Below, piece by piece: positions 1 to 64,000 of a stretch of 64,000 nucleotides of DNA. A program made the position numbers and the translations under genes. The DNA comes from Amylibacter sp. (GTDB lineage Bacteria; Pseudomonadota; Alphaproteobacteria; Rhodobacterales; Rhodobacteraceae), in contig JAQXAV010000052.1 in the NCBI GenBank assembly GCA_029252725.1, positions 23,081 through 87,080 of the forward strand, given 5' to 3'. How positions within the stretch are numbered: the first letter of the stretch is position 1; the number at the start of each line of letters is the position of its first letter. Under the pieces are notes generated by a model that was not told where the DNA came from, made no database searches, and saw only the letters and a program-made list of their open reading frames with translations.

Positions 1-839
1 GCCACTGAAATATCCACTATAGAAACTGTCGTCTCCTCAAGCATGGCCTTAGCACGCTTCACCCGTAATCGTTTGTAAAATCGTGCGGGCGTATCATTGA
101 AAACCTCGTTAAACTGCCGTTCCAAATGACGCACTGACACTCCCAACTGATCCGCCAGATCTACTATTGGGAGCGGCTCACTGATTGTATCCTCCATCAG
201 ATTGATTGCCTTGGCGATGCGCCTATCAAACAAGCTCTCGTTATGACCAATGTTGCGCGGCTGTTCAGCACTCGTTTTGCGGATCAGCGGCATCAATAGA
301 AGGCTTGCCAATTCCGCCACTTGCAGGCCAGTCAAATGATTAGAGATCAAACCCACCATTAGATCAAGCGTACCTGAACGCCCCGCTGCTGTAATCACAC
401 CGTTAGAACTCTCGGCAATGTTAAAAGTCAAATTAGGATGATATCCCTTCTCGCTGAGTGTAATTACATCTCGCCAATGAGATGTAACTTTACCACCACT
501 TGATCCCGTGACCTCAATAAATGCCGTAGCAGCTTCAGATAACAGTGCAACCACCCGACCTGCCCGCTTCATAGCCCGTACTCGCGCGATCCAATCCCCA
601 CCTTGGGGTTTTTTCCCACCAGTGACTATCATGGCATCTGAAAAATCATGGTTAGCAACGGCGGGCTGTGCACGCACAATCATTCTTTGTGATCCCATTA
701 GCAAACCTGGCGTATCGGACACAAAACGCCAGTCAAAAACATCTTTAGACAGCACGTCGTTTGCCTTCTCCAAAACGCTACTGACTGCAGCGACCTCTAA
801 AGCGTTAAATCCAGGACTTACAAATATCTCAAACCGCAT
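1..839 (-). CDS. GlxA-family (DJ-1/PfpI + AraC HTH) transcriptional regulator, 3' end runs off the window
   Basis: Not in the ORF track (no stop in window). Manual translation from ATG at 839 (GGAGGG upstream): MRFEIFVSPGFNALEVAAVSSVLEKAN...VTSHWRD...ITAAGRSG...AINLMEDTISEPLPIVDLADQLGVSVRHLERQFNEVFNDTPARFYKRLRVKRAKAMLEET, typical GlxA architecture. Confidence 0.85.
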   Translation of the reverse strand, partial: MRFEIFVSPGFNALEVAAVSSVLEKANDVLSKDVFDWRFVSDTPGLLMGSQRMIVRAQPAVANHDFSDAMIVTGGKKPQGGDWIARVRAMKRAGRVVALLSEAATAFIEVTGSSGGKVTSHWRDVITLSEKGYHPNLTFNIAESSNGVITAAGRSGTLDLMVGLISNHLTGLQVAELASLLLMPLIRKTSAEQPRNIGHNESLFDRRIAKAINLMEDTISEPLPIVDLADQLGVSVRHLERQFNEVFNDTPARFYKRLRVKRAKAMLEETTVSIVDISV

Positions 840-1252
840 AGCAGAACCCTCCGATATATAAGCAAATTGAGTTGAATCCCGATCAGATATTACCCATTAA
901 CCGCAGCTCATTAACGCATTAATAACTCGCAGATCACGCTCAAGCCAAGAGGTTCAGCCGCAAAAGGCATAAAAAAAGCCGATTTTGAGACATATAATGA
1001 AGAAGATTTCATCAATTTCCATTATCTTCAACTACATGAAATTTTTTCATCAAAAAACTGTGATTATTCTCAAACACATACTTAAGAACATAAAACTTGG
1101 TATAAACGTAATAAATGTGTGCATTTTCGACAATATAAGGCTTTTCCACTGATCTTTGACCACTTCCTAGAACCAAGAAATCCCCGTTAACTCATATATT
1201 CTTGATCTACGACGACGTAAGAATAAGGGCATCAGCGCCATTACCTGTACCT

Positions 1253-1927
1253 CTATTCGTCACCAGGTACGCCATAAGACGGCGCAGCACGCGGGTCGAG
1301 CGCACGTTTCACGTAATCTGCCATCTGCGGCTTGTATACGTCCCACGCGGCAGAAATTGCTTTTATCGGGCAGCCTTCAGTCCAATCACATCGCAAATCC
1401 GCGCTAGGCCATTGCACATCATCACAAATCTGCATTCCTGCTGAATGAAGTGGTCCAGCTTCACCGCCCTCTGCAAGACCAGCCTGCATCGCAGCAATTA
1501 GGCGATCTCCAATGTGACCAGTGGCAGCTTCAAATTCCTTAACAATCGCTTGTGGCACACGGTCATTCGCCAGCAAATTACCTGCAGACAACACATCTTT
1601 TCCATGCGCTTCTGCCCAAATACCAAGAGAGTTCGGACCAGAATGAATGGCGGTATTACCCACCTTATCTATCGCTAAAACTTGGCGATATTCGAGAAAA
1701 GGCGCTTGGTCTTTGACACCTGCGATTGCCTCCTGCGCGGACATGCCTCCTTGAATTAGATCAAGCGCAAAGGGGCCAAGCCGTGGATCAGTTATATTTT
1801 GACTTGCAACCGCACCCACACTCGAGCGCGTATATGCACAGCGCGCGGCAACAGCGGGAGATGACGATGAAATCGCTATTCCAAACATGCCTGTTTTCAC
1901 GCAACGCGCCACCAATGAAAAAGTCAT
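1253..1927 (-). CDS. DUF1028 family protein (Ntn-hydrolase-like)
   Basis: N-terminus MTFSLVARC..GMFGIAISSSSPAVAARC, plus ASQNITDPRLG, GNLLA and GGEAGPLHSAG motifs. ATG at 1927 overlaps the upstream stop (ATGA). Confidence 0.85.
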   Translation of the reverse strand: MTFSLVARCVKTGMFGIAISSSSPAVAARCAYTRSSVGAVASQNITDPRLGPFALDLIQGGMSAQEAIAGVKDQAPFLEYRQVLAIDKVGNTAIHSGPNSLGIWAEAHGKDVLSAGNLLANDRVPQAIVKEFEAATGHIGDRLIAAMQAGLAEGGEAGPLHSAGMQICDDVQWPSADLRCDWTEGCPIKAISAAWDVYKPQMADYVKRALDPRAAPSYGVPGDE

Positions 1928-2337
1928 GGGATCACAGCCGTACCATCGATTTCGACCAACCATTCGGGCCGTGCAAGCGCTTGTACCACCAGCCCCGTAG
2001 ATACAGGATGCACCTCTTTGATGTATTCGCCAATGGTACGATAGATCACCTCTCGGTGGCGCACATCAGTGATGTAGACAACAATTTTAACAAGGTGCTC
2101 CATCTCACCACCCGCTTCTTTGATCAACTGACGGATGTTCTGCATCACTTTATGAGTTTGTTCCGCAGGGTCATGGCTGTCGATGTTCACAGCATCGTCC
2201 AAATTTTGTGGACATTGACCGCGCAGATAGACTGTTTTGCCACCCTGCGTGACAACAGCCTGACACAAATCATTATCAAGTTTCTGTTCCGGATAGGTCG
2301 CCGCAGTATTGAATTTGCGAATGCGAGTATGTGCCAT
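1924..2337 (-). CDS. Rid (YjgF/YER057c/UK114) family protein
   Basis: 137 aa with LVKIVVYITD and PVSTGLVVQALARPEWLVEIDGTAV motifs. Confidence 0.85.
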   Translation of the reverse strand: MAHTRIRKFNTAATYPEQKLDNDLCQAVVTQGGKTVYLRGQCPQNLDDAVNIDSHDPAEQTHKVMQNIRQLIKEAGGEMEHLVKIVVYITDVRHREVIYRTIGEYIKEVHPVSTGLVVQALARPEWLVEIDGTAVIP

Positions 2338-2451
2338 GATCGTTCCTCAAATATGCAGAGCAAAGTGACGCTAACCTTACGCAGACCTGGTGCAAACGAC
2401 TAGCCCTTTTTCGATTTATAAACTGTGGTTGGTTTGCAATGACACGACCTG

Positions 2452-3156
2452 TCAGTGCCCAAAATACGCTGCAGCCAACCTTTCATCATTCGCCAGCTCT
2501 GACGGCGCACCCGAGGCAGCAATATGACCATTTTCCATAACGTAAACCTTTTCGGCAAGTGTCATCGCAAAATTTGCATTCTGCTCGGTCATGACAACCG
2601 TCAGACCGAATTCACCGCGCAAACGCCGCAGAACTTCGGCAATTTCTAAACAAACCTTCGGTGCGAGGCCAATAGTTGGCTCATCAACCAATAATAATCG
2701 TGGAGACGACATTAATGCACGGCCCAACGAAACCATCTGCCGCTCTCCACCTGATTGGGTCGAGGTTTCCTGATCTTCGCGCTCAGCCAATCGTGGGAAC
2801 AAAGTGTGAATCATACCCATATTATTTTCGATATCATCGCGGGCAGTATAGCTGCCAACCAAAAGGTTGTCGCGCACCGTCATGTATGGGAACAAATTAA
2901 ACCGCTCAGGAGCGTAGCCAATCCCACGTTTCACCACATCCGCTGTAGATTTTCCGACGAGCGACAAACCATCAAACCGCATATCCCCCGTCATTTTGGT
3001 TAATCCCATAATACTATCAAGTAAAGTCGATTTCCCCGCACCATTCGCACCGATCAATGCAATCGCACCGCCCTCTTCCACGTCAAATGATACGTTATGC
3101 AATGCTTGCGCTTTGCCGTAAAAAGCGGACAAGTTTTCAATCTCTAGAAATGCCAT
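2452..3156 (-). CDS. livF: Liv-type (HAAT) ABC transporter ATP-binding subunit
   Basis: Walker A GANGAGKST, signature SGGERQM, LLLVDEPTIGLAP. Confidence 0.85.
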   Translation of the reverse strand: MAFLEIENLSAFYGKAQALHNVSFDVEEGGAIALIGANGAGKSTLLDSIMGLTKMTGDMRFDGLSLVGKSTADVVKRGIGYAPERFNLFPYMTVRDNLLVGSYTARDDIENNMGMIHTLFPRLAEREDQETSTQSGGERQMVSLGRALMSSPRLLLVDEPTIGLAPKVCLEIAEVLRRLRGEFGLTVVMTEQNANFAMTLAEKVYVMENGHIAASGAPSELANDERLAAAYFGH

Positions 3157-3887
3157 TACGCTTCCCCCAGATAGGATGCACGTACCTCATCGCTGGTTAT
3201 GACGTCTGCGTACGAACCTTGCGAAATCATACTGCCATGGTTGATGGCAATGGCAGTATCCACCAGAGGTTCCAGCGCTTTCAGATCATGGCTAACGATC
3301 AGAAATGTCATCCCATCAGAACGCATCTTTTGCACCAAATCACTGATCATTGCGATTTCGGCTACAGTCAGGCCTGCGAAGACCTCATCAAGCAACAGCA
3401 CTTTCGGGTCTGTCGCCATAGTCCGCGCCATTTCTAGTTTGCGCAAATCGCCCATCGACAGCTCCGCTGGGGTGCGCTCAAGATCATCTTCGGAGAAGCC
3501 GACGGAAAGCGCTAGTTCTAGCTCGCGATCACGGTTTGGACTATTCAAGATCATACCGAGAACACTGTCAGGCATTAGCCCAACTCGAATATTCTCGGCC
3601 ACTGTCATGTCAGAAAATGGTCGAGGCACTTGATATGTACGACTTACTCCACGGCGAATACGTAAGGGCGTAGACAGATTTGTGATCTCCTCAGTCCCTA
3701 ACTTGATCGAGCCCGACGTTTGGCGATGCTCACCCATAACCTGACTAAAAACAGTTGTCTTTCCCGCTCCGTTTGGCCCAATCAGTCCAACGGATTGCCC
3801 TGCCTCAATCTCGAACGACAAATCATTCGTCGCAGTCAGGCCCCCAAATTTTTTCACCAGATTGGTGACGGTCAACGACATGCTCAT
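3156..3887 (-). CDS. livG: Liv-type ABC transporter ATP-binding subunit
   Basis: KKFGGLTATNDLSF, GPNGAGKTT, LLLDEVFAGL, VSHD. Confidence 0.85.
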   Translation of the reverse strand: MSMSLTVTNLVKKFGGLTATNDLSFEIEAGQSVGLIGPNGAGKTTVFSQVMGEHRQTSGSIKLGTEEITNLSTPLRIRRGVSRTYQVPRPFSDMTVAENIRVGLMPDSVLGMILNSPNRDRELELALSVGFSEDDLERTPAELSMGDLRKLEMARTMATDPKVLLLDEVFAGLTVAEIAMISDLVQKMRSDGMTFLIVSHDLKALEPLVDTAIAINHGSMISQGSYADVITSDEVRASYLGEA

Positions 3888-4825
3888 GACCGCGCCCTTA
3901 CTTTGATCCAGCTTTGATTGATAATCTCATAGATCCCTTTGGGTTGGTACATATACAATAGCAATGCCACCCCACCATAAATAAAATAACGCTCTGCACC
4001 TGGCAGGTAAGGCCGCAGATATTCCAGCAGAAAGGTCAGAAAAAAAGCGCCTATTATGGGCCCAATCGTCGTGGATGCCCCGCCAATCAAAGCGGCTACA
4101 ATAATCGTAAATACAAAGTTGATATCAAACAATGCACGCGGCGCTATGGACCCAAGGTAGTGTACATACATTGCGCCCCCGAGCCCCGCAATCATCGCAC
4201 TTAATAGAAAAGCAAACAGCTTGAGCCGTGTCACAGACAGCCCCGAGCCCTTCACCGCTTCTTCATTCATTCCAATGGCAGACAGCGCAGTGCCGATACG
4301 CGTGCGCATCACAAGCCAGACACTAAAAGCAACAATCACCATCAAAGTCAGCGACATGTAATACCCATTCACTGCCCCACGCGTCAGCGTTGGCAGACCC
4401 GACATCCCACGTGTGCCACCCGTAAGATCGGGCCTTACAACTTGGACGAGTTGATAGATTAATTCCATATATGCCAGCGTAATCAGCGCAAAATAACTGC
4501 CTTTGATGCGCAAAGCCGGTAAAACAACAATCAAACCACCAATCATGGTCACGCCCACCGCAATTGGAATGGAAAGTTCCAAAGGAAAATCGAAGCGCTT
4601 AGTTAATATGGCCGTGGTGTACGCACCAATCCCAATCAAAAATGGATGCCCAAAACTTACGTACCCTGTGCGCCCAGACAGTACATCCCAACTGATCGCA
4701 AACACCGCCAAAAAATTCGCAAAAATGATGATCCGCAGTGTACCTTTGGACACCAGTTCGGGGAGCAGAAACATGAACCCAACGAAGCCAGCCCAAGCCA
4801 CAAAATGATACCAACGCAATCCCAT
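3884..4825 (-). CDS. livM: Liv-type ABC transporter permease (LivM-like)
   Basis: SWDVLSGRTGYVSFGH, LRIKGSYFALITLA, GGTRGMSG motifs. Start moved to MGLRWYH (4825), just after the livH stop. Confidence 0.8.
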   Translation of the reverse strand: MGLRWYHFVAWAGFVGFMFLLPELVSKGTLRIIIFANFLAVFAISWDVLSGRTGYVSFGHPFLIGIGAYTTAILTKRFDFPLELSIPIAVGVTMIGGLIVVLPALRIKGSYFALITLAYMELIYQLVQVVRPDLTGGTRGMSGLPTLTRGAVNGYYMSLTLMVIVAFSVWLVMRTRIGTALSAIGMNEEAVKGSGLSVTRLKLFAFLLSAMIAGLGGAMYVHYLGSIAPRALFDINFVFTIIVAALIGGASTTIGPIIGAFFLTFLLEYLRPYLPGAERYFIYGGVALLLYMYQPKGIYEIINQSWIKVRARS

Positions 4826-4827
4826 GG

Positions 4828-5679
4828 CTAAAGTTCCTCTCGTCCAAAGAGGCCCTTGGGCCGTAAAATTAAAACCGCAATGATCAGCACCATGGTCATC
4901 ACTCCACGAAGCTCGGGCGCGATAAAGGCAGATGTCATTACCTCCATAAACCCAATAATATGTGCTACAATGAGCGTACCAATAATTGACCCGATACCAC
5001 CCACAATCACAACTGCAACAGCTATAATAAGTGGCGCAACCCACATGCCAGGATATAGCTGTGTGTAACTGGCAAAGAACACACCCGAGACCGCGCCAAG
5101 CATCCCTGAAATCCCCCACGTGATCATATTGATGCGATTTGCGTCAATCCCGGAAATAGCTGCACCTTTAGGGTCCATCGACACTGCTTGCATGGCTCGA
5201 CCCGTATGGGTTTTACGTACAAACAGATAGAGAGAAATGAGGATCACCCAACTTGCCACCGCCGCAAACAAATTCGAATATGGGATTGCTGCGCCACCAA
5301 TACGTTCAACTCCCGGAATGATCGGCAGCAAAATTTTGGAACTATCGCCAAATAATAAGACGATACCTGCTTGCAAAACAACGGCAAGGATCAGCGACGA
5401 AATTTCAACCGCCACATGGTCGCCCTTAAGCGGTTTCACAAGCAAACGATATTTTAACAAGCCCATTAGGCAACCAAGGATCGCGGCTAAAAGAACGCCT
5501 GCAATTTTGGGCATTCCAAGTGTTTGCGCAAAATAGAAATATGTGTACCCGCCGATCAGCAAATATGCGCCATAGGCAAGGTTAAGGATACGTCCAACAC
5601 TAAAAATCAGCGTGAACCCCATCGCAATCAATGCGTATAGCCCGCTCAGCAATAGTCCTTGGATCAGGATTTGCGCCAT
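4828..5679 (-). CDS. livH: Liv-type ABC transporter permease (LivH-like)
   Basis: GLLLSGLYALIAMGFTLIFSVGRILNLAYG, TGRAMQAVSMD, VIVGGIGSIIG. Start set at MAQILIQ. Confidence 0.85.
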   Translation of the reverse strand: MAQILIQGLLLSGLYALIAMGFTLIFSVGRILNLAYGAYLLIGGYTYFYFAQTLGMPKIAGVLLAAILGCLMGLLKYRLLVKPLKGDHVAVEISSLILAVVLQAGIVLLFGDSSKILLPIIPGVERIGGAAIPYSNLFAAVASWVILISLYLFVRKTHTGRAMQAVSMDPKGAAISGIDANRINMITWGISGMLGAVSGVFFASYTQLYPGMWVAPLIIAVAVVIVGGIGSIIGTLIVAHIIGFMEVMTSAFIAPELRGVMTMVLIIAVLILRPKGLFGREEL

Positions 5680-5708
5680 AAAATCATGCCTATAAGAGAA
5701 ATCATTGA

Positions 5709-5735
5709 GGACGGCGCGAAGTGTCCGCGCCATCC
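5709..5735 (-). terminator. GC-rich hairpin after the substrate-binding gene (terminator or mRNA stabiliser)
   Basis: Minus strand GGATGGCGCG-GACACTT-CGCGCCGTCC, 10-bp stem with one G.U pair, between SBP and permease genes. Confidence 0.55.
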
Positions 5736-5746
5736 ATCAGGAAGAA

Positions 5747-7036
5747 TTACTTCTTAACCCAGCTAGGGAGGGAAAATGTCGTTGTTGCAAATTCAGGCGG
5801 ATAGACCACCCCAACACTGCCATCTTCTTTCCATTGCACAACAACCATGGACGGCGCCGCATCTTCATAAGGTGCGGTTAAGTCAAACAGAGCATTATGC
5901 GGATAAGTGCGGCCCGTGACCGGTTCAACGGTATCTTTGTCCCAAAAACCGTAGCGTAGGACCAATTTACCATCTTTTTCCAGCGTAAGGTCCTGCTTCT
6001 CCATTGCTTCAGACCATTTTTTTACATCGCCAAAACCACCAGCTTCTTCAGCTGCTGCCATGGCTTGTTTCATGCCATAATAAGCATTGAAACCATTGAA
6101 GTGCGGCATCATTGGCCGCGACTTATATTTAGTTTGGTAGGCCTTAACAAAAGCTTCAGACGTTGGATCCAGCGCGTAACCAACAGACGGAACAGGAGAC
6201 AACGTAGAAATTCCCCCGCCTTGTCCACCGGTATCTTCCCAGTACTCCATCCCAAGCGCTGATACATTCACACCTGTCATTCCCATTGGCACTTGCAGCT
6301 TCACATACTGCGATGAAATCACCTGAGAGTTCACAGAAGACACCTGATAAATGAAGTCTGCACCAGACGCTTCTGCCTTAGAAAACAGCGGTGCAAAGTC
6401 ATTTGTGTTGATGTCATAAGTGATGATTTCTTTCACCTCAATCCCTGCCACAGGGCCAAGCGCCTCTGTTACCAGACCCGTAATTGCACCACCAAAAGCT
6501 GTGTCTTCAGCCAAAATAACAACGCTTTCCCAACCCATTTCTTTCTTGAGAACATCCGCACCAAAATTGATGTAGAGCGTTGCTAAAGCTTCATCTGACG
6601 CGATGTTCATGAAATACGGCGCCATGGTTTCTGGGTCTTCAACCACCATATCAATGATGCCGATGTAAGACGTCCATGTATCAAGTGTCGGAATTTGGAA
6701 TTCCTGCATTCGAGGTAACCAGCCCAAGGATACATCGTCGATGGAACCTGAAATGATAAAATCCACCTCTTCGGTTTCGGCGAGATATTCATAGGCTTTC
6801 ACGCCTTCAGTCACGTCTTCGCCAGTATCAGCACTGACCAAAACAATCTTTTCGCCCATTACACCACCGTTGGCGTTTAACTCTTCAATTGCAATCTCTG
6901 CGCCGCGAAGCGTGGATAAGCCTGTATCAGACGACAAAGATCCAATAAATCCCACTTTGATATCTGCGAAAGTAGCTGAACCAAGTAGCAGCGCACTCAG
7001 TGTTACCGTTGAAAACACAGTTTTCTTTAATTGCAT
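5747..7036 (-). CDS. Liv-type ABC transporter periplasmic substrate-binding protein, ligand unknown
   Basis: Signal peptide (MQLKKTVFSTVTLSALLLGSATFA), IKVGFIGSLS..GAEIAIEELNANGGVMG, first gene of the permease/ATPase operon. Confidence 0.85.
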   Translation of the reverse strand: MQLKKTVFSTVTLSALLLGSATFADIKVGFIGSLSSDTGLSTLRGAEIAIEELNANGGVMGEKIVLVSADTGEDVTEGVKAYEYLAETEEVDFIISGSIDDVSLGWLPRMQEFQIPTLDTWTSYIGIIDMVVEDPETMAPYFMNIASDEALATLYINFGADVLKKEMGWESVVILAEDTAFGGAITGLVTEALGPVAGIEVKEIITYDINTNDFAPLFSKAEASGADFIYQVSSVNSQVISSQYVKLQVPMGMTGVNVSALGMEYWEDTGGQGGGISTLSPVPSVGYALDPTSEAFVKAYQTKYKSRPMMPHFNGFNAYYGMKQAMAAAEEAGGFGDVKKWSEAMEKQDLTLEKDGKLVLRYGFWDKDTVEPVTGRTYPHNALFDLTAPYEDAAPSMVVVQWKEDGSVGVVYPPEFATTTFSLPSWVKK

Positions 7037-7082
7037 AAAAATCTCCCTTGTTCTGATGAGACGGAAAATCTCCCAACTCCGT

Positions 7083-7098
7083 CGTATACAGTATACAG
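7083..7098. promoter_or_regulatory. Putative GntR/FadR-type operator upstream of the ABC transporter operon
   Basis: CGTATACAGTATACAG, tandem GTATAC units also seen at 14097 and 19328. Confidence 0.6.
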
Positions 7099-7363
7099 TG
7101 CACATAGTCAGATTCATTGCAACACTGGATTTTAAGGACTTTCAGCGGCTGAAGTTTCTAACACTCAGTATTTCGACATCTTGTTTTAGCACGCATACAA
7201 CCAATGATTTCTGCGAAAGGCATATTAAAATAAAAATATTTTCCTTCGATGGCAGTTGCAAATTTACACAAGCCATAAGCAAAAAAGTTATTTTCCATCC
7301 GTTTGAATCATTAAAACTTCAACATTAGTAACAAATAGGATACCAAAGAGAACCAATAAAAAT

Positions 7364-7771
7364 TTAATAGTGAATATTGCCTTCTTCGTCGTGTATAATC
7401 GCATCCACATCGATTTCTACCATCATACCAGGCTGAGTTAGTCCTGCCTCAACACCCGTCATCACAGGATCAATGCCCTTAAATACCTCCCCATGGGCTT
7501 TCACCAAACCCCCTGCAGCCGACATATCTGTGATATATGCCCTAGTCCGCACGACGTGGCGCATCTCTGCCCCCACTTCGCGCAATGCTCCTTCAATGCG
7601 GTCAAGGATGTAAACGCTTTGCGCGTAACAGTCGTTAGGTGCATGCAGTTTACCACTCGGCTCAATCGCTGTAGTCCCAGCGATATAAACAAATGGCCCG
7701 ACGCGTTTCGCACGAGAATAGCTACCGATCTCTTCAAATCGTCCACCCGAATTCCACCTACGAAGTGTCAT
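7364..7771 (-). CDS. Rid (YjgF) family protein, last gene of the BMC operon
   Basis: GYS-like GSYSRAKRVGPFVYIAGTTA, VVRTRAYITD, MMVEIDVDA. ATGA overlap with the mdh-like gene. Confidence 0.85.
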   Translation of the reverse strand: MTLRRWNSGGRFEEIGSYSRAKRVGPFVYIAGTTAIEPSGKLHAPNDCYAQSVYILDRIEGALREVGAEMRHVVRTRAYITDMSAAGGLVKAHGEVFKGIDPVMTGVEAGLTQPGMMVEIDVDAIIHDEEGNIHY

Positions 7772-8946
7772 AGGCCAAGCCGCGTGCGAATAGCCTCGGC
7801 CGCGCTGTGCAAAGCGTTGGTTTCATCAGGTGTAAGTCGTATTTCCTCTACGCTTACCAACCCTGTAGCACCCAGATGCGCAGGCACACCTAGCACCACG
7901 CCAGACATACCATATTCACCTTGGAGCATCACTGAAACAGGCACGGGGCCCACCTTTGCGCCGCGAATGTGATCCATTAATTCAACCGAAGAATGCGCGG
8001 GAGCTATCGTGGCTGAACCTGACTTCTTAATCGCAACAACCTGTCCACCCCCCGTGATCGCGTCCTGTACGCAACCCGAAATTTGTTCATCGGATAAAAA
8101 CCGCTCCAACCGCCGTCCTTTAATGCGCGCCAATGACGTAATTGGAGCCATTTCATCCCCGTGACTGCCTAATGTGATCGCAGACACATCATCAGGCGTT
8201 ACACCGGCCGCCATTGCCAACGCATTGCGGAAACGCGAACTGTCAAGCGTCCCTGCCATCCCAAGAACCCGTTCGCGCGGGAACCCTGTAGCCCGAAGCA
8301 TTTCAACCGTCATCTCATCAAGCGGATTGGTAACAACAATCACTATTGCATCGGGCGCAGAAGTTTTAATAGCCTCTCCAGCTGAGTGAATAACCCGTGT
8401 GTTTACATCAATCAGATCAGCCCGCGTCATACCGGGACTTCGGGCACGACCTGCAGTCACGACAACTAGATCAGCCCCTGCAACCAACGTCAAATCTTCG
8501 CCGCCCACACACCGCGCCTTTACACCCGTAATACCACTAGCGTGGTTGAGGTCGAGCGCTAAAGCCTCTGCCATTCCGGGTGCTATATCAATCAGTGAGA
8601 TCTCTTCCGCCATATCCGCAATGGCTGCTAGATGCGCGATATTACCACCAACACCGCCAGCACCAACCAGCGCAATCTTAGAAAACCGCCGAGCGGTACG
8701 TTTGACAATAGCCCTCGGCGCAACCCATTTTGGCGAACGCCGAAAGAGCCCCCGCCGCATTGCTGTTCGACCATCCGTCCTTACCACTGCTGGTTTTTCG
8801 AGCGGCCCTTCGACCAGCTTGATTCCCAATCTCGCAGCTGTTTCACGCGCTAAGTCTGTAACAATATCGCTCGGCAAAACTTCAAAGACAATGCGGCTGT
8901 GTTTTCGCGCATCCTCAATATGTTCTGACCCTACGATGCGTGACAT
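7768..8946 (-). CDS. Malate dehydrogenase (LDH-like MDH) with about 88-aa N-terminal extension
   Basis: KIALVGAGGVG Rossmann motif, TAGRARSPGMTR (Arg at the MDH specificity position), VTNPLD, LDSSRFR, GSHGD catalytic motifs intact. Confidence 0.85.
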   Translation of the reverse strand: MSRIVGSEHIEDARKHSRIVFEVLPSDIVTDLARETAARLGIKLVEGPLEKPAVVRTDGRTAMRRGLFRRSPKWVAPRAIVKRTARRFSKIALVGAGGVGGNIAHLAAIADMAEEISLIDIAPGMAEALALDLNHASGITGVKARCVGGEDLTLVAGADLVVVTAGRARSPGMTRADLIDVNTRVIHSAGEAIKTSAPDAIVIVVTNPLDEMTVEMLRATGFPRERVLGMAGTLDSSRFRNALAMAAGVTPDDVSAITLGSHGDEMAPITSLARIKGRRLERFLSDEQISGCVQDAITGGGQVVAIKKSGSATIAPAHSSVELMDHIRGAKVGPVPVSVMLQGEYGMSGVVLGVPAHLGATGLVSVEEIRLTPDETNALHSAAEAIRTRLGL

Positions 8947-9569
8947 TATTCTGTCCGTCCATCCACTGATTCAATCGCTTTAGTCGCCGCCTGAACAGCA
9001 GTTTGAACAGAGTCTTCCGACCCAGAAATAAATAATCGGCCAAACCGACCAACCGCACGAACTTCGACCATATCGATTTCGGCAGACTTCTCAGCCTCAT
9101 TTGCCGCAATTGAAATATAAGCCGCGGGAGCACATTCGATAATCCCCAGGGTTTGTCCTGGAACCAAAAGCGAACCCTTGCGCCACTTGTTCAATAGCTG
9201 CGCCTGATACGGCTCTACGCTTGTGATAATTTGCGTGTTTGTGATTGCTGGCTTCAACCGATCCGCCATTGTTGCACCCAGTTCTGAGAGCATTGCATCC
9301 CGAGCTGCAGTCACCTCAGCGTTACTCGGCGAGCGCAGAATAAAAAAGCCAAACTCCCGCTCCACCATTTGTGTCGTCGCCTCGACCGAGGAAGCCTTCA
9401 AAGCACGGTCGATCAGCGAAAAAACTCCGTTGCCTGGCGCAAATTCACCAATTAGCACAGTATCACCCGACAAAGGCACGGAACCCTGAACAGTAGCACC
9501 GTTATATGCGGCGAATTTTGGCTGTAAATTGTCGATCTGCATTAGCGCGCGAATTGTAATGTCACTCAT
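8946..9569 (-). CDS. BMC shell protein, tandem permuted BMC-T (CcmP/CsoS1D-like, BMC-Tdp type)
   Basis: 207 aa; IDNLQPKFAAY..G, E.APG, ALKASSV, VEREFG in domain 1; G..LGIIECAPAAY...AANEAEKSAEI..VEVRAVGRFGRLFISG in domain 2. Confidence 0.85.
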   Translation of the reverse strand: MSDITIRALMQIDNLQPKFAAYNGATVQGSVPLSGDTVLIGEFAPGNGVFSLIDRALKASSVEATTQMVEREFGFFILRSPSNAEVTAARDAMLSELGATMADRLKPAITNTQIITSVEPYQAQLLNKWRKGSLLVPGQTLGIIECAPAAYISIAANEAEKSAEIDMVEVRAVGRFGRLFISGSEDSVQTAVQAATKAIESVDGRTE

Positions 9570-10945
9570 TCGCCATACTCCTCATAGATATCGCGCCAAG
9601 GGCGGTTTTCATAGGCCACACGCTTGATATTGATCAGGTGCAGTGCTGTAACGTTGTCCGATGTGATACTGCCAGACCATGTGCCAGTGCCAAGCATAAA
9701 GGACGGTTCCAAATCAGTTGAATAACCCATGCCACCCAAAATCGCTGGTGTATTCACAAGGACGCGGCCCGTGGGCACCGCCGCAAACTGAGCCACGATT
9801 TCTGGATCGTTTGAGTGCAAGCAGGCTGAGTGGCCCCAGCCCTCAAACTTTGCAATATTAATCGACATCTCAATGCCATGCTGGCTGTCACGCACCTCAT
9901 AGAAGGCTAAAACAGGATTCAACTTTTCTGCACTAAGCGGACGATGCCAACCAATTTCGGTCTCCTCAGACACCAAACAACGCGTTTTGGGCGGAATCGA
10001 AAACCCAGCAGCGTCCGCTAATGCTTGTGGGCTTTGCCCAACACGCTCTGCATTCATCGCTTGCTTACCCATAAAGATTACTTTGGATAAACGGTCACTT
10101 TCCGCAAGGGTGCAGAAATACGCTCCACGCATCTTCATTTCTTGGCGCAACTCACGCGCAATCTCGGGATCGGCTATTACCGCTTGTTCCGAAACACAGG
10201 CAGTACCGTAGTCAAAACACTTGGAGGTTACGATCATCTCAGCAACTTCGCCGATCTCACCACCCTTCGATTTATGAACATAACAGGGTACGTTGCCTGC
10301 ACCAACAGCCAACGTCGGCTTACCACTTGAATAGGCCGCCTTTACCATCGCAGGGCCACCCGTCGCCATAACAACTGATGTGCGGCGGTGACTCATCAAT
10401 TCGGCCGTGCCTGCAATGGTCACTTGGTCTAAACACTGAATCAAACCCTTCGGCGCACCCATTTGTTCAGCTGCGTCCGCCATCACCTTGATTGTCGCCA
10501 TCCCACACTTAATGCCACGCGGATGTGGCGCACAAACAATTGCATTGCCTGCCTTCACTGCCGACAGTACCTTAAAAATAATCGTCGAAGTCGGGTTCGT
10601 AACTGGTATTAATGCTGCCACAACGCCCATAGGCTCGCCAAACGCCGCAACCTTCGTCGCATCATCACGCCACAACATTCCAAGCGTCGTCACATCACGT
10701 AGAAAATCCGCAACCGAAAGCGCGTTAAACAAATTCTTAAGCCGCTTATCAGGCACGTTCCCGTATCCTGTTTCTTCAACGGCCAGTGCGGCCAGCTCTT
10801 TGGCAACAGGTTCAATTGCCCGTGCCATCGAATCGACAATTGCATCTACATGCGCAGGGTCCGTGCCAAGAAATTTTTGATACGCCGTAAAAGCCGTTTC
10901 CGCGGTTCGCCGTGCAGCTGCAATGGATTTAAGATCATCGTCCAT
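9566..10945 (-). CDS. CoA-acylating aldehyde dehydrogenase (EutE/PduP family)
   Basis: PMGVVAALIPVTNPTST, ATGGPAMVKAAYSSGKP, catalytic SKCFDYGTACVSEQ, EKLNPVL, GHSACLHS, GTGTWSGSITSDN. Confidence 0.9.
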   Translation of the reverse strand: MDDDLKSIAAARRTAETAFTAYQKFLGTDPAHVDAIVDSMARAIEPVAKELAALAVEETGYGNVPDKRLKNLFNALSVADFLRDVTTLGMLWRDDATKVAAFGEPMGVVAALIPVTNPTSTIIFKVLSAVKAGNAIVCAPHPRGIKCGMATIKVMADAAEQMGAPKGLIQCLDQVTIAGTAELMSHRRTSVVMATGGPAMVKAAYSSGKPTLAVGAGNVPCYVHKSKGGEIGEVAEMIVTSKCFDYGTACVSEQAVIADPEIARELRQEMKMRGAYFCTLAESDRLSKVIFMGKQAMNAERVGQSPQALADAAGFSIPPKTRCLVSEETEIGWHRPLSAEKLNPVLAFYEVRDSQHGIEMSINIAKFEGWGHSACLHSNDPEIVAQFAAVPTGRVLVNTPAILGGMGYSTDLEPSFMLGTGTWSGSITSDNVTALHLINIKRVAYENRPWRDIYEEYGE

Positions 10946-10946
10946 A

Positions 10947-12134
10947 TCAACTTCCTCCCTTGGCTATTGCGTCCATGGCGGATCGCGCCGTGTCTATATC
11001 TTTGGCGGTAATCCCAATAGTATCAAGCCGCCGTCCCGCTGCCGCAACATCTGCACCCAAAATGGCACTCGCCAGCGTAATCATCGATTGCGTCACAGGC
11101 AGTTCAATCCCTGCCAGCTTTCCAGCTGACATAAGCGGCACGAGCGAGCCAATAACTCCATCACGCAACAATGCCTTAGCACCATCTTGATCCGGCACAG
11201 GCCTTTTAGCCTCTCCCTTTACAACACCGGCATGGGTTTCAATCAAAGTTTTCACACCCGCCAATCCACGGACACCAAAGGCTTTCGCAACAGACATCCG
11301 TTCTTTTGTCAATTGTTCGATTATATTGCGCTGTTCGATACCAATCAGAGCAGCAAAGTTCTGATTCTCCGCCAAAGGCGCCCCGCCCATGGGCACAGGC
11401 ACTGCGCCTGAACCCAGTGCCGGACCACTCATCAACAACGCGGGAAACTCTACCAGAGCAGATCCATCTGCGAAGCCAGATGTTAGGACACTGTCACAAG
11501 CTTCTAAATTTGGAAGGTATTTGGCCAAACCTTCCAAAACATCATCCCGACCACTTGGTAGAGTTGCGGCAGCTACAGGTCCGCACGGAGATAAGTTTAA
11601 AACCGCACCCTCTGCCTTAACAAAAAACGGCAAACCTTGCGCTTCGACAATCGTTATATCTGCAGTACAGCCACCAATACGTAAAAACCAAGCAGTTTCA
11701 AGTGCGCCCAACGATCGACCAGGGGCCAAAACCAAAACCTGCCCATCAGACAGATGATCAGCCAATACCATCGCGTAGGTGCGTTGCTTGTGTACAGGCC
11801 CCGTCAGGTAAATCACGTCTGCTTCTCTAACGGACGCATCTAGTTCCGCCGTTGTTTGGATGGACGGCGACGTACGATCTACCTGATAAGTGCCAACTGG
11901 CCCAGCGCCGCGCAGAGAGACACCGCTCGACGAGCGCAATGCCTCCAGTTCGGACCCATAGGCTGAAAAGAGTGAGACTTTCGCCCCTTCAGCCAGGCTC
12001 AGCGCCGCAATAAGCCTCGCATCTTCACCGCCACCCAGCACTGAGATACGGTCATAGGACGGCACGTTTCTTGACTTTTTGGACGCAGACGAGCTTGAAG
12101 CCGCATCCGCGAATTCTGCAAACGCATTGGTCAT
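10947..12134 (-). CDS. NAD/NADP octopine/nopaline (opine) dehydrogenase family homologue with degenerate motifs
   Basis: Family-like layout (ISVLGGG, A.V..ADVIYLTGP, GQVLVLAPG, GSLVPLMSAGKLAGIELPVTQSMITLASAILG.D....GRRLDTIG), but GGGEDA replaces GxGxxG and the expected NxxxHP and RYxxED motifs are missing. Confidence 0.75.
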   Translation of the reverse strand: MTNAFAEFADAASSSSASKKSRNVPSYDRISVLGGGEDARLIAALSLAEGAKVSLFSAYGSELEALRSSSGVSLRGAGPVGTYQVDRTSPSIQTTAELDASVREADVIYLTGPVHKQRTYAMVLADHLSDGQVLVLAPGRSLGALETAWFLRIGGCTADITIVEAQGLPFFVKAEGAVLNLSPCGPVAAATLPSGRDDVLEGLAKYLPNLEACDSVLTSGFADGSALVEFPALLMSGPALGSGAVPVPMGGAPLAENQNFAALIGIEQRNIIEQLTKERMSVAKAFGVRGLAGVKTLIETHAGVVKGEAKRPVPDQDGAKALLRDGVIGSLVPLMSAGKLAGIELPVTQSMITLASAILGADVAAAGRRLDTIGITAKDIDTARSAMDAIAKGGS

Positions 12135-12163
12135 GGAAGTATCCCTTCAGGCGTTAGATTTAA

Positions 12164-12460
12164 CTAACCAGCAATGCCTTCAAGAATGGCTTCCAGTTCA
12201 TCATGTGGGCGTGCGATCACATGGACAGACACCACTTCACCAACCTTGTTAGCTGCTGTCGCACCCGCGTCTGTTGCCGCCTTTACCGCGCCGACTTCGC
12301 CACGAACGAGCGTTGTTACCAACCCACCGCCCGCTTTTGTTTGTGCAACAATCGCAACGCTTGCTGCTTTGACCATCGCATCAGCCGCTTCAATAGAAGC
12401 GACCAAGCCACGTGTTTCGATCATACCTAGAGCCGATTGGCCCGCTGCTGGTTTCGCCAT
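12164..12460 (-). CDS. BMC shell hexamer protein (BMC-H, EutM/PduA-like)
   Basis: [60 protein letters not shown]. Confidence 0.95.
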
Positions 12461-12484
12461 TGTTTTTCTCCTAAATGACAGTGA

Positions 12485-12754
12485 TTATTTTGCGAGGGCG
12501 ACTTTATCCACCACCGCGACAATTGTTGCATCTACGGGCGAACCCGCGCTTCCAGCCGCCATACGAGCCGCTGATCCTGTAGTAATAAGCACGGTGTCTC
12601 CAACGCCTGCACCCACCGTATCCGTGGCTACTTGTGCCTCTGATAAAACGCCACCAACGCCATCGGTGATGTCACACAGAAGCAAGGTCGCCCCAACTAG
12701 CTGTGTATCTTTGGCGGTGGCCGTGACCGTCCCAACAACGCGAGCTAGTTTCAT
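12485..12754 (-). CDS. BMC shell pentamer/vertex protein (BMC-P, EutN/CcmL family)
   Basis: MKLARVVGTVTATAKDTQLVG, VATDTVGAGVGDTVLITTGSAAR, PVDATIVAVVD. Confidence 0.95.
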   Translation of the reverse strand: MKLARVVGTVTATAKDTQLVGATLLLCDITDGVGGVLSEAQVATDTVGAGVGDTVLITTGSAARMAAGSAGSPVDATIVAVVDKVALAK

Positions 12755-14061
12755 CAGAAGTTCCCCAGATAACGGTCAAGTTCGATCTGTGTAACTTGGT
12801 TGTTGATAAACTCATTATAAAAATTCAATTCCCGCTCGCACATTTGCAAATAGATTTCCCACTGTGTTTCTCCCATAACGTCCTTGAGCCACGCAGACCC
12901 GCGGGCAAGATCAATTGCAGTGCCTAAATCCGTTGGGATCGGAGCTGCACGTTGAGATTCATAAGCATTGCCCAGCTCACATTCATCGGGCTCTATACTC
13001 TGCTCAATACCATCCAAACCCGCTGCAATATCAGCAGCCAGTAACAAATATGGATTAGCATCTGCACCCGCGTCACGCTTTTCGATCCGTGTGGCTGTGT
13101 TAGACCCTTGAATCACGCGCAAACCGACAGTGCGGTTGTCCAATCCCCAAGCTGTGTTGATCGGACAAAACGTGTAAGGCTGACGGCGACGGTACCCGTT
13201 CACTGTAGCAGAACCACAAACAGACGCTTCCGCCATCCGCTTTTGCAAACCACCCAAAAAATGTCGGCCCATCTCACTCAACTCACCCTTATTTGCGAAG
13301 ACGTTCTTACCGTTTTCCCAAACTGAATAATGCGTATGGAACCCATTGCCACTCTCCTCAAAGAATGGCTTTGCCATAAAGGTCGCCTTGTAATCGTGCG
13401 CAGATGCCAGCTGCTTTACCAAAGTGCGGAATTCAACCGCACGATCTGCAGACAACATTGCTTCGCCGTAACGTATATTCACCTCAACCTGGCCGGCCGC
13501 ATACTCCGGATTAGACTGCTCGATTGGGATACCGTACTCATTAATTTGTTGGCGGATCGGACCAAGCACATGCTCTAACTCCGCTGAACGATCAAGACCA
13601 TAAACACCGATCCCCCGGTCTTTTGGCAAATTTGTTTCGGGGTCAAGCAGATAGAATTCGAGTTCCGTACCAACTTGTACCTGAAAGCCCATCTTTTCCG
13701 CACGCGTCAACTGTCGTTTCAAAACGTTGCGCGGATCAATCGGTAATTCGCTGTGATCCATTGCTTCAGAACGCCCCATGCACATCGCCACACCCGGCTC
13801 CCAAGGCAACTCTACAGGTTGTGTCATCGGAAACATGTGAAAATCAGGGTAGCCATTGTCAAAGTTCACATAGGGTGTGTCCCAGACATCGCATGTCATA
13901 TCGATCGCGAACAAAGCGATAGAATAAGCATTTCCGTTCTTACAAATATTGTCCCAATGAGTTGCAGGGATGCGCTTTCCACGCATTATTCCACACATAT
14001 CTCCTAAACCCATTACAACAGTATGCGTTCCCTCTGGTAATTTAAAGCTTTGATTAGACAC
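12754..14061 (-). CDS. Glutamine synthetase family gamma-glutamylamide ligase (PuuA/PauA-like), first gene of the BMC operon
   Basis: D..GIMRGKRIP, ELEFYLL, EYAAGQVEVNI, SGNGFHTHYSVW, WGLDNRTVGLR, RIEKRDAGADANPY. The GS glutamate-flap 'EAP' is replaced by 'FCP'. GTG start with GGGAG upstream; TGATG overlap with the BMC-P gene. Confidence 0.85.
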   Translation of the reverse strand: MSNQSFKLPEGTHTVVMGLGDMCGIMRGKRIPATHWDNICKNGNAYSIALFAIDMTCDVWDTPYVNFDNGYPDFHMFPMTQPVELPWEPGVAMCMGRSEAMDHSELPIDPRNVLKRQLTRAEKMGFQVQVGTELEFYLLDPETNLPKDRGIGVYGLDRSAELEHVLGPIRQQINEYGIPIEQSNPEYAAGQVEVNIRYGEAMLSADRAVEFRTLVKQLASAHDYKATFMAKPFFEESGNGFHTHYSVWENGKNVFANKGELSEMGRHFLGGLQKRMAEASVCGSATVNGYRRRQPYTFCPINTAWGLDNRTVGLRVIQGSNTATRIEKRDAGADANPYLLLAADIAAGLDGIEQSIEPDECELGNAYESQRAAPIPTDLGTAIDLARGSAWLKDVMGETQWEIYLQMCERELNFYNEFINNQVTQIELDRYLGNF

Positions 14062-14096
14062 ATTTTTCTCCCTGTCCTACAGTCCTTGCTATCAAA

Positions 14097-14118
14097 CTGT
14101 ATTCTGTATACAGTATCC
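14097..14118. promoter_or_regulatory. Putative GntR/FadR-type operator in the divergent promoter of the BMC operon and the flavoprotein gene
   Basis: CTGTATTCTGTATACAGTATCC, containing the perfect palindrome CTGTATACAG within three 7-bp-period units. Confidence 0.65.
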
Positions 14119-14147
14119 ATAAATACAGTTTCCGCAAGGATTTTCTG

Positions 14148-15290
14148 ATGTCGAAAGCTAACATTATAATAGTCGGTGGGGGAATAGCTGGCGCCATGAC
14201 CGCGCTAAACCTCCAACGCAATGGCGAGCGTGTGACTCTCATCGATCGATGGGAGCCCGGTCATCCCCGTGCTGCCTCGACCGACTATAACCGCGTTATC
14301 CGCGCCATCTCCGGTCGTGATGAATTCTACACTAGATGGGCACGCGAAAGCCGCACGCGCTGGCTGGAACTTCAAACTGAGACTGGCCAGAAACTAATGT
14401 ATGAATGTGGCGCTCTTATCCTCGCCACTAGGGGCCACTGTGACTGGGAAGACGCCACCGCTACCACCTTCGACCGTGTTGGTGTCCCCTACTACAAACT
14501 CAGCAAAGAGGAAGTGCAACAACGTTTTCCACAATTCAAAGTGGACGAAATCGAATACGCCTTGTTTGAACCTGAAGCCGGCCTCCTCATGGCGCACCGC
14601 TGTGTAATCACCGCCATTGACCTATTCAAGAAACTTGGCGGCACGGTCAAACGCGAAATCGTCACAACAGACGCAACCGAACGCCCAATGGTTAACGGAA
14701 AGCCGCTAGAGGCAGACGTGATAATCGTTGCTACAGGCGCTTGGATGGCAGAAATGTTTCCAAAAACAATCAAACCAATCAGTGCAATAATGGGAATAAA
14801 CGTGCTTTACACTTCTACCCCTGACGGATCCGATGCGTTCGACATGGATAACATGCCTTGCTGGATCGATCATGGCCAAGGTTCATTCGGCATCCCAAGT
14901 TCGGAGGGATCAGGCGTCAAAGCCGCCGTTGTTATTCCAAACACACCTATCGATATTAACAACGACGAACGTTTGATCGAAAAACAATCGCTCAACAAAA
15001 CCCGCCAATATATACGTCACCGACTCCCGGGCCTTGAAGGACAACGCATTGTGGACAGTAAATTTAATCAAGTCATCTTAACGCCCGACACACATTTTAT
15101 CGTCGACTGGCATCCCAAACATAAAAACGTCCTGCTCGCTGGCGGTTGTTCGGGACACCTGTTCAAACACGGCCCAATCTTTGGCGAATTTACTGCTGGG
15201 GTTGCCATGAAAAACTATGGCACAGCCGACCGTTTCAAAATCGCGGGCCGCCGCAAACTCTCTCCTAAGGAGAGCCCAAGTGGACGTTAA
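14148..15290 (+). CDS. FAD-dependent amine oxidase, monomeric sarcosine oxidase / N-methyl-amino-acid oxidase family
   Basis: IIIVGGGIAG FAD motif, AASTDYNRVIR, TPDTHFIVDWHP, GCSGHLFK. Confidence 0.8.
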   Translation: MSKANIIIVGGGIAGAMTALNLQRNGERVTLIDRWEPGHPRAASTDYNRVIRAISGRDEFYTRWARESRTRWLELQTETGQKLMYECGALILATRGHCDWEDATATTFDRVGVPYYKLSKEEVQQRFPQFKVDEIEYALFEPEAGLLMAHRCVITAIDLFKKLGGTVKREIVTTDATERPMVNGKPLEADVIIVATGAWMAEMFPKTIKPISAIMGINVLYTSTPDGSDAFDMDNMPCWIDHGQGSFGIPSSEGSGVKAAVVIPNTPIDINNDERLIEKQSLNKTRQYIRHRLPGLEGQRIVDSKFNQVILTPDTHFIVDWHPKHKNVLLAGGCSGHLFKHGPIFGEFTAGVAMKNYGTADRFKIAGRRKLSPKESPSGR

Positions 15291-15563
15291 GACTTAGTGC
15301 TGGCAACCAATAAAAACCTCAGCCTTCGGACAGATAAAGATAAACAAACCTCTGAACATAATTGCTTGAGGCCACCCATGCCATTGCCAAAAAGTAAATA
15401 TCTCTGCTTCAGCCCCACTCAAAGACCGCTTCAATTTGGAGAATAACAGCTAGCTTTCGATCGGTTTAGGCACTTTTGCTTAGGTCTGACAAACGAGCTT
15501 AGGGATGCGTCAGGCTAGGATGTGACATCTTTTTGAATACCGACGACACGGATCAAAATAAAA

Positions 15564-16271
15564 TTATAGATTAGCCGCGTGCACGCGAAAGAATTTGGCT
15601 ACTTTTTCAGTCATTAAATCAGCTTTCACGTCTCCTGCGTCAAAGCTGGCCAGGGCGGCTGCCATTTCCGCATCGTTCGGAAAACCTGACTGGCCTTGCG
15701 CACGCGCAAACACATCCGAAATGTGCTTCTTCGTATGTTCGGGATGAAATTGGACACTGGCAGCTGGAAAGTCATATTCTAACGCACCCACTGGACAGTA
15801 ATCCGCTATCCCCGTGACCTTAGCATTTGGGGGCACTTGGGTGACCTGATCCTGGTGCCACACATGCGCGTCCACCTCAATACCATTGAGATCAAATTGA
15901 CGCACGCCAACAACGTTGCCACCCAAAGTCTTTTCAGCCTTACCTCCAAACGTATCTGCCATGATCTGATGCCCAAAACAAATTCCGAAGATCGGCTTAC
16001 CCACCACTTTGGTGTTCCGTAACAATTGGCGCAGCGGCTCCATCCACGGCGTATCATCGTAAACACCAAACTCTGACCCAGTCAGCAACAGTCCATCAAA
16101 CGTATCCAGTCGCGGCATGGGCGCGCCACCCTCCGCCACATCAATCCGCGCAAATTCCGCATCAGACATCGCAGGTGCGATCCACTCGACAGTTTGCTCC
16201 CCAACGCTGGGTAATCCCTCCAACATTGGAACTGGATGTCGTGTCAGATCGAGAACGGCAATTCTCACCAC
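15564..16271 (-). CDS. Class I glutamine amidotransferase (possible gamma-glutamyl hydrolase)
   Basis: LTGS, nucleophile elbow GICFGHQ, WHQDQV, QFHPE catalytic His-Glu. Confidence 0.85.
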   Translation of the reverse strand: MVRIAVLDLTRHPVPMLEGLPSVGEQTVEWIAPAMSDAEFARIDVAEGGAPMPRLDTFDGLLLTGSEFGVYDDTPWMEPLRQLLRNTKVVGKPIFGICFGHQIMADTFGGKAEKTLGGNVVGVRQFDLNGIEVDAHVWHQDQVTQVPPNAKVTGIADYCPVGALEYDFPAASVQFHPEHTKKHISDVFARAQGQSGFPNDAEMAAALASFDAGDVKADLMTEKVAKFFRVHAANL

Positions 16272-17689
16272 TCATAGGCCCTATCAATTCCAGCCATCTT
16301 CACCCCCGTAAAAGCAGAAGCTTCAAAAGACAATGCACGCAGATCTTCAACCTCTAAGTTATGTACCGATGATTTACCACATGCCTTAGCCAATGCCGTG
16401 ATTTCCATCGTCATCGCTGTCAGATACCGCGCCACACGTTCGGCACCCGCGTGGGGGTCCATGCGCTTCTCCAACTCTGGATCTTGCGTTGCCACGCCAA
16501 CTGGACACATCCCTGTATGACAGTGGTGACAAGCCCCTGGAGATGTGCCAAGCTTCGCGTAATCTTCTAAATAACGGGGCGAATTACAGCCCATTGCGAT
16601 CATCGCCGCATTTCCAATCATTACCGCATCTGCGCCCAAGGCGATCGCCTTGGCCGCATCGACACCTGATCGAATACCGCCCGCCGCAACAAGCGACACC
16701 TTATCCGACATCCCACATTCATCCAGACTTTCTCGCGCTGCACGAATGGCCGACATATTCGGAATACCTGTATGGTTAAGCAGAAGTTCAGGCGACGCAC
16801 CAGTGCCGCCTTCCGCCCCATCTACCACGATAATATCAGCACCAGCCTTTGCCGCAACCGCCACATCGAACCGTGGACGCGTTGCACCCATCTTTATGGA
16901 AATTGGCACCTTATAGTTGGTCGCAATCCGCAGCTCTTCAATTTTTACAGCCAGATCATCGGCACCAAGGAAGTCTGGGTGTCGAATTGTCGACCGCTGA
17001 TCCACGCCTTCAGGCAAAGTGCGCATCTTTGATACGCGCGGGGACACTTTCATCCCAAGCAGCAAGCCACCCGTTCCAGGCTTTGCGCCCTGCCCTACAA
17101 CAATCTCGAGCCCATCCGCGCGACGCAGATGTTCCAGATCAATTCCATATCGGGCGGGTGACATTTGATAAACAAGCCTCTGCGAAGCCTCCCGCTCCTC
17201 TTCGAGCATCCCACCTTCACCCGTGCAGGTCATTGTTCCAACTTTGGATGCACCGTAACCTAACGAAGCTTTTGCAGATGCAGACAATGCACCAAAAGAC
17301 ATCGACGCGATATAGATTGGAATTTTTAGTTCGAGCGGATTTTCAACAATCCCACGTCCACCACCTAAAATGGTTGTTGTATCACACTTCTCGCGGTAGC
17401 CTTCTAACGGTAACCGCGTCATCGTTGCGGGCACAAACGTCAGGTCATCGAAAGTTGGCATCCGTTTATTAAAGGAATTATAGCCACGCACCTGATAACG
17501 CCCCAGCTGAGCTAATGCATGCACTTCCGAAATCGCTTCGGGTGTCCAGCGAGCTGAACCACCTTCGTCATAAGATGCGGGAACACCTGCTGGACGACCT
17601 TCTACAGCACCCGCATCTTTAAATCGAATTTCATCCTCGGGCGGCAGCTCGAATGGATAATCATATGGTTTGCTTAGATCATGAGCCAT
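16265..17689 (-). CDS. FMN-binding glutamate synthase domain protein (N-methylglutamate synthase subunit C, MgsC/GlxD-like)
   Basis: MSFGALS, TGEGG, GQGAKPGTGG, DGAEGGTGA, GGIRSG.D, Fe-S motif CHHCHTGMCPVGVATQD. Confidence 0.85.
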   Translation of the reverse strand: MAHDLSKPYDYPFELPPEDEIRFKDAGAVEGRPAGVPASYDEGGSARWTPEAISEVHALAQLGRYQVRGYNSFNKRMPTFDDLTFVPATMTRLPLEGYREKCDTTTILGGGRGIVENPLELKIPIYIASMSFGALSASAKASLGYGASKVGTMTCTGEGGMLEEEREASQRLVYQMSPARYGIDLEHLRRADGLEIVVGQGAKPGTGGLLLGMKVSPRVSKMRTLPEGVDQRSTIRHPDFLGADDLAVKIEELRIATNYKVPISIKMGATRPRFDVAVAAKAGADIIVVDGAEGGTGASPELLLNHTGIPNMSAIRAARESLDECGMSDKVSLVAAGGIRSGVDAAKAIALGADAVMIGNAAMIAMGCNSPRYLEDYAKLGTSPGACHHCHTGMCPVGVATQDPELEKRMDPHAGAERVARYLTAMTMEITALAKACGKSSVHNLEVEDLRALSFEASAFTGVKMAGIDRAYEW

Positions 17690-18366
17690 GCGCTTGCGTC
17701 CCTGCTTTCAAAATACCATAGGCGCTGGCCGGATACCAGTTTACGCCATTCCCGTGATGTGTCCACCAAGCCCAAAGGATCCAAAATAGTGTCCACTTCT
17801 GCAACTTCTTCAGCTGTAGGCTCAACTGCATGGGCATCCACGCCCAAACTTTCAATTTCGCCCGCAACCCAAATCTCACCTTCCCACAAGGCATCAGCGC
17901 AGCTTTCACCCGCACCACCCAGCGCAATGATCTTACCGCTATGGGACATAAATCCAGACTGGTACCCAATCTTGCCTTCAACCACAATATTGCCGCCCTT
18001 CATGGCGACCCCAACGCGCGGTCCTGCATCACCTTTGACGTGAATCGTCCCGCCCATCATGGCCGCACCACAGGACATGCCTGCGTAGCCACCCACGGTG
18101 ATGTGCCCTTTGGACATTCCCTCACCACAGGCCCAGCCAGCATTGCGTTCTATATCGATGGTCGCACCCACATTGAGCCCTCCACAGTAATATCCTGTGG
18201 AGCCTTCAAAACTAATTTTACATCCATCGGGCAATCCAATGCCAAGGTTGTGACGTGACAATGTATTGACCACACGGACTACCTTATCTGAGGCCGCAGC
18301 ATCCTGGATTTCCTCATTAATTTCTTTTATGTGACGCTTACCAACCTCGATGATATGTTCGCTCAT
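17674..18366 (-). CDS. Glutamate synthase GXGXG domain protein (MgsB/GlxC-like)
   Basis: GSTGYYCGG, GWACGEGMSKG, repeated G-x-A-G beta-helix units; sits between the GATase II and FMN-domain genes. Confidence 0.85.
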   Translation of the reverse strand: MSEHIIEVGKRHIKEINEEIQDAAASDKVVRVVNTLSRHNLGIGLPDGCKISFEGSTGYYCGGLNVGATIDIERNAGWACGEGMSKGHITVGGYAGMSCGAAMMGGTIHVKGDAGPRVGVAMKGGNIVVEGKIGYQSGFMSHSGKIIALGGAGESCADALWEGEIWVAGEIESLGVDAHAVEPTAEEVAEVDTILDPLGLVDTSREWRKLVSGQRLWYFESRDASAWLMI

Positions 18367-19307
18367 GCTGCTATGCTCCGATTGTTAACACCCCACAGCC
18401 CAGTCAAAGACGGTCCGTCATGGTTGATCACATCACACTCATTGCTGAATACACGGCGCACGGCTTGTTCTTCAGTTGCCATTGCTAAATCACCATTTTG
18501 GTCTATCACAACTAACGGCTTCATCGCGAAGCGGTCTTTGGCAAAGCCAACCCCTTCTGTATTCGCAATCATGTAGGTAAAAACTCCATCAATGCTGCTA
18601 ATAGATTTTCTGAGCGCCTGTTCCATACTAAGTCCTGCTTTAATCTGGTCACTAACCCAAACTGCAATTAGCTCGCTGTCGTTCTCGGTTAGGAAGCGGT
18701 AACCTCGACGCTCCAGCTTATCCCGCCACGTATAATAATCTGTGATCTGGCCATTGTGGACAATCGCTACATCACTAAATGGACGCGCCCAAAACGGATG
18801 ACTTGCATTGGGCAGCACGCTAGACTCAGTCGCCAATCGCGCATGTCCTAAACCGTGCGTCCCTTGCATATCATGAACGCCGTGCTTGTCCGCCACTTCG
18901 GCAGAGCCACCCATGTCCTTGATGATCTCAAGTGAGCGCCCACAAGATTGAATTTCAATCCGATCCGTCAACTCATCCGCATCAGCAATCCAAGCGGCCA
19001 GATCGTTGGGATCTTTGATTTCCATACGAAAACAGTAGTGTTTATTAGCATCTTGAACAATCTTTGGCTCAGACAGTAAATCACTACCATTATCACGCAG
19101 AATGTTTGTAAAATCAGCCAAATCGGCATCCATCTGCATCTTACTAAACCCTATTCCCCTCAACACATATCCCACATCGCGCGGTGGGCCATAAATTGCA
19201 AACCCTGTGCTATCGGCTCCACGGTGTTCCTGTGCATCCATTAAGTCGACTAAATCACGGCCAACAGCGCCAACGCCCTGCATTATTCGTCCTGCAATTC
19301 CACACAT
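18363..19307 (-). CDS. Class II glutamine amidotransferase (MgsA/GlxB-like)
   Basis: Start MCGIAG (Cys2 nucleophile), HRGADSTG, GHARLATES, HPF, VHNGQITDY, ENDSE, GFAKDRFAMKP. Confidence 0.85.
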   Translation of the reverse strand: MCGIAGRIMQGVGAVGRDLVDLMDAQEHRGADSTGFAIYGPPRDVGYVLRGIGFSKMQMDADLADFTNILRDNGSDLLSEPKIVQDANKHYCFRMEIKDPNDLAAWIADADELTDRIEIQSCGRSLEIIKDMGGSAEVADKHGVHDMQGTHGLGHARLATESSVLPNASHPFWARPFSDVAIVHNGQITDYYTWRDKLERRGYRFLTENDSELIAVWVSDQIKAGLSMEQALRKSISSIDGVFTYMIANTEGVGFAKDRFAMKPLVVIDQNGDLAMATEEQAVRRVFSNECDVINHDGPSLTGLWGVNNRSIAA

Positions 19308-19327
19308 AAACAGACCCTCCACTTTCA

Positions 19328-19344
19328 TTGTATACTGTATACAG
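19328..19344. promoter_or_regulatory. Putative GntR/FadR-type operator between mgsA-like and gntR genes
   Basis: TTGTATACTGTATACAG; a further CTGTATACG copy lies at 19418-19426. Confidence 0.65.
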
Positions 19345-19451
19345 CCCAATAAAACAGGCAAGGAGAAAATGAGCGCTTGTGACACAGGGGTTTCGCTTGC
19401 CAGTGTATTTGTGGATTCTGTATACGGTTAAAAGGAAATAAAGGACCAAGC

Positions 19452-20114
19452 ATGAGCTTCAAAAGCATTCAACCCGCCCGTCGCCGCTTGGCAGACGAAG
19501 TTTATGACGAATTGATTGAGGCGATTATCCGCCGTGATGTTGGCCCTGGAGACAGCCTTGTTCAAGAAAAGCTCGCGAATGAAATGCAGATCAGCCGCAC
19601 CCCAGTGCGTGAAGCATTGATGCGGCTGGAAAGTGAGGGTGTGCTAGAAGTCTCCAACCGCGGCAGCTTCCGTCTGTATCAAATGGATGATGAAGAAGTC
19701 AAAGAGCTATATCAATCCCGCGCAGCAGTTGAAGGGCAATGCGCACGCATTCTGGCAGTAAACCATACACAAGACGACATCGACACTCTTCGCCACGTTG
19801 TCGAAAAGGAAGAGAATATCCCGGACAAAACAGCGCGAAGCTATTTTGAAGCCAACCGCAACATTCATATGGCCTTTGTAAAGCAAGCCAACAATCGTTT
19901 TCTCATGGATATGTTCAACATGATTTGGGGCAAAGCTTTGGTCTTTCCTCTTTTCGCCACCATTGAGAACGTCAAATTGGAAAAATCACTCGGCGATCAT
20001 ATGCAACTAATAGAAGTCATCGCCAGTGGCGACAAAACCGAAGCACTCGAAGTATTCACAGATCACATTCAAGACGGCTTCGACCTACAAATCAAAGGGT
20101 TGCACGCCAATTAG
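19452..20114 (+). CDS. GntR family (FadR/FCD) transcriptional regulator
   Basis: LADEVYDELIEAI...LVQEKLANEMQISRTPVREAL HTH, FCD-type NRNIHMAF and DHMQLIEVI. Confidence 0.9.
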   Translation: MSFKSIQPARRRLADEVYDELIEAIIRRDVGPGDSLVQEKLANEMQISRTPVREALMRLESEGVLEVSNRGSFRLYQMDDEEVKELYQSRAAVEGQCARILAVNHTQDDIDTLRHVVEKEENIPDKTARSYFEANRNIHMAFVKQANNRFLMDMFNMIWGKALVFPLFATIENVKLEKSLGDHMQLIEVIASGDKTEALEVFTDHIQDGFDLQIKGLHAN

Positions 20115-21133
20115 ATTTGCGCAGTAGTTACTCGCGCCACCAGCTCAGGCTGCAACTCCTCACGGCTAATGTCCAGGCTATCCCCCGCGATCAACCGTAC
20201 TATTAAATCCGCCGCCTGCCCACCAATGGTGCGTGCGGGCAAGCGCACTGTGCTCAGGGCAGGCTCCATATCTTTGGAACCTTTGAAATCACCAATCCCC
20301 ATGACACTTATATCTCCTGGTACACGCACCCCCATTTGCATTGCAGCATATAGACATCCCTGTGCGATCACGTCATTTCCACACAATAATGCACTCGGCC
20401 GATCTTTTTGTGACAATATTTCCAGACAAACGGCCTTCGCTTGAGACACACTGTAAGGCGTCATCCACTGCCTCGAAGGTGGCAACGAAATTCCAGCGGT
20501 GGCCAAAACCTCTTTGGCCCCGCGCAACCGATCAAACGATCGGTCGTTCCCTTGCGTATCCGGAAACACTGCACCAACATCTCTATGCCCTAGATCTAAC
20601 AGGTGCTGTGCTCCCATGCGGCCCGCCAGAAGATTTTGTGTGCCCACACATGATATCCTCGATCTTTCGTTGTAATTCCAAACAGCAACCACAGGCAATT
20701 TTTGCTGCTTCAGCAATAAAAATGTCTCTTCAGAATGCTCCAACCCAATTAGAGCGATACCATCCACGCGGTGTTCTAATAATTTACGTACCACCGCGTA
20801 TTCGCGCTCCAAGTCATACCCATGCGAAGTCATCAAAATCGTAAACCCCACCGACTCCAACTTTTCTGAAAACGACTGAACTAACTCGGCAAAGATCGCA
20901 TGATCAATCGTTGGCACCACCAACCCCACTGTCCCAGAGCGCTTCCCATGCATTGCCTGCGCCGCCCGATTACGGATGTACCCCAACCGTCTCACCGCAC
21001 GATCAATCTTCTTGCGAGTCGCAGGATTAACCAAGTCGGGGTGATTAAACGTCCGCGACACCGTCGATGCAGACACTTTTGCGGCTCGCGCAACAGTCGT
21101 AATATCAACCTTACTCTGATGTTTTTTAACCAT
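20111..21133 (-). CDS. LacI family transcriptional regulator
   Basis: ITTVARAAKVSASTVSR HTH, LGYIRN, NDVIAQG, DISVMGIGD, LSTVRLP. Confidence 0.9.
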   Translation of the reverse strand: MVKKHQSKVDITTVARAAKVSASTVSRTFNHPDLVNPATRKKIDRAVRRLGYIRNRAAQAMHGKRSGTVGLVVPTIDHAIFAELVQSFSEKLESVGFTILMTSHGYDLEREYAVVRKLLEHRVDGIALIGLEHSEETFLLLKQQKLPVVAVWNYNERSRISCVGTQNLLAGRMGAQHLLDLGHRDVGAVFPDTQGNDRSFDRLRGAKEVLATAGISLPPSRQWMTPYSVSQAKAVCLEILSQKDRPSALLCGNDVIAQGCLYAAMQMGVRVPGDISVMGIGDFKGSKDMEPALSTVRLPARTIGGQAADLIVRLIAGDSLDISREELQPELVARVTTAQI

Positions 21134-21158
21134 TAAAGTTATCCTAATAGCTAATTTT

Positions 21159-21186
21159 ATGAAAACATTTGCAAAACTATTTTCAT
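21159..21186. promoter_or_regulatory. Putative LacI-type operator between lacI and tctA
   Basis: ATGAAAACATTTGCAAAACTATTTTCAT: ATGAAAA/TTTTCAT inverted ends, and TGAAAACATTTGCA resembles the LacI-family TG-AANCGNT--CA consensus. Confidence 0.45.
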
Positions 21187-21251
21187 TCCATAGCTTGGTG
21201 CCTTACCAAAGGTCAACCAGCTGCCCTTTGAAAATTTCGTTTGGAGGCGGA

Positions 21252-22751
21252 ATGGAATTTATTTATTACTTCGGTGAGGTGTTTACCTTCTGGTCGTTCA
21301 GTCTGTTGTTACTTGGCACCATCTTTGGTCTGATATTAGGCGCAACCCCTGGCCTATCACCAACGATGGCGGTCGCTCTAGCAATCCCTTTCACATTCAA
21401 ACTAGAGCCAGCACAGGGTTTGATTTTATTGGGTGCACTGTACACATCCACCGTTGCTGGCGGTGCAGTCTCTGCAATTTTGTTAAAAATCCCCGGTGCG
21501 CCAGCAAACATTGCAACCACACTTGACGGTCACGCAATGGCGCAAAAAGGTGAAGGTGCTCGCGCGCTACAAGTTTCATTTCTAGCGTCTTTATTTGGTG
21601 GCGTCATCGGTGTCTTACTATTAATTTTCCTTACTCCAATTCTGGCGCAATGGGCGCTTGCGTTCGGCCCATCCGAGAGTTTTTGGGTCGCCATTCTTGG
21701 GGTTACCATTATTGGTACACTGGGCGGCGGATCAGTAGTCAAAGGTCTTCTTGCTGGTTGCATCGGTCTTTGGCTCTCAACAATCGGGTTTGACGATATC
21801 CTTGGAACACAACGGTTTATCTTTCACTCATCCCTCTCTGGTGGCATCAACATCATTGCCGCCCTCATAGGACTCTTCGCAATTCCACAGGTGATTTCCA
21901 TGTTTGCGAAGGGTCGCCAAACCCAAGACATGGAGGTAATTGACGTCAAACCCCATTCGCTGTTTAAATCTGTGCGTGAGGTTTTTTCCTCGGTCCGCGC
22001 CCTTGGCATCGGCACAACTGTGGGTTCCATCATTGGCCTTATTCCAGGTGTAGGTGGTCAAATCGCAGGCCTCGTAGCCTATGACCAATCCAAAAACTTC
22101 TCACCTGATCGCAAAAGATTTGGGAAAGGCCATCCCGAAGGGGTTATCGCCGCCGAAAGTGCGAACAACGCCATGGTCGGCCCCTCACTTGTACCGCTGC
22201 TCACGCTGTCGATCCCTGGCAGCCCAACAGCGGCTGTTCTCCTTGGTGGCCTTATAATTCATGGTATTTTCCCTGGCCCAAATATCTTTCGTGATTACCC
22301 AGCTGTGGTTTGGCCCTTCATCAACTCCATGCTAATCGGTCAGGTACTGATGTGTATTTTTGGCCTCGCCATCGCTGGCTACGCCGCACGCATTGCGAGA
22401 GTTCCACCTCATATCATGGCCGCCATCGTTCTTACGCTAGCAATCTTTGGCAGCTACTCGGTGCAAACCTCCATGAACGACGTTTATGTGATGATGATCC
22501 TAGGTGTCGGAATGTATTTCCTGGAACGCTACGGTTATTCGGCAGCTCCTCTGGTTCTCGGCCTAATCCTTGGGCCCATAGCCGAAGGCAACTTCGTCGA
22601 AGGCTCCATGATCGCTAACGCACAAAATGGTGTCGCCACCTATTTCCTCATGGGCACACTGAACTTGGTGTTAATCCTCATGGTCGTTGCCTCAATAAGC
22701 TATTCGGTCTGGTTAGAACTGCGTAGCAGCAAGGCAGGATTACCATCATGA
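21252..22751 (+). CDS. tctA: Tripartite tricarboxylate transporter large permease TctA
   Basis: GATPGLSPTMAVAL, GGAVSAIL.KIPG.P, GLIPGVG, AAESANNA, L.IPGSP, PLVLGLILG. Start set at MEFIYYF. Confidence 0.9.
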   Translation: MEFIYYFGEVFTFWSFSLLLLGTIFGLILGATPGLSPTMAVALAIPFTFKLEPAQGLILLGALYTSTVAGGAVSAILLKIPGAPANIATTLDGHAMAQKGEGARALQVSFLASLFGGVIGVLLLIFLTPILAQWALAFGPSESFWVAILGVTIIGTLGGGSVVKGLLAGCIGLWLSTIGFDDILGTQRFIFHSSLSGGINIIAALIGLFAIPQVISMFAKGRQTQDMEVIDVKPHSLFKSVREVFSSVRALGIGTTVGSIIGLIPGVGGQIAGLVAYDQSKNFSPDRKRFGKGHPEGVIAAESANNAMVGPSLVPLLTLSIPGSPTAAVLLGGLIIHGIFPGPNIFRDYPAVVWPFINSMLIGQVLMCIFGLAIAGYAARIARVPPHIMAAIVLTLAIFGSYSVQTSMNDVYVMMILGVGMYFLERYGYSAAPLVLGLILGPIAEGNFVEGSMIANAQNGVATYFLMGTLNLVLILMVVASISYSVWLELRSSKAGLPS

Positions 22752-23206
22752 ATCGCCTAGAACACGCCATTCCTGCGGGAGTTATTATGCTCGTCGGCCT
22801 TTGGGTCGCATGGATCAGCTTCACTCAAAACCCCGCCGAAGCTTTTTTGTTTCCACGCTTAATTTCAACGATTTTTTTGACACTCTCCATTTGGACCTTT
22901 GTTGCCGCGTGGGTCAAACCTTCAGAGGTAAACGCCACCATTTCCGCCACAACCTGGATGAACATTTTACCAGGCCTGATTATTGGTGCAATTTGTGTTT
23001 TTTGGATGGGCAAAGCATTTGGTTTTTACACCGCCAGCATCATTACGGTTTTCACACTGATTTCGTACTATGACCCAGCACCACATCGGCAGATCAGCAG
23101 TTGGATTAAGCGCATACTTATCACCGCAGGTTTCATCGCTGTGATGTACCTTTTATTTGCAATGCTCCTTGGCGTCTTCACTCCAAGGGAAACTCTGTTT
23201 CGCTAA
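22748..23206 (+). CDS. tctB: Tripartite tricarboxylate transporter small subunit TctB
   Basis: About four TM segments, FP motif, GFYTAS; ATGA overlap with tctA. Confidence 0.75.
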   Translation: MNRLEHAIPAGVIMLVGLWVAWISFTQNPAEAFLFPRLISTIFLTLSIWTFVAAWVKPSEVNATISATTWMNILPGLIIGAICVFWMGKAFGFYTASIITVFTLISYYDPAPHRQISSWIKRILITAGFIAVMYLLFAMLLGVFTPRETLFR

Positions 23207-23250
23207 ACAACCGCGCAACAGTTAACTAAGAACTCTCGGGAGGAGTTATC

Positions 23251-24219
23251 ATGAAGAAACTACTAGCAGGGGCAGCCATCGTGCTTGCCGCAATTACCGG
23301 AACTGCACAGGCTGAAAGCCACGCAAACTACCCGGATCGCCCAGTAATGATGGTTGTAAGCTATGGTGCTGGGGGTGCTACAGACTTTCAAGCACGCATC
23401 GTAACAATGACTGCTGGCAATAAGGACGCTCTTGGCATGCCAATTGCAATCCTTAATAAGCCGGGAGCAGGTGGCCGGGTTGGCTGGAACTGGTTCGCTA
23501 CTCAAGCCGAAGCAGATGGATATACATTATCTGCCTACAACGTACCGCACTTCATCGCGCAGTCGATCAAAGGTGGCGTTGAATACTCCACCGACAGCTT
23601 TGAGCCAATCGCAAACTGGGGCGCTGACCCTGCTGTTTTTGTTGTTGCGGCAGACAGCAAATTTAATTCTATGGCGGATGTAGTGGACTTCGCGAAAGCC
23701 AACCCCGGCAAACTTACTTTTTCCGGCGCAGGACTATTCGTGGGTCACCACATCGCAGCACTACAACTTGAAAAAGCAGCAGGCGTAAAATTAGCCTATA
23801 TCCCCAATAAGAAAGGTGGTGCTGGAGCTATGAAAGCCGTCGTTGCGGGCGAAGTGCTCGGTGGTGTTAACAACCTCTCCGACGCATTTCGCGCACGTGA
23901 AGCAGGCACTGTGAAAATACTTGGTGTGTTCGATCTTGAACGCAATTCGTTCATGGATGACGTTCCAACTATGAAGGAGCAGGGCTTTAACATCGACAAT
24001 GCATCCGTAAACTTCCGCGGTGTAATGGTTCCAAAAGGCACACCACAAGGTGTGATCGACAAACTGGCCGCAACTGTGCCTAGCATGTTCGAAAACGGTC
24101 GTGTTGCCAAACGTATGAAAGCTGGCGGTTCACCAATGGCAATTATGAACCGAGAAGAGGTTCAGGCTATGTGGGCCAAGCGCCAAGCAACATTGGAAGA
24201 ACTGCTCGCAGGTCTCTGA
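23251..24219 (+). CDS. tctC: Tripartite tricarboxylate transporter substrate-binding protein TctC
   Basis: Signal peptide, YPDRPV..VVSYGAGGATD, NKPGAGG, ADGYTL, GGGAGAM-like motif. Confidence 0.9.
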   Translation: MKKLLAGAAIVLAAITGTAQAESHANYPDRPVMMVVSYGAGGATDFQARIVTMTAGNKDALGMPIAILNKPGAGGRVGWNWFATQAEADGYTLSAYNVPHFIAQSIKGGVEYSTDSFEPIANWGADPAVFVVAADSKFNSMADVVDFAKANPGKLTFSGAGLFVGHHIAALQLEKAAGVKLAYIPNKKGGAGAMKAVVAGEVLGGVNNLSDAFRAREAGTVKILGVFDLERNSFMDDVPTMKEQGFNIDNASVNFRGVMVPKGTPQGVIDKLAATVPSMFENGRVAKRMKAGGSPMAIMNREEVQAMWAKRQATLEELLAGL

Positions 24220-24229
24220 TACTTCGTCG

Positions 24230-24261
24230 CCTTGGGTGGGGTTTGCTAAACCCACCCAAGG
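24230..24261 (+). terminator. Hairpin after tctC
   Basis: CCTTGGGTGGGGTTT-GCT-AAACCCACCCAAGG, 14-bp stem with one bulge. Confidence 0.55.
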
Positions 24262-24334
24262 TAAACAAACGGCGTTTTTCGTAAGACCCTATGTTTGGAT
24301 CTTACGAAAAACGCACAGAAACGGGAAATCTAAC

Positions 24335-25738
24335 ATGAATGTCCATGACGATCTGATCGCTGTAGATGACATCCTTAAGCGTGCCATTTCTGCACAAAGA
24401 GCATATGAGTCAGGCGCAACCCAAAACCGATACGATGGTGCGGCAAAAGCAGCAGCTTGGGCGATTATGGAACCCACACGCAACAAGACGCTAGCAGAAT
24501 TGGCCGTGGCGACTACTGGGCTTGGCAACGTTCCAGACAAAATCATCAAAAATCATCGTAAAACGTTGGGCTTGATGCGCGACATCGCTGGCGCAAAAAC
24601 ATGTGGCGTGGTATCCGACGACGTAACGTTAGGTATTACAGAAATCGCACGCCCCGTAGGCGTGGTGGGGGCAGTAGTACCCTCCACAAACCCCGCTGCA
24701 ACTCCCGCAAACAATATTATCAATGCTCTTAAAGGTGGCAACGCCATTATCGTGGCTCCATCACCCAAAGGTGTCGCTTCTTGCGAACTATTGCTTAGCT
24801 ACATTCATTCGGAGTTTGACAAACTCAACCTATCTCATGACCTTGTTCAAATGCTTCCCGCACCGGGATCAAAAGCGAAAACTCAGCGTATGATGGAGGG
24901 CGTCAACCGTGTAATCTGCACAGGAAGCCAAAACAACGTTGAACGCGCACAAACCTGCGGCACGCCCGCCATTGCAGTGGGTGCCGGAAACGTAACAGTG
25001 ATTGTTGATGAAACCGCTGACCTTGCAGCAACAGCTGAAAAAATTGCTGCGTCAAAAACCTTCGACAACGCTACATCTTGTTCATCAGAAAACGCCATCA
25101 TAGTCGTCGACTCAATCTACGATGCCTTTATCTCCGAGATGGCTAGAGCAGGTGGCGCGCTTATTAAAGATGAAGCACGTATCGTCGCAAAACTATGGCC
25201 CGACGGACACCTAAACCGCAAAGTTATAGCACAGGATGCCGACAAGATGCTCGTAGCGCTCGGTTTTGAAGGTGAAGTATCCTCCAACACAAAATTCCTC
25301 GCTGTGGAAACCAAAGGTATTGGCCCAGAACACCCACTATCCGGGGAAAAACTCAGCCGCGTTCTAGCAGTCTACCGCGCTAGCAACTTCAAAGCCGCGA
25401 CGCAAACGGCTAACAAAATCCTACACTACATGGGCGCTGGTCACTCCATCGGATTACACTCAACCGACGACAGTCGCGCGATTGCACTTGGCCAGTCCAT
25501 CCCTACATGTCGCGTCATTGTAAATCAGGCTCACTGTTTCGCTACAGGCGGTGCCTTTAACAACGGCATGCCATTTTCACTATCAATGGGCTGTGGAAGC
25601 TGGGGAGGAAACTCAATTGACGACAATCTAAACTGGAAACACTTTATCCAAACCACGAAAGTCATTCGCGAAATCCCCTCAGTGGAACCAGCCGTAGAAG
25701 ATATCTTTGCGGATTATTGGGCGGCGGTAGGAAAATGA
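24335..25738 (+). CDS. sauS: Acylating sulfoacetaldehyde dehydrogenase
   Basis: Acylating ALDH motifs (PSTNPAATP, SKTFDNATSCSSEN, GEKLS, GHSIGLHS, SMGCGSWG.NSIDDN) with ATGA coupling to an acyl-CoA ligase, the known sauST arrangement. Confidence 0.75.
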   Translation: MNVHDDLIAVDDILKRAISAQRAYESGATQNRYDGAAKAAAWAIMEPTRNKTLAELAVATTGLGNVPDKIIKNHRKTLGLMRDIAGAKTCGVVSDDVTLGITEIARPVGVVGAVVPSTNPAATPANNIINALKGGNAIIVAPSPKGVASCELLLSYIHSEFDKLNLSHDLVQMLPAPGSKAKTQRMMEGVNRVICTGSQNNVERAQTCGTPAIAVGAGNVTVIVDETADLAATAEKIAASKTFDNATSCSSENAIIVVDSIYDAFISEMARAGGALIKDEARIVAKLWPDGHLNRKVIAQDADKMLVALGFEGEVSSNTKFLAVETKGIGPEHPLSGEKLSRVLAVYRASNFKAATQTANKILHYMGAGHSIGLHSTDDSRAIALGQSIPTCRVIVNQAHCFATGGAFNNGMPFSLSMGCGSWGGNSIDDNLNWKHFIQTTKVIREIPSVEPAVEDIFADYWAAVGK

Positions 25739-27198
25739 AGGCACCGACAGGAACCGTCCGGGACTGGCTTGACAAACGAGCATTCAGCGATGCTGCCGCC
25801 TTTCTGTTCCCGGATGGCGAAGAGGCTCTCACATGGGGCGACGTACAAACCGAGGCCTCGCGAATTGCCGGTCATGTCACTGCACAAGGTGTTGCCAAAG
25901 GCGAGAGTGTCGCAGTCATGCATCCCAACGGACGCAGTGGCGTGATTGCACTGTTCGGCTTACTTTACGGTGGCTTTCGCGCCACCATGATTAACCTGGT
26001 GGCAGGTCAAGAAGCCATCACTTATGCACTTGAACACTCTGAGGCGCGATTTGCGTTTGTCCATGACCAAGCTGAAGCCCTGTTTCAAACCTCAGCCCAA
26101 AAAATCAAAAAATTATATCTTGATGACAGCCAGACCGCTTCACTGCACGACGTGTCCACCACTGACCATGCCCTACTGATGTACACTTCAGGCACCACGG
26201 GCCGCCCAAAAGGCGTTGTCCATACACACGCAAGCCTACTTGCAGGCGGCTGGACGCCTACGCTTGCCCATAACCTGACCGAGGTTGATCGCGGCTACTG
26301 TGTCCTGCCAATCTACCACATCAACGGCCTCTGCGTAACCGTCATGGGAACGCTGATTGCAGGTGGTTCCCTCGTAATGGTTCCAAAGTTCTCCGCTAGT
26401 AAGTTTTGGAACCATATCGAAGAAACAGGCGCCACCTGGTTTTCTGTGGTGCCAACAATCATCTCACACCTCTTGCACGGCAAAGCGACACCAGGGGAGC
26501 ACAAACTTCGTTTTGGCCGCTCTGCGTCTTCTGCACTAGCCCCCAAAACGCAAACCTTATTCGAAAACCGCTTCAAAGTACCGATAATCGAAACGATGGG
26601 ACTTACAGAAACTGCAGCTCAAATGCTCTCAAACCCGTTGCCCCCAGGCAATAGAAAGATTGGCTCACCAGGGGTTGCAGTCGGCAACGAAACCGAGATT
26701 CTTAACAACGACCTAAAAATAGTCACCGACGGATCTGAGGGTGAGATAGCAGTGCGTGGTCCAAATGTTATGCTAGAGTACTTGCACAATGCTGAAGCCA
26801 CCTCAGCAACTTTTACGCCCGACGGTTGGCTTCGCACTGGCGACTTGGGCCGCCGAGACAAAGACGGCTATTTCTACGTCACAGGCCGCCTTAAAGAGTT
26901 AATAATCAAAGGCGGCGAAAATATTGCACCACGTGAAATTGATGATGCACTTTACACCCACCCAGACGTAATTGAGGCTGCAGCCTTCGCCCGCCCCTGC
27001 GACAGCTACGGCGAACGGATCGAAGCCGCCGTTAAGCTCACAAACAATTCTAAGGCTACAATTGCGGACCTTCTGGACGTTTGTAGAACACGGCTGGGCA
27101 AATTCAAAAGTCCAGACACTATTCACCTCATGGACGAGTTGCCAAAGGGCCCTTCTGGAAAAATCCAACGCTTAAAGCTTGTTGAGCTTACAGGTTAA
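25735..27198 (+). CDS. sauT: AMP-binding acyl-CoA synthetase, probable sulfoacetate-CoA ligase
   Basis: YTSGTTGRPKG, LPIYHING, ETMGLTE, LRTGDLG, IIKGGENIAP, PSGKIQR; directly after sauS. Confidence 0.7.
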   Translation: MKAPTGTVRDWLDKRAFSDAAAFLFPDGEEALTWGDVQTEASRIAGHVTAQGVAKGESVAVMHPNGRSGVIALFGLLYGGFRATMINLVAGQEAITYALEHSEARFAFVHDQAEALFQTSAQKIKKLYLDDSQTASLHDVSTTDHALLMYTSGTTGRPKGVVHTHASLLAGGWTPTLAHNLTEVDRGYCVLPIYHINGLCVTVMGTLIAGGSLVMVPKFSASKFWNHIEETGATWFSVVPTIISHLLHGKATPGEHKLRFGRSASSALAPKTQTLFENRFKVPIIETMGLTETAAQMLSNPLPPGNRKIGSPGVAVGNETEILNNDLKIVTDGSEGEIAVRGPNVMLEYLHNAEATSATFTPDGWLRTGDLGRRDKDGYFYVTGRLKELIIKGGENIAPREIDDALYTHPDVIEAAAFARPCDSYGERIEAAVKLTNNSKATIADLLDVCRTRLGKFKSPDTIHLMDELPKGPSGKIQRLKLVELTG

Positions 27199-27276
27199 TT
27201 TACAAAAAATAAAATTTTTGTGATTTAAAAATGTAAAGAGCCCAAAATATGCCAACCCGCAATCGAGACCAACCAG

Positions 27277-27309
27277 AAAAAAGGGAATGAACCTGCATCC
27301 CCTTTTTTT
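27277..27309. terminator. Bidirectional intrinsic terminator between convergent sauT and DUF2312 genes
   Basis: AAAAAAGGG-AATG-AACCTG-CATC-CCCTTTTTTT. Confidence 0.6.
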
Positions 27310-27331
27310 GACTTAAACAGTAGAAATCAGG

Positions 27332-27625
27332 CTACATGCCAAGAGCTTCTTTGTAAATTTCAAGAACTGCTTCTTCCTCAGAAATCTCCGCAGGCTCACG
27401 TTTGCGCAAAGCCATAATTTTGCGTAACACCTTGACGTCGTAACCACGACCCTTGGCTTCCGCCATCACCTCTTTTTGTTGTTCTACGATGTCTTTCTTC
27501 TCGGCTTCTAGCCGCTCATAGCGCTCTACAAATGCACGCAATTCACCCGCAGCAACACGGTAGGATCCCTCACCAGCTACTGAAGTTTGACCAAAGCCTT
27601 GTACATCATCTAATACTTCTTCCAT
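27332..27625 (-). CDS. DUF2312 (UPF0335, GapR-like nucleoid-associated) protein
   Basis: YRVAAGELRAFVERYERLEAEKKDIVEQQKEVMAEAKGRGYDVKVLRKIMALRKR...EEEAVLEIYKEALGM. Confidence 0.9.
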   Translation of the reverse strand: MEEVLDDVQGFGQTSVAGEGSYRVAAGELRAFVERYERLEAEKKDIVEQQKEVMAEAKGRGYDVKVLRKIMALRKREPAEISEEEAVLEIYKEALGM

Positions 27626-28193
27626 AGCAGTTCTCCATAACGCGTTTCGAATCTCAGGCCCAATGCCTAACGCCCTGTTGCAAACGCTACAAGTCTCTCC
27701 TGCGCGGTTATGCGACAAAGTGGTTTGAGACTGCACAGCGCTTTTCTAGGTAAACCCAGCTTTAAACATTGCCTCAAAATGTAGCTCATCTCAAAGTCCA
27801 TCATAAAGTTGTGGTGTATGCAAAACATCAAGATCACAATCAAAAATAACGGAGCATCCTCAGGCTAAACTTCGATGAGACTGCGGCACAAAGCCGCCTG
27901 GCGTCAGTTCCTCTCGCGAACCGCATCACCAATCCTTTTTAACCAATAATTGGCAGCTCCAGCTATTTCAAATTTCAAACAACAGATTGGCAGAACATCG
28001 TGTCGAACGCCATTACGGCAATGAACGCCAATACAGGGACCAGATCCCTTAAAACAGCTTATTCCGAACGACTAACTTCCTTACTTTTTTCAGAGCAGTC
28101 AAACAGCACATAAATTAATCAAATGGCGACAACTTAATGCTTGGTCGGCGTACAACATCATGCTACCGCCAGAAAAACAAACAAGAGGCTTCC

Positions 28194-28406
28194 ATGAATT
28201 GGCTCATCATCATTGGTACGATTATAACTACCGTCGGCATCGCAGGCCTTGGCTATTGTATAAAAACCGCCATGGTCCTTCGCTCAAAGGACATGGAGAA
28301 CGGTGAGGTCACAGTACAGCTCCAACGCCTTGTACCTATCAATCTTGCCTCTGTTTGCATCTCAACGATCGGTCTTATGGTGATAATCACCAGCATTCTA
28401 ATTTAA
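28194..28406 (+). CDS. Small membrane protein, two TM helices
   Basis: MNWLIIIGTIITTVGIAGLGYCI...LVPINLASVCISTIGLMVIITSILI, preceded by GAGG. Confidence 0.6.
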   Translation: MNWLIIIGTIITTVGIAGLGYCIKTAMVLRSKDMENGEVTVQLQRLVPINLASVCISTIGLMVIITSILI

Positions 28407-28433
28407 CGAAGCACCTTTGAGAGATCAAAAAGA

Positions 28434-29804
28434 TCAATACGAATACTCCTCGTAAATCTTTGAAAGGTCACCACCCCATTCATTGCGGTATTTTCGAACC
28501 ATCTCACACGCAGGCGAAGAACCTGTTTCCACCACTTCTTCCAACGCGTTCAAGAAATGCGTTTCATCAGGAACTAACCCACCATTACCTTGTTTACCAC
28601 GTGCCAAAAGACCAGCTTTTGAGATCCCAATGCATTCTCGTGCCAGATCCATCATTCTTTTGCCATCAACCTCCGCAGTCATGCCGTCCGTACTAGCTGA
28701 GACTCTAAACGCTTCGCGTGTTTCTACATTCCAGTCTTTACAAACGTCCCAAGCGGCATCCAGCGACGTTTGATCGTAGAGCAACCCAACCCAAAACGCG
28801 GGCAAAGCGCACAGTCGTCGCCAAGGCCCACCATCTGCGCCACGCATCTCCATAAATTTCTTAATCCGCACCTCAGGGAAGCAGGTGGTCAAATGATCCG
28901 CCCAATCACTTTCTGAAGGTATTTCACCAGGCAGAGCGGGCAACTCACCCTTCATAAAATCTCGAAACGACATACCTAATGCGTCGATATATTTTCCATC
29001 CCGGTAGACAAAATACATTGGTACATCCAGAGCATATTGCGCGTAGCGTTCAAACCCCATGCCATCCTCAAACACAAACGGTAGCATCCCAGTACGTGCG
29101 TCATCCAGATTTCGCCAAATACGGCTTCGCCAGCTTTTGTGGTTATTTTCTCTGCCATCAAAAAAAGGTGAATTAGCAAACAGGGCCGTAGCAACGGGCT
29201 GTAACGCCAACGCCACTCGGAACTTTTGCACCATATCTGCCTCAGACCCAAAATCTAGGTTTACTTGAACCGTACACGTGCGCCGCATCATCTGCGTCCC
29301 ATGTGTGCCCACATTTCCCATGTAGCGGTCCATCAACTTATAACGCCCCTTAGGCATCAACGGCATCTGCTCGTGCGTCCAAATCGGCGCTGCACCGAGC
29401 CCTATAAACCCTGCACCAATCTTATCGGCGATATGTTTCACCTCTTTCAAATGCGAATTTACTTCATCACATGTTTCATGAATTGTCTCCAGCGGAGCAC
29501 CAGACAGCTCCAACTGCCCACCAGGCTCAAGTGACACATTAGCGCCACCTTTGGTCAGGCCAATGATGTTACCGTCCTCTTCGACAGGCCTCCAACCAAA
29601 TCCTTCTCGCAAACCTTCAAGCATAGCTTTAATCCCACAAAAACCGTTGTAAGGAAGTGGATTAAGGCCCGCCTTGTCGTAACCAAATTTCTCGTGCTCA
29701 GTCCCAATGCGCCAATCGCTCTTTGGTTTGCACCCATCCGCTAGATACTGGGCCAATTGATTGTGGTGTTCGAGGGGAATACCACCCGATTGAGGAATAG
29801 ACAT
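28434..29804 (-). CDS. gshA: Glutamate--cysteine ligase
   Basis: WRIGTEHEKFG, SLEPGGQLELSGAP, MMRRTCTVQVNLD, FANSPF, EMRGADGGPW. Confidence 0.95.
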   Translation of the reverse strand: MSIPQSGGIPLEHHNQLAQYLADGCKPKSDWRIGTEHEKFGYDKAGLNPLPYNGFCGIKAMLEGLREGFGWRPVEEDGNIIGLTKGGANVSLEPGGQLELSGAPLETIHETCDEVNSHLKEVKHIADKIGAGFIGLGAAPIWTHEQMPLMPKGRYKLMDRYMGNVGTHGTQMMRRTCTVQVNLDFGSEADMVQKFRVALALQPVATALFANSPFFDGRENNHKSWRSRIWRNLDDARTGMLPFVFEDGMGFERYAQYALDVPMYFVYRDGKYIDALGMSFRDFMKGELPALPGEIPSESDWADHLTTCFPEVRIKKFMEMRGADGGPWRRLCALPAFWVGLLYDQTSLDAAWDVCKDWNVETREAFRVSASTDGMTAEVDGKRMMDLARECIGISKAGLLARGKQGNGGLVPDETHFLNALEEVVETGSSPACEMVRKYRNEWGGDLSKIYEEYSY

Positions 29805-29891
29805 CACATGTCTCCAAAATTTTTAACTACCGCAGACGTGAAACAGGGGATCCGGAGTGTCAAGAGATGAAGTCATCACAACACGTAATGC

Positions 29892-30449
29892 CTAATGTAA
29901 TCGTTGCTTTTCCCAGATTAAGAATCGCGCGTTTTCCTTACTGGTCATAGCCCTGGCAGCTTCTTCAAAATCTACACCCTTAAGTGCTGCAAACGCATCG
30001 AACAGCAACTCACTACCCTTGGCATCGGCAGGGATCGAAAGCGGAGCGCCAGCATGTGACAGAACCCAAAACGCAACTTCTTCTGCACTGCCCACACTGC
30101 TTGCTATAATCTCTAGCTTTGTTAAATCATCAAGCGATATCAATGCTCCACCGTCAGGAGAAAGATAACCAACCTCACGTTCCTTCACCACAACGACACC
30201 GGATCGCTTTAGTGGTTTGTACATCTTCACCCTTAATATTGCCCAGAATGTCAGCACAGCAAATAAAACGGTAATTGCTGCACCGATAAATGCTTGCAGC
30301 ACACTCCCACGCACCAGCCCAAACCCGATCAGCCACAAACCCCACAAAATCAACATTCCATACGCAATGACTTCACTCCAACGCCAAAGCCCTTCACGTA
30401 CTTCTGGTCTGATGAAACTCACCCCCAGTCCCCCAAAGCATCCTGCCAA
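29892..30449 (-). CDS. Conserved hypothetical membrane-anchored protein
   Basis: Open frame with two N-terminal TM segments and G.V.V.EREVGY..P..G motif, in operon with rsmE and gshA. Confidence 0.6.
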   Translation of the reverse strand: MAGCFGGLGVSFIRPEVREGLWRWSEVIAYGMLILWGLWLIGFGLVRGSVLQAFIGAAITVLFAVLTFWAILRVKMYKPLKRSGVVVVKEREVGYLSPDGGALISLDDLTKLEIIASSVGSAEEVAFWVLSHAGAPLSIPADAKGSELLFDAFAALKGVDFEEAARAMTSKENARFLIWEKQRLH

Positions 30450-31147
30450 AGCGCGAGTGCTGCCACAGCCGCTGTATCTGCGCGCAGTATCCTTGGCCCT
30501 AAACTCACCGAATAGACTCCGTCCATCCCTCGTAACCGCACAACCTCATCAGGTGAAAACCCACCTTCTGGCCCAATCAATATCGCCCAAGGCCCACCGC
30601 ACAGTTCTGCCAAATCTGTTGCAGCCTCGCCAACCCGCGTTTCGTCACAAAACAATAACTTCCGTTCTTTGGGCCATTCAGTCAAAATAAAATCTAACTT
30701 TGCCAATTCTGCCACTTCAGGTACAAACGTTCCACCACATTGCTCAGCCGCTTCAACCGCATGAGCCTGCAACCGATCGCGTTTAACCCGCTCGGCTTGT
30801 GTGAATTTAGTAACAACAGGGCAAATCCGCGCCACACCCATTTCTGTCGCCTTTTCAACAATGAAATCTGTTCGAGCCTTTTTTATTGGCGCAAAAAGCA
30901 ACCACAAGTCAGGCGGATTTTGCAAAATCTTGGATTGCTCCAAACATTTCAGCGTTCCATTCCGCTTGTTTGCACACGTAACCTCAGCCTGAAATTCGCC
31001 GTCATGCCCATTAAACAACGAAATGCGTGCACCAACTTGCAAGCGCATTACCGCAAAAAGGTAATGCGCCTGAGCTCGTGACACTGCTACGGCTTGCCCC
31101 TGAAACAACTCTGCGTTTACATACAACCTTATTTTTGCTTGCTTCAT
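30419..31147 (-). CDS. rsmE: 16S rRNA (uracil1498-N3)-methyltransferase
   Basis: AHYLFAVMRL, FIVEKATEMGV, EAAEQCG, LIGPEGGFS, SLGPRILRADTA. Confidence 0.95.
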   Translation of the reverse strand: MKQAKIRLYVNAELFQGQAVAVSRAQAHYLFAVMRLQVGARISLFNGHDGEFQAEVTCANKRNGTLKCLEQSKILQNPPDLWLLFAPIKKARTDFIVEKATEMGVARICPVVTKFTQAERVKRDRLQAHAVEAAEQCGGTFVPEVAELAKLDFILTEWPKERKLLFCDETRVGEAATDLAELCGGPWAILIGPEGGFSPDEVVRLRGMDGVYSVSLGPRILRADTAAVAALALWQDALGDWG

Positions 31148-31158
31148 AGGCGCACCAT

Positions 31159-32166
31159 ATGACCGATCAAAACCAGACGCCAGACCCTCAATCAACAATC
31201 AAAAATGTAGATGGTGGGCGGGTTGCAGATGCCACAGACTTTAACTGGGTAGACCAGCACTGCCCACTTTGGGCGCGACCGTATCTGCGGCTTTCGCGTG
31301 CGGATCGCCCCGCTGGCACATGGCTTTTACTGATCCCTTGCTGGTGGGGGCTGCAACTCGCCATTTTAATAGATCCCAACGGCCTACAACCAATAGACGG
31401 CTGGATCGCCATAGGTTGTGCCATTGGCGCATTCCTAATGCGTGGCGCAGGCTGCACATGGAACGACATCACTGATCGCCATATCGACGCCCAAGTTGAG
31501 CGCACACGCTCTCGACCCATACCATCTGGCCAAGTCACCACAAAACAGGCTGCCATTTGGATGATTGTCCAACTGCTGCTTGCGGCCTGTATCCTCTTCA
31601 CCTTCAACTGGTTCACAATCATACTCGGAGTGCTGTCTTTGCTACCTGTCGCTATCTACCCCTTCGCCAAACGCTTCACATGGTGGCCACAGGTTTTTCT
31701 CGGAATTGCATTTAACTGGGGCGCATTACTGGCATGGGCCGCGCACACAGGCTCTCTATCCCTCAGCCCCGCGCTCCTGTACTCCGCAGGAATAGCATGG
31801 ACACTATTTTATGACACAATTTACGCTCATCAAGACATAGAAGATGACGCTCTCATTGGTGTAAAATCTACTGCAAGACTTTTTGCAGACAACACACCGC
31901 GCTGGCTATTCATCTTTCAGTTAATCGCCCTGACGCTAATGCTGTTAGCGATCTTTGCTTCAACCGCTGTGACCCAACTAATCTCCAATCCCTTTGCTTT
32001 CCTATTTATTCTAATGGGTATTTTTGGCTTCATTGTTCATTTGTTTCTTCAACTGCGGCGGCTCAATATCTACGATACTCTCAATTGCCTCCATTTGTTT
32101 CGATCTAACCGCGAAGCAGGGCTCATTCCAATCATATTTTGGACACTTGCGATTATTATCGCTTAA
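31159..32166 (+). CDS. ubiA: 4-hydroxybenzoate octaprenyltransferase
   Basis: RLSRADRPAGTWLL, GAGCTWNDITDRHID..V.RTRSRPIPSG, YPFAKR, YDTIYAHQDIEDD. Confidence 0.95.
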   Translation: MTDQNQTPDPQSTIKNVDGGRVADATDFNWVDQHCPLWARPYLRLSRADRPAGTWLLLIPCWWGLQLAILIDPNGLQPIDGWIAIGCAIGAFLMRGAGCTWNDITDRHIDAQVERTRSRPIPSGQVTTKQAAIWMIVQLLLAACILFTFNWFTIILGVLSLLPVAIYPFAKRFTWWPQVFLGIAFNWGALLAWAAHTGSLSLSPALLYSAGIAWTLFYDTIYAHQDIEDDALIGVKSTARLFADNTPRWLFIFQLIALTLMLLAIFASTAVTQLISNPFAFLFILMGIFGFIVHLFLQLRRLNIYDTLNCLHLFRSNREAGLIPIIFWTLAIIIA

Positions 32167-32238
32167 CTTGCTACTAGTCTTTCGATCATCTAAATGAAAA
32201 AATGATATGAAACGCGTTAACCCGTTCCGAGGATTTAA

Positions 32239-34101
32239 ATGCACCGATCGGCTCTTCTGTTTTTGACGTTCAGCTTTTTTCTGGTGGCAACGTTGGTTTT
32301 TCTCTTAGCTGGTCGGGCAGTACAATATTTGGAAAGCACAACGCAAAAATCAGTTGATACGGCGCTCCTTGCCTCTGGTCAAAACTGGGCCACGACGCGT
32401 GCAGACGGCCTCGTCGTGCATCTTACGGGCATTGCACCAAATGAGGCGGCGCGTATGAATGCCTTGGAAATCATCGGCCAAGTAATCGATATAAAACGCA
32501 TTTCAGATAACACCACGGTTTTGCAATCCTCCGACATAACTGAGCCCCGTTTTTCGCTCGAAGTTTTGCGCAATCTGGATCGCATATCGCTTATCGGTCT
32601 GATCCCAGAACGAGTCGGGCGCTCTTTCATCCTTGACCGCGCTACGAAAATAGCAGCCGGCGGCACAGTGACTGACATGTTGGAAAGCAGTGAACACACT
32701 GTGCCCCCAGGCTGGACCACAAATCTCGACTTTGGGCTCGAAAGCCTCGAACGACTTAAACGTTCTAAAATTTCTGTTACCCCAAAACAAGTCCGCGTAA
32801 CTGCAGTAACCGAATCCACCGAAGAACAATCGGCCGTGGAACAGGCACTGCTAAAAGCAAAGCCCAAAGGCGTTATTTTGGTAATGGAAATTTCTGCCCC
32901 TCGGCCAGTTATCGCACCCTTCCGTTTTAGAATGCGCATCGATGGAGATAACATAGCGCTGCAATCCTGCTCTTCTGATACGCGCGCTGCACGTGATCGA
33001 ATTCTGCGCGCCGTTCGAGAGGCGGGTGGAAAACAAAAACTCGCCTGTGACATCGGCCTTGGTGTTCCAACAACCGAGTGGGACGAAGCAATCGTTCAAA
33101 GTGTCCGAACTCTTGCCGCCTTGGGCAGCGGTACACTAGATGTGTCTGACAGCGATATTTCTCTCGTTATCGCAGATCCTCTCAGCCAAAGCCGCTTTAA
33201 CTCACTGGTCGGATCCCTGGAAAGTTCTCTACCTGAACTTTTCTCTTTGCAAGCAGTCCCTCCCCCAAAAATCTCTTTGGATGGCATACAAACGGCGACT
33301 GAGGCTCCTGAATTCGTAGCAACACGAAGCCCAGAAGGGCTGGTTCAATTGCGCGGACGTATTCAAAACCAACAGGCCAAAGAGAGCGTTGGAGCGTTTG
33401 CAGCAGCATTATTTGGCGCAAGCGCAGTGAATAATAGAACTCTTATAGATCCAGATCTGCCTGATGGCTGGCCCACCCGCGTTCTTGCAGGGCTCGAAGG
33501 TCTATCAGAACTAAACCACGGCTCAATTGTCGTGCAACCAAATAATGTGGAGATTCGCGGGGTCAGTGCTCAGCCTGAAATTACTACGAAGATATCAAAA
33601 ATCTTTGCCATGCGTTTCGGTTTTGGTATGCACTATAAAATTGATGTGAAGCATAACCCGAAATTGATTGCTAAGGACAAACCGGTAGATGCGCATCAAT
33701 GCGAAGCTCAGTTGAACACCGTTTTAGCCAAACAACAAATAGCTTTTGCCCCTGGTTCTTCTTCGATTGAGGCCTCCAGCCAAGGCGTCCTCGATGCCAT
33801 TGCCGTTATACTTCGCAAATGCCCGGACATCCGCTTTGTAATTGAGGGCCATACTGATAGCCAAGGCAGAGATGAAATGAACCTCTCGCTCAGTCAGCAA
33901 CGGGCCAATGCTGTGCTTTATGGTCTTCTATCACGACGTATCCTAATCACAGGTCTCACCGCCAAAGGGTTTGGTGAAACACAACCACTTAGAGACAACT
34001 CCACCGAAACAGGCCGCGCCGCTAACCGTCGCATCGCCTTCCGATTGACTATCGATGATGCAACCGCAAAAGTACCGAAGGAAACTCAAGCAGATGAATA
34101 A
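32239..34101 (+). CDS. OmpA-family peptidoglycan-binding protein with BON-like domains
   Basis: N-terminal TM, repeated BON-like segments, C-terminal IAFAPGSS, IEGHTDSQG, LSQQRA, GFGETQP, NRRI. Confidence 0.85.
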   Translation: MHRSALLFLTFSFFLVATLVFLLAGRAVQYLESTTQKSVDTALLASGQNWATTRADGLVVHLTGIAPNEAARMNALEIIGQVIDIKRISDNTTVLQSSDITEPRFSLEVLRNLDRISLIGLIPERVGRSFILDRATKIAAGGTVTDMLESSEHTVPPGWTTNLDFGLESLERLKRSKISVTPKQVRVTAVTESTEEQSAVEQALLKAKPKGVILVMEISAPRPVIAPFRFRMRIDGDNIALQSCSSDTRAARDRILRAVREAGGKQKLACDIGLGVPTTEWDEAIVQSVRTLAALGSGTLDVSDSDISLVIADPLSQSRFNSLVGSLESSLPELFSLQAVPPPKISLDGIQTATEAPEFVATRSPEGLVQLRGRIQNQQAKESVGAFAAALFGASAVNNRTLIDPDLPDGWPTRVLAGLEGLSELNHGSIVVQPNNVEIRGVSAQPEITTKISKIFAMRFGFGMHYKIDVKHNPKLIAKDKPVDAHQCEAQLNTVLAKQQIAFAPGSSSIEASSQGVLDAIAVILRKCPDIRFVIEGHTDSQGRDEMNLSLSQQRANAVLYGLLSRRILITGLTAKGFGETQPLRDNSTETGRAANRRIAFRLTIDDATAKVPKETQADE

Positions 34102-34438
34102 AACTGAGCTGATCGTCATCATCGCAATAACCCTTTTCTTTACTTTCCTCCTAGGATGGCTGCTAAGCTGGGCCTTCGCACGCCTAAATAACAAACACCC
34201 CGTAGAGGTTTCTGAAATCGATAACCTGGCCCAACGGCTACACGAGGCAGAGGAAGCCCGCGACCAGTCAATGACCTACATTCAACAGCGTGAGTATGAA
34301 CTAACTAATCAATTAACCCAAGTTGAAGCAGAGCTTTCCGCCGCTATGGAAGGCCTTGGCGCTGCCCGGCGCGAAGTAGGCGACCTACAGTCTCAACTCG
34401 AAGCCTTTCAATCAAAAGCGTCACAAAGAAAAAGCTAA
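34094..34438 (+). CDS. Hypothetical protein, N-terminal TM plus coiled coil
   Basis: MNKTELIVIIAITLFFTFLLGW followed by a heptad-like acidic helix; overlaps the ompA-family stop. Confidence 0.65.
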   Translation: MNKTELIVIIAITLFFTFLLGWLLSWAFARLNNKHPVEVSEIDNLAQRLHEAEEARDQSMTYIQQREYELTNQLTQVEAELSAAMEGLGAARREVGDLQSQLEAFQSKASQRKS

Positions 34439-34521
34439 ACCAATTTTTTAAAACTAAACTACTCCGACAAAAGCTACGGTGTTTATGGGAATGGTCCAAA
34501 AAAATAATTGAAAGCACAGGC

Positions 34522-34962
34522 TTACCAACGTTTCAAGAAAGCCTCATCGTCTTCTTTTGCGTCCACCCATTCGGCTCCGCCTATTCCCGTTTCTTTTTTC
34601 CAAAACGGAGCGCGAGATTTGAGAAAATCCATCAAAAAATCTGCGGCTTCAAAGGCCACTTTGCGGTGTCGCGACGCCACCGCGACCATCATGATCTGCT
34701 CTCCAGGTTTTAACGACCCATAACGGTGGATAATTAACGTTGCATTCAAATTCCACCTCCTACACGCCTCAGCCTCAATCTCTGCCAGGGCCTTTGTGGT
34801 CATGCTTGGATAATGTTCCAACTCCAGCGTTTGTAAATCACCCATATCATCACGCACCAAGCCAGAGAAACTTACAAGCGCGCCAATGTTCGTGCTCTCT
34901 GCACGCAACACTGCCATTTCAAATCCAAGATCAAAATCCTCACACTGCACTCGAACGGCCAT
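34522..34962 (-). CDS. moaE: Molybdopterin synthase catalytic subunit
   Basis: GALVSFSGLVRD, LEHYPSM, IIHRYG, SRHRKVAFEAADFLMDFLKSRAPFWKKE. Confidence 0.95.
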   Translation of the reverse strand: MAVRVQCEDFDLGFEMAVLRAESTNIGALVSFSGLVRDDMGDLQTLELEHYPSMTTKALAEIEAEACRRWNLNATLIIHRYGSLKPGEQIMMVAVASRHRKVAFEAADFLMDFLKSRAPFWKKETGIGGAEWVDAKEDDEAFLKRW

Positions 34963-34963
34963 G

Positions 34964-35215
34964 CTAACCACCAGTCATTGGCGGAAAAAACGCCACTTCA
35001 CTCACACCATCAAGCGGAGCATCAAAATCACTCAACGTCTGATCAAGTGCGACACGCACCACAGACACGTCACTAAACACCAGGTCATATCGATCTTCAC
35101 GCGCGCGTAATTCCGTTACCAGCGCAGCAACCGTCTCCGCCTCAGTCTGAACAGTTTCACGCGGCACACCAATCCGCTCGCGCACCCATGCAAAGTAGAC
35201 AACCTCTAACTTCAC
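34964..35215 (-). CDS. moaD: Molybdopterin synthase sulfur carrier subunit
   Basis: GTG start overlapping the pgsA stop, VVYFAWVRERIG, C-terminal EVAFFPPMTGG. Confidence 0.95.
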   Translation of the reverse strand: MKLEVVYFAWVRERIGVPRETVQTEAETVAALVTELRAREDRYDLVFSDVSVVRVALDQTLSDFDAPLDGVSEVAFFPPMTGG

Positions 35216-35895
35216 GTTCTTGGCTCCCGCAAGAACGGCAAGGATTTCAAAAAGTAATCCCATCCCGTAATTGCCGTCAGTGCCGCCGCAATCCATAACA
35301 GAACCACACCCACAGTCCATGTACCATCCATCCACATCGCGTACCCGGCAACTCCGTTCACATCCTCAATCGCACCAGACATCACATCACCATAAATCTT
35401 CGCATTCATACCCTGGATTAGGTTCAAGTAGTGATGCTCAAAAACACCCTTTGCAAACAAAACCGCGATAGCGATCATCTGGACAGTAGTCTTGTATTTA
35501 GCTAAATTGGTTACCTTCAATGTCCCTGCTGAAGCCCCTAAAAATTCGCGCAATCCAGACACAAAGACTTCACGAAATAGAATAACAGTCGCGGGCAGCA
35601 AAATCCATGCATCCATGACCAATTTATCCGCAGTGGAAAGTCCTACGATTATCACTAACGCGATAATCACCATCGCTTTGTCAGCAATTGGATCTAACAT
35701 TGCACCAAATTTACTCTCTTGCTTCCACAGACGCGCGAGATAGCCATCCAAAAAATCCGTCAAAGCTGCAGTAACAAACAAAACTAGCGCAAACCAATCT
35801 GCCACAGGCCTCTGAAAATACAAAAATAAGATTGCCACGCCTGGTGCTGCAATCAACCGCAGAACCGTAAGAATATTTGGAATGTTCCACTGCAT
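35212..35895 (-). CDS. pgsA: CDP-diacylglycerol--glycerol-3-phosphate 3-phosphatidyltransferase
   Basis: NIPNILTVLR, TDFLDGYLAR, FGAMLDPIADK, REVFVSGLRE, AKYKTTVQM. Confidence 0.95.
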   Translation of the reverse strand: MQWNIPNILTVLRLIAAPGVAILFLYFQRPVADWFALVLFVTAALTDFLDGYLARLWKQESKFGAMLDPIADKAMVIIALVIIVGLSTADKLVMDAWILLPATVILFREVFVSGLREFLGASAGTLKVTNLAKYKTTVQMIAIAVLFAKGVFEHHYLNLIQGMNAKIYGDVMSGAIEDVNGVAGYAMWMDGTWTVGVVLLWIAAALTAITGWDYFLKSLPFLREPRT

Positions 35896-35944
35896 TAGGG
35901 CACCTATTGAAAAAACTTACTCCTGCAAAGACATAGCCAATGGC

Positions 35945-37843
35945 TTAGCCTTTGTCATGAAAGAAGTCATAAATTGTCTGCGCCAAAGTACCTGAAATCC
36001 CACTTACCGCCTTCAAATCTTCGAGACCTGCGCGAGAAACTGCCTTCGCCGAACCAAAATGCAACAATAACGCCCGTTTGCGTCCGGAACCTACACCCAT
36101 CACTTCATCAAGCGGATTTGCAAACTGCGCCTTCGAACGTTTTGCACGGTGCGTTCCAATCGCGAAGCGGTGAGCCTCGTCACGCAACCGTTGAACGAAA
36201 TACAGTACGGGGTCATTGAAACGCAGCGCAAATTTGCTTCCATTGGCACGATAGAATTCTTCCTTACCCGCATCTCGATCGACCCCTTTGGCAACGCCAA
36301 TGAGCGGTACATCATGCACATTCAATTTTCGGAAAATCTCTTGCACAGCTGACACTTGCCCCCCACCGCCATCGATCAGGATCAGCCCTGGCCAGTTTTC
36401 TGATTTCCGAAACGGATCCTCTTTCAACAACCGCTTAAAACGGCGGTTTAGAACTTCTTTCATCATGCCAAAATCATCACCAGGTGTCAGTTCATCACCC
36501 TTAATGTTAAATTTACGATAGGCAGACTTCATGTATCCTTCTGGTCCCGCAACAATCATCCCACCAACCGCATTGGTGCCTTGAATATGCGAGTTGTCGT
36601 ACACCTCTACACGCTTTGGAACTTCTTTCAGTTCAAACGCCTCTTTGAGCCCCACCAATAAGCTCCTTTGCGTTGAAGTTTCCGCCATCTTACGTGCCAA
36701 ACTCTCACGCGCGTTACGCAACGCCCCCGCTAATAGACCAAGCTTCTCCCCTCGTTGAGGCACCAGGACCTCAACTTTCTTTTCCCGCTTATCCGTGAGC
36801 AGTTGTTCTACTAAATCGTGATTCTCTACCATATCAGACAACAAAACCAGCCTAGGTGGTGTCTTGTTAGAGTAGAATTGCCCTAGAAACCCCTCCAAAA
36901 CCTCTGCAGCTTCGGCTCCAGATCCAGTGCGTGGGAAATAAGCCCGGTTACCCCAATTTTGATTGGCCCTAATAAAAAATACCTGCACGCAAGCCTGCCC
37001 ACCCTCCATATGCAGCGCCACAATGTCCGCCTCGCGCACGCCATCTGGGTTGATGCCCTGCACCTGCTGCACATTGGTCAGGGCCTTGATCCGATCGCGC
37101 AGGGCGGCCGCACGTTCAAACTCCATCTTCTCAGAGGCCTCGCTCATCTGCTCGGCTAAGACCTCCTGCACATTCGTTGAAGAACCACGTAAAAATTGTC
37201 CTGCTTCACGCACAAGTTCTCCATAATCCACCTCACTGATGTGACCTACACAGGGCGCAGAACACCGCGCAATCTGGTACTGCAGACATGGTCTTGTCCG
37301 AGTTGAAAAATCGCTGTCCGTACAATTACGCAGTAAAAACACTCGTTGCAGTTGATGCAGTGTACGGTTCACCGAACCCGCGCTGGCAAACGGGCCATAG
37401 TAATCCGCATTTTGCCTCTTCGCTCCTCGATGTTTGGTGATGCGCGGAAAATTATGATCCTTCGTGACGATGATATTTGGGAAACTTTTGTCATCGCGCA
37501 ACAACACATTGTAACGCGGCTTCAACTGTTTTATTAGGTTTTGCTCTAACAACAGCGCCTCAGTCTCTGTCTTTGTTGTCAAAAACATCATCGTCGCTGT
37601 AGATGCAATCATTCGCCCAATCCGCGCTGAATGCCCATGCGCTTTGCCATAATTAGAGACCCGCTTCTTCAGGTTCCGCGCCTTACCCACATACAGAACC
37701 TCACCCTGCCGATCCAACATACGATAGACCCCAGGGCTACCATCCAAGGTCTTAACGTAAGCTTGAATAACCATGTGGCCTGTCGGCGTATCCGCTCTGG
37801 CTTGACCTTCTTCTACTAAATTTTTGTCACTCGACTCTGGCAT
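35945..37843 (-). CDS. uvrC: Excinuclease ABC subunit C
   Basis: GIY-YIG ([18 protein letters not shown]), [37 protein letters not shown], HhH end. Confidence 0.97.
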
Positions 37844-37920
37844 AATCTCTCTTAGCCTGATTCCCTAAGTGGCTGCACCGAAACAATTGAGTAAACAAGT
37901 ATTTTTCTGTCCACTACTCC

Positions 37921-38117
37921 TGTGGATAACTCTGCGGATAACTCCACCATATCCAGAAATTTTCCTTTGTTTTCGTACTCTTCTTTAATTTGCCTACTTT
38001 TTAAGCAGTTTTTTAAGTCTTTGTTTTAAATGAATAAAACTTTATTTACGCTCCAAATTCCTGAAAACATTAATAAAATTATTGTAGCGATCTAAGAAAA
38101 GTTAACTTCGTGGACAA
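37921..38117. promoter_or_regulatory. DnaA-box cluster flanking an AT-rich tract
   Basis: Perfect TGTGGATAA (37921), TGCGGATAA (37933), weaker ATATCCAGA (37949) and CGTGGACAA (38109); 28 G+C in the 120 bases 37981-38100. Confidence 0.6.
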
Positions 38118-38155
38118 ATCTAGTTAGCGCTTTCGAGTTTTGAGACTCAAAGCTC

Positions 38156-38932
38156 TCAACTTTGAATGTCAGGCGTACGCCATCCAAGATGTTGCCCACC
38201 GTCTATGTTTAATAATTGACCCGTCACAGCAGGGCTGTCCAGCAGGTAATTCATCGCTGATACAATTTCCTCCGAATTGGACCCACGTTTTAAGATCGTC
38301 GCTTTACGTTGTTTGTCAAAATGACTTTGGCTTTGTCGCTTACCAATAATTGTAGACCCAGGCGCAATGCCGTTCACCCGAGTGGCAGGAGCCATACCCC
38401 GAGCTGCCGTTTGTGTGAACGCCCACAACCCCATTTTTGCAATGGTATAGGTCATGAAATCCGGTGTTAATTTACGTACACGCTGATCAACAATATTTAT
38501 TACCGCCGAAGTAGCCTTCATCTCACAGTTCTCATCACACTCCGCCTCTGGCACCTGCGCCCCGAAAGCCTGCGTCAAGAAAAATGGCGCGCGTAGGTTA
38601 GAATTTATATGCCGCTCCCAACTCTCAGGCGTCGCCGTATCCAATCCGTCATACTCAAAAATTGACGCATTGTTTACCAACACATCCAATGGCTGACCAA
38701 GCGCCTTTGACGCCAGCTCCACCAAAGTTTGTGTCGCCTTTAGATCTAGCAGATCCGCCTGTATGGACGCCACTTTCACTCCATAAGACGACGCCAAACG
38801 AACCGTTTCAACAGCCTCGTCCACCGATCGGTTGTAATGCACCACCACATTTATCTTGCGTTGTGCCAAAGCCAAAACCAATTCGCGCCCCAATCGCTTG
38901 GCACCACCCGTGATCAGCGCCGCGTGATACAT
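38156..38932 (-). CDS. SDR family oxidoreductase (pteridine-reductase-like)
   Basis: ALITGGAKRLG, VVHYNRS, LVNNASIF, YTIAK, RVNGIAPG. Confidence 0.9.
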   Translation of the reverse strand: MYHAALITGGAKRLGRELVLALAQRKINVVVHYNRSVDEAVETVRLASSYGVKVASIQADLLDLKATQTLVELASKALGQPLDVLVNNASIFEYDGLDTATPESWERHINSNLRAPFFLTQAFGAQVPEAECDENCEMKATSAVINIVDQRVRKLTPDFMTYTIAKMGLWAFTQTAARGMAPATRVNGIAPGSTIIGKRQSQSHFDKQRKATILKRGSNSEEIVSAMNYLLDSPAVTGQLLNIDGGQHLGWRTPDIQS

Positions 38933-39114
38933 TAAACGTCATCCCCGCAGGAACATGTCTCACCCGCCGTGTTGTAGCGTCCACATCTCTCGCATTTCTT
39001 CGCAGCTTTCACTGTTTTACTTTTAAACGGGTTCTTCACCTTGGGCAGGCGGAGGCGCCCAAAAATACCTAACATCATTATGAAGATCAGAAAAAGAATG
39101 ACTACCTTTGACAC
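38932..39114 (-). CDS. Small hypothetical protein, TM plus CxxC...CxC
   Basis: 60 aa, overlaps both neighbours by 1 nt; MSKVVILFLIFIMMLGIFG...KCERCGRY....TCSCG. Confidence 0.6.
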   Translation of the reverse strand: MSKVVILFLIFIMMLGIFGRLRLPKVKNPFKSKTVKAAKKCERCGRYNTAGETCSCGDDV

Positions 39115-39926
39115 TAATTAACTCCATATTGCGCCCAAAGCGCTTGATCTTCGACGCTCGCAATCGCGCTTCCAACAGCTGCTTGCACACCAAAGCGCGA
39201 CAGAAATGATCTCTTTTGCCCGAGTACGTTAAACTGGACCTTATCGCCAAATTTCTTTTGCATAAAAGGTATCAGATGCCCAATACCGTCTGCTAAACCA
39301 TCTTGAACCGCTTTGGGCCCAACCCAAACCTCTCCTGTAAACAAATCACGATCCGCCAACCTATTGCCACGCCGCCCTTCTACATGGTCTTTAAAATTCT
39401 GATGTATTACCCGCTGCAAATCCTTCAGCCGCTCCACATCTTCCGCCCGTTCCTCTCGGAATGGATCGAGCATAGACTTATCTGTGCCCGCCGTGTGCAC
39501 GCGGCGCTCAATTCCCTGCTTTTTCATTAGCCCGGCAAACCCAAAAGAAGCAGAAATCACACCTATAGATCCCACGATGGAACTTGAATCCACGTAGATT
39601 TCATCCGCCGCACAGGCTAACCAGTAACCACCAGAAGCTGCAACATCTTCACAAAATGCATAGGTCTTTACGTCCGTTTCCTCAGCTAATCGCCGGATAC
39701 GCGCACCAATTAACGACGATTGCACAGGCGAACCACCCGGCGAATTAATCAAAAGGGCCACCGCCTTTGGCTTGCCTTTCTTAAACGCCTTCTCCAACAA
39801 AGGTGCCATTCCTACATCATTCAACGCACCGCCATCAAAACGTCCGCTAGGCGAAATTACGCCAGACATTCGAACTACAGACACGGTTGGGTAGCTTTTC
39901 AGCCCAGGTACAAATTTTCGCATCAA
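39114..39926 (-). CDS. S49 family (SppA-like) peptidase
   Basis: INSPGGSPVQS, DVAASGGYWLAC, VGSIGVI, TAGTDKSMLDPF. Confidence 0.9.
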   Translation of the reverse strand: MMRKFVPGLKSYPTVSVVRMSGVISPSGRFDGGALNDVGMAPLLEKAFKKGKPKAVALLINSPGGSPVQSSLIGARIRRLAEETDVKTYAFCEDVAASGGYWLACAADEIYVDSSSIVGSIGVISASFGFAGLMKKQGIERRVHTAGTDKSMLDPFREERAEDVERLKDLQRVIHQNFKDHVEGRRGNRLADRDLFTGEVWVGPKAVQDGLADGIGHLIPFMQKKFGDKVQFNVLGQKRSFLSRFGVQAAVGSAIASVEDQALWAQYGVN

Positions 39927-40047
39927 AGATACATAGGGCCAAACTTCACGGAATTAAACCCAAACAAACCACTCTTTTTGTAAAAATACCTAAATTCAAA
40001 TATCCAACCTTGCCGCCTCTGCGACAAAAGCATACCCGTGATCGAAC

Positions 40048-40983
40048 ATGATTAGAAGTATTATAGCAAAACACTCCAGTAACGGTACAGCCCCCAATCT
40101 TGGGCCAGCCACCGAACGGGACAACTGGCGTGGTTTAAAATGGATGATGCTCTCAGTTATCGCGTCTTCTGCTATGACAATAGCAGCCCGCATCGCGTCC
40201 GAAGAACTCGACAGCCGAATGGTCGTTCTTGGGCGCGGCGCACTAACGCTAATCACAATGCTAGCCCTTCTGGCTGTCTCAACAAAATTGCGCGGAAAAC
40301 TTCAGTTTACTGACTTGCGCGGTCATCTGATCCGTGGATTCCTTATCGCAATTTCCACGCAAATGGGTTTTTACACCATCGCTACCATCCCGCTGGCCAC
40401 CACCACAATTCTCTTCTTCACCGCCCCCATCTTTGCAACGATCCTTGCCATAATGGTGCACGGGGAAAAAATAGGCCCCCGTCGCATCAGCGCAATCGTT
40501 GGCGGATTTGCAGGCGTTCTCATAATCCTACGACCAGGCTTTGACGCACTGGAATTAGGCCTTGTTACTGCAATCGGCTCCTCACTGACCTTTGCCACCG
40601 CACTAACAATGTCGCGAAACCTTTCCAATGCAGACGGCCCAATCTCCACTTACTTCTCCTCGGTAGTGATTATGGTCATTGTCTCGATCCCCATCGCGGC
40701 ACCTGCTATGACCATCCCGAGCTTGAACATCACATGGATTGCAATTTTGACACTTGTTATCACCTCTACCACACGAGGCATCAGCGATATTGAGGCCTAC
40801 CGCCACGCAGATGCAGCGCTCCTAACACCCATCACTTATCTACGCATTGTCCTAATTGGTCTCGCTGCTTTTTTCTTCTTTGATGAAACTCCTGACACAC
40901 CCACCTTGCTTGGCGCCACAGTCATCATCACCGCAACGCTCTATATTGCAAAACGCGAACGGACCCTAAAAAATTCAAAATAA
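40048..40983 (+). CDS. DMT/EamA family transporter
   Basis: About 10 TM segments, FFTAPIF, GEKIGPRR..A..GFAGVLIILRPG. Start position uncertain. Confidence 0.85.
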   Translation: MIRSIIAKHSSNGTAPNLGPATERDNWRGLKWMMLSVIASSAMTIAARIASEELDSRMVVLGRGALTLITMLALLAVSTKLRGKLQFTDLRGHLIRGFLIAISTQMGFYTIATIPLATTTILFFTAPIFATILAIMVHGEKIGPRRISAIVGGFAGVLIILRPGFDALELGLVTAIGSSLTFATALTMSRNLSNADGPISTYFSSVVIMVIVSIPIAAPAMTIPSLNITWIAILTLVITSTTRGISDIEAYRHADAALLTPITYLRIVLIGLAAFFFFDETPDTPTLLGATVIITATLYIAKRERTLKNSK

Positions 40984-41064
40984 ATTTTCTTGTTCCAGAT
41001 CGAAAATAAGCCTCTGCTGGCCCATTTACAAATGCTCTACAAAACGCAATGAGTACTCGTGTGC

Positions 41065-41151
41065 GCGAGCGTGGTGGAATCGGTAGACACGCCAGACTTA
41101 AAATCTGTTGTCCTTATGGACGTGGGGGTTCAAGTCCCCCCGCTCGCACCA
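41065..41151 (+). tRNA. tRNA-Leu (anticodon TAA)
   Basis: Acceptor GCGAGCG/CGCTCGC-A-CCA, D-loop GGAATCGGTAGAC, anticodon loop CTTAAAA, long variable arm, T-arm GGGGG-TTCAAGT-CCCCC. Confidence 0.92.
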
Positions 41152-41259
41152 TATTACTTTTCTCCGCGAAACCATCAATTCGTCACCAATCTCACTTAGG
41201 AGAACGCTGAAACACAGCAAAAAAGATTACCAAATAAACTTTCAATGTTCCAAAAACAT

Positions 41260-42225
41260 CTAACGCCCTCGCATCCGTGGATCGAGCGCATCGCGCAAGC
41301 CATCACCGATATAGTTCACTGACAGCACTGTAAGTGAAATAAGCAATCCTGGTAAAAATACTCTCTCAGGATAAAGGTCCATCCTCTGCACCGCATCAGC
41401 CAACAACTTACCCCAAGTCGGAAAATCTGATGGGAAACCAACCCCGAGAAACGACAGCGCACTTTCTGTAATGATCGCCACAGCTAACCCTAGCGTAGCA
41501 GACACCATGATTGGTGACAGCACATTTGGTAGCAAATGGCGCATAATAATATTACCGGGTTTTGTACCGATGGAGTGGGCCGCCAGTACGAATTCTCGTT
41601 CTTTCAACGCCAATACATCCGCTCTCACAATTCGAGCCGTCTGCATCCAACTAGTGATCCCAACCACACTAACAATCAAAATAAACATGCCAGTTTCAAT
41701 ACCAAATGTTTTGCTCAACTTTTCACGAAACAAAGTAACAGCTACCAGTAGGATCGGCAGCAATGGCAGGGACAACATCAGATCAGTAAACCGCATCAAT
41801 ATAAAATCGAGCCGTTTAAAAAAGCCCGACAACACCCCCACAGTGGTGCCTAGCAATAATGACAATATCATGGCTGCCCAACCTACTGCCATAGATGCGC
41901 GACCCCCTTCAATCATCTGGCTCAGCAAGTCACGGCCCAACTGATCCGTTCCAAGCGGATGATTCCAGGCTACCTTGGCTTCATCATCGAACAGCCCCCA
42001 AATGATCGGTCTCATATCTTTAGCTCGAATATCTAACTTGGTGGCCTCTACGGTCCAAATAGCGGGTCCGATCAAAACAAATAGCGTTATAAATAAAAGG
42101 AACCCGCCACCCATGACAGCACCTTTATGCTGTTTGAACTGGCGCCAAATATCTTGCATCTGGCTCGTAGGAGGTGCAACAGGCGCGACTTCGGGAAGAG
42201 AATTATTTGAGCTTGTATCAGTCAT
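41260..42225 (-). CDS. Peptide/opine ABC transporter permease (OppC/DppC-like)
   Basis: HPLGTDQLGRD, AR..RADVLALKEREFV.AA, RHLLPN, ESALSFLG, NYIGDGLRDALDPR. Confidence 0.9.
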   Translation of the reverse strand: MTDTSSNNSLPEVAPVAPPTSQMQDIWRQFKQHKGAVMGGGFLLFITLFVLIGPAIWTVEATKLDIRAKDMRPIIWGLFDDEAKVAWNHPLGTDQLGRDLLSQMIEGGRASMAVGWAAMILSLLLGTTVGVLSGFFKRLDFILMRFTDLMLSLPLLPILLVAVTLFREKLSKTFGIETGMFILIVSVVGITSWMQTARIVRADVLALKEREFVLAAHSIGTKPGNIIMRHLLPNVLSPIMVSATLGLAVAIITESALSFLGVGFPSDFPTWGKLLADAVQRMDLYPERVFLPGLLISLTVLSVNYIGDGLRDALDPRMRGR

Positions 42226-43255
42226 ATCGGATCCTTGGGTCAAGCACACCGTAAAGGACATCAGCAATCAGGTTAAATAGAACAATCAGGATCGCAAAGA
42301 TGAAAGTAAAAGTCATCACCGTTGGAATATCACTGGCGAACAGCGCGATCAGCAACTGATACCCCAGCCCATTTACGGCAAACACGTTTTCTGTAATGAT
42401 CGCACCACCAAAGATTGCAGGAACTCCTAAGGCGATGACTGTAACCACAGGGATCATAGAGTTACGCAGCACGTGTACCATGATGACAACGCTCTCTTTC
42501 AAACCCTTAGCACGCGCTGTACGCACATAATCCTGCATGAGATTATCGAGCATGGCAGAACGCATATATCGACTGATCTGCGCCGTGGTTTGCAAGGCCA
42601 ACACCATTACAGGCAGAACCATCTGTTTTAACTGCAACACGAAAGTATTCCAGTCCACTACATCCAGAACCGTGTTGTATTTCGATGGCAACCAACCTAG
42701 CTGCACAGCAAAAATCCAAATCAACAGCGGCCCTGTGAAAAACGGTGGAATAGAAAAGCCGATCATAGTTACAAAGGTACCTGTTTGATCGAAAACTGAG
42801 TAATGTCGATACGCCGAATAAATCCCGATCGGTAGTGCAATTGCCACACCAACGACATATGACATGCCCACAACCCAGAAAGTTTGTGGTAACGACTGTA
42901 TCACCAAATCCATCACAGGCCCACGAGTTTGCCAAGAAATCACACGCAACTTGCCCTCTGAAAATGTGGCGTCAGGCAACCAACCCGCCCACCAAGTGTT
43001 GGCTGTCGCCCAGTCTACAAACACCAGTGGTTCAATCCAGAAGAATTGTACCAACCATTTCCAGTATTGAACATATACGGGCTGACCCAGACCCAGCGCC
43101 TCGCGCATCTTTTCCTTTACCTCGGGAGGCACGGTAAGTGGCACCTGAGCCATCGGATCACCTGGTGATAACTGCAGTAGCATGAAAATAGCCAGAGAGA
43201 TAAACAAAAGTGTCGGGATCGACAGGAATAGCCGGCGGATAGTGAAAGTCAGCAT
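42218..43255 (-). CDS. Peptide/opine ABC transporter permease (OppB/DppB-like)
   Basis: PGDP, DYVRTARAKGL, HVLRN, ITENVF, NLIADVLYGVLDPRIRY. Confidence 0.9.
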   Translation of the reverse strand: MLTFTIRRLFLSIPTLLFISLAIFMLLQLSPGDPMAQVPLTVPPEVKEKMREALGLGQPVYVQYWKWLVQFFWIEPLVFVDWATANTWWAGWLPDATFSEGKLRVISWQTRGPVMDLVIQSLPQTFWVVGMSYVVGVAIALPIGIYSAYRHYSVFDQTGTFVTMIGFSIPPFFTGPLLIWIFAVQLGWLPSKYNTVLDVVDWNTFVLQLKQMVLPVMVLALQTTAQISRYMRSAMLDNLMQDYVRTARAKGLKESVVIMVHVLRNSMIPVVTVIALGVPAIFGGAIITENVFAVNGLGYQLLIALFASDIPTVMTFTFIFAILIVLFNLIADVLYGVLDPRIRYD

Positions 43256-43314
43256 TGACGTCTCAGTTCATTTTTAGTGGCGCTTAAAACTAAACAACCG
43301 CCCTGGACTTGATA

Positions 43315-43345
43315 CGGGGCCCTGCGTATCCAACGCAGGGCCCCG
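43315..43345 (-). terminator. 13-bp hairpin after the peptide-binding gene (stabiliser or attenuator)
   Basis: CGGGGCCCTGCGT-ATCCA-ACGCAGGGCCCCG perfect inverted repeat. Confidence 0.7.
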
Positions 43346-43371
43346 ACGTTCTAGTTAACAGCTTGAATGGC

Positions 43372-45075
43372 TTACTTGATGCGATGCCAATCTGCCGCAT
43401 TCCACAACTCACTGTCGAAAACGTTCAAAACAACGCCGCCGAGGCTATTAGCGTGCGCGGAAACGCGACCACGATCCACTAGAGGAACAATTGTCATGCT
43501 TTCTTTGGTCAACATGTCATTCATCTTTTTGGCAATCTCACCGCGCTTGTTCAAGTCACCAGTTACGGCTAACTCATCGATGAGCTTGTCATATTCTGGA
43601 TCACAGAAACGGTTAATGTTTTCACCTTGCCACTGACTAGATGGCTTTGGCTCGTTACCACACCGATACGCTGCAAGGTAAGCTTGCGGATCTGTTCCGT
43701 CGAACACGTTGGCGTACATTTCTACATCAGCGTAGAATTTTTGGAATGTGTCAGGAGAACCTGGATCACCACCAAAAAACACAGACGCATCAAGATTGCG
43801 CAACTCTGTTTCCACACCGATTTCAGACCACCACTGCTTAATCAATGCTTGGAAATCCTGACGCACGGCGTTTGTCGACGTCTGGTATAAAAGGGATAAT
43901 TTCATACCATCTTTTTCGCGAATGCCATCACCATCAGTGTCAGCCCAACCCGCTTCATCCAACAGCGCTTTCGCACCTTCGATATCCTGTGTCAGACACC
44001 CAGTATTGTCAGATGCATAGATCGCAGGAGCAGGAACCAGGTTGCATGTCGGACGACCTGCTGGACCGTAACCAACTTCAACCAAAATATCACGGTCAAT
44101 AGCTTTGGACAGCGCTTCGCGAACACGAATATCGCTCAGGATTGGGTGTGGTTCAGCCACTGTCGCCCGCGTTTCCGCCGGCAAGTCTGATGATGGGTTG
44201 GTGAGGTTCATCTCGATACGCTCAACCAGCGCACCAAAAGCAGAGATTGCTTTACCTTTGCCACCTTCTTGCATCTTCGCAATCACATCTGGTGCCAATT
44301 GCAAATTCCAACCGTAATCAAATTCACCAGTTTCAAGAACGGCACGACCAGAAGCTTCAGCGGAACCACCACCTTTAAAGGTTAAAGACGCAAACGCTGG
44401 CTTTGCTGGGTCACGGTAATTCGGATTCGCAGACATTTGAATTACGTCATTTGGACGAAATTCATCTACGACAAATGGACCTGTACCGATTGGTCCAAAG
44501 TTAGCTTCCGTACACTCTGGCGCTTTCGCACCCGTGCAGTCAGCAAATTGTGCTGCCTGAATAATGGGGGACTGGCCACCCATGAACGGACCGTAGGGGT
44601 TTGGCTTTGGCGCACTAAATGTGACTTTAACAGTTAGATCATCTATCGCCTCAACGCTTGTCACACCATCGAACTTGGCCAACTGCGCACAACCACCATC
44701 CGGGTTCATGCAATAATCAGCAGTAAATTTCACATCAGCAGATGTGACAGCAGATCCGTCGGACCATTTGAGGCCCTGCTTCAGTTTCCAGGTGATAGAT
44801 GTCAGGTCTTTAGAAACCCCACCATTTTCAACGGTTGGGATTTCAGAAGCCAAATACGGAATAGGCGCGCCGTCTTGGTCATAACGACCCATCGGCTCGA
44901 TTACTAAACTGGATGACTCGATATCCTTCGTGCCACCAGACAGATACGGATTTAAAATAGAAGGCGCTTGCCAATAAATGATGCTCACGTTGCCATCTGA
45001 ACCACGCTCAGCGGCTGCCATGGACGCCATCGAAAGCGCTAATGCACTCGCCAATGTCAAAGATTTCTTCATCAT
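43372..45075 (-). CDS. Peptide ABC transporter substrate-binding protein (family 5)
   Basis: Signal peptide, LKWSDG..VTSADVKFT, PIGTGPF, VREALSKAIDR. Confidence 0.9.
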   Translation of the reverse strand: MMKKSLTLASALALSMASMAAAERGSDGNVSIIYWQAPSILNPYLSGGTKDIESSSLVIEPMGRYDQDGAPIPYLASEIPTVENGGVSKDLTSITWKLKQGLKWSDGSAVTSADVKFTADYCMNPDGGCAQLAKFDGVTSVEAIDDLTVKVTFSAPKPNPYGPFMGGQSPIIQAAQFADCTGAKAPECTEANFGPIGTGPFVVDEFRPNDVIQMSANPNYRDPAKPAFASLTFKGGGSAEASGRAVLETGEFDYGWNLQLAPDVIAKMQEGGKGKAISAFGALVERIEMNLTNPSSDLPAETRATVAEPHPILSDIRVREALSKAIDRDILVEVGYGPAGRPTCNLVPAPAIYASDNTGCLTQDIEGAKALLDEAGWADTDGDGIREKDGMKLSLLYQTSTNAVRQDFQALIKQWWSEIGVETELRNLDASVFFGGDPGSPDTFQKFYADVEMYANVFDGTDPQAYLAAYRCGNEPKPSSQWQGENINRFCDPEYDKLIDELAVTGDLNKRGEIAKKMNDMLTKESMTIVPLVDRGRVSAHANSLGGVVLNVFDSELWNAADWHRIK

Positions 45076-45433
45076 ACGTAGGGTTCTCCCAATTGATTAT
45101 TGTTAAGATCGGTGCTCTTAAACAAGCGCGGCCTTTAAGCGGAGTTTTCCAAGTTCGAGCACCCTCGAAAAAAGGAAAACACGACGTGACTAACACACGT
45201 CTTTTGGCGTTCTTGCAACACTTTCTCCCCAAGAGCAAAGTTTTGAAACTGATTCCAAAACTGCAGATCGTGCGGTGATTTAAAACGATAAAGAAATGAT
45301 TTACAATGACTTTCCTTTTTTTATCATCTTTCATGATAAAACGTAACAGTAGGACACATCAGTGCAGCCACCGCTTGACGCACGCTACGCTAACGAACAC
45401 AGTCACGGAATCATTATATGCAGAAAGAGATCT

Positions 45434-46588
45434 ATGCCCGACGCTTATACCCCCTTTGAAATGCTGGAAAAACTGATTGGCTTCAACACAGTGTCAGATC
45501 GCTCGAACTTACCCTTAATTGACTTTGTAGAAGATTATCTGACGCAGCATGGTGTTCAATCGAAACGCGTTTACAATAGCACGGGGGATAAATCGAACCT
45601 CTATGCACACATCGGCCCAATGATTGAAGGTGGAGTTATTCTTTCAGGGCACACGGATGTGGTCCCTGTGGAGGGGCAAGATTGGTCCACAGACCCTTGG
45701 ACCGTTGTGGAAAAAGATGGTAAATATTTTGGTCGCGGCACCTGCGACATGAAAGGTTTTCTTGCCATAGTGCTAGCCTATGTGCCCCAAATGATTGCCG
45801 CAGATCTACAAACTCCGATCCAAATTGCGCTTTCCTACGATGAAGAAGTCGGCTGCGAGGGAGTGATACCGATGGTCAAAGAGCTTGCAAGTATTATGCC
45901 CAAGGCCGCCATGTGCATCGTTGGTGAACCCTCTGATATGAAGGTTGTTACTGGCCACAAAGGTGGTATTGGCTTTTATACCGAAGTTACAGGGTACGAG
46001 GTACACTCTTCGCTCGCCCACATCGGCGTTTCTGCTGTAATGACCGCAGCAACACTTGTTGAATGGCACAACAAAAAAAATGAAGACGCCGTTGCCAATC
46101 AAGATCCAAAGAATAAATTCGTGCCCCCCTTTCCAACTTATCACGTAGGCAAGATTCAAGGCGGCACAGCAGGAAACATCACGGCCAAGACTTGTACTTT
46201 CATCAACGATTTCCGCCTCCTTCCTACGCAAAATGCCGAAGCCGAAGCCGAGGCATACATGGCTTTCGCAGCCAAATTAGACGCAAAAATCAAAAGCATC
46301 CGTCCAGAAGCAGGCATCAAGGTAACGCCCAAATTTGGAGTTCCTGGCCTACGGCCTGAAGAACATGGAGCAGCAGAAACATTAGTGCGTCGACTTACTG
46401 GTGATAATTCTATCAATGTGGTTAGCTATGGTACCGAAGCAGGCCATTTCCAAACCGAAAGCATCTCCACCGTCATATGCGGACCCGGCTCTATTGACCA
46501 AGCCCACCAAGCAGATGAATACATCACCGTCGACCAATACAATCAGGGCGCTAAGTTCCTGCGTAACTTAATTTCTGATCTATCTTGA
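45434..46588 (+). CDS. argE: Acetylornithine deacetylase (M20)
   Basis: LSGHTDVVP, GRGTCDMKGF, SYDEEVGC, GEPS, AHSS-like VHSS, YGTEAG, GPGSIDQAHQADE. Confidence 0.8.
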   Translation: MPDAYTPFEMLEKLIGFNTVSDRSNLPLIDFVEDYLTQHGVQSKRVYNSTGDKSNLYAHIGPMIEGGVILSGHTDVVPVEGQDWSTDPWTVVEKDGKYFGRGTCDMKGFLAIVLAYVPQMIAADLQTPIQIALSYDEEVGCEGVIPMVKELASIMPKAAMCIVGEPSDMKVVTGHKGGIGFYTEVTGYEVHSSLAHIGVSAVMTAATLVEWHNKKNEDAVANQDPKNKFVPPFPTYHVGKIQGGTAGNITAKTCTFINDFRLLPTQNAEAEAEAYMAFAAKLDAKIKSIRPEAGIKVTPKFGVPGLRPEEHGAAETLVRRLTGDNSINVVSYGTEAGHFQTESISTVICGPGSIDQAHQADEYITVDQYNQGAKFLRNLISDLS

Positions 46589-46598
46589 GGATTCCCCG

Positions 46599-47771
46599 AT
46601 GCCATTGATCAACCGTTTTGCCGAAACACACGCATCGCTCACCGTAATACGTCGCGATTTGCACGAACACCCTGAGCTACAATTCGATTGTCACCGCACT
46701 GCAAACATTATCGCTGAAAAACTTCGCGAATGGGGCTGTGACGAAGTAAAAACGGGCATAGGCCAAACAGGTGTGGTCGGCGTGATCAAAGGCAAACAGA
46801 GCGCCTCAGGCAAAGTCATCGGCCTTCGCGCCGACATGGATGCCCTACCAATATTCGAAGCAACGGGCCTACCCTACGCTTCTAAAACTAAGGGCAAAAT
46901 GCATGCCTGTGGCCACGATGGTCACACCGCAATGTTGCTTGGAGCCGCGCAGTATCTATGTGAAACTCGTAATTTCGACGGTACTGCAGTTGTAATTTTC
47001 CAACCCGCCGAAGAAGGCGGTGGCGGTGGTCGTGAAATGGTCAAGGACGGCATGATGGAGGAGTTTGATATTCAAGAGATCTATGGCATGCACAACTGGC
47101 CTGGTGTTCCTGTTGGCAAATTCGGTATCCGCCCCGGCCCATTCTTTGCTGCTGCTGACCTGATACAAATCGACGTCACCGGCAAAGGAGCACACGCTGC
47201 CAAGCCCCAGGATGGCGTTGACACCACAGTCGTTGCAGCACACATTGTCATCGCACTCCAGACCATTTCATCTAGAGTTGCAAATCCCCTGGATCCCATT
47301 GTAGTCTCTGTCACCAGTTTTGAAACTGAAAGCAAAGCTTTTAACGTCATCCCAGAGAAGGTCGAGCTGCGCGGAACGGTTCGTACACTGTCACTCAACA
47401 TGCGTGACATAGCGGAAGAGCAGATCAAACGGATTGCTGAAAATACCGCTTCAGCCTTTGGCGCAAAGGCAAAGGTTACCTACAATCGCAACTACCCTGT
47501 CATGGTGAACCATGCAGATCAAACAAATTTTATGGCAGACGTAGCTAAGTCAGTAGTCGGTGAACAAAACGTTGAAACAAATATGGAACAAACAATGGGA
47601 GGCGAAGATTTCGCCTTTATGTTAGAAGCACGCCCTGGTGCATATATCCTGTGCGGCAACGGCGAAGGCGCGATGGTTCACCACCCTGAATACAACTTCA
47701 ACGACGAGGCTATTCCGACTGGCTGTTCCCTTTGGGCGAATATAATCGAACAGGGGATGCCAGCAGCGTAA
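46599..47771 (+). CDS. M20 amidohydrolase (hippurate-hydrolase-like)
   Basis: RRDLHEHPEL, LRADMDALP, MHACGHDGH, QPAEE, GMHNWP, EDFAF, LHH-like VHHPEY. Confidence 0.9.
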   Translation: MPLINRFAETHASLTVIRRDLHEHPELQFDCHRTANIIAEKLREWGCDEVKTGIGQTGVVGVIKGKQSASGKVIGLRADMDALPIFEATGLPYASKTKGKMHACGHDGHTAMLLGAAQYLCETRNFDGTAVVIFQPAEEGGGGGREMVKDGMMEEFDIQEIYGMHNWPGVPVGKFGIRPGPFFAAADLIQIDVTGKGAHAAKPQDGVDTTVVAAHIVIALQTISSRVANPLDPIVVSVTSFETESKAFNVIPEKVELRGTVRTLSLNMRDIAEEQIKRIAENTASAFGAKAKVTYNRNYPVMVNHADQTNFMADVAKSVVGEQNVETNMEQTMGGEDFAFMLEARPGAYILCGNGEGAMVHHPEYNFNDEAIPTGCSLWANIIEQGMPAA

Positions 47772-48326
47772 CCTTTACTTAACATACCTGAGGTGCTTCC
47801 AGCAGAACCAATCTCACAATCCATCGCATTTACGTGCCACCACTCGATGTCTTGGCTTGAGCAGTCCACAATGCATAACGCAAATGTTTTTGTTGCTGCA
47901 AGACCGGAAAACCACAAGCAATCTTGCAGCAAGCATGAAAATGCAGCCCAACACGCTGACCCCACTTTAAAAAGGGCTGGAGGCTTTTTACCATATGAGC
48001 CGTGTCCACTGAACGTAAGTTCCACATCAAGCTAATTCATCAGTTTAGGATCTTAAAAACACTTCCCAGTTATTTAACTTGGCCATGAATAAAGCGTAGG
48101 GCTTTAAACTCACCAAATCTATCTTCACACTTATATAGCACAGCTAAAAGAGAAAGTTCACACTGTCAAAACGAGCCTACAACTCTGACTAAAAATAGAA
48201 CGTATTTTTACTTACCACCGGGAGTAAAATAGCGATACAACAGAAGGCTTCAACATATTTAGCCAAACCTTCAAGAATAGCGTCATAGGAAAAAACCTAA
48301 TCTAGTTAGACAAACTTTAAAACTGT

Positions 48327-50165
48327 TCAAGGCTCCAACCGCACAGCACCCTGTGATGCGTTGCCAACATGTGCCGCATAAACCCGCAACGCACGGCTCA
48401 CTTTTCGCGCACGCGGTTCTGCTGGTGCCCAAGGGTTCTCACGGGCCTCCATCGAAGCGCGGCGTGCTGCCAATTCTTCATCAGTCAGCTTCACATTCAT
48501 TAAACGGTTCGGGATATCAATCTCAATGATGTCGCCTTCTTCGATCAACGCAATATTACCCCCTTCACCCGCTTCAGGTGAAATATGCCCAATTGACAGA
48601 CCAGAGGTCCCACCGCTGAACCGACCATCCGTGATCAGCGCACATGCCTTACCCAGCTTCATGGATTTCAGGTATGTCGTTGGATACAGCATTTCTTGCA
48701 TACCCGGTCCACCACGTGGCCCTTCATAACGGATAACAACTACGTCACCTGCCATAACTTCTCTGCCAAGAATACGCTTACACGCCTCGTCTTGTGATTC
48801 ACAAACAACTGCCCGGCCATTGAACTTCAAAATGCTCTCGTCCACACCCGCCGTCTTAACAACACAACCCTCTTGGGAAATGTTGCCAAACAAAACAGCC
48901 AAACCACCCTCCTCAGAATGTGCATGTTCTAAATCGCGGATCACACCGTTTTCACGATCCAAATCCAGCTCTTTGTAGCGACGCGATTGGCTAAACGCCT
49001 GCGTCGTGCGCACGCCACCTGGGGCGGCAAGAAACAAATTTTGCACTTGCTCATCGTTAGACGTACGCACATCCCATTTGGTAATTGCATCACCCAAGGT
49101 CGGCGCATGGATGGTCCCAACAGTTGTATCAAGCATCCCCGCGCGGTTCATTTCTCCGAGAAGTCCAAAAATCCCACCCGCACGATGCACGTCTTCCATA
49201 TGAACATTTGCGACTGCAGGGGCTACCTTGCAAAGGCAGGGTGTGTTTCGCGACAGGCGATCGATGTCATCCACCGTAAAATCCACGTCACCCTCCTGTG
49301 CCATAGCGAGTAAGTGCAAAATCGTGTTCGTAGAACCACCCATGGTAATATCCATGCGCATCGCATTTTCGAATGCGGCCTTAGTTGCAATCCCACGCGG
49401 AGATACAGATCGGTTACCATCAACGTAATATTCTTTGGTCAACTCAACAATTCGTTTGCCCGCCTGACGGAACAATCCCTCGCGATCCGAATGTGTTGCC
49501 AATGTTGACCCATTGCCAGGCAAGGCAAGACCCAAAGCCTCGGCCAAACAGTTCATCGAATTGGCTGTAAACATACCAGAGCAAGATCCACATGTCGGAC
49601 AGGCCGCCTCTTCAATCGCAAGCACTTCTTCCTCAGTGCGATCAGGATTTGCCGCTTCCATCATGGCGTCTACCAAATCAACAGCTTTCAAATCACCGTC
49701 AATGTCCACCTTACCCGCTTCCATCGGACCACCCGAAACAAAGACAACAGGGATATCGATGCGCAGCGCAGCCATCATCATGCCCGGCGTAATCTTGTCA
49801 CAGTTTGAAATACACACCATCGCATCGGCACAATGCGCATTAACCATGTATTCCACACTATCCGCAATCACTTCGCGCGAAGGCAAGGAATAGAGCATTC
49901 CATCATGCCCCATCGCAATTCCATCATCTACGGCAATGGTGTTCATTTCTTTGGCCACACCGCCAGCAGCGTGAATTTCTTCAGCCACCAATTGTCCCAA
50001 GTCCTTTAGGTGAACATGCCCTGGTACAAACTGCGTGAAAGAGTTCACAACCGCGATGATCGGTTTGCCAAAATCACTATCAGTCATTCCCGTCGCGCGC
50101 CAAAGGCCACGAGCCCCCGCCATATTACGGCCATGTGTCGATGTTCGGGAACGATACGGTATCAT
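48327..50165 (-). CDS. ilvD: Dihydroxy-acid dehydratase
   Basis: [75 protein letters not shown]. Confidence 0.97.
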
Positions 50166-50753
50166 TGGGTCTGTCCTCACGTAGAATTGTTCCAAGTTGT
50201 TTTGCCTGATGCATTATGGAAATGCCAGCCCCGAGCGTAGAACAGTTCTTTAATATCCTTAAAAAATGTTTGTAGCCATGTACTGAAAGCTCAAACTTGC
50301 ATTTCACAAAATTACGACTCAGGACACTCAGCTACACATCAGCCTGAGCGAAGAAAGACAGATTCCAGCCGGAGAAGACAGTTCGAGTATTGTCTGTCTT
50401 AATTTTCCAGACCACGTCTCGTTGCGGCAGCGCAAAAGGAGTGAGCCAAAAGCCGCCCAAAAAAACTAAATCCGGTTAATCCAATGTATCCACGTACCCT
50501 AAAATAAAATCTATCGTTAGATTAGCATCAACATCCACTATATGTGGAACCCTTCAGGATATCGTAATGTTATCAGATATATAAATTCCAATGCGCTAAA
50601 TTTAAAATTAGTGATGAGCACAATTCTTGTCTAACGTCAGATTGCTGTAAGTTTCATCAAGCTCATTCACGAATTAGCCAGAGACAACACTTGCTCTACG
50701 AGCCTAATTCGTGTCAGGACTGCCATAAAGCCAGACCTATTATGGAGCAAATC

Positions 50754-52229
50754 ATGCTGACGACCACAAACCTCAAGAACCTTCTCAAGGACCCAACCCT
50801 CCTGTGCAACAAAGCGTTCGTCGCAGGTGAATGGATCGACGCCAATGACGGCGCCACGTTTGATGTCAAAAATCCTGCCCGCGGTGACGTACTCACAACC
50901 TTACCCGATCTGAGCATAATAGAAGTCAAACGCGCAATTGACGCAGCCGAAGCATCTCAGAGAGCCTGGGCCGCCCGAACAGGTAAAGATCGCGCTGCCA
51001 TTTTGCGCAAATGGCACGACCTCATGGTTGCCAATGCTGACGACCTAGGCATGATCCTGACCGCTGAGATGGGCAAACCAATTGCCGAGGGCAAGGGTGA
51101 AATTATTTATGGTGCTTCCTTCATCGAATGGTTCGCAGAAGAAGCCAAACGCATCTACGGGGAAACCATTCCTGGCCACTTGCCAGACAAACGCATCACT
51201 GTACTGAAACAACCAGTCGGCGTAGTCGCCTCTATCACACCATGGAACTTCCCAAACGCCATGATTGCCCGCAAAGTTGCACCCGCACTTGCAGTTGGCT
51301 GTACATTCGTTGCACGACCAGCGAAAGAAACACCACTCTCCGCCCTTGCAATGGCCCTTTTAGCTGAGCGTGCAGGCGTCCCCGCTGGTGTATTTTCCGT
51401 CATCACGAACACCCGCGCTTCCATTGTTGGAAAAGAATTCTGCGACAACCCAATTGTTCGCAAACTTACTTTCACAGGCTCCACTGAAGTAGGGCGCATT
51501 CTTATGGAACAGGCCGCTGGCCAGATCATGAAAACATCAATGGAGCTTGGTGGAAACGCCCCGTTCATCGTATTTGATGACGCAGATCTAGACAAAGCCG
51601 TCGAGGGCGCGATGATCTCAAAATATCGTAACAACGGACAAACTTGCGTCTGTGCCAACCGCATATACGTGCAAGCTGGCATTTACGACGCCTTCGCCAA
51701 GAAACTCGCGGCAGCCGTTAATGCCATGAGCATCGGTGACGGCCTCGAGGAAGGAATTACAGTTGGTCCACTGATCAGCATGGATGCCGTTGAAAAAGTA
51801 GAAGAACACATCGCTGACGCCACCACCAAAGGCGCGAAGATAGCGGCAGGCGGAACCAGACACGCGTTGGGCGGCACGTTCTTTCAACCCACAATCCTTA
51901 CAGGGGTCACATCCGATATGATTGTAACCAACGACGAAACCTTCGGCCCCGTTGCCCCCCTGTTCAAATTCGAAACAGAAGAGGAAGTTGTTGCAGCCGC
52001 CAACGACACAATATTCGGTCTTGCATCCTATTTTTACTCCAACGATCTCTCCCGAGTTCACCGCGTACAAGAAGCACTGGAATATGGCATGGTTGGCGTG
52101 AATACAGGCCTAATCTCAACAGAAGTCGCACCCTTTGGTGGCATCAAACAATCTGGTATTGGCCGCGAGGGTTCTTCGCACGGGACAGAAGACTACCTTG
52201 AAATGAAATATATCTGCACAAGCATTTAA
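50754..52229 (+). CDS. gabD: NAD(P)-dependent succinate-semialdehyde dehydrogenase
   Basis: ITPWNFP, TFTGSTEVG, MELGGNAP, RNNGQTCVC, ETFGP, PFGGIKQSG.GREG. Start set after GGAG. Confidence 0.9.
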   Translation: MLTTTNLKNLLKDPTLLCNKAFVAGEWIDANDGATFDVKNPARGDVLTTLPDLSIIEVKRAIDAAEASQRAWAARTGKDRAAILRKWHDLMVANADDLGMILTAEMGKPIAEGKGEIIYGASFIEWFAEEAKRIYGETIPGHLPDKRITVLKQPVGVVASITPWNFPNAMIARKVAPALAVGCTFVARPAKETPLSALAMALLAERAGVPAGVFSVITNTRASIVGKEFCDNPIVRKLTFTGSTEVGRILMEQAAGQIMKTSMELGGNAPFIVFDDADLDKAVEGAMISKYRNNGQTCVCANRIYVQAGIYDAFAKKLAAAVNAMSIGDGLEEGITVGPLISMDAVEKVEEHIADATTKGAKIAAGGTRHALGGTFFQPTILTGVTSDMIVTNDETFGPVAPLFKFETEEEVVAAANDTIFGLASYFYSNDLSRVHRVQEALEYGMVGVNTGLISTEVAPFGGIKQSGIGREGSSHGTEDYLEMKYICTSI

Positions 52230-52657
52230 CATTAAATTCTATATAGTGCTTAGACAAATAACTTTTAGCGAAAGCAAGTCGGGGCGAAGCATGGGTTAAA
52301 CGTAAAATTTAAATTTGCTGAACTAGCTTGCGTATGGAATGAAAAATTCCCGCTGGAAGAAACGCAACGCACTACACCCATGCTGCAAGAAAACCATTAA
52401 CTTGTTCGTAATCTGTGGGCAATCTTCAAAATAGGTAATAAATTGCAGAGAGCGGACGAAATTGAACTCATAATTGCAGCCACCAAAGGACACAACCCTC
52501 ACCACAATCTGCCACAGTTATTATAATCTACTGATCGTGCTCACTGGTAGGCCGATCACCCTAATGCGGCGATGGTTCCGCCAGCCGACGAGTGATAATG
52601 TTTGGTAAGTGGCGCACTCTAAGACGGAAGATAAAGAGCGCCAATTACTTTATAAAA

Positions 52658-53146
52658 TTACGCTATGGTTCGAGGTTTTGGGACTTTTCCACAAGATTTA
52701 GCCTCGATTGTTTTACCTGTACCCGTAATCTCAATACGGCGAGGTTTTAACGCTTCAGGTACTTCGCGGACCATTTCTACATGCAAAATACCATTTTCAG
52801 TGCTCGCGCCAATGGCCCGCACGTGATCCGCCAGATGAAAGCGCTTCTCAAAAGCGCGAGATGCAATACCACGGTGCAGATAAGTAACCTGACCCGTGTC
52901 TTCCTCCTCGGCCTTCTTAGCCGAAATCACAAGCTGTCCATCACGCATTTCAATCAGGAGATCATCTTCCGAAAAACCAGCAATAGCTACTGAAATGCGA
53001 AAGTCATTTTCGTCAGTTTTTTCAATATTATATGGCGGGTATCCATTTGTATTTACATCAACTGACATGGCACGATCTACCATAGACGCAAGACGATCAA
53101 AACCAACAGTTGAGCGATATAGGGGCGCAAAATCATAAGTTCGCAT
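52658..53146 (-). CDS. Hsp20 small heat-shock protein (IbpA-like)
   Basis: MRTYDFAPLYRSTVGFDR, YPPYNIEK, AIAGF, YLHRGIA.RAFE, ENGIL, PEALKPRRIEI. Confidence 0.95.
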   Translation of the reverse strand: MRTYDFAPLYRSTVGFDRLASMVDRAMSVDVNTNGYPPYNIEKTDENDFRISVAIAGFSEDDLLIEMRDGQLVISAKKAEEEDTGQVTYLHRGIASRAFEKRFHLADHVRAIGASTENGILHVEMVREVPEALKPRRIEITGTGKTIEAKSCGKVPKPRTIA

Positions 53147-53275
53147 AAGCAAACATCCTCCTTAAGAAGCAACATTTAAATACGGCCTTCCATGTTGGAC
53201 AGACCAATTTTCACTACCAGACCCCTTGGGGCATCCGATACACTCTACGTGGGAACGCCCTAGAGGACTTTCAAG
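53144..53275 (-). promoter_or_regulatory. RpoH-type promoter and ROSE-like RNA thermometer leader of Hsp20
   Basis: Minus strand CTTGAA (53270-53275) followed by CCCACGTAG (53245-53253); TTGCT five bases before the AGGAGGA Shine-Dalgarno. Confidence 0.45.
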
Positions 53276-53352
53276 ACTGTTTGTTTGCGAAAACTAATTT
53301 TATGTCTAATTCAGTTGCTAATTCAAAATTTCGTTCGATGGGCACGCAAACC

Positions 53353-53838
53353 TCAACACGTCAAATCGTATCGTTTTATCATTCGATCTACAGGTGTTCC
53401 ATCCTTCAAAGGCACGGCTTTTACCATATCAAACGGCGCAAACCCCATAGCCGTATAGTACGCCATACCCGGCAGGTTATCCGCCCTAATTTGCGCATTA
53501 ATTTCTAAAAAACCAGCCTGTTGCACCACTACACGCGTATGCTGGAAAAGTACTCTCCCAACGCCCTTAATTTGAGCACATGCTCGCGCAAAGGTTGCAA
53601 TATCACTGATCTGGTTAGAACCGCACCCTAACTTGTTAACTTTTTGAAAGCCAAGAATGACACCATCCTTTTCAGCGACAAAACAACTGATACTGCCTTC
53701 ACCCTCAAAATATTTCGCGTGAAACGTGGACAAGGACATGACCTCTTCCATCGCCGTGGTTCCACCAATCTCAATGATTTCATTGAGCAATGCACACATC
53801 TGTACCGAGTCTGCTACCAACGCCTCACGCACAACCAT
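53353..53838 (-). CDS. GNAT family N-acetyltransferase
   Basis: EIIEIGGTTA, ILGFQ, IATFAR...KGVGRVLF, INAQIRADN..G.AYY..MGF. Confidence 0.85.
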   Translation of the reverse strand: MVVREALVADSVQMCALLNEIIEIGGTTAMEEVMSLSTFHAKYFEGEGSISCFVAEKDGVILGFQKVNKLGCGSNQISDIATFARACAQIKGVGRVLFQHTRVVVQQAGFLEINAQIRADNLPGMAYYTAMGFAPFDMVKAVPLKDGTPVDRMIKRYDLTC

Positions 53839-53839
53839 A

Positions 53840-55129
53840 TTAAACCTGCAACATGGCAACAGGCTTCGGCCCACCCGTTGCCCAATCAAGTAATTCAACC
53901 GTATGCACAATGGGCACCTCAGTTCCTGACCCAATCTGCATCATACAGCCAATGTTGCCTGCCGAGATCACATCAGGCTGCCTAGCTTCCAATGTCCGCA
54001 CCTTCCGTTCCTTCAATTGCCCTGAAATTTCAGGCTGCATCAGGTTGTAGGTCCCAGCTGAACCACAACATAAATGACTATCCAAAGGCTCAATTACCTC
54101 GTATCCAACACGTTCTAAAAGCACTTTAGGGTAAGTCTTAATCTGCTGACCGTGCTGCAAACTACAAGCTGCATGATAAGCAACTCTTAGTCCCTGATCA
54201 GATCCCTCAGGCATATCCAACTTCATCAATACCTCCGACACATCCATCGCAATCGCAGACACTCTTATCGCATCATCCGACAGCGGGCCACATCGGAACA
54301 TATGCCGGTAATCCTTAATCGTGGTCCCGCACCCAGAGGTATTAATTACCACCGCATCCAGTCCCTCTCCATTCATTTCAGTGATCCAAGCATTAATATT
54401 CTTTCTAGCCGTGTTGTGGCTCTCCGCCGTTTTGCCCATATGATGGGTTAACGCACCACAACATCCCTGCCCACGAGCAATCACCACATCACAGCCTAGT
54501 CGACGCAACAAACGAATGGTTGCATCATTGATATCCGTATTCAGCGCCCGCTGGGCACAGCCAGTCATTAGCGCTACGCGCATTTTACGTTTACCCATCG
54601 CTGGAAAAACCTGCGCATCATCATTACGGCTCACAGGCGGAATAACCTTAGGCACCATTTCAAACATCGCCTTGAGGCGTGGATCAGGAATTAATTTTAC
54701 AAACGGCTGCCCAATCTTTGCCAACAGCAAAGCTATCCGAAACCGTCTTGGATAAGGCAAAATTTTTGCTAAAAGCCAGCGTAAAATCCGCTCGAACACA
54801 GGCCGGGTATAGGTTTTCTCAATGTATTCCCGCGCATGGTCTACGAGGTGCATGTAATGGACACCACTCGGACACGTTGTCATACAAGCCAAGCAAGACA
54901 AACAACGATCCACATGCTTAACGGTCTTCTCATCTGCAGGCCGCCCCGTTTCAAGCATATCCTTGATCAGATATATCCGGCCCCTTGGGCTATCCAACTC
55001 ATCGCCAAGCACCTGATACGTTGGACACGTTGCCGTACAAAATCCACAGTGTACGCAAGATCTTAAAATCTCGTTAGACCGTCGAGTAGCTGGGTCCACT
55101 AATTGCTCTGGTGTAAATTCTGTTCTCAT
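53840..55129 (-). CDS. glcF: Glycolate oxidase iron-sulfur subunit
   Basis: CVHCGFCTATCPT, SPRGRI, CLSCLACMTTCPSGV, CCGAL, CCGSAGTYN, NIGC. Confidence 0.95.
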   Translation of the reverse strand: MRTEFTPEQLVDPATRRSNEILRSCVHCGFCTATCPTYQVLGDELDSPRGRIYLIKDMLETGRPADEKTVKHVDRCLSCLACMTTCPSGVHYMHLVDHAREYIEKTYTRPVFERILRWLLAKILPYPRRFRIALLLAKIGQPFVKLIPDPRLKAMFEMVPKVIPPVSRNDDAQVFPAMGKRKMRVALMTGCAQRALNTDINDATIRLLRRLGCDVVIARGQGCCGALTHHMGKTAESHNTARKNINAWITEMNGEGLDAVVINTSGCGTTIKDYRHMFRCGPLSDDAIRVSAIAMDVSEVLMKLDMPEGSDQGLRVAYHAACSLQHGQQIKTYPKVLLERVGYEVIEPLDSHLCCGSAGTYNLMQPEISGQLKERKVRTLEARQPDVISAGNIGCMMQIGSGTEVPIVHTVELLDWATGGPKPVAMLQV

Positions 55130-56214
55130 CTCATCAAACCTGGATTTAAAATCCCACGTGGATCAAATTGCTTTCGTAGCCCGTCAGTCACAGCGGCTAA
55201 CGCACCGGTCGGTGGCTCAAAAACAGGCCCCGAACCAATGCCCCTGATCAACGTACAGTGCCCTGCAATCTCAACTAAGGCTCCACGCACATCAGTGCCC
55301 TTAGCGACCTCGGCCCAAACCAAACCACCACCCCAGTCATAAAGTAGTTTTGCCCCACCTAAAGCCAGCCCTACGCGCATCCCATCGGAAGGCTTTACGG
55401 ATATTCGCCATAAATCACCGTCACCATCAATAAACTTCCAGGCATCCCGAACAGCCACCCAGTTAGTAGCTTCATTCAACGAAACATCCCCAAAGGACGC
55501 CAACAGCTTGCTCAATTCTGCCGCTCGGTAAGCCACCGAGTCCATAAATCCTTCAATCCGAAGCATTGTCACGCCCATATCGGGGTCATGCGCCGCCCCG
55601 GACACCTCAAATGGAGAGCCCAAAGCAGCTGACATTGCCGTAACTGCCGCATTGTCATCCAAGCCTGCAATCTCAACCGTTATGACAGCCTCAACTCCAG
55701 GCAACACCTTGAACGCCACTTCGCTCAAAACTCCAAGCGTCCCAAAGGCACCACACATCAATTTAACCAAATCATAGCCCGTGACATTCTTCATCACACG
55801 ACCGCCGTTCTTTACTATATCACCTCGCCCATCAACAAAACGCACGCCAATTAAGCTGTCCCGACACGCCCCTGCTTGAATGCGCCGTGGCCCTGACACA
55901 TTGGCGGCTACAACCCCACCAATCGTGCTCTCGCCAGTGGTCCCAAACACCGCATGCCCGCGCATTGGCTCAAATGGCAACCGCTGGTTTTTTGCCTCTA
56001 GCGCCGCCTCAATTTCTACAAGTGGCGTGCCTGCACCCGCTACAATCGTTAGAGCACCCGGCTCATAGAGCGAAATTCCAGACAGACCAGACGTGGTCAA
56101 AGCCTCACCGGTACCGAGCCCCAGGGGGCGCGTTCCTCCACCCAAAATTCTCAAAGAACCTTCCGCTTCGCGGATAAAATTACTCAACGACACTTCACTC
56201 TCAGGTTTTATCAT
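55126..56214 (-). CDS. glcE: Glycolate oxidase FAD-binding subunit
   Basis: YEPGALT, LPFEP, TIGG, SGPRR, KNGGRVMKNVTGYDLVKL, FDPRGILNPG. Confidence 0.95.
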   Translation of the reverse strand: MIKPESEVSLSNFIREAEGSLRILGGGTRPLGLGTGEALTTSGLSGISLYEPGALTIVAGAGTPLVEIEAALEAKNQRLPFEPMRGHAVFGTTGESTIGGVVAANVSGPRRIQAGACRDSLIGVRFVDGRGDIVKNGGRVMKNVTGYDLVKLMCGAFGTLGVLSEVAFKVLPGVEAVITVEIAGLDDNAAVTAMSAALGSPFEVSGAAHDPDMGVTMLRIEGFMDSVAYRAAELSKLLASFGDVSLNEATNWVAVRDAWKFIDGDGDLWRISVKPSDGMRVGLALGGAKLLYDWGGGLVWAEVAKGTDVRGALVEIAGHCTLIRGIGSGPVFEPPTGALAAVTDGLRKQFDPRGILNPGLMR

Positions 56215-56290
56215 CTTATTTCAGCTCAATTTATCAGGTGTTTGTCAGACATTTTCTAAGCAGTTTTCGAAGTCCGCAAATTCAGTCTGC

Positions 56291-57730
56291 TTAGTCTCGC
56301 GCAGAGCGCCGCGTTTCAGTCACATTCAGGGGGAACACCTTCGAAGGGTTAAGCAACCAACTTGGGTCAAATACGTCCTTCACTCGCAGCTGCGCCTCCA
56401 TATCAATGGGATCAAACTGCGCATACATTAGATCTCGCTTTTCCACTCCAACTCCGTGCTCGCCAGTCAAACAGCCACCAACCTCGACACACAGTTTAAG
56501 AATCTCCGCTCCCATCGCCTCGCATAAATCTAAGTCACCTTCTTTGTTGGCATCGAACAAGATCAGGGGATGCATATTTCCATCTCCGGCATGAAACACG
56601 TTTCCAACTCCCAATCCATATTGGTCCGACAACTCCCCAATTCGCTTCAGCACGTAGGATAACTCCGACACAGGAATCGTTCCATCCAAACACATGTAGT
56701 CGTTGATCTGACCCATGGCCCCAAAGGCTGACTTACGTCCCAACCAAATTGCAGCACTTTCTTCCTCTGATTTACTTTCACGGAAATCCACGGGGTGATG
56801 AGTTGCCGCAATCTGACGTATCAGACCCAGCTGCATGTCAATCTCAGCCTCAGACCCCTCCACCTCAATAATTAGTAATGCCTCGCACTCAGGATACCCC
56901 GCCTTCGCATGCTTTTCGACAACCTCCAGCACACGTCGATCCATAAACTCAATTGCTACAGGCAGCACACCGGCTTTAATTATTTCGGACACGCAAGCTC
57001 CCGCCACCTCATTTGAGGCAAACCCAATTAGCGCGGGCCGTGCACCTTCGGGTTTACGTAAAATCCGCAGCGTGGCCTCTGTCACCACACCTAATTGCCC
57101 CTCAGACCCACATATTAAGCCAAGCAGATCCAATCCGCCTGCATCCAAATACGGGCCACCAACCTCTGTCACAGTGCCATCCATCATGACCATTGTCACA
57201 CCAAGCAAATTATTTGTCGTCACACCATACTTCAAACAATGTGCTCCACCCGAATTCATAGCGATATTACCTGCAATGGCGCAAGCCAACTGGGATGAAG
57301 GGTCAGGTGCATAAAAGAAATCTTCAACCTCAACCGCACCGGTCACACTCAGGTTCGTACGCCCAGACTGCACTCTAATGTAGCGATCGGCATAATTTGT
57401 CTCGATCACGTTATTCAATCGCGCAACGCCAAGGATCACACAATCCATTGTCGGTAACGCGCCACCCGCCAGCGACGTGCCCGATCCACGAGGTACTACA
57501 GGCACACCAATTTCGTAGCACACTTTAAGCACCGCCGACACTTCCTGCGTATTACGCGGCAAAACTGCTGCCAAAGGTGGACATTTGTACGCCGTCAGTG
57601 CGTCGCACTCGTATACCCGGGTCTCATTTGGCTCATGGATCACAGCATCCATCGGTAGAACCTCCTGCAAGCGCGTCACAATTTCAGCTTTACGATTTAG
57701 AATGTGAAAATCTGGGACTGGCATTTGCAT
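56291..57730 (-). CDS. glcD: Glycolate oxidase subunit (FAD-linked oxidase)
   Basis: PRGSGTSLAGGA, YAPDPSS, NSGGAHCLKYGVT, GSEGQLG, HAGDGNMHP, GEHGVG.EK. Confidence 0.95.
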   Translation of the reverse strand: MQMPVPDFHILNRKAEIVTRLQEVLPMDAVIHEPNETRVYECDALTAYKCPPLAAVLPRNTQEVSAVLKVCYEIGVPVVPRGSGTSLAGGALPTMDCVILGVARLNNVIETNYADRYIRVQSGRTNLSVTGAVEVEDFFYAPDPSSQLACAIAGNIAMNSGGAHCLKYGVTTNNLLGVTMVMMDGTVTEVGGPYLDAGGLDLLGLICGSEGQLGVVTEATLRILRKPEGARPALIGFASNEVAGACVSEIIKAGVLPVAIEFMDRRVLEVVEKHAKAGYPECEALLIIEVEGSEAEIDMQLGLIRQIAATHHPVDFRESKSEEESAAIWLGRKSAFGAMGQINDYMCLDGTIPVSELSYVLKRIGELSDQYGLGVGNVFHAGDGNMHPLILFDANKEGDLDLCEAMGAEILKLCVEVGGCLTGEHGVGVEKRDLMYAQFDPIDMEAQLRVKDVFDPSWLLNPSKVFPLNVTETRRSARD

Positions 57731-57750
57731 AGCAACTCTCCATAAATTAT

Positions 57751-57771
57751 TTGGTAATATAATATTACCAA
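57751..57771. promoter_or_regulatory. Perfect palindromic operator upstream of glcD
   Basis: TTGGTAATAT-A-ATATTACCAA, 10-bp arms with the FadR-family TGGT...ACCA core. Confidence 0.6.
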
Positions 57772-57833
57772 TTCATAGAATTACAATCGCTATATTACCT
57801 GACAAAAGCCAATACTTGCGCTAAACTTTCGCA

Positions 57834-58532
57834 ATGACCGTAGCTGTGCCAGAATTCTTCGTCCATTTCGTTTTATCCGATGCCTTTTCCGTCGTTGGCT
57901 TGATCTTAGCATGGCTCGGCAGCACTGTGGTCATAGAGCGCACAAACGTTGCTAAGCCTTCCACACACATCCTTATGGAAACTTATCGTGAACAATGGAT
58001 GGTACAGATGGTTACCCGGAACCCACGCATTTTTGATAGTTCTGTTCTGGGTATGATGCGCCAAGGTGCCACCTTTTTCGCCTCATCCTGTATGATTGCA
58101 ATTGGTGGCTGCGTCGCCCTCATCGGTGGCGCTGATCAAATCACAGTATTTGCGTCCGAACTCGCAAACACAACCGTTGCTCCCAAGATCGTATGGGAAG
58201 TAAAGATCCTTCTTCTGATGGCACTCCTCGCAAACGGCTTTCTCAAATTCGTTTGGGCTGTGCGCTTATTTGGCTACTGCGCCATTGTGATGGCGTCGAC
58301 CCCAAACGATCCAAAGAACAAAACTACCTACGCCACCGCCGCCAAGGCCGCAGAAATTGCGAACCATGCAGCGCGCAGCTTTAATCGAGGGATGCGATCA
58401 GTCTATTTTACTATCGCAGCTCTTACATGGTTGATCGGCCCATTACCCCTTATGCTCGCCACCATCACCACACTTATCCTAATCTACCGTCGTGAATTTT
58501 CGTCTCGCACTCGCCGCGCCCTTGCTAACTAA
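57834..58532 (+). CDS. DUF599 family membrane protein
   Basis: YREQWM..M..R.PRIFD, FFASSC, FLKFVW..RL..YC, FNRG.R..YF..A.L.W..G. Confidence 0.85.
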   Translation: MTVAVPEFFVHFVLSDAFSVVGLILAWLGSTVVIERTNVAKPSTHILMETYREQWMVQMVTRNPRIFDSSVLGMMRQGATFFASSCMIAIGGCVALIGGADQITVFASELANTTVAPKIVWEVKILLLMALLANGFLKFVWAVRLFGYCAIVMASTPNDPKNKTTYATAAKAAEIANHAARSFNRGMRSVYFTIAALTWLIGPLPLMLATITTLILIYRREFSSRTRRALAN

Positions 58533-58915
58533 CAAAAAAACACCCTAAAATCTCCATAGCCGCCGCACCGCTCAGAAAATGAAGCGTCTGGCGAAACGTT
58601 AAATGCAAGGAGGCAACACAAAAACGCCAGTGCATAATCATTGTTTATCCCCAGTATCTCGGGGTCCAAAATATCTTCCGGCATCAGATCGGGCTTTGAC
58701 TGCACCCAGTTAGCGCTTAGCTCAAACACTTTCTCAAGCATATCCAAAAGGCGTGTTTTCGCCAACCCAGATTTACGTACCAACAGGGTGTGACCACCAC
58801 AGAGAAGCGCCACCATATCCTCTATCACAACCTGTTCTTGCCCAATGGTCCACTTCTCATTCCAAGCTCGAGGTTCCTCAAGAAAAGTGAGAGTCTTGAC
58901 CACCTTATCTGCCAG
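58529..58915 (-). pseudogene. Decayed N-terminal fragment of a MoxR-family AAA+ ATPase
   Basis: IGQEQVV...ALLCGGHTLLVRKSGLAKTRL...WVQSKPDLMPEDILDPEIL matches the MoxR start (IGQ...LL.GGH.LL.G.PGLxKT...QFTPDLMP.DI.G.E), but Walker A is broken and homology fades after about 90 codons. Confidence 0.8.
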
Positions 58916-59000
58916 ACTTACGAAGCCACTTGTATTATGAAACAAGTACAATACCTTCTTGATATTGGACAAGTAAAACAAATTTTTGCGACAAAGAAAA

Positions 59001-59603
59001 ATGACAAATCATAACGACGATCAAGTAGTTATAAAGCCGAATGCAGATAGCATAGCTCAATCCGCCACGGCCGCCTCAAAAAAAGGCCCACCACCTGTCC
59101 ACTCATGGAATCCCCCCTTTTGTGGCAACCTAGACATGCGCATCGCGCGAGATGGTACATGGTTTTACCTCGGCACTCCCATCGGCCGCAAACCACTTGT
59201 GAAACTTTTCTCCAGCATCATCCGCAAAGACGGTGGGGATTATTTTCTCGTAACCCCAGTTGAAAAAGTTGGCATCAAAGTTGATGATGCTCCGTTTGTT
59301 GCAGTCGACTTTGATGTAGACTCCACCGGCTCTCATTCAAATCTAACTTTCACGACAAACGTAGAAGACAAAGTAACAGCGGGTCCAGACAACCCCATTC
59401 GCGTGATCCGCGACGCCAAAACAGGTGAACCCAGCCCCTACATCTTAGTGCGCGCCAATCTTGAGGCTCTAATCGACCGAAAATCTTTCTACCGCCTTGT
59501 TGACATGGGTGAATATGATACAATCGGTGACGAAAACTGGTTCGGTGTACGCTCATCAGGCACTTTCTTTCCTATCATCCCCTCGAATGAACTAGACATC
59601 TAG
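59001..59603 (+). CDS. DUF1285 family protein
   Basis: PPVHSWNPPFCG.LDMRIARDGTWFY.G.PI.R..LVKLFS, LVTPVEK, DDAPF, PYILVR..LEA. Confidence 0.9.
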   Translation: MTNHNDDQVVIKPNADSIAQSATAASKKGPPPVHSWNPPFCGNLDMRIARDGTWFYLGTPIGRKPLVKLFSSIIRKDGGDYFLVTPVEKVGIKVDDAPFVAVDFDVDSTGSHSNLTFTTNVEDKVTAGPDNPIRVIRDAKTGEPSPYILVRANLEALIDRKSFYRLVDMGEYDTIGDENWFGVRSSGTFFPIIPSNELDI

Positions 59604-60115
59604 TCAGCCTAGAGTGATGCACCTTGCCTGCTGCTTTGCCTTTGGGAGGCTCTAAATGCAAAAATTATCAAACTCGCTTTGTTAGACCCTCGTGACCGTT
59701 TCATCATAATCTGTCCCAAAGGCACGATTTCAAAAACCAGGTAAGAGGCTATCATCAGTTAAAGGAACCGGTACCGTACGCATATCATATGCAATTGGAA
59801 ATATTACCCCCTTGTATATGATGTTTGGCCACGCAAATAAAATGTAGACATTGTGGTCAGCATTGTTTCACACCATGCCGGCCCTTTTAGATACCGAACC
59901 AGACATAGCAAAAAACCGCTACACCTAATACGCAGTCAATGAGGCAGTCACACACACTCAATCACGCGCACGTATTAGTTCCAAGCACCTCGATCAGGTG
60001 ATCAAAGATAACATTCAACGCAACATGCGAACACTCGGTATTGATCTATCCACTACTGAGAACAGTGCACACAAACTGAGTTGCCACCCATTCGGGCTTA
60101 TGCGAAGTTATTATT

Positions 60116-60721
60116 ATGGAAATCATCACGACTATATCCGAACTCGAAGCACTCTATGACAATGCATCTCCTGCCTCCCTCGACAAAGTCACTCCAGTCA
60201 TCACACCAATGTACCGAACTTGGATCGAGGCCTCTCGATTTTGCATTCTCTCCACCGTTGGGACCGAAGGGACAGATGCCACACCGCGCGGTGATGACGG
60301 CCCAGTAGTCCGTATCACAGACTCCAAAACGCTCTTGATGCCAGACTGGCGCGGCAATAACCGCCTCGACAATTTACGCAACATCGTAATCGATCCCCGA
60401 ATCTCACTAATGTTTATGATTCCAGGCAATTGCAACTTAGTCCGCATAAACGGCACAGCCAAACTAACTGCAGATCCCGAGCTTTGCGCTAGCTTTGCAA
60501 AGAAAGACATTCATCCCAAGATCGTTATCGTCATTACGGTTGATGAACTATATTTTCAATGCGCTAAAGCTATCATGCGATCAGGCCTTTGGAATGGCAC
60601 AGATGATACACTCAACATTCCGACAGCGGGCGATTTGATCAAAGAAATACAGAAAAATTTCGACGGCGAGACTTACGACAATTCCTATTTAGATCACGCG
60701 AGCCAAACGATATGGGGATAA
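60116..60721 (+). CDS. Pyridoxamine 5'-phosphate oxidase family FMN-binding protein
   Basis: DATPRGD, PDWRGNNRLDNLRNI..DPRISLMF.IPG, RING.A, YFQCAKAIMRS.LW. Confidence 0.85.
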   Translation: MEIITTISELEALYDNASPASLDKVTPVITPMYRTWIEASRFCILSTVGTEGTDATPRGDDGPVVRITDSKTLLMPDWRGNNRLDNLRNIVIDPRISLMFMIPGNCNLVRINGTAKLTADPELCASFAKKDIHPKIVIVITVDELYFQCAKAIMRSGLWNGTDDTLNIPTAGDLIKEIQKNFDGETYDNSYLDHASQTIWG

Positions 60722-61092
60722 ACCCAGCATTTTTATTCACCTGGGTCCTGTATGATGTCAAAGATGCTTTGCTTAAGCATGGCGTCTTTCTTGAAACAGT
60801 TGGCCGTCAGAAAATGAGTATAGCCCTGAACAGGCTCTAAACAAACATCTGCTGCTAAACTGAAACACCCGATGGATCGCCGTCAAACCGCCCGATCTCA
60901 TCAGCGAGATCCGAAGAACTAGTTGACTTTAAAGCGCATAGGTTGGGATCGATGCAACTTCTTGACCACCGATTGAACTCTACCCAGCGTTTAAATGCAA
61001 GATAGTGTTATCTAGGATAAGGCGACTAGTTAGGTTTAAATATCTGACCAAATCATTTGAATGGGGATTTCACACTCCACTAAGAATGTTCG

Positions 61093-63912
61093 TCAATGCG
61101 CCTCGGCCCAGTTTGCACCTTGTCCAGCATCGACAATCAACGGCACGTCAATCTGCACAGCAGGCTTCGCTGCACCTTCCATTACGCATTTCGCCACCGA
61201 AATGGTCTCATCAACCGCTTCTTTTGACACCTCGAACAGTAGCTCATCATGAACTTGTAACAACATCCGCGCGGGCAAATGCGTAATTGCATTGGGCATA
61301 CGGATCATTGCACGACGAATAATATCCGCCGCAGTACCCTGGATTGGCGCATTGATCGCAGCCCGCTTCGAAAAGCCTGCCTGCGGTCCTTTTGCACCTA
61401 TATTAGGCGTATGGATTTTGCGCCCAAACAGCGTTTGCACAAAACCGTGTTCCTTCGCAAACGCCACGGTATCATCCATGTAGGTTCGGATTCCAGGGAA
61501 CCGCTCAAAGTACCGATCAATAAATCCCTGTGCATCCTTGCGCGGGATGCGTAAATTACGCGCCAAACCAAATCCGGAAATCCCATAAATCACACCAAAG
61601 TTTATCGCTTTAGCCTGCCTTCGAACGTCAGGCGTCATCTCATCCAGCGGCACATTAAACATCTCTGACGCAGTCAGTGCATGAATATCGATCTTGTTAG
61701 CAAAGGCTTGCCGCAATTCGGGTATTTTCGCAATATGCGCCAAAATTCGCAATTCAATCTGGCTGTAATCAAGTGCAACTAGCACATTTCCCTTTTCCGC
61801 TACAAAAGCCTCACGGATCTTGCGGCCTTCTTCGGTGCGGATTGGAATGTTCTGCAAATTCGGATCAGTGGAAGCTAAACGCCCCGTCGAGGCTCCCGCA
61901 ATGTTGTAAGACGTATGCACCCGCCCCGTCTCAGTATTAATGTGGTTCTGTAACGCATCTGTGTAGGTAGATTTCAGCTTTGACATCTGACGCCAATCCA
62001 GCACCCGCGCAGGCAATTCATTACCTTCTGCCGCCAAATCCTCCAAAATATCTACGCCCGTAGAATAAGCCCCTGTCTTACCCTTCTTGCCACCCTGCAA
62101 GCCCATCTCTTCAAATAAAATCTCCCCCAACTGCTTGGGTGAGCCAACATTGAACGACCTTCCCACCAGTTTATGTATCTCATCCTCCAAACCTACCATC
62201 TTTTGTGCAAAATTGTTAGACATGCGTGACAGCACATCGCGATCTACCATGATCCCATGCATCTCCATTGTCGCCAGAACAGGCACCAAAGGCCGTTCTA
62301 AGGTCTCATAAACTTTGGTAACCCTCGACGAATGCAACTGCGGCTTAAAAAGTTGCCACAAACGCAGCGTGATGTCTGCATCTTCAGCGGCGTATTTTAC
62401 TGCCTCATCAATGGCCACCTGATCAAAAGTTATTGCTGATTTCCCGGCACCTAAAAGGGTCTTGATACTAATTGGCTTGTGATCCAGGTATCGCTCTGAA
62501 AGCGCATCCATCCCATGATTGTGTAGCCCCCCATGCAACGCATAGGATAAAAGCATTGTGTCTTCAATTGGTGCCACCTCTACACCCTGACGGCGTAAAA
62601 TCTTCAGATCATATTTCATGTTTTGGCCAATTTTAATGATCGCATCATCCTCTAACAGAGGTTTAAGCATCTCAATCGCTTCGTCGATATCCATCTGCCG
62701 CTCAGCCAGCTTAGCGCCACCGAACAAATCCCCGTCACCGTCCTTATGAGCTAGCGGAATGTAACAAGCCCGGCCTGGCTGCACACATAAACAAATCCCT
62801 ACTAGATCCACTATCAACTCGTCGAGGCCGGTAGTCTCTGTATCCACCGCAACCCAGCCGCGCTCATAAATTTCATCAATCCAAACCTGTAGCGCCGCGG
62901 CATCCCGAACACATTCATAAGATGCCACCTCAAACGGAACGTTTGCGACAAGACCACTGCCGTTGGAAGTTGATACCTCTGCAGAAACACTTCCCACAGC
63001 GTTAGAAATATCGGGCGCCTCAACTCCCAACTTCGATGCAATCCGCGTCATCAGCGTGCGAAACTCCATCTTCGCTAGAAACCCTAGAACATCCCTCGCG
63101 ACAGGCTCGCGCACTTCCATTTCCACTAGATCAATGTCCAGATCCATATCCTGCTTTAATGTTACCAAATCTCGACTAATTCGAATTTGATCTGCGTAGT
63201 CAATCAGCGTTTGCTTCCGCTTTGGTTGTTTGATCTCTTCCGCCCTCGCTAGCAGGGTATCAAGATCTCCAAACTCATTAATCAACAACGCTGCCGTCTT
63301 GATCCCAATCCCGGGTGCCCCAGGCACATTATCAACGCTATCACCGGCAAGCGATTGAACATCAATGACCCTTTCAGGTGCCACACCAAATTTGTCTTCA
63401 ACTTGTTCCACACCAATACGATTGTTCTTCATGGCATCAAACATCTCGATCCCACCGCCCACCAACTGCATCAAATCCTTATCTGAACTGATTATCGTAA
63501 CCCGCGCGCCCGCATCCCGCGCCTTCACAGCTAGAGTAGCAATAATATCATCTGCCTCAAATCCGACTTCTTCGATACAAGCCAAATTAAACGCCCGTGT
63601 CGCATCACGGGTTAACGGAAACTGCGGCACCAAATCCTCAGGTGCAGGTGGACGGTTCGCCTTGTACTCAGGATAGATATCAGAACGAAACGTTTTACCT
63701 TTGGCATCAAAAATCACCGCACAGTGCGTGGGAGCGTCATGGCCTTGGTTATCTTCAACAAATTTATAAAGCATGTTGCAAAAACCACTTACGGCACCAA
63801 CCGGAAGCCCATCTGATTTACGCGTAAGCGGTGGAAGCGCATGATAGGCCCGAAAAATAAAGCCAGATCCATCGATTAAATGTAGATGATGCCCTTTACC
63901 AATATTAGCCAT
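61093..63912 (-). CDS. polA: DNA polymerase I
   Basis: 5'-exo LIDGSGFIFRAYHA, EADD, DKDL; 3'-exo DTETTG; polymerase LDYSQIELR, RRQAKAINFGVIYG, LQVHDEL. Confidence 0.98.
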   Translation of the reverse strand: MANIGKGHHLHLIDGSGFIFRAYHALPPLTRKSDGLPVGAVSGFCNMLYKFVEDNQGHDAPTHCAVIFDAKGKTFRSDIYPEYKANRPPAPEDLVPQFPLTRDATRAFNLACIEEVGFEADDIIATLAVKARDAGARVTIISSDKDLMQLVGGGIEMFDAMKNNRIGVEQVEDKFGVAPERVIDVQSLAGDSVDNVPGAPGIGIKTAALLINEFGDLDTLLARAEEIKQPKRKQTLIDYADQIRISRDLVTLKQDMDLDIDLVEMEVREPVARDVLGFLAKMEFRTLMTRIASKLGVEAPDISNAVGSVSAEVSTSNGSGLVANVPFEVASYECVRDAAALQVWIDEIYERGWVAVDTETTGLDELIVDLVGICLCVQPGRACYIPLAHKDGDGDLFGGAKLAERQMDIDEAIEMLKPLLEDDAIIKIGQNMKYDLKILRRQGVEVAPIEDTMLLSYALHGGLHNHGMDALSERYLDHKPISIKTLLGAGKSAITFDQVAIDEAVKYAAEDADITLRLWQLFKPQLHSSRVTKVYETLERPLVPVLATMEMHGIMVDRDVLSRMSNNFAQKMVGLEDEIHKLVGRSFNVGSPKQLGEILFEEMGLQGGKKGKTGAYSTGVDILEDLAAEGNELPARVLDWRQMSKLKSTYTDALQNHINTETGRVHTSYNIAGASTGRLASTDPNLQNIPIRTEEGRKIREAFVAEKGNVLVALDYSQIELRILAHIAKIPELRQAFANKIDIHALTASEMFNVPLDEMTPDVRRQAKAINFGVIYGISGFGLARNLRIPRKDAQGFIDRYFERFPGIRTYMDDTVAFAKEHGFVQTLFGRKIHTPNIGAKGPQAGFSKRAAINAPIQGTAADIIRRAMIRMPNAITHLPARMLLQVHDELLFEVSKEAVDETISVAKCVMEGAAKPAVQIDVPLIVDAGQGANWAEAH

Positions 63913-64000
63913 GCGCTCACCTCTAGAATGGAATACTCATTGTTTCGTCGAGCATAAATGAACACTTATGCCTTTGCGATAGCCATTTTAACCTTTACCA

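Follow-up and report, generated by a model that had tools for sequence, protein, structure and literature searches.

The window examined here (the whole 64,000-nt stretch of DNA) contains genes for a bacterial microcompartment (BMC) together with genes resembling those of N-methylglutamate synthesis and gamma-glutamylation. All of the genes named in the initial annotation were confirmed in place by Pfam and NCBIfam profile matches. The features of the cluster are:

2452-7036, minus strand: Liv-type ABC importer (PF13458, PF02653, PF00005)
2452-3156 and 3156-3887, minus strand: Liv ATPases
3884 to about 4826 and 4828-5733, minus strand: Liv permeases (LivM start near 4826)
5747-7036, minus strand: Liv SBP
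7089-7098, unstranded: putative operator CAGTATACAG, ~53 bp ahead of where the SBP probably starts
7364-7771, minus strand: RidA-like protein (PF01042)
7768-8946, minus strand: MDH-like protein (LDH-like malate dehydrogenase; NF004863)
8946-9569, minus strand: CcmP-like double-stacking BMC-T(dp) trimer, gated pore type (NF053796 CcmP, 204 bits; PF00936)
9566-10945, minus strand: CoA-acylating AldDH, EutE/PduP-type (PF00171, TIGR02518)
10947-12134, minus strand: opine-dehydrogenase-fold protein (predicted structure, Foldseek)
12164-12460, minus strand: BMC-H hexamer shell protein (PF00936, 88 bits)
12485-12754, minus strand: BMC-P pentamer (vertex) protein (PF03319)
12754-14061, minus strand: GS-like gamma-glutamyl-amine ligase, first gene of the BMC operon (PF00120, 302 bits)
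14104-14113, unstranded: putative operator CTGTATACAG, within the 86-bp GS/DAO divergent promoter
14148-15290, plus strand: MSOX-like DAO flavoprotein (PF01266)
15564-16271, minus strand: class I GATase-type hydrolase, PuuD-like (PF00117/PF07722)
16265-17689, minus strand: MgsC-like FMN (Glu_synthase) subunit (PF01645, 336 bits)
17674-18366, minus strand: MgsB-like GXGXG subunit (PF01493)
18363-19307 (ORF 18363-19385), minus strand: MgsA-like Ntn (class II) amidotransferase subunit (PF13522/PF13537)
19335-19344, unstranded: putative operator CTGTATACAG, directly upstream of the MgsABC-like trio
19418-19427, unstranded: putative operator copy with one mismatch, ahead of the GntR gene
19452-20114, plus strand: GntR/FadR-type (FCD) regulator, divergent from the trio (NCBIfam GntR-family matches)

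The SBP was initially given a start at 7117, but its Sec signal begins at 7036, the most likely start; the Met-Cys start proposed at 19307 for the Ntn-type amidotransferase agrees with the sequence (MCGIAG). As previously stated, no mgdABCD or folate genes were found within the 64,000 nt. Of the single cluster originally drawn at 1253-20114, the part from 2452 onward stands. Of 80 related loci, a single one conserves the DUF1028 gene (1253-1963) and none the AraC/DJ-1 gene; the functional unit is therefore about 2452-20114, and on this pattern of conservation these two genes are not part of it.

Gene order is nearly invariant across the 80 related loci, in which the GS-like gene was found 79 times, DAO 78, AldDH 77, MDH 71, RidA 70, the SBP 60, and the FMN subunit 49; Liv-type importer genes are present in 55-60, and the GntR gene adjoins the trio in 45. 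The trio is adjacent in 47 of the 64 loci with sufficient flank, and all of the genomes tested that lack an adjacent trio (14/14) have an orthologue elsewhere, 86-94% identical. Among 401 genomes of the family, 12 have both a BMC marker and the trio, two the trio only, none the BMC marker only, and 387 neither (Fisher p = 3e-21); co-occurrence of mgs-like with BMC genes, proposed as a check in the initial annotation, was thus found in 12 of 12 BMC-marker genomes. Six actinobacterial loci all have the trio, DAO, BMC-P and BMC-H, the opine-DH-like protein, and AldDH, while GntR (PF00392/PF07729 matches), RidA-like, and GS-like genes are each present in five of the six. In the five that show the upstream flank, an APC permease (with weak NCBIfam matches) replaces the Liv system, and the RidA-like gene is always present. 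Carriers that can be cultivated include Aliishimia ponticola, Ruegeria profundi, Falsiruegeria mediterranea, and Nocardioides sp. TF02-7. One metagenomic actinobacterial locus (L092) has the trio, DAO, and BMC core but lacks a GS-like gene in the interval from DAO to BMC-P, and carries instead an RMM-type pair, an APH kinase and a class-III aminotransferase-like phospho-lyase. With order kept in the 80 loci and in the six actinobacterial ones, the arrangement is far beyond chance.

A 10-bp palindrome, CTGTATACAG, is found at all promoters of the cluster, including that of the GntR gene itself: there are four hits in the window (0.91 expected window-wide), each of them at the 5′ end of a transcription unit of the cluster. 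In the related loci, the putative operator is present at 75 of 78 GS/DAO promoters, upstream of the trio in 42 of 43 cases, and upstream of the SBP in 53 of 60; 220 of 239 palindrome hits fall within these three promoter regions, which make up 4% of the sequence. The GntR/FadR-type protein is a candidate repressor of the whole regulon. The earlier proposal that BMC, mgs-like, and gamma-glutamylation genes form one unit is strongly supported by co-occurrence, shared operator, and cross-phylum synteny. Co-inheritance and co-regulation, across two phyla, of a MIC2-type BMC with diverged methylamine-breakdown enzymes is likewise strongly supported by these comparisons.

The shell, AldDH, MDH-like, opine-DH-like, and GS-like core belongs to the MIC2 microcompartment type, which Sutter et al. 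(2021) catalogued with no function assigned and with four enzymes only listed in its description (Nat Commun 12:3809; PMC8217296). This catalogued type had gone unrecognised in the initial annotation. New here is the assignment, from sequence comparison, of the MgsABC-like trio, MSOX-like flavoprotein, RidA-like protein, GntR, and importer to the MIC2 unit. The AldDH scores 499 bits against TIGR02518, under the cut-off of 620, with a conserved CxxEQ motif; no encapsulation peptide is recognisable in its sequence. The MDH-like protein (NF004863, 312 bits, above the cut-off of 283) has an N-terminal extension of ~88 residues and shares 38% identity with the genome's housekeeping MDH, encoded on contig C55; equivalents of R102, R109, D168, R171, and H195 are all present, so that the oxaloacetate-binding residues are kept. 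It is a candidate lumenal NAD+ recycler. The opine-DH-fold protein (AF2 pLDDT 86.8; best Foldseek match CENDH 1bg6, TM 0.73/0.82) begins with an encapsulation-peptide-like F5/F8 helix, after which comes a linker that varies. Its invariant Glu229 aligns with CENDH His202, the family's catalytic His being lost, and this position is variable (E, H, A, N, T, G, D) among other BMC-linked homologues. It is probably an adaptor or scaffold, or an altered enzyme.

Elsewhere in the genome, a contig (C77) holds a canonical mgsABC-gmaS-tmm cluster, with GmaS at 645 bits (TIGR03105, cut-off 469.6) and Tmm at 807 (cut-off 675). Compared with this cluster, the window's MgsA-like subunit is 30.5% identical, the MgsB-like 34%, and the MgsC-like FMN subunit 53% (to GltB, 33%). 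The last is the unit's most conserved protein, with 85-97% identity in related loci; across phyla, BMC-linked FMN subunits are 70-74% identical to each other and 53-56% to canonical MgsC. By these identities the window trio is a distinct, BMC-specific paralogue of MgsABC. The ligase, at 30% identity to the genome's GmaS, scores 232 bits for TIGR03105 (cut-off 469.6) and 202 for NF045547 (cut-off 650), and lacks the Asp50′ and Glu-flap residues. Its best solved relative is 5dm3 (207 bits; GmaS 7cql, 139 bits), and it shares an N-terminal insertion with a PuuA-like copy on a further contig (C20); by sequence it is PuuA/GlnA3-4-like rather than a GmaS orthologue. Ordinary GlnA and GltB are also encoded. 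Since the canonical gmaS-mgsABC-tmm cluster sits elsewhere in the genome, methylamine, one of the substrates initially suggested, is unlikely.

Among solved structures, MSOX is the flavoprotein's best match (122 bits). Equivalents of MSOX R49, R52, K265, H345, and K348 show no variation among 77 orthologues and five actinobacterial copies, while the position of the covalent-flavin Cys315 is Asn, Gly, or Ser. Retention of the carboxylate-binding and catalytic residues fits an N-substituted alpha-amino acid substrate, and the protein is a candidate N-alkylglutamate oxidase, an MSOX-family FAD oxidase/dehydrogenase. The class I GATase has an intact GxCxGHQ...HPE triad, with the catalytic GICFGHQ and HPE conserved, but is found in only 37 of the 80 related loci (missing from 43) and in none of the six actinobacterial ones, and so is accessory and dispensable. 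The RidA-like protein (TIGR00004, 45 bits; cut-off 106) lacks the canonical Arg105, at a position that is not conserved; it is a possible imine hydrolase.

Taken together, these features suggest that the MIC2-type BMC converts a small amine to an aldehyde, and this in turn to an acyl-CoA. The best reading, with about an even chance of being correct, is one of two models put forward in the initial annotation: a GntR-controlled regulon converting an imported primary amine to acyl-CoA around the BMC. We infer every chemical step, and which proteins sit inside the shell, as follows. The amine would be imported by the Liv-type ABC system (in actinobacteria, the APC permease) and fixed, driven by ATP, as a gamma-glutamyl-amide by the GS-like ligase; the trio would then transfer the alkylamine to the alpha-carbon of glutamate, giving N-alkyl-L-glutamate. 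Oxidation of the alkyl-side C-N bond by the MSOX-like flavoprotein, followed by imine hydrolysis, possibly helped by the RidA-like protein, would yield glutamate and an aldehyde. Conversion of this aldehyde to acyl-CoA would fall to the CoA-acylating AldDH, in association with a shell of three proteins. The MDH, a candidate for shell targeting, would re-oxidise NADH using oxaloacetate, taking the place of the alcohol dehydrogenase of classical metabolosomes. As there is no phosphotransacylase, the gated BMC-T(dp) trimer would serve as the passage for acyl-CoA and CoA. Recruiting or organising cargo is the most likely task of the opine-DH-fold protein, which carries an encapsulation-peptide-like tail. 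The substrate is most likely a C2-C5 alkylamine or amino alcohol, and the shell would serve its C2-or-larger aldehyde as tetrahydrofolate serves formaldehyde in the methylamine pathway.

Several observations fit this route less easily. Because the flavoprotein lacks a terminal extension and its gene is divergently transcribed, release of the aldehyde might take place outside the shell, which would undercut the logic of caging it. The arrangement in L092 suggests either that the trio can be fed by free amine or that another route can supply the aldehyde. Amino acids, more than simple amines, are the typical substrates of Liv-type and APC transporters. The two of 401 genomes with the trio but no BMC marker also count against the route, and neither the class I amidotransferase nor the conserved opine-DH-fold protein has a necessary role in it.

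One alternative, possible but unlikely, is an RMM-like organelle caging propionaldehyde or acetaldehyde from 1-amino-2-propanol or ethanolamine, the glutamate-conjugate genes mainly serving nitrogen recovery and the capture or detoxification of the amino alcohol or aminoketone. L092, which joins a MIC2-like core, the trio, and DAO with the RMM kinase and lyase, points this way, as does the actinobacterial APC permease, weak as its NCBIfam matches are, since that superfamily includes ethanolamine permeases; the MIC2 AldDH is also placed beside MIC1, then RMM1, in the catalogue (PMC8217296). However, the kinase-lyase pair was not found in the window, the 80 related loci, or the other actinobacterial loci, and where it is missing the flavoprotein is the sole candidate aldehyde-forming enzyme. 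The other initial model, Puu- or ethanolamine-GGP-like, is quite unlikely: a diamine or amino alcohol would be gamma-glutamylated and its distal group oxidised to a caged gamma-glutamyl-aminoaldehyde, to be oxidised by AldDH and deglutamylated by the class I hydrolase. It draws on the PuuD-like GATase, on the ligase's closeness to PuuA/GlnA types (5dm3 over 7cql) and the insertion shared with the C20 copy, and on the gamma-glutamylation route for ethanolamine described in S. coelicolor (GlnA4) and proposed for C. salexigens (PMC9397018). The N-alkylglutamate route fits better because the trio, without a role in the Puu-like model, is obligatory and the most conserved component; because the hydrolase is dispensable (absent from 43/80 loci and all actinobacterial ones); and because the flavoprotein retains the alpha-carboxylate-binding MSOX residues Arg52 and Lys348. 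The AldDH is also CoA-acylating, unlike PuuC.

Ligase and trio together match GS and all three domains of the glutamate synthase large subunit in domain content, and could also be read as a GS/GOGAT-type pair re-assimilating ammonia from a deaminating step, with no N-alkylglutamate formed. This is improbable: the ligase has neither of two features of true GS, the ammonium-site Asp50′ and the Glu flap, and falls far under the GlnA cut-off, the FMN subunit has MgsC and not GltB as its nearest paralogue, the cluster has no GltD-type electron-donor subunit, and the genome already has its GlnA and GltB. That the BMC operon and amine genes are independent and merely adjacent is hardly credible; the 17 of 64 loci without an adjacent trio are all that favours it, and strict co-occurrence, shared operator, and cross-phylum synteny contradict it.

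The N-alkylglutamate route can be set beside several known systems. MIC2 as catalogued (PMC8217296) matches the window in having an AldDH without encapsulation peptide, a pfam02866 LDH/MDH with N-terminal extension, a 6PGDH/opine-DH-like protein with a short N-terminal helix, and a pfam00120 GS, in lacking phosphotransacylase and alcohol dehydrogenase, and in being the sole BMC locus of its genome; it ranges over Alpha- and Gammaproteobacteria and Actinobacteria. Beyond this, the trio, MSOX-like flavoprotein, RidA-like protein, GntR with its operator, and importer join the unit here. EUT, PDU, and RMM metabolosomes similarly use a PduP/EutE-type AldDH to make acyl-CoA from an aldehyde within a BMC shell and recycle NAD+ inside it, but the window has no lyase or dehydratase signature enzyme, PduL/Pta, or alcohol dehydrogenase; MDH is its sole candidate NAD+ recycler, and the aldehyde source would be an oxidised glutamate conjugate.

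The Puu (PuuA-PuuB-PuuC-PuuD) and gamma-glutamyl ethanolamine pathways share a GS-like ligase that gamma-glutamylates an amine, a DAO-family oxidase, an aldehyde dehydrogenase, and, in some loci only, a class I amidotransferase-type hydrolase. The window differs in that its AldDH is CoA-acylating and BMC-associated, its hydrolase dispensable, and its obligatory trio without counterpart there. With MSOX and N-methyltryptophan oxidase, the flavoprotein shares the fold, FAD motif, Arg49, Arg52, Lys265, His345, and Lys348, but lacks Cys315, has Val/Ile for Tyr317 and Val/Asn for His269, and falls under the NCBIfam equivalog cut-offs. The N-methylglutamate pathway (GmaS, MgsABC, MgdABCD) likewise has a GS-family ligase, then a three-gene split-GltB synthase in the order A-B-C, after which an FAD enzyme of the sarcosine oxidase kind would act. 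The window's ligase and trio are paralogous rather than orthologous to these (30% to GmaS, 53% to MgsC), and in place of the heterotetrameric MgdABCD and a folate-binding subunit it has an MSOX-like enzyme that is monomeric, plus a microcompartment whose AldDH is acylating.

Translation of the window from 1 to 20114, followed by a Pfam and NCBIfam profile scan, recovered in place every gene named in the initial annotation:

19452-20114, plus strand: GntR/FCD regulator, divergent from the trio
start at 19307, minus strand: Ntn-type amidotransferase (MgsA-like, first gene of the trio)
17674-18366, minus strand: GXGXG protein (MgsB-like, second gene of the trio)
16265-17689, minus strand: FMN subunit with a Glu_synthase domain (MgsC-like, third gene of the trio)
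15564-16271, minus strand: class I GATase
14148-15290, plus strand: DAO/MSOX-family flavoprotein, divergent from the ligase
12754-14061, minus strand: GS-like ligase (putative gamma-glutamyl-amine ligase)
minus strand, in order of falling coordinate: BMC-P, BMC-H, Octopine_DH-like (OpDH-like) protein, acylating aldehyde dehydrogenase (AldDH), CcmP-like BMC-T, LDH/MDH-family protein, RidA-family protein
minus strand: Liv-type ABC importer, with a solute-binding protein (SBP) whose most likely start is 7036 and a second permease starting near 4826

Although the amidotransferase reading frame reaches 19385, enzymes of this class should begin with Met-Cys, and that start lies at 19307, as first annotated. 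The two importer starts listed here are corrections; that of the SBP is placed where its Sec signal begins. A family scan of the rest of the window found no mgdABCD or folate genes, as had been noted from the sequence.

The core of this cluster is an already catalogued microcompartment locus type, MIC2 (Sutter et al., 2021; PMC8217296), and matches every feature listed for it. The supplementary locus descriptions of that catalogue give 22 MIC2 loci, from Alpha- and Gammaproteobacteria, Acidithiobacillia, and two Actinobacteria, with an AldDH lacking an encapsulation peptide (EP), a pfam02866 LDH/MDH extended at its N-terminus by about 70 residues, a 6PGDH-like protein that begins with a short helix, and a pfam00120 GS. 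No satellite loci and no function are recorded there, and MIC2 is among the orphan types to which no signature enzyme could be assigned; in the catalogue's AldDH phylogeny it lies nearest MIC1, then RMM1. In the window, the shell genes match PF00936, PF03319, and the CcmP-like NF053796, and tblastn of the whole genome found no further shell genes. The Ldh_1_N domain begins at residue 90 of 392, after an extension that is partly conserved across 70 orthologues and has no Pfam match; the OpDH-like protein has a short, EP-like N-terminal helix, and the AldDH has no recognizable EP; and a pfam00120 GS-like gene is present, as in 79 of 80 related loci. The trio, flavoprotein, RidA, regulator, and transporter are not mentioned in the MIC2 text of these descriptions (PMC8217296).

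With the OpDH-like protein as MIC2 marker, 140 relatives were found in a collection of species-representative genomes; none was found on plasmids (PLSDB). Eighty of the loci were fetched and compared with all window proteins by tblastn. Many of the absences in the resulting counts are there because contigs end: the OpDH-like protein and BMC-H have matches in 80 of 80 loci, the GS-like ligase in 79, the flavoprotein and BMC-P in 78 each, AldDH in 77, BMC-T in 74, MDH in 71, RidA in 70, the SBP in 60, the importer permeases and ATPases in 55-56, the FMN subunit in 49, GXGXG in 48, the Ntn amidotransferase in 46, GntR in 45, and the class I GATase in 37. Two further neighbors, DUF1028 (1/80) and an AraC/DJ-1 regulator (0/80), were dropped as members of the unit.

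The trio is adjacent in 47 of the 64 loci that have at least 5 kb past the flavoprotein gene. All 14 genomes tested among those without an adjacent trio have an FMN-subunit orthologue elsewhere (86-94% identical); all three trio genes are present at six fetched places of this kind, with the class I GATase at four of the six. In a family sample of 401 genomes, evenly drawn and essentially one per genus, 14 have the FMN-subunit orthologue and 12 the MIC2 marker. The trio was found in 12 of the 12 marker-positive genomes, with none having the marker only and 387 having neither (Fisher p = 3e-21); the two with the trio and no marker (G099 and G135) are both fragmented assemblies. Co-occurrence across genomes had been proposed in the initial annotation as a check on the link between BMC and amine genes, and it favors that link; chance adjacency of the two gene sets is excluded.

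A separate cluster directly adjoins the GntR gene at 20111-27198, with a LacI-type regulator, a TctA/TctB/TctC tripartite transporter, the acylating sulfoacetaldehyde dehydrogenase SauS (NF047625, 667 bits vs. a cut-off of 600), and a SauT-like acyl-CoA ligase. This looks like a sulfoacetate utilization module; no such cluster is conserved beside the MIC2 loci of other genomes. Three minus-strand genes at 53840-57730, unlinked to the MIC2 cluster, have the GlcF-GlcE-GlcD (glycolate oxidase) domain pattern: CCG plus 4Fe-4S, FAD_binding_4, and FAD_binding_4 plus FAD-oxidase_C.

The 10-bp palindrome CTGTATACAG, with at most one mismatch, has four matches in the 64-kb window, where 0.91 would be expected, and all four are at 5′ ends of cluster transcription units:

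7089: 53 bp 5′ of the likely SBP start; found in 53 of 60 related loci
14104: within the 86-bp spacer between the ligase and flavoprotein genes; 75 of 78 related loci
19335: just upstream of the trio; 42 of 43 related loci
19418: upstream of the GntR gene

Across the 80 related loci, 220 of 239 matches fall in three promoter regions making up 4% of the sequence (binomial p ~1e-280). Because the motif marks their promoters, the transporter, BMC operon, flavoprotein, trio, and regulator are predicted to be one regulon, with the GntR protein presumably its regulator.

Diverged OpDH-like homologues led to six actinobacterial or metagenomic loci, among them those of Nocardioides sp. TF02-7 and a Solirubrobacterales MAG. 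One layout is common to five of these loci: APC permease - RidA - GntR(FCD) - trio - flavoprotein (divergent) - GS - BMC-P - BMC-H - OpDH-like - AldDH - BMC-T(dp) - LDH/MDH. The importer can be of either type, Liv ABC or APC permease. CTGTATACAG is missing from the actinobacterial loci, as one would expect if their regulator belongs to another lineage. Between Proteobacteria and Actinobacteria, BMC-linked FMN subunits share 70-74% identity, against 53-56% with a canonical MgsC, and the trio is therefore an orthologous group of its own that accompanies the shell; cross-phylum identity is lower for the other parts (GS 44-46%, flavoprotein 40-43%, AldDH 60-62%, MDH 55%). Co-occurrence, the common operator, and this cross-phylum layout together support the part of the initial interpretation that tied the BMC to amine genes, while the DUF1028 gene, which it had placed in the cluster, falls outside.

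Individual loci of this set have features of their own. A hybrid from a JGI metagenome (L092:933-14740, 3300054962) has the trio, flavoprotein, BMC-P, BMC-H, OpDH-like protein, AldDH, BMC-T, and MDH, with no GS between the flavoprotein and BMC-P; after these MIC2-like genes come a metallo-beta-lactamase-fold protein, the RMM signature pair of class-III aminotransferase and APH-family kinase, and a second AldDH. In the Solirubrobacterales MAG (L088:14433-19402) the MIC2-like operon runs on into an enoyl-CoA hydratase, two acyl-CoA dehydrogenases, an MFS transporter, and a TetR regulator, a hint that the acyl-CoA made by this organism is longer than acetyl-CoA. The gene calls of Nocardioides sp. 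TF02-7 (L087, CP092535.1) fuse GS to BMC-P (554 aa, Gln-synt_C plus EutN) and LDH/MDH to a GerE/sigma-70-like HTH (633 aa); these fusions may be real or gene-calling artefacts. The same locus has an amidase between the trio and flavoprotein genes, and a histone-deacetylase-family amidohydrolase downstream. An AraC-family regulator with a DJ-1/PfpI domain is found near the MIC2 cluster both there (L087:20469-21248) and in the window (3-839, minus strand), and is absent from the 80 closer loci. GlxA of the rhizobial glnT-glxBCD locus has the same AraC plus DJ-1/PfpI architecture, a likeness that may or may not be coincidence.

Methylamine had been among the candidate substrates. The window's genome (2.78 Mb, 99% complete) already provides for it, with a canonical marine methylated-amine cluster, mgsA-mgsB-mgsC-gmaS-tmm, on another contig (C77:1-8766, which begins inside mgsA). 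The GS-like protein of this cluster passes the GmaS model TIGR03105 (645 bits vs. a cut-off of 469.6), and its neighbor the trimethylamine monooxygenase model (807 bits vs. 675); a gene on the opposite strand was taken by eye for tdm (TMAO demethylase). The window proteins are 53% (FMN subunit), 34% (GXGXG), 30.5% (amidotransferase), and 30% (ligase) identical to this set. Since the genome already has the canonical methylamine genes, the BMC-linked trio and ligase should, judging from these comparisons, serve another amine. In addition to the BMC-linked orthologue, most of 14 genomes compared (G001-G014) have one or two FMN-subunit paralogues that are 51-55% identical and another that is 36-38% identical. 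Marine Rhodobacterales seem to have a small family of Mgs-like synthases, possibly of differing amine specificities.

Neither Asp50′ nor the Glu-flap residues of true GS are present in the ligase. Among solved structures it scores best with 5dm3 of Chromohalobacter salexigens (207 bits), ahead of the GmaS structure 7cql (139 bits). A gamma-glutamyl route for ethanolamine is described for S. coelicolor and proposed for C. salexigens (PMC9397018); 5dm3 may be the ligase of that route. The ligase also has an N-terminal insertion in common with a third GS-like ligase of the genome (C20:21475-23383; 31% identical), which lies beside a class I GATase (35% identical to the window's); these two look like a PuuA/PuuD-type pair.

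In MSOX, Arg52 and Lys348 hold the carboxylate beside the nitrogen that is oxidized. Both are invariant in the BMC-linked flavoprotein, as are Arg49, Lys265, and His345 (77 of 77 orthologues and five actinobacterial copies). The cysteine that carries covalent 8-alpha-S-cysteinyl FAD in MSOX (Cys315) is Asn in 75 of the 77 orthologues and Gly or Ser in the actinobacterial copies, and the equivalent of Tyr317 is Val or Ile. The conserved Arg52 and Lys348 would fit an N-substituted alpha-amino acid such as N-alkylglutamate better than a gamma-glutamyl-diamine with a remote amine. The flavoprotein has no terminal extension.

The MDH-like protein passes the NCBIfam malate dehydrogenase subfamily cut-off (NF004863) and retains the specificity residue Arg102 together with Arg109, Asp168, Arg171, and His195 of LDH-like malate dehydrogenases, in the motifs GRARSPGMTR, LDSSRFR, and GSHGD; with the housekeeping MDH it shares 38% identity. 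With an NADH-producing acylating AldDH and no alcohol dehydrogenase, oxaloacetate reduction by this protein would be the obvious means of recycling NAD+. The RidA-like protein is without the conserved Arg105 of canonical RidA.

The OpDH-like protein has a confidently predicted fold (pLDDT 86.8) with the two domains of opine dehydrogenases; Foldseek matches it to 1bg6, N-(1-D-carboxyethyl)-L-norvaline dehydrogenase (CENDH), with TM 0.73/0.82 and E = 5e-22. The catalytic His202 of CENDH is lost and aligns to an invariant Glu229; other BMC-linked homologues have E, H, A, N, T, G, or D at this position. Such variation argues against an N-alkylglutamate dehydrogenase, a role that is also unsupported by the His-keeping non-BMC relatives, which are in unrelated contexts. 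With its conserved N-terminal FxxF helix followed by a variable linker, the protein is read as a shell-targeted adaptor or an enzyme of altered chemistry, and not as a working opine dehydrogenase.

The initial annotation had offered two routes to a caged aldehyde. In the one we prefer, at about even confidence and with all of its chemistry inferred, an imported amine would be gamma-glutamylated at the expense of ATP, and the Mgs-like trio would transfer it onto glutamate; the flavoprotein would oxidize the alkyl side of the resulting N-alkylglutamate to an imine, which would hydrolyze to glutamate and an aldehyde, and the AldDH would turn this aldehyde into an acyl-CoA. The MDH would recycle NAD+, with CoA and acyl-CoA crossing the gated trimer. 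This route explains the obligatory components with the fewest assumptions. Its weakest point is topology: the place of the flavoprotein inside the shell is an assumption. The other route, in which the caged intermediate is a gamma-glutamyl-aminoaldehyde, has the flavoprotein residues as a poorer fit, finds no use for the obligatory trio, and relies on a hydrolase that most loci lack; we consider it quite unlikely. An amino-alcohol pathway resembling RMM is kept alive by the hybrid locus L092, and is unlikely in our estimation. Nitrogen salvage by ligase and trio, in the manner of GS/GOGAT, is contradicted by the active-site residues of the ligase, has no electron-donor subunit, and seems very improbable.

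For the N-alkylglutamate route, several clues, each a single locus or a weak score, hint at a C2-C5 alkylamine or an amino alcohol as substrate: the AldDH scores highest with acetaldehyde-type models; its clade neighbors RMM in the catalogue phylogeny (PMC8217296); L088 has the downstream enoyl-CoA hydratase and acyl-CoA dehydrogenases; L092 has the RMM kinase and phospho-lyase pair in place of the ligase; and both transporter types are closest, weakly, to branched-chain amino-acid carriers. The SBP has only weak solved relatives, and no specific NCBIfam family covers the actinobacterial APC permeases; neither transporter allows a substrate call. No consistent extra enzyme occupies the gaps of the related loci, where the inserts are heterogeneous (SDRs, DUF1194, a transposase, and, by eye and without a family scan, one malonyl-CoA decarboxylase-like protein, one BCCT transporter, and one class-III aminotransferase).

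The literature search found no paper assigning MIC2 a function, and none linking a microcompartment with gamma-glutamyl or N-methylglutamate chemistry; within the literature searched, neither the extended, co-regulated amine module nor the pathway hypothesis drawn from it appears. From the comparative evidence, orphan MIC2 gains a defined set of enzymes under common regulation and a few candidate substrates that can be tested. It differs from the Puu pathway in that the ligase fails the PuuA equivalog NF045547 (202 bits vs. a cut-off of 650), the AldDH scores only 30 bits with the PuuC model NF007352 and best matches acylating types, and a PuuD-type hydrolase is not constant (class I GATase in 37/80 loci and 0/6 actinobacterial ones). 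The trio has the domains and gene order of MgsA-MgsB-MgsC of the N-methylglutamate pathway, yet forms a separate orthologous group; the ligase fails TIGR03105 (232 bits vs. 469.6), and neither the window nor the related loci have the heterotetrameric N-methylglutamate dehydrogenase MgdABCD with its folate-linked C1 output.

We tentatively propose, at somewhat less than even confidence, that MIC2 is an “alkylamine-utilization microcompartment,” the first metabolosome to draw its aldehyde from the oxidation of an N-alkylglutamate, with a gamma-glutamyl-ligase and MgsABC-like enzymes as the front end, and also the first with malate/oxaloacetate recycling of NAD+ instead of an alcohol dehydrogenase and with acyl-CoA export without an internal phosphotransacylase. 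If true, this would be a new chemical logic for bacterial organelles, with glutamate as the covalent amine carrier feeding an aldehyde cage, a new mode of cofactor balancing inside a shell, and, in marine Rhodobacterales, Granulosicoccaceae, Hyphomicrobiales, and soil Actinobacteria, a sink for small organic amines that had gone unrecognized; the three-protein minimal shell with its MDH recycler is of engineering interest. MIC2 would then stand beside the methylamine pathway as its folate-independent, shell-dependent sister, for amines of at least two carbons.

Follow-up and report, generated by a model that had tools for sequence, protein, structure and literature searches.

The amine-catabolism and microcompartment gene cluster described here spans 19 kb of the analysed window, which is the whole 64,000-nucleotide stretch of the Amylibacter sp. 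contig to which all positions refer. Its genes and the candidate operator sites between them are as follows:

1253-1963, minus strand: DUF1028 gene, after the transporter
1924-2337, minus strand: second RidA gene, after the transporter
2452-7036, minus strand: Liv/urea-type ABC transporter (SBP, two permeases, two ATPases)
7083-7103, minus strand: candidate operator of the SBP (ABC-transporter) promoter, 23.4 bits
7364-14061, minus strand: MIC2-type BMC operon
14092-14133, no strand assigned: candidate operator of the divergent DAO/GS-BMC promoter region, 35.2 bits
14148-15290, plus strand: MSOX/MTOX-like FAD oxidoreductase (DAO), divergent from the BMC operon
15564-19307, minus strand: mgsABC-like operon and class-I glutamine amidotransferase-like gene (GATase_6/7, GXGXG, Glu_synthase, GATase)
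19323-19349, minus strand: candidate operator of the mgsA-like promoter, 17.8 bits (best 21-mer 19329-19349)
19400-19432, plus strand: weak gntR-proximal site, 11.7 bits
19452-20114, plus strand: gntR, FadR/VanR-type GntR regulator, 220 aa (wHTH and FCD domain)

The mgsABC-like set consists of consecutive overlapping genes with the Pfam domains PF13522/PF13537, PF01493 and PF01645, and thus of the three proteins that define MgsABC: a class-II amidotransferase-like, a GXGXG and a glutamate-synthase FMN-domain protein. No mgdABCD genes were present among the neighbouring genes examined beside the cluster. The BMC operon encodes a GS-like ligase, BMC-P, BMC-H, a 6PGDH/octopine-DH-like protein, an acylating AldDH, a 207-aa BMC-T-like protein, an LDH/MDH with an N-terminal extension and RidA. 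Each component of a MIC2 locus has a Pfam match, the LDH core beginning at residue 90. Pfam sees a single BMC domain in the 207-aa shell protein, and one MIC2 BMC-Tdp entry of the catalogue tree (Thermocrispum agreste) is equally long. MIC2 is catalogued (Sutter 2021, supplement) as an organelle whose function is unknown and for which no signature enzyme that generates the aldehyde is recognised, and the catalogue text searched names no GntR or other regulator for it. Literature searches returned no description of the regulon or of a BMC in Roseobacter-group bacteria.

The GntR protein combines an N-terminal wHTH (PF00392, E 8.9e-17, residues 13-74) with a C-terminal FCD domain (PF07729, E 3.1e-23, residues 85-207), and its closest PDB matches are the FCD proteins TM0439 (3fms/3sxy) and McbR (4p9f). 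Across 76 orthologues, E39, R49, T50 and R53 are conserved in the DNA-binding domain, while N135, H139, H183 and H205 of the FCD domain are at least 97% conserved.

The first-pass annotation had reported four copies of a repeated element, and each of its strings is found exactly where it was placed: CGTATACAGTATACAG at 7083-7098 ahead of the ABC-transporter operon, CTGTATTCTGTATACAGTATCC at 14097-14118 in the divergent BMC/flavoprotein promoter, and, in the divergent mgsA-like/gntR promoter, TTGTATACTGTATACAG at 19328-19344 on the mgsA-like side and CTGTATACG at 19418-19426 on the gntR side. Read on the minus strand, the SBP site is GTGCAC-T-GTATAC-T-GTATAC-G, 47-67 nt upstream of the SBP start codon (7036), the DAO/GS core (14098-14118) is GGATAC-T-GTATAC-A-GAATAC-A, accompanied by an additional ATACAG box at 14124-14129, and the mgsA site is GGGC-T-GTATAC-A-GTATAC-A. 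The gntR-proximal site reads TGTATTTGTGGATTC-T-GTATAC-G and lies 20-50 nt upstream of the gntR ATG; its 21-mer (19412-19432) is a weak match of 11.7 bits, yet at a conserved position, and it shares with the DAO/GS site the extended architecture GTATAC-A-GnATCC-A-nAAATACA. It is likely to be an autoregulation site.

The consensus of the element is a 21-mer, G(A/G)ATAC-T-GTATAC-A-G(A/T)ATAC-A, made up of three hexamer boxes. The earlier suggestion that the units overlap with a 7-bp period is borne out, the real unit being a three-box array. Its most conserved part is the central 10-bp palindrome CTGTATACAG, a core present at all cluster promoters including the gntR side. The same annotation had pointed to a 14-mer common to the 7083 and 19328 sites in opposite orientation; the shared 14-mer is seen, but its opposite orientation is almost a given: apart from the centre base, GTATAC-N-GTATAC equals its own reverse complement. 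A strict inverted repeat over the whole 21-mer was rejected, as the flanking boxes keep GNATAC in the same orientation on both sides, so that a central palindrome with two same-sense boxes describes the array better. Box variants alter the strength of a box and leave specificity unaffected.

The element is closely restricted to the cluster. With up to two mismatches GTATACNGTATAC occurs six times in the window versus 0.75 expected, none of 100 shuffles reached six, and all six matches fall at the four places above. In the whole genome (2.78 Mb) the 13-mer has two perfect and three one-mismatch matches, four of the five in the cluster; the fifth (one mismatch, C23:181) lies inside a GcvT/DmdA-like coding sequence and was dismissed as a regulatory site. 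The full-genome motif scan proposed with the first-pass annotation was made over the 2.78 Mb with a 21-mer matrix trained on orthologous sites, and its best matches are confined to cluster promoters: the cluster sites hold the six top scores (35, 28, 23, 22, 18 and 17 bits, with the DAO/GS site at 35.2 bits first in the genome), and the highest score elsewhere is 14.4 bits. Sixteen other cluster-bearing genomes contain 37 exact matches to ATACWGTATACAG versus none for the reversed control, all by position at or beside cluster promoters, as was confirmed for those fetched. In 41 relatives there are 13 matches versus 2 for the control; seven of the 13 were confirmed at cluster promoters, and the count includes two further matches in genome G011 whose placement was not inspected; outside the cluster the element thus appears to be essentially missing from these relatives. 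Related loci totalling 1.5 Mb contain 157 hit clusters that score above 15 bits, and 151 of these are at mgsA/gntR, DAO-GS or SBP promoters. The observation of four sites is confirmed and lies far beyond chance.

In more than 80 other marine bacteria the element is kept beside the same GntR-type regulator gene. At the mgsA promoter, all 77 loci with an adjacent gntR have a site scoring 17.8 bits or more (median 32.6 bits; background 99.9th percentile 7 bits). In 39 orthologous DAO/GS intergenic regions a near-invariant 22-mer, TGRATACTGTATACAGAATACA, is embedded in variable flanks, with 21 positions at about 1.7 bits each versus 0.1-0.5 bits in the flanks. The SBP promoter carries a site in 12 of the 13 loci that include the SBP gene, and a second, gntR-proximal site exceeds the 99.9% background level in 55 of 72. 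Conservation in orthologous promoters, which had been named as a check, thus holds for all four promoter classes, which keep the site across Alpha- and Gammaproteobacteria while flanking sequence diverges.

These patterns bear on whether the palindrome is an operator at all. It might act instead as RNA, in a 5'-UTR hairpin or attenuator, or be a repeat without regulatory role, for example the remnant of a mobile element, a restriction site or a product of chance; GTATAC-N-GTATAC is self-complementary and could fold, and GTATAC is a type II restriction palindrome. However, it is the sequence rather than pairing that is conserved: compensatory changes are absent, and the boxes persist as direct GNATAC units. 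The DAO/GS operator, moreover, overlaps both predicted -10 hexamers in the region between two genes transcribed away from each other. The shuffles and the reversed-pattern controls, together with a location exclusively at promoters, rule out chance and a repeat-family origin. Taken as a whole, an RNA or repeat function is extremely improbable.

GTATAC-type palindromes had been put forward as a known motif of FadR-subfamily regulators, and this is confirmed by Atu1419 (PMC7797058) and DipR (PMC11472048). Atu1419 of Agrobacterium fabrum (VanR group, PDB 6z74) is, like the window GntR, an FCD-type protein with an N/H/H/H pattern, which in Atu1419 is a Zn site; N135/H139/H183/H205 resemble its N137/H141/H192/H214 by pattern alone, without structural alignment. 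Atu1419 binds ATGTATACAT via Arg45, Thr46 and Arg49 (PMC7797058); its R-T-x-x-R recognition helix, a pattern also present in the window GntR, contacts the G of the TGTATACA core. It is an autoregulating repressor with several sites per cluster that overlap -10 boxes, features that are predicted for the window. The N-terminal domain of the window GntR matches 6z74 at E 5.6e-5, but whole-protein similarity is low (E 1.8e-7). Whereas the three boxes of the window operator follow each other every 7 bp, the sites of Atu1419 are single 10-bp palindromes separated by 109-190 bp, and the protein, as a tetramer, loops the DNA. Its pathway is hydroxycinnamate catabolism, with methylene-tetrahydrofolate as effector.

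DipR, the GntR/FadR regulator of dipicolinate catabolism in Alcaligenes faecalis, recognises GWATAC, with GAATAC as a weaker natural variant (PMC11472048), and these hexamers match the G(A/T)ATAC flanking boxes of the window. DipR alone controls six promoters of one catabolic cluster, its own included, and its motif traced the cluster across genera; however, its sites are single hexamers without a three-box array, and its pathway is unrelated and lacks a microcompartment. In NanR (E. coli, FadR subfamily) the repressor operator consists, as here, of three tandem hexamer repeats, (GGTATA)3, rather than one palindrome, and NanR (6on4, E 6e-6) is among the PDB matches of the window GntR wHTH. Several NanR dimers bind the spaced boxes cooperatively. 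Its box is of other sequence and not self-complementary, whereas the central box of the window array is a perfect palindrome. The NanR direct repeats have been given as TGGTATAW, and extra boxes 7-12 nt from the centre have been described for GntR sites in general (PMC4494728).

The identity of the protein that reads the element is indicated by gene order and by its disruption. In 77 loci from two proteobacterial classes gntR lies next to mgsA and is transcribed divergently from it, and no other regulator is conserved in the cluster; a LacI gene (20111-21133), considered as an alternative regulator, was rejected because only the three closest loci have it. In genomes G047 and G051 the gntR-mgsABC genes lie 1.4-2 Mb away from the BMC and transporter genes, yet a single gntR copy is present and the operator is kept at all promoters of both separated loci, which implies a trans-acting factor. 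In G055, which is without gntR, the sites have decayed to -12.9 and 11.1 bits. Two genomes depart from this pattern. Strong sites are kept at both promoters of the metagenome-assembled genome G057 (locus L015), where no gntR orthologue was found in the 3.5 Mb of assembly searched, and sites are present in G030 (67% complete), where no gntR was detected at E<=1e-30. The former may reflect assembly incompleteness or another protein reading the site. Such cases would fit a genuine operator read by a transcription factor encoded elsewhere, with the adjacent GntR having another target or regulating only itself. Both exceptions are, however, metagenome-assembled genomes, and against that reading stand the adjacency of gntR to the site in two classes, its standing as the only conserved regulator, the coincidence of gntR loss with operator decay in G055, and the GTATAC core, which FadR/VanR-type GntR proteins sharing this recognition-helix pattern are proven to recognise; we consider it very unlikely. 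The element is therefore very probably, from comparative sequence evidence, the operator of the adjacent GntR repressor. The first-pass proposal of one regulon spanning the cluster under a FadR-type GntR is supported by all the computational tests that could be made: motif restriction, conservation, retention in split clusters and the decay in G055.

The position of the sites suggests how this GntR would act. The mgsA site, centred about 29 nt upstream of the mgsA ATG (19307), contains a predicted -10 hexamer, TACAGT (19334-19339), 16 nt after TTGCCT (19356-19361). In 55 of 83 mgsA promoters the site centre is 21-23 nt after the T of a CTTG element, and the median distance from centre to ATG is 35 nt. 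The -35 and -10 assignments are inferred from the conserved CTTG elements and from how these are spaced; scanning the three intergenic regions for E. coli-consensus promoters and for terminators yielded no usable result. GntR might alternatively bind as an activator or dual regulator, for instance activating the BMC operon and repressing itself, since some members of the FadR subfamily, including E. coli FadR, do both and the promoter elements here are predicted only. This is unlikely: the site covers the -10/+1 region, where activators do not normally bind, and in Atu1419 and DipR the same core motif at -10 positions serves repression.

Thus we favour, with a probability of roughly 80%, the reading of the element as a three-box GntR operator, with GntR acting as repressor and autoregulator until released by an inducer. 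We infer binding by GntR, repression and the nature of the effector as follows. One array would serve each of the promoters of the ABC-transporter operon, the divergent DAO/GS-BMC pair and the mgsABC-like operon, and the weaker array adjoining gntR would mediate autoregulation. Each array overlaps a predicted -10 hexamer or sits between the -10 and the ribosome-binding site, so that bound GntR would block RNA polymerase. Because FCD domains with an N/H/H/H metal site usually bind carboxylates, the inducer is probably not the free amine but an intermediate of the pathway, for example a gamma-glutamyl-alkylamide or N-alkylglutamate. Uptake and gamma-glutamylation would form one co-expressed pathway together with an N-alkylglutamate-synthase-like step, a flavoprotein oxidase and the MIC2 microcompartment, including the acylating AldDH of the latter.

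A more elaborate reading is that the array is a distinct operator architecture for higher-order GntR assembly, giving a steep on/off switch in response to a gamma-glutamyl-alkylamide or N-alkylglutamate. Dimers of the Atu1419 type cannot fill all boxes at a 7-bp spacing without clashing, a point against the favoured reading of the array; assembly could be as a dimer of dimers, as in Atu1419, or by cooperative multi-dimer binding, as in NanR. A steep switch would suit costly microcompartment assembly. We put this forward tentatively and judge the odds to be against it.

The cluster can be compared with two known catabolic systems. The RMM1 locus of Rhodococcus/Mycobacterium (amino-2-propanol) likewise has a GntR regulator in a BMC locus for small-amine catabolism and, by AldDH phylogeny, stands nearer to MIC2 than any other characterised system; however, its enzymes are an aminotransferase and a short-chain dehydrogenase, with no GS/Mgs front end. 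The N-methylglutamate pathway of methylamine utilisers (GmaS, MgsABC, MgdABCD) has a GS-like ligase and a split glutamate-synthase-like set of the same domain architecture, but its four-subunit NMG dehydrogenase is absent beside the window cluster, which instead encodes a monomeric MSOX-like flavoprotein, a class-I amidotransferase-like protein and a BMC with an acylating AldDH. These differences suggest that the substrate is probably a C2 or longer amine.

The regulation itself is an ordinary GntR-operator system, and its interest lies in what it connects. The regulon ties MIC2 to a Liv-type ABC transporter, a GS-like amine ligase, an MgsABC-like synthase, an MSOX-like flavoprotein and a class-I amidotransferase-like protein, a link independent of gene adjacency because it survives cluster splitting. 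The pathway is thereby narrowed to glutamate-mediated small-amine catabolism ending in an encapsulated aldehyde. A switch of one protein and one operator offers a handle on the MIC2 substrate through the screening of candidate effectors, and new genomes can be searched with the 21-mer for further members of the regulon. If the inducer were a gamma-glutamyl-alkylamide or N-alkylglutamate, as in the more elaborate reading, the regulator would directly reveal the MIC2 substrate, and MIC2 would have been recruited into an older GntR-MgsABC-GS amine regulon; such a regulon occurs without a BMC in loci L008 and L010.

The repeated operator that the first-pass annotation had observed across this cluster is confirmed, and its reading as the mark of a single regulon is supported at the level of sequence. 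Five transcription units, assigned by Pfam and NCBIfam, are concerned:

7036 to 2452, minus strand: Liv/urea-type ABC transporter, beginning with the binding protein gene (SBP)
1253-2337, minus strand: second RidA-family and DUF1028 genes, after the transporter genes on the same strand and possibly part of their operon
14061 to 7364, minus strand: microcompartment (BMC) operon, with GS-like ligase (GS), BMC-P, BMC-H, 6PGDH/octopine-DH-like protein, EutE-like acylating AldDH, 207-aa BMC-T-like protein, LDH/MDH with an N-terminal extension, and RidA
14148-15290, divergent from the BMC operon: MSOX/MTOX-like flavoprotein (DAO)
19307 to 15564: MgsABC-like trio and class-I amidotransferase-like gene (GAT)
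19452-20114, divergent from the mgsABC-like unit: gntR (wHTH and FCD domains, 220 aa)

In its predicted shell proteins and cargo the BMC operon corresponds to MIC2 in the Sutter et al. 2021 catalogue, where this type is entered as of unknown function on the basis of 22 loci from Acidithiobacillia, Alpha- and Gammaproteobacteria and two Actinobacteria; the supplement text searched makes no mention of a GntR for MIC2. Directly past gntR (20111-25738) lie a convergent LacI-family gene, a TctABC tricarboxylate transporter and a second AldDH/LuxC-like acyl-CoA reductase. The regulon probably ends at gntR, because no GntR boxes are present in this interval and because the LacI gene is shared only with the closest relatives (L013, L014), the second AldDH also with L012.

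The four strings quoted in the first-pass annotation are located where it placed them in the window, and the element common to the four places is GTATAC-N-GTATAC, a 13-bp odd palindrome. Two of the sites do share a 14-mer in opposite orientation, as had been claimed, which follows almost automatically from the odd palindrome. When up to two mismatches are allowed, six matches to the 13-mer, each at one of the four places, occur in the window (expectation 0.75), a number reached by none of 100 dinucleotide shuffles. Genome-wide (an assembly of 2.78 Mb in 133 contigs, 99% complete), two copies are perfect and three have one mismatch, and the cluster holds four of these five. A 21-mer matrix trained on 127 orthologous sites from mgsA and DAO/GS promoters gives scores of 35, 28, 23, 22, 18 and 17 bits at cluster positions; the best score elsewhere in this genome is 14.4. 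The fifth copy, GTATACTGTGTAC at C23:181-193 outside the window, is the sole near-perfect 13-mer outside the cluster; it falls in the opening 100 nt of a coding sequence for a GcvT/DmdA-like aminomethyltransferase and was judged a chance match.

Alignment of four MgsA-like proteins retrieved 80 orthologous loci from species-representative genomes, including Rhodobacteraceae/Paracoccaceae (Ruegeria, Sulfitobacter, Lentibacter, Aliishimia, Tropicibacter, Amylibacter), Rhizobiales (Hoeflea, Ahrensia, Nitratireductor) and Gammaproteobacteria (Halioglobus, Granulosicoccaceae, Chromatiales); the closest hit is a MAG labelled uncultured Neptunicoccus sp. The gene order gntR(-)|mgsABC-GAT|DAO(-)|GS-BMC...Ldh(-RidA) is kept in most loci of sufficient length. 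Upstream of mgsA, (G/A)ATAC-T-GTATAC-A-GTAT(A/C)C is found in practically all loci, and every mgsA promoter with an adjacent gntR (77 of 77) scores 17.8 bits or more, with a median of 32.6, against 7.0 bits for the 99.9th percentile of random 200-bp windows. In the DAO/GS intergenic region TG(A/G)ATACTGTATACAGAATACA is common to 39 loci, with about 1.7 bits of conservation at 21 consecutive positions versus 0.1-0.5 bits in neighbouring positions. Thus, the true unit is three hexamer boxes, which bears out the 7-bp period noted earlier; its centre, CTGTATACAG, is perfectly palindromic, and GNATAC is kept in the same sense in the box on either side. The gntR-proximal site, which shares an extended architecture with the DAO/GS site, is weaker; 55 of 72 loci have it above the background threshold.

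For the SBP promoters, DNA downstream of the BMC operon was retrieved in further genomes, where an orthologous SBP-ABC operon follows RidA and a 21-33-bit site lies in the RidA-SBP spacer. This site is present in 12 of 13 SBP-containing loci, the sole exception being Aliishimia ponticola (L133, G043:C8:537001-552000), in which RidA and SBP are some 1.2 kb apart and no operator above 12 bits lies between them (1798-3041); an insertion or a different promoter may account for this. In related loci totalling 1.5 Mb, the matrix gives 157 hit clusters above 15 bits; 151 of them are at mgsA/gntR, DAO-GS or SBP promoters, and at least three of the other six are these promoters again, in loci with reversed or incomplete annotation.

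In 16 genomes that carry the cluster, exact ATACWGTATACAG is matched 37 times; by position every match lies at or next to the cluster, those fetched being confirmed, and its reversed-letter control has none. Among 41 relatives, most of them lacking the cluster, there are 13 matches versus 2 for the control, and 33 genomes have none. Seven of the 13 are confirmed at cluster promoters, among them the SBP promoter of a fragmentary same-genus MAG and the DAO/GS promoter of a more distant MIC2 locus (48-72% protein identity); two others are in a close relative (G011). Unrelated intergenic regions therefore do not have the motif at equal frequency, and orthologous promoters keep it, two points on which the first-pass annotation had invited refutation. 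Away from the MIC2 locus of one distant relative, a 23-bit operator-like site (L138, G030:C7:56001-68000, 6038-6059) has an ABC ATPase-like gene about 4.4 kb off and may represent an unlinked regulon member.

That the adjacent GntR would control these promoters is supported by several kinds of evidence. In 77 loci gntR and mgsA are divergent neighbours, and gntR is the only conserved regulator. On two Paracoccaceae chromosomes (OZ241902.1 and OZ241882.1), gntR|mgsABC-GAT lies 1.4-2 Mb from DAO|GS-BMC-RidA|SBP-ABC (L122, G047:C1:3590001-3610000, and L123, G051:C1:3937001-3957000, versus L054 and L084), with a single gntR copy per chromosome and an operator at every promoter of both places; this trans behaviour connects the element to GntR. 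Regulator and operator are also lost together: nowhere in the 2.6-Mb assembly of Rhodobacteraceae MAG GM7ARB2 is there a gntR orthologue, and of its two operators (L038, positions 9800-10000 and 14593-14751) the one at mgsA scores no better than background (-12.9 bits) and decay has left 11.1 bits at DAO/GS. This MIC2/mgsABC cluster, which also lacks the GAT1 gene, may be expressed constitutively. Two MAGs keep sites with no gntR detected (L015/G057, and G030, 67% complete), an absence that likely reflects incompleteness.

Family precedent agrees with the earlier view of GTATAC-type palindromes as a FadR-subfamily motif class. Atu1419, a VanR-type FCD GntR, reads ATGTATACAT via Arg45, Thr46 and Arg49 in crystal structures and represses from sites over -10 boxes (PMC7797058), and for DipR the recognised sequence is GWATAC, at six promoters of a single catabolic cluster (PMC11472048). 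The window GntR (E39, R49, T50, R53) has an R-T-x-x-R pattern equivalent to that of Atu1419, and its conserved N135/H139/H183/H205 resemble, as a residue pattern, an FCD zinc site. The regulation would be of a known kind, a FadR/VanR-type GntR repressor with predicted binding to a GTATAC-core operator. By evidence independent of adjacency, the MIC2 organelle, MSOX-like oxidase, MgsABC-like synthase, GS-like ligase and ABC transporter would belong to one inducible pathway, and screening for the repressor's effector would be a simple route to the substrate of the organelle.

The geometry of the operators fits a mechanism in which GntR would repress by occlusion and autoregulate. In 55 of 83 mgsA promoters the operator centre is preceded by a CTTG element whose first T is 21-23 nt away, and the median distance from the centre to the ATG is 35 nt. 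A scan for E. coli-type promoters in these intergenic regions was uninformative, and the following -35 and -10 assignments are ones that we infer:

19361 to 19356, minus strand: mgsA -35, TTGCCT, then a 16-nt spacer
19339 to 19334, minus strand: mgsA -10, TACAGT, inside the operator
14086-14091, plus strand: DAO/GS -35-like element, TTGCTA
14137 to 14132, minus strand: facing -35-like element, TTGCGG
14109-14114 and 14115 to 14110: predicted DAO/GS -10 hexamers, TACAGT and TACTGT

Because both DAO/GS -10 hexamers would lie within the central palindrome, one array could shut two divergent promoters. For many GntR-family sites, additional weaker boxes have been described at 7-12 nt from the centre, as has a NanR operator composed of direct repeats (Suvorova et al., PMC4494728); thus the three-box architecture has precedents.

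The pairing of regulator and operator seems to predate the association with the BMC, because four more distant systems without a microcompartment (L008, L009, L010 and L011; GntR 36-48% and MgsA 63-67% identity) have this three-box operator ahead of mgsABC-GS. One has the arrangement gntR-RidA-ABC-mgsABC-GS (L010, G031:C23, 9393-19998); in another (L008, G017:C418, 6287-16972) mgsABC-GS is followed downstream by AMP-binding acyl-CoA-synthetase-like genes and a non-acylating aldehyde dehydrogenase. Such genes would offer a cytosolic route in place of the encapsulated acylating AldDH.

Follow-up and report, generated by a model that had tools for sequence, protein, structure and literature searches.

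The microcompartment operon

Eight minus-strand ORFs between positions 7364 and 14061 of the window (the whole 64,000-nucleotide stretch of Amylibacter sp. DNA that was analysed) lie where the initial annotation had placed them, and its family calls for all eight have been upheld by Pfam and NCBIfam profile scores. In the direction of transcription they encode a GS-family gamma-glutamyl ligase (12754..14061; PF00120, 302 bits), the pentamer vertex protein BMC-P (12485..12754; PF03319, 89 bits), the hexamer BMC-H (12164..12460; PF00936, 88 bits), an opine-dehydrogenase-fold (ODH-like) protein (10947..12134; PF02317, 31 bits, with a match to 1BG6), a CoA-acylating aldehyde dehydrogenase, AldDH (9566..10945; TIGR02518, 499 bits), the tandem BMC-domain protein BMC-T (8946..9569; NF053796, 204 bits, plus PF00936), a malate dehydrogenase, MDH, with an 88-aa N-terminal extension (7768..8946; NF004863, 312 bits against a cut-off of 283) and a Rid-family protein (7364..7771; PF01042, 77 bits). 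The ORF coordinates reproduce the couplings described earlier: neighbouring genes overlap by 1 nt at 12754 and 8946 and by 4 nt at 9566-9569 and 7768-7771, and a single nucleotide, 10946, separates the ODH-like and AldDH genes. A scan of nearly all window ORFs of at least 200 aa detected no EutBC, diol dehydratase, glycyl-radical enzyme, aldolase or class-III aminotransferase, in agreement with the reported absence of a signature enzyme.

The gene set corresponds to MIC2, the "metabolosome with incomplete core 2" of Sutter, Melnicki, Schulz, Woyke & Kerfeld, 2021 (Nat Commun 12:3809; PMC8217296, Supplementary Data 2), and matches the catalogue description on every feature. That catalogue holds 22 MIC2 loci, from Alpha- and Gammaproteobacteria, Acidithiobacillia and two Actinobacteria, and lists the type without an assigned function (PMC8217296); our literature search found no paper giving it one, and a 2024 PNAS paper states that NAD+ regeneration in MIC2 "has yet to be determined". 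The initial annotation had proposed an uncharacterised metabolosome type, which published catalogues might or might not already list. The first part stands, in that this is a metabolosome with neither a known signature enzyme nor a known substrate; the set of enzymes and shell proteins has, however, already been catalogued, so that the locus joins a listed orphan type. This assignment does not refute the earlier proposal, since MIC2 is not a characterised type with a known substrate. By its sequence, it is a real protein-shelled organelle operon of the MIC2 type.

The proposed marine Roseobacter-group origin is supported by the closest named relatives, Amylibacter and Neptunicoccus MAGs (87-88% identity in the ODH-like protein), and by the occurrence of this DNA in marine and seawater metagenomes. 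Metatranscriptome traces amount to only a few short contigs, which counts against the pathway proposed below.

Shell and cargo proteins

The whole genome contains only two BMC-domain genes, both at this locus. BMC-T is of the CcmP/CsoS1D-like double-stacking type (204 bits to the CcmP-like profile), and its orthologue in the divergent related locus L081 shows CsoS1D_N plus BMC domains. Over 60 loci, BMC-H and BMC-T have a mean identity of 89%, which places them among the best conserved genes of the surrounding module.

The AldDH aligns with the TIGR02518 acetylating family from residue 2 on and has no encapsulation peptide. Its nearest solved relatives are the acetylating acetaldehyde dehydrogenases 5J78 (433 bits) and 3K9D (384 bits), as against only about 150 bits to 5JFL, 5JFN and 6GVS, which we take to be PduP-type aldehyde dehydrogenases; with the SauS model it scores 307, while the genome's own SauS scores 667.

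The catalytic and substrate motifs of the locus MDH align with those of a housekeeping MDH encoded elsewhere in the genome, which is 39% identical and has no extension. The 88-aa extension is conserved across orthologues and consists of a small alpha/beta domain (residues 1-47, AF2 pLDDT ≥90) and a basic helix at 59-70; no match to it was found in Pfam or the PDB. We propose this MDH as a dedicated lumenal NAD+ recycler, though no precedent has been found for oxaloacetate-dependent NAD+ recycling in a BMC, and this counts against the pathway proposed below.

The ODH-like protein matches CENDH 1BG6 over its full length (E 3e-16 in one comparison and 3e-19 in another, a profile match), and its AF2 model (pLDDT 89.7) superimposes on 1BG6 with a TM of 0.83. 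Its N-terminus carries an amphipathic helix at residues 3-16 followed by a Ser-rich linker at 17-28, a combination that resembles an encapsulation peptide. The Rid protein scores 45 bits with TIGR00004 (cut-off 106) and, as we read it, has a Met in place of the carboxylate-binding Arg of RidA, another point against the proposed pathway.

The surrounding module

Around the MIC2 operon as its core, a module of about 19 kb is conserved, which adds a Liv-type importer, a divergently transcribed oxidase, a class-I amidotransferase, a three-gene synthase and a GntR regulator. The importer lies downstream on the minus strand and comprises LivF/UrtE-like (2452-3156) and LivG/UrtD-like (3156-3887) ABC ATPase genes, LivM/UrtC-like and LivH/UrtB-like permease genes (3884..5733), all assigned by NCBIfam, and a periplasmic substrate-binding protein of the Peripla_BP_6 (Liv/Urt/Ami) type (5747..7036; Pfam, 131 bits). 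Because the permease ORFs as listed overlap one another, the LivM/UrtC-like gene probably starts later than its 3884-5119 listing implies. The substrate-binding protein, in which the signal-peptide-like MQLKKTVFSTVTLSALLLGSATFA follows an internal Met, probably begins at the Met at 7036; it is conserved in 59 of 80 related loci, and no informative solved homologue was found for it. The ATPase genes are present in about 55 of the 80, at 60-91% identity.

On the other side, an FAD oxidase resembling monomeric sarcosine oxidase (MSOX) is encoded on the plus strand (14148..15290; PF01266, 154 bits), divergent to the GS gene. It scores 122 bits with MSOX 1L9C; the covalent-FAD Cys is absent, and the residues aligning with an Arg and a Lys of MSOX, presumably the carboxylate binders, are retained, which fits an N-substituted alpha-amino acid as substrate. 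The oxidase gene is present in 78 of the 80 loci, in L081 and in the deep-branching L096 (41% identity). Next, on the minus strand, come a class-I glutamine-amidotransferase/Peptidase_C26-like protein (15564..16271, by profile matches), an accessory gene found in about half of the loci (37/80), and an N-methylglutamate-synthase-like (MgsABC-like) trio (16265..19307). By Pfam, the trio comprises a GltB-type FMN subunit (16265-17689; 81-98% identity across loci), a GXGXG subunit (17674-18366) and an Ntn amidotransferase (18363-19307) whose real start, MCGIAG, retains the Met-Cys beginning. A GntR/FCD-family regulator (Pfam) follows on the plus strand (19452-20114); it is conserved in 44 of the 80 loci.

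The palindrome CTGTATACAG occurs in all four module promoter regions of the window. Putative operators are a GntR-type repeat, two copies of GTATAC, at 7084..7097, about 50 bp upstream of the transporter operon; AAACTGTATTCTGTATACAGTATCC at 14096..14118, within the 86-bp divergent GS/oxidase promoter region; TGTATACTGTATACA at 19329..19343, 22 bp upstream of the trio start; and a half-site at 19419-19425 in the regulator's own promoter. Of 78 related loci, 69 have TG(G/A)ATACTGTATACAGAATACA between the GS and oxidase genes.

The search for homologous loci suggested earlier recovered 80, in Rhodobacteraceae, Hyphomicrobiales/Rhizobiales and Gammaproteobacteria, sharing the importer, Rid, MDH, BMC-T, AldDH, ODH-like protein, BMC-H, BMC-P, GS-like ligase, oxidase, trio and GntR regulator; no further enzyme is conserved across them. 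L081 has the identical gene set even though its ODH-like protein is only 40-41% identical (AldDH, 73%). Among 201 genera of the family, eight carry the ODH-like gene and ten a high-identity orthologue of the trio's FMN subunit, which is present in all eight genera that carry the BMC. Where carriers have no trio near the locus, an 88-93% orthologue is encoded elsewhere in the genome (7/7). A distinct FMN-subunit paralogue of about 53% identity also exists in the Amylibacter genome, where it is presumably the canonical copy, and in six of those seven carriers.

Four related loci (L082, L083, L092 and L094) are shell-less versions of the module. All retain the GntR regulator, Rid and the trio, and at least three the GS-like ligase, accompanied by a DAO oxidase of about 430 aa and a non-acylating aldehyde dehydrogenase of about 470 aa, with two acyl-CoA synthetases added in one; shell genes, ODH, MDH and acylating AldDH occur in none of the four. 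This gene content indicates that the pathway makes an aldehyde destined for acyl-CoA, and that the MDH and ODH-like protein are BMC-specific add-ons.

Proposed pathway

The conserved, co-regulated neighbours suggest that the organelle detoxifies an aldehyde whose source is a small amine, imported and then carried on glutamate. From the gene content, conservation, co-regulation signal, co-occurrence and fold described above, we infer a substrate, a series of chemical steps and a lumenal placement of proteins in which the MIC2-type metabolosome would be the aldehyde-handling core of a GntR-controlled module for the catabolism of one imported small primary amine, a reading to which we give a probability of about 0.55. 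A short C2-C4 alkylamine or amino alcohol would be the likeliest substrate, with ethylamine, yielding acetaldehyde, as the leading single guess.

The amine would enter through the Liv-type ABC system and be converted, with ATP, to a gamma-glutamyl amide by the GS-like ligase, from which the MgsABC-like trio would form an N-substituted glutamate (N-alkylglutamate) and ammonia. Oxidation of this secondary amine by the MSOX-like flavoprotein and/or the encapsulated ODH-fold protein would return glutamate and release the aldehyde, which the AldDH would convert to acyl-CoA inside the H/P/T shell. The oxidase has no recognisable encapsulation peptide, a point against the proposal as regards how the aldehyde would arise inside the shell. 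The rejection of the ligase as a GmaS orthologue, with 5DM3 as its closest solved match at only 207 bits, and the substituted catalytic residues of the ODH-fold protein also count against it, as does the finding of no informative solved homologue for the substrate-binding protein. The dedicated MDH, with its BMC-specific N-terminal module, would re-oxidise lumenal NADH using oxaloacetate, a malate/oxaloacetate shuttle standing in for the alcohol dehydrogenase that usually serves this purpose. Since a PTAC is absent, CoA and acyl-CoA must be exchanged across the shell, probably by way of the gated BMC-T.

Alternative interpretations

Within this proposed pathway, rather than as a separate one, there is the question of whether the ODH-fold protein is an enzyme at all. 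It may instead be a non-catalytic adaptor through whose encapsulation peptide the peptide-less AldDH, and possibly the oxidase as well, would enter the shell, an idea that we hold tentatively, at somewhat less than even odds. The equivalents of catalytic His202, Asp297 and Arg292 have all been replaced, with His202 becoming Glu229 and the canonical RYxxED becoming ALLRDG, and the GxGxxG motif is disrupted in 4 members of the 17 of BMC type, so that the protein may not be catalytic. It is also the least conserved enzyme-like protein of the module (mean identity 66.6%, against 81.7% for the AldDH, and 41% against 73% in L081), and its helix and linker, the 1-nt spacing from the AldDH gene and its absence from every shell-less version all suit an adaptor. 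On the other hand, a Glu or Asp at the His position in 16 of the 17 and a new Arg nearby in 15 look like remodelling and not decay, and the deep-branching MIC2-like P0155 and P0160 retain His and the acidic pair in GS-P-H-ODH-AldDH synteny, so the ancestor was probably an enzyme.

A route of the Puu/Pau type appears unlikely. Here the amine, an amino alcohol (ethanolamine, 1-amino-2-propanol) or a polyamine, would stay gamma-glutamylated while the oxidase or ODH-fold dehydrogenase oxidised it to a gamma-glutamyl aldehyde; the AldDH would act on this in the shell, and the class-I amidotransferase-like protein, a possible gamma-glutamyl-amide hydrolase, would finally free glutamate. The GS-like ligase, DAO-family oxidase, aldehyde dehydrogenase and class-I GATase/Peptidase_C26 do parallel PuuA/B/C/D, and the ligase's top solved match is 5DM3 (207 bits), which we take to be the ligase from the glutamylation-based ethanolamine pathway of Chromohalobacter salexigens. 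However, the amidotransferase is present in only about half of the loci, the trio that strictly co-occurs with the BMC would have no role, the oxidase resembles MSOX, which acts on N-substituted alpha-amino acids, and not PuuB, and a bulky gamma-glutamyl aldehyde would be a poor fit for an AldDH closest to acetaldehyde enzymes.

We consider it quite improbable that what is imported is already a secondary-amine amino acid, such as an opine or N-alkyl amino acid of algal or invertebrate origin, cleaved by the MSOX-like oxidase and/or the ODH-fold protein, with the ligase and trio merely salvaging the amine. Opines are common in marine invertebrates, one catalogued MIC2 carrier (Ca. Rhodobacter lobularis/oscarellae) is sponge-associated, the binding protein is of a Liv-type amino-acid family, and an opine-dehydrogenase fold and a sarcosine-oxidase-like enzyme both occur in the module. 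Yet the Arg, His and Asp used by canonical opine dehydrogenases are missing from the ODH-fold protein, and the shell-less versions, which have no ODH, keep the trio, and in at least three cases the ligase, beside an oxidase and aldehyde dehydrogenase, which makes these genes central and not salvage. That the shell genes are vestigial, or their products fail to assemble, leaving the enzymes cytosolic, is very hard to credit: the pathway does occur without a shell, but H, P and T are intact, translationally coupled and among the best conserved genes of the module, and BMC-specific extensions are retained on two cargo proteins.

Relationship to known systems

The Amylibacter core shows no differences from the catalogued MIC2 type: both have an AldDH without an encapsulation peptide, a pfam02866 LDH/MDH with an N-terminal extension of about 70-90 aa, a protein of the 6PGDH-like superfamily (opine-DH fold) with a short N-terminal helical encapsulation peptide, a pfam00120 GS and a proteobacterial host, with no PTAC, satellite locus or second BMC type in the genome. 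The catalogue text is silent on the linked oxidase, trio, importer, regulator and operator, and shell-less versions; what is added here is the conserved module, its shared putative operator, the trio co-occurrence and the shell-less versions, and, as against the 22 catalogued loci, at least 147 species-level genomes with a close ODH-like homologue.

The N-methylglutamate pathway of methylamine oxidation (GmaS, MgsABC, MgdABCD) likewise combines a GS-family ligase with a three-subunit GltB-like synthase, in which an Ntn amidotransferase beginning Met-Cys joins a GXGXG and an FMN subunit, and then oxidises the secondary amine to an aldehyde. It differs in that the locus ligase was rejected as a GmaS orthologue (139 bits to GmaS 7CQL, well below its score with 5DM3), the locus FMN subunit shares only about 53% identity with the genome's second copy, a monomeric MSOX-like oxidase replaces MgdABCD, and the aldehyde would pass to a shell CoA-acylating AldDH instead of C1 carriers.

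With Eut- and Pdu-type metabolosomes the locus shares a predicted H, P and T shell around a CoA-acylating AldDH of the EutE lineage and amphipathic-helix encapsulation peptides on cargo. Unlike them, it lacks a signature enzyme of the lyase, dehydratase or GRE kind, and neither an alcohol dehydrogenase nor PduL/Pta is encoded in the locus; the MDH is its sole candidate NADH sink, and its carriers here are aerobic marine heterotrophs. The ODH-like protein shares its whole fold with 1BG6 (N-(1-D-carboxyethyl)-L-norvaline dehydrogenase) and octopine dehydrogenase 3C7A but, besides the altered catalytic residues, has the N-terminal peptide and a loop of about 20 aa inserted at residues 236-259.

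Finally, the glutamylation-based ethanolamine pathway of Chromohalobacter salexigens and Phaeobacter sp. MED193 (PMC10132767; see also PMC6529630) is again an amine catabolism opened by a GS-family gamma-glutamylase in marine Roseobacter-group bacteria; its importer is of the TRAP type, its enzymes include two ordinary dehydrogenases and an amidohydrolase, and it lacks the GltB-like trio, the oxidase and the shell (PMC10132767).

The microcompartment operon and its type

The eight minus-strand genes described in the initial annotation are all present in the ORF list at the same positions (7364-14061), as are the couplings reported between them: 1-nt overlaps at 12754 and 8946, 4-nt overlaps at 9566-9569 and 7768-7771, and a 1-nt gap at 10946. 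Pfam and NCBIfam uphold each of the eight family assignments, namely a GS-family ligase as the operon's first gene (PF00120, 302 bits); BMC-P (PF03319, 89 bits) and BMC-H (PF00936, 88 bits); an opine dehydrogenase (ODH)-like protein with an Octopine_DH domain (PF02317, 31 bits) and a full-length match to CENDH, 1BG6 (E 3e-16; profile E 3e-19); a CoA-acylating aldehyde dehydrogenase (AldDH; TIGR02518, 499 bits); a CcmP-like BMC-T with tandem domains, of the double-stacking CcmP/CsoS1D kind (CcmP model, 204 bits); a malate dehydrogenase (MDH; NF004863, 312 bits against an NCBIfam cut-off of 283); and a Rid-family protein (77 bits). No known signature enzyme turned up either, as had been claimed, in a scan of nearly all window ORFs at least 200 aa long.

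The host is an uncultured marine member of the Rhodobacteraceae/Paracoccaceae, with a 2.78-Mb genome that is 99.3% complete; among named organisms, Amylibacter and Neptunicoccus MAGs are closest to it, and its DNA is present in seawater metagenomes. In seawater metatranscriptomes, the module to which the operon belongs is covered by a few short contigs only, not enough to demonstrate expression or induction. Scans of window positions 1000-20500 for sigma-70 promoters and terminators gave no more sites than shuffled sequences did, and so say nothing about transcription units.

The catalogue of Sutter et al., 2021 (PMC8217296, Supplementary Data 2) lists 22 loci of a type called MIC2, with no function given, from Acidithiobacillia, Alpha- and Gammaproteobacteria and two Actinobacteria. 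The features that it describes are an AldDH without an encapsulation peptide (EP), a pfam00120 GS, a pfam02866 LDH/MDH whose N-terminal extension of about 70 aa is confined to BMC loci, and a 6PGDH-like-superfamily protein with a short helical N-terminal EP. Here, the minimal MIC2 shell is found, with one each of BMC-H, BMC-P and double-stacking BMC-T; TIGR02518 spans residues 2-454 of the 459 of the AldDH, which has no terminal extension; Ldh_1_N begins at residue 90 of the MDH, preceded by an extension that the genome's housekeeping MDH does not have; the pfam00120 protein is the ligase that opens the operon; and the protein with the PF02317 and 1BG6 matches has a helix (residues 3-16) and a linker in its AF2 model. 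On the catalogue's written description, the locus is a new member of this orphan type. The initial annotation was right to call it an uncharacterised type with an unknown substrate; its implication that the type is missing from BMC catalogues does not hold, PMC8217296 having it as MIC2. A 2024 PNAS paper from the same field counts MIC2 among the types for which NAD+ regeneration "has yet to be determined", and a literature search on MIC2 function, BMCs in roseobacters and N-alkylglutamate routes brought up nothing relevant. PF00936 BMC domains are confined to this locus genome-wide, so there is no satellite locus or second BMC type.

A larger conserved module under one predicted regulon

The ODH-like profile finds a close relative in at least 147 species-level genomes. 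The best 80 of these were compared by tblastn searches with the window proteins; they come from marine Rhodobacteraceae (Amylibacter, Ruegeria, Sulfitobacter, Lentibacter, Tropicibacter, Falsiruegeria and Aliishimia), from Hyphomicrobiales/Rhizobiales (Ahrensia, Nitratireductor, Microbaculum and Tepidamorphus) and from Gammaproteobacteria (Granulosicoccaceae and Halioglobus). The eight-gene operon forms the centre of a conserved module that extends beyond it. A divergent FAD oxidase resembling monomeric sarcosine oxidase (MSOX; 14148-15290, plus strand) is found in 78 of the 80 loci, the periplasmic binding protein (SBP) of a downstream Liv-type ABC importer in 59, a GntR/FCD regulator in 44, a class-I amidotransferase-like gene in 37, and in 46-48 a trio of N-methylglutamate-synthase-like genes (16265-19307, minus strand) encoding Ntn amidotransferase, GXGXG and GltB-type FMN subunits; the absences fall mostly at contig ends or at the 10-kb flank limit. 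Crude ORF clustering across the 80 loci, leaving out clusters 14, 21 and 22, which are antisense artefacts of GC-rich loci, revealed no additional conserved enzyme and no phosphotransacylase-type (PTAC) step. One diverged locus (L081) has an ODH-like protein of just 40% identity, yet an identical gene set, and one that is deeper still (L096, 31%) retains the oxidase beside the GS, BMC-P, BMC-H and ODH-like genes.

Several neighbouring genes were considered as parts of the module and rejected, since they adjoin it in the closest relative only. These include a DUF1028 (Ntn-hydrolase-like) gene at 1253-1963, downstream of the ABC importer, which keeps that place in that one of the 80 loci, and the region 20111-27198, which encodes a LacI-family regulator, a TctA/B/C tripartite tricarboxylate-type transporter, the acylating sulfoacetaldehyde dehydrogenase SauS (24236-25738) and an AMP-forming CoA ligase (25717-27198). 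The latter region resembles a sulfoacetate-utilisation cluster with a TTT transporter in place of the MFS protein SauU. Farther off, at 53840-57730, lie three GlcDEF-like (glycolate oxidase) genes unrelated to the module, two with FAD_binding_4 (one of these also with FAD-oxidase_C) and one encoding an Fe-S protein with CCG domains.

Four copies of the palindrome CTGTATACAG, flanked by half-repeats, are present in the window; the element has the form expected of an FCD-type GntR operator, as which it is predicted to serve. The copies lie at 7084-7097, about 50 bp upstream of the probable SBP start at 7036; at 14096-14118, within the 86 bp that separate the divergent GS and oxidase genes; at 19329-19343, 22 bp ahead of the amidotransferase start (Met-Cys) at 19307; and at 19419-19425, preceding the GntR gene. 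Their presence in four promoter regions ties four transcription units into one predicted regulon. The same element, as TG(G/A)ATACTGTATACAGAATACA, recurs between the GS and oxidase genes in 69 of 78 related loci, which span two bacterial classes. The longest-ORF starts of the SBP (5747-7117) and of the Ntn amidotransferase (18363-19385) are probably wrong; the most likely starts are 7036 for the former, where Met is followed by a signal peptide, and 19307 for the latter, with Met-Cys, and these would place both operator copies in promoter rather than coding sequence. The solved homologues of the SBP are weak (39 bits at most), so that no ligand can be inferred from them.

The trio and the shell-less versions

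The link between trio and microcompartment extends beyond adjacency. In seven genomes the BMC locus has no trio within 10 kb, and in every one of these an FMN subunit of 88-93% identity is encoded elsewhere; six of the seven, like the window's own genome, also have a second FMN-subunit paralogue of about 53% identity, which presumably belongs to the canonical N-methylglutamate synthase of the methylamine pathway. (In the window's own genome this GltB-type subunit lies on contig C77 at 1599-2864 and is 53% identical to the BMC-linked copy.) Among 201 genera of the family, sampled at one genome per genus, the ODH-like gene occurs in eight and the high-identity FMN subunit in ten, including all of those eight.

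The two of these ten genomes that have no ODH-like gene, together with two Alphaproteobacteria from a class-wide search, carry shell-less versions of the locus, and their comparison with the shell-bearing ones is the most informative result of the analysis. All four (L082 in G092, L083 in G128, L092 in G467 and L094/L095 in G208) have the GntR regulator, the Rid protein and the trio, the last at 79-86% identity; the GS-like ligase is found in three, and a diverged Liv-type ABC system in two. Shell genes, ODH-like protein, MDH and acylating AldDH are near none of the four. They do encode an oxidase of the DAO family (about 430 aa), and in place of the missing genes there is an ordinary aldehyde dehydrogenase (about 470 aa) that is non-acylating; one version also has two acyl-CoA synthetases, one matching PRK12583 (856 bits, above the cut-off) and the other MbcS/acetate-CoA-ligase-like. 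L083 additionally carries a DMGDH-like DAO+GCV_T protein and a choline/ethanolamine-kinase-like gene, and HPPD adjoins L095. The MDH and the ODH-fold protein are thus gained or lost together with the shell; the invariant pathway consists of ligase, trio, flavin oxidase, an aldehyde-consuming step and Rid, and its product is an aldehyde bound for acyl-CoA.

Properties of the encoded proteins

The MDH is 39% identical to the housekeeping MDH of the genome in alignment and retains the (A)R(S/K)PGM Arg, the second Arg, NPLD, LDSxRFR and GxHGD, so that it would be expected to work as an oxaloacetate/malate enzyme. Its 88-aa N-terminal extension is conserved, with the consensus (S/G)R(V/I)(V/I)G.E.IEDAR..GR.VFE.LPGDIVT.LARETA.RLGI.L.DGP over residues 1-88; AF2 predicts a beta-alpha-beta-alpha-beta mini-domain for residues 1-47 (pLDDT at least 90), followed by a basic helix at 59-70. 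The distant EutQ/cupin-like homology that the PMC8217296 catalogue remarks for this extension was not reproduced in comparisons with Pfam, where no family matched even at E 10, or with the PDB, where no structure matched the AF2 model (best E 0.37).

The best solved relatives of the AldDH are the acetylating acetaldehyde dehydrogenases 5J78 (433 bits) and 3K9D (384 bits), as against only about 150 bits for 5JFL, 5JFN and 6GVS, which we take to be PduP-type aldehyde dehydrogenases. Sulfoacetaldehyde/taurine was considered as a substrate and judged unlikely: the BMC AldDH scores 307 bits on the SauS model NF047625 (cut-off 600), and the true SauS 10 kb away, which served as control, 667.5. The GS-like ligase is closer to 5DM3 (207 bits) than to GmaS 7CQL (139) and 9QUR (129). 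The oxidase is about 30% identical to MSOX, with neither the covalent-FAD Cys nor a terminal extension; it retains Arg and Lys at the positions aligned with the carboxylate binders of MSOX, which would fit an N-substituted alpha-amino acid as substrate.

The ODH-fold protein is the least conserved enzyme-like protein of the module. Its AF2 model (pLDDT 89.7) matches 1BG6 with a TM of 0.83 (Foldseek E 8e-23) and so has the two-domain fold of canonical opine dehydrogenases (CENDH/OcDH); a helix at 3-16 with an hxxhhxxh pattern, followed by a Ser-rich linker, is modelled at its N-terminus as a typical EP. The canonical triad, in contrast, is gone, with Glu229 in place of the His, Gly326 in place of the Asp, and Lys/Ala at the Arg position. 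(The corresponding residues of CENDH are the catalytic pair His202-Asp297 and the keto-acid-binding Arg292.) In the alignment RYxxED has become ALLRDG and the xAH His is Gln117, and GxGxxG is broken in four of 17 BMC-type members. However, 16 of the 17 retain an acidic residue where the His would be, and 15 share a new Arg, while deep-branching members with the same synteny retain the His and acidic pair and likewise lack the keto-acid Arg; this argues against plain decay. The AldDH gene follows that of the ODH-fold protein after 1 nt. The ODH-fold protein may be an enzyme that has been remodelled, perhaps into an N-alkylglutamate dehydrogenase that forms an aldehyde, or it may act as an adaptor for the AldDH, which has no tag of its own.

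A proposed function

The comparative evidence leads to a specific, testable model of the function; all of the chemical steps, and the substrate, we infer. A primary amine would be imported and gamma-glutamylated; the trio would convert the product to an N-substituted glutamate with release of ammonia; and this would be oxidised to glutamate and an aldehyde, the two candidate catalysts being the oxidase and the ODH-fold protein. In the shell-bearing version the aldehyde would be turned directly into acyl-CoA inside the compartment, where the shell-targeted MDH would re-oxidise NADH with oxaloacetate, and malate would leave. Such a malate/oxaloacetate shuttle loses no substrate carbon, unlike an alcohol dehydrogenase, and would suit aerobes. 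As there is no PTAC, both CoA and acyl-CoA must pass through the shell, for which the gated BMC-T is a plausible route. A short-chain aldehyde is suggested by the affinities of the AldDH and by the acyl-CoA synthetases found in one shell-less version; the likeliest substrate is a C2-C4 alkylamine or amino alcohol.

Taken jointly, an alkylamine-utilisation microcompartment with a glutamate-conjugate substrate, NAD+ recycling by an MDH shuttle, and an ODH-fold aldehyde-releaser or adaptor is a tentative reading of MIC2, to which we would give roughly one chance in three. Among the rivals of the proposed route is a Puu-type one, in which the gamma-glutamyl group is kept throughout; this leaves the strictly co-occurring trio unexplained, and roughly half of the loci have no gene for the hydrolase. 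An imported opine or N-alkyl amino acid as the substrate agrees with the fold names and the Liv-type SBP, but clashes with the lost catalytic residues of opine dehydrogenase and with shell-less versions that have no ODH-like gene at all. That the shell has decayed and does not assemble is contradicted by the high conservation of BMC-H and BMC-T (89% mean identity).

If the alkylamine reading is true, this would be the first metabolosome to take its substrate as a glutamate conjugate, by way of a GS-like ligase and a diverged N-methylglutamate-synthase paralogue. Lumenal NAD+ would come from a shell-targeted MDH in place of an alcohol dehydrogenase, sparing aerobes the loss of half the carbon as alcohol, and a remodelled ODH-fold protein would either release the aldehyde or draw the tag-less AldDH into the shell. 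If it holds, the proposed model would add a metabolosome entry route with glutamate as amine carrier, a form of cofactor recycling inside protein shells that is relevant to BMC engineering, and a widespread sink for small-amine dissolved organic nitrogen in the Roseobacter group, Hyphomicrobiales and Granulosicoccaceae, in at least 147 species-level genomes. Should it fail, the locus remains an ordinary member of a catalogued type. For MIC2, an orphan organelle type, the comparative evidence reduces the question of the substrate to a few bench tests, and several carriers are cultured marine bacteria; carriers in culture include Lentibacter algarum, Falsiruegeria mediterranea CECT 7615, Ruegeria profundi ZGT108, Sulfitobacter aestuariivivens, Aliishimia ponticola and Microbaculum marinum KCTC 52363.

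Relationship to known systems

A classical metabolosome core combines a signature enzyme that forms an aldehyde with an AldDH, an alcohol dehydrogenase and a PTAC. The AldDH is the one component found here; no known signature enzyme, alcohol dehydrogenase or PTAC was found among the window ORFs or the ORF clusters of related loci, and PF06130 (PduL) has no match anywhere in the 99.3%-complete genome. In comparison with the N-methylglutamate pathway, two parts differ. The ligase here is no orthologue of that pathway's GmaS (232 bits on TIGR03105, against a cut-off of 470), and the MgdABCD heterotetramer is missing from the module, with the monomeric MSOX-like oxidase in its place. The three-subunit, GltB-like architecture of the pathway's synthase is matched here, both in Pfam domains and in the Met-Cys start; since the trio forms an orthologous group apart from the paralogue of about 53% identity, the architecture is the same and the substrate probably different.
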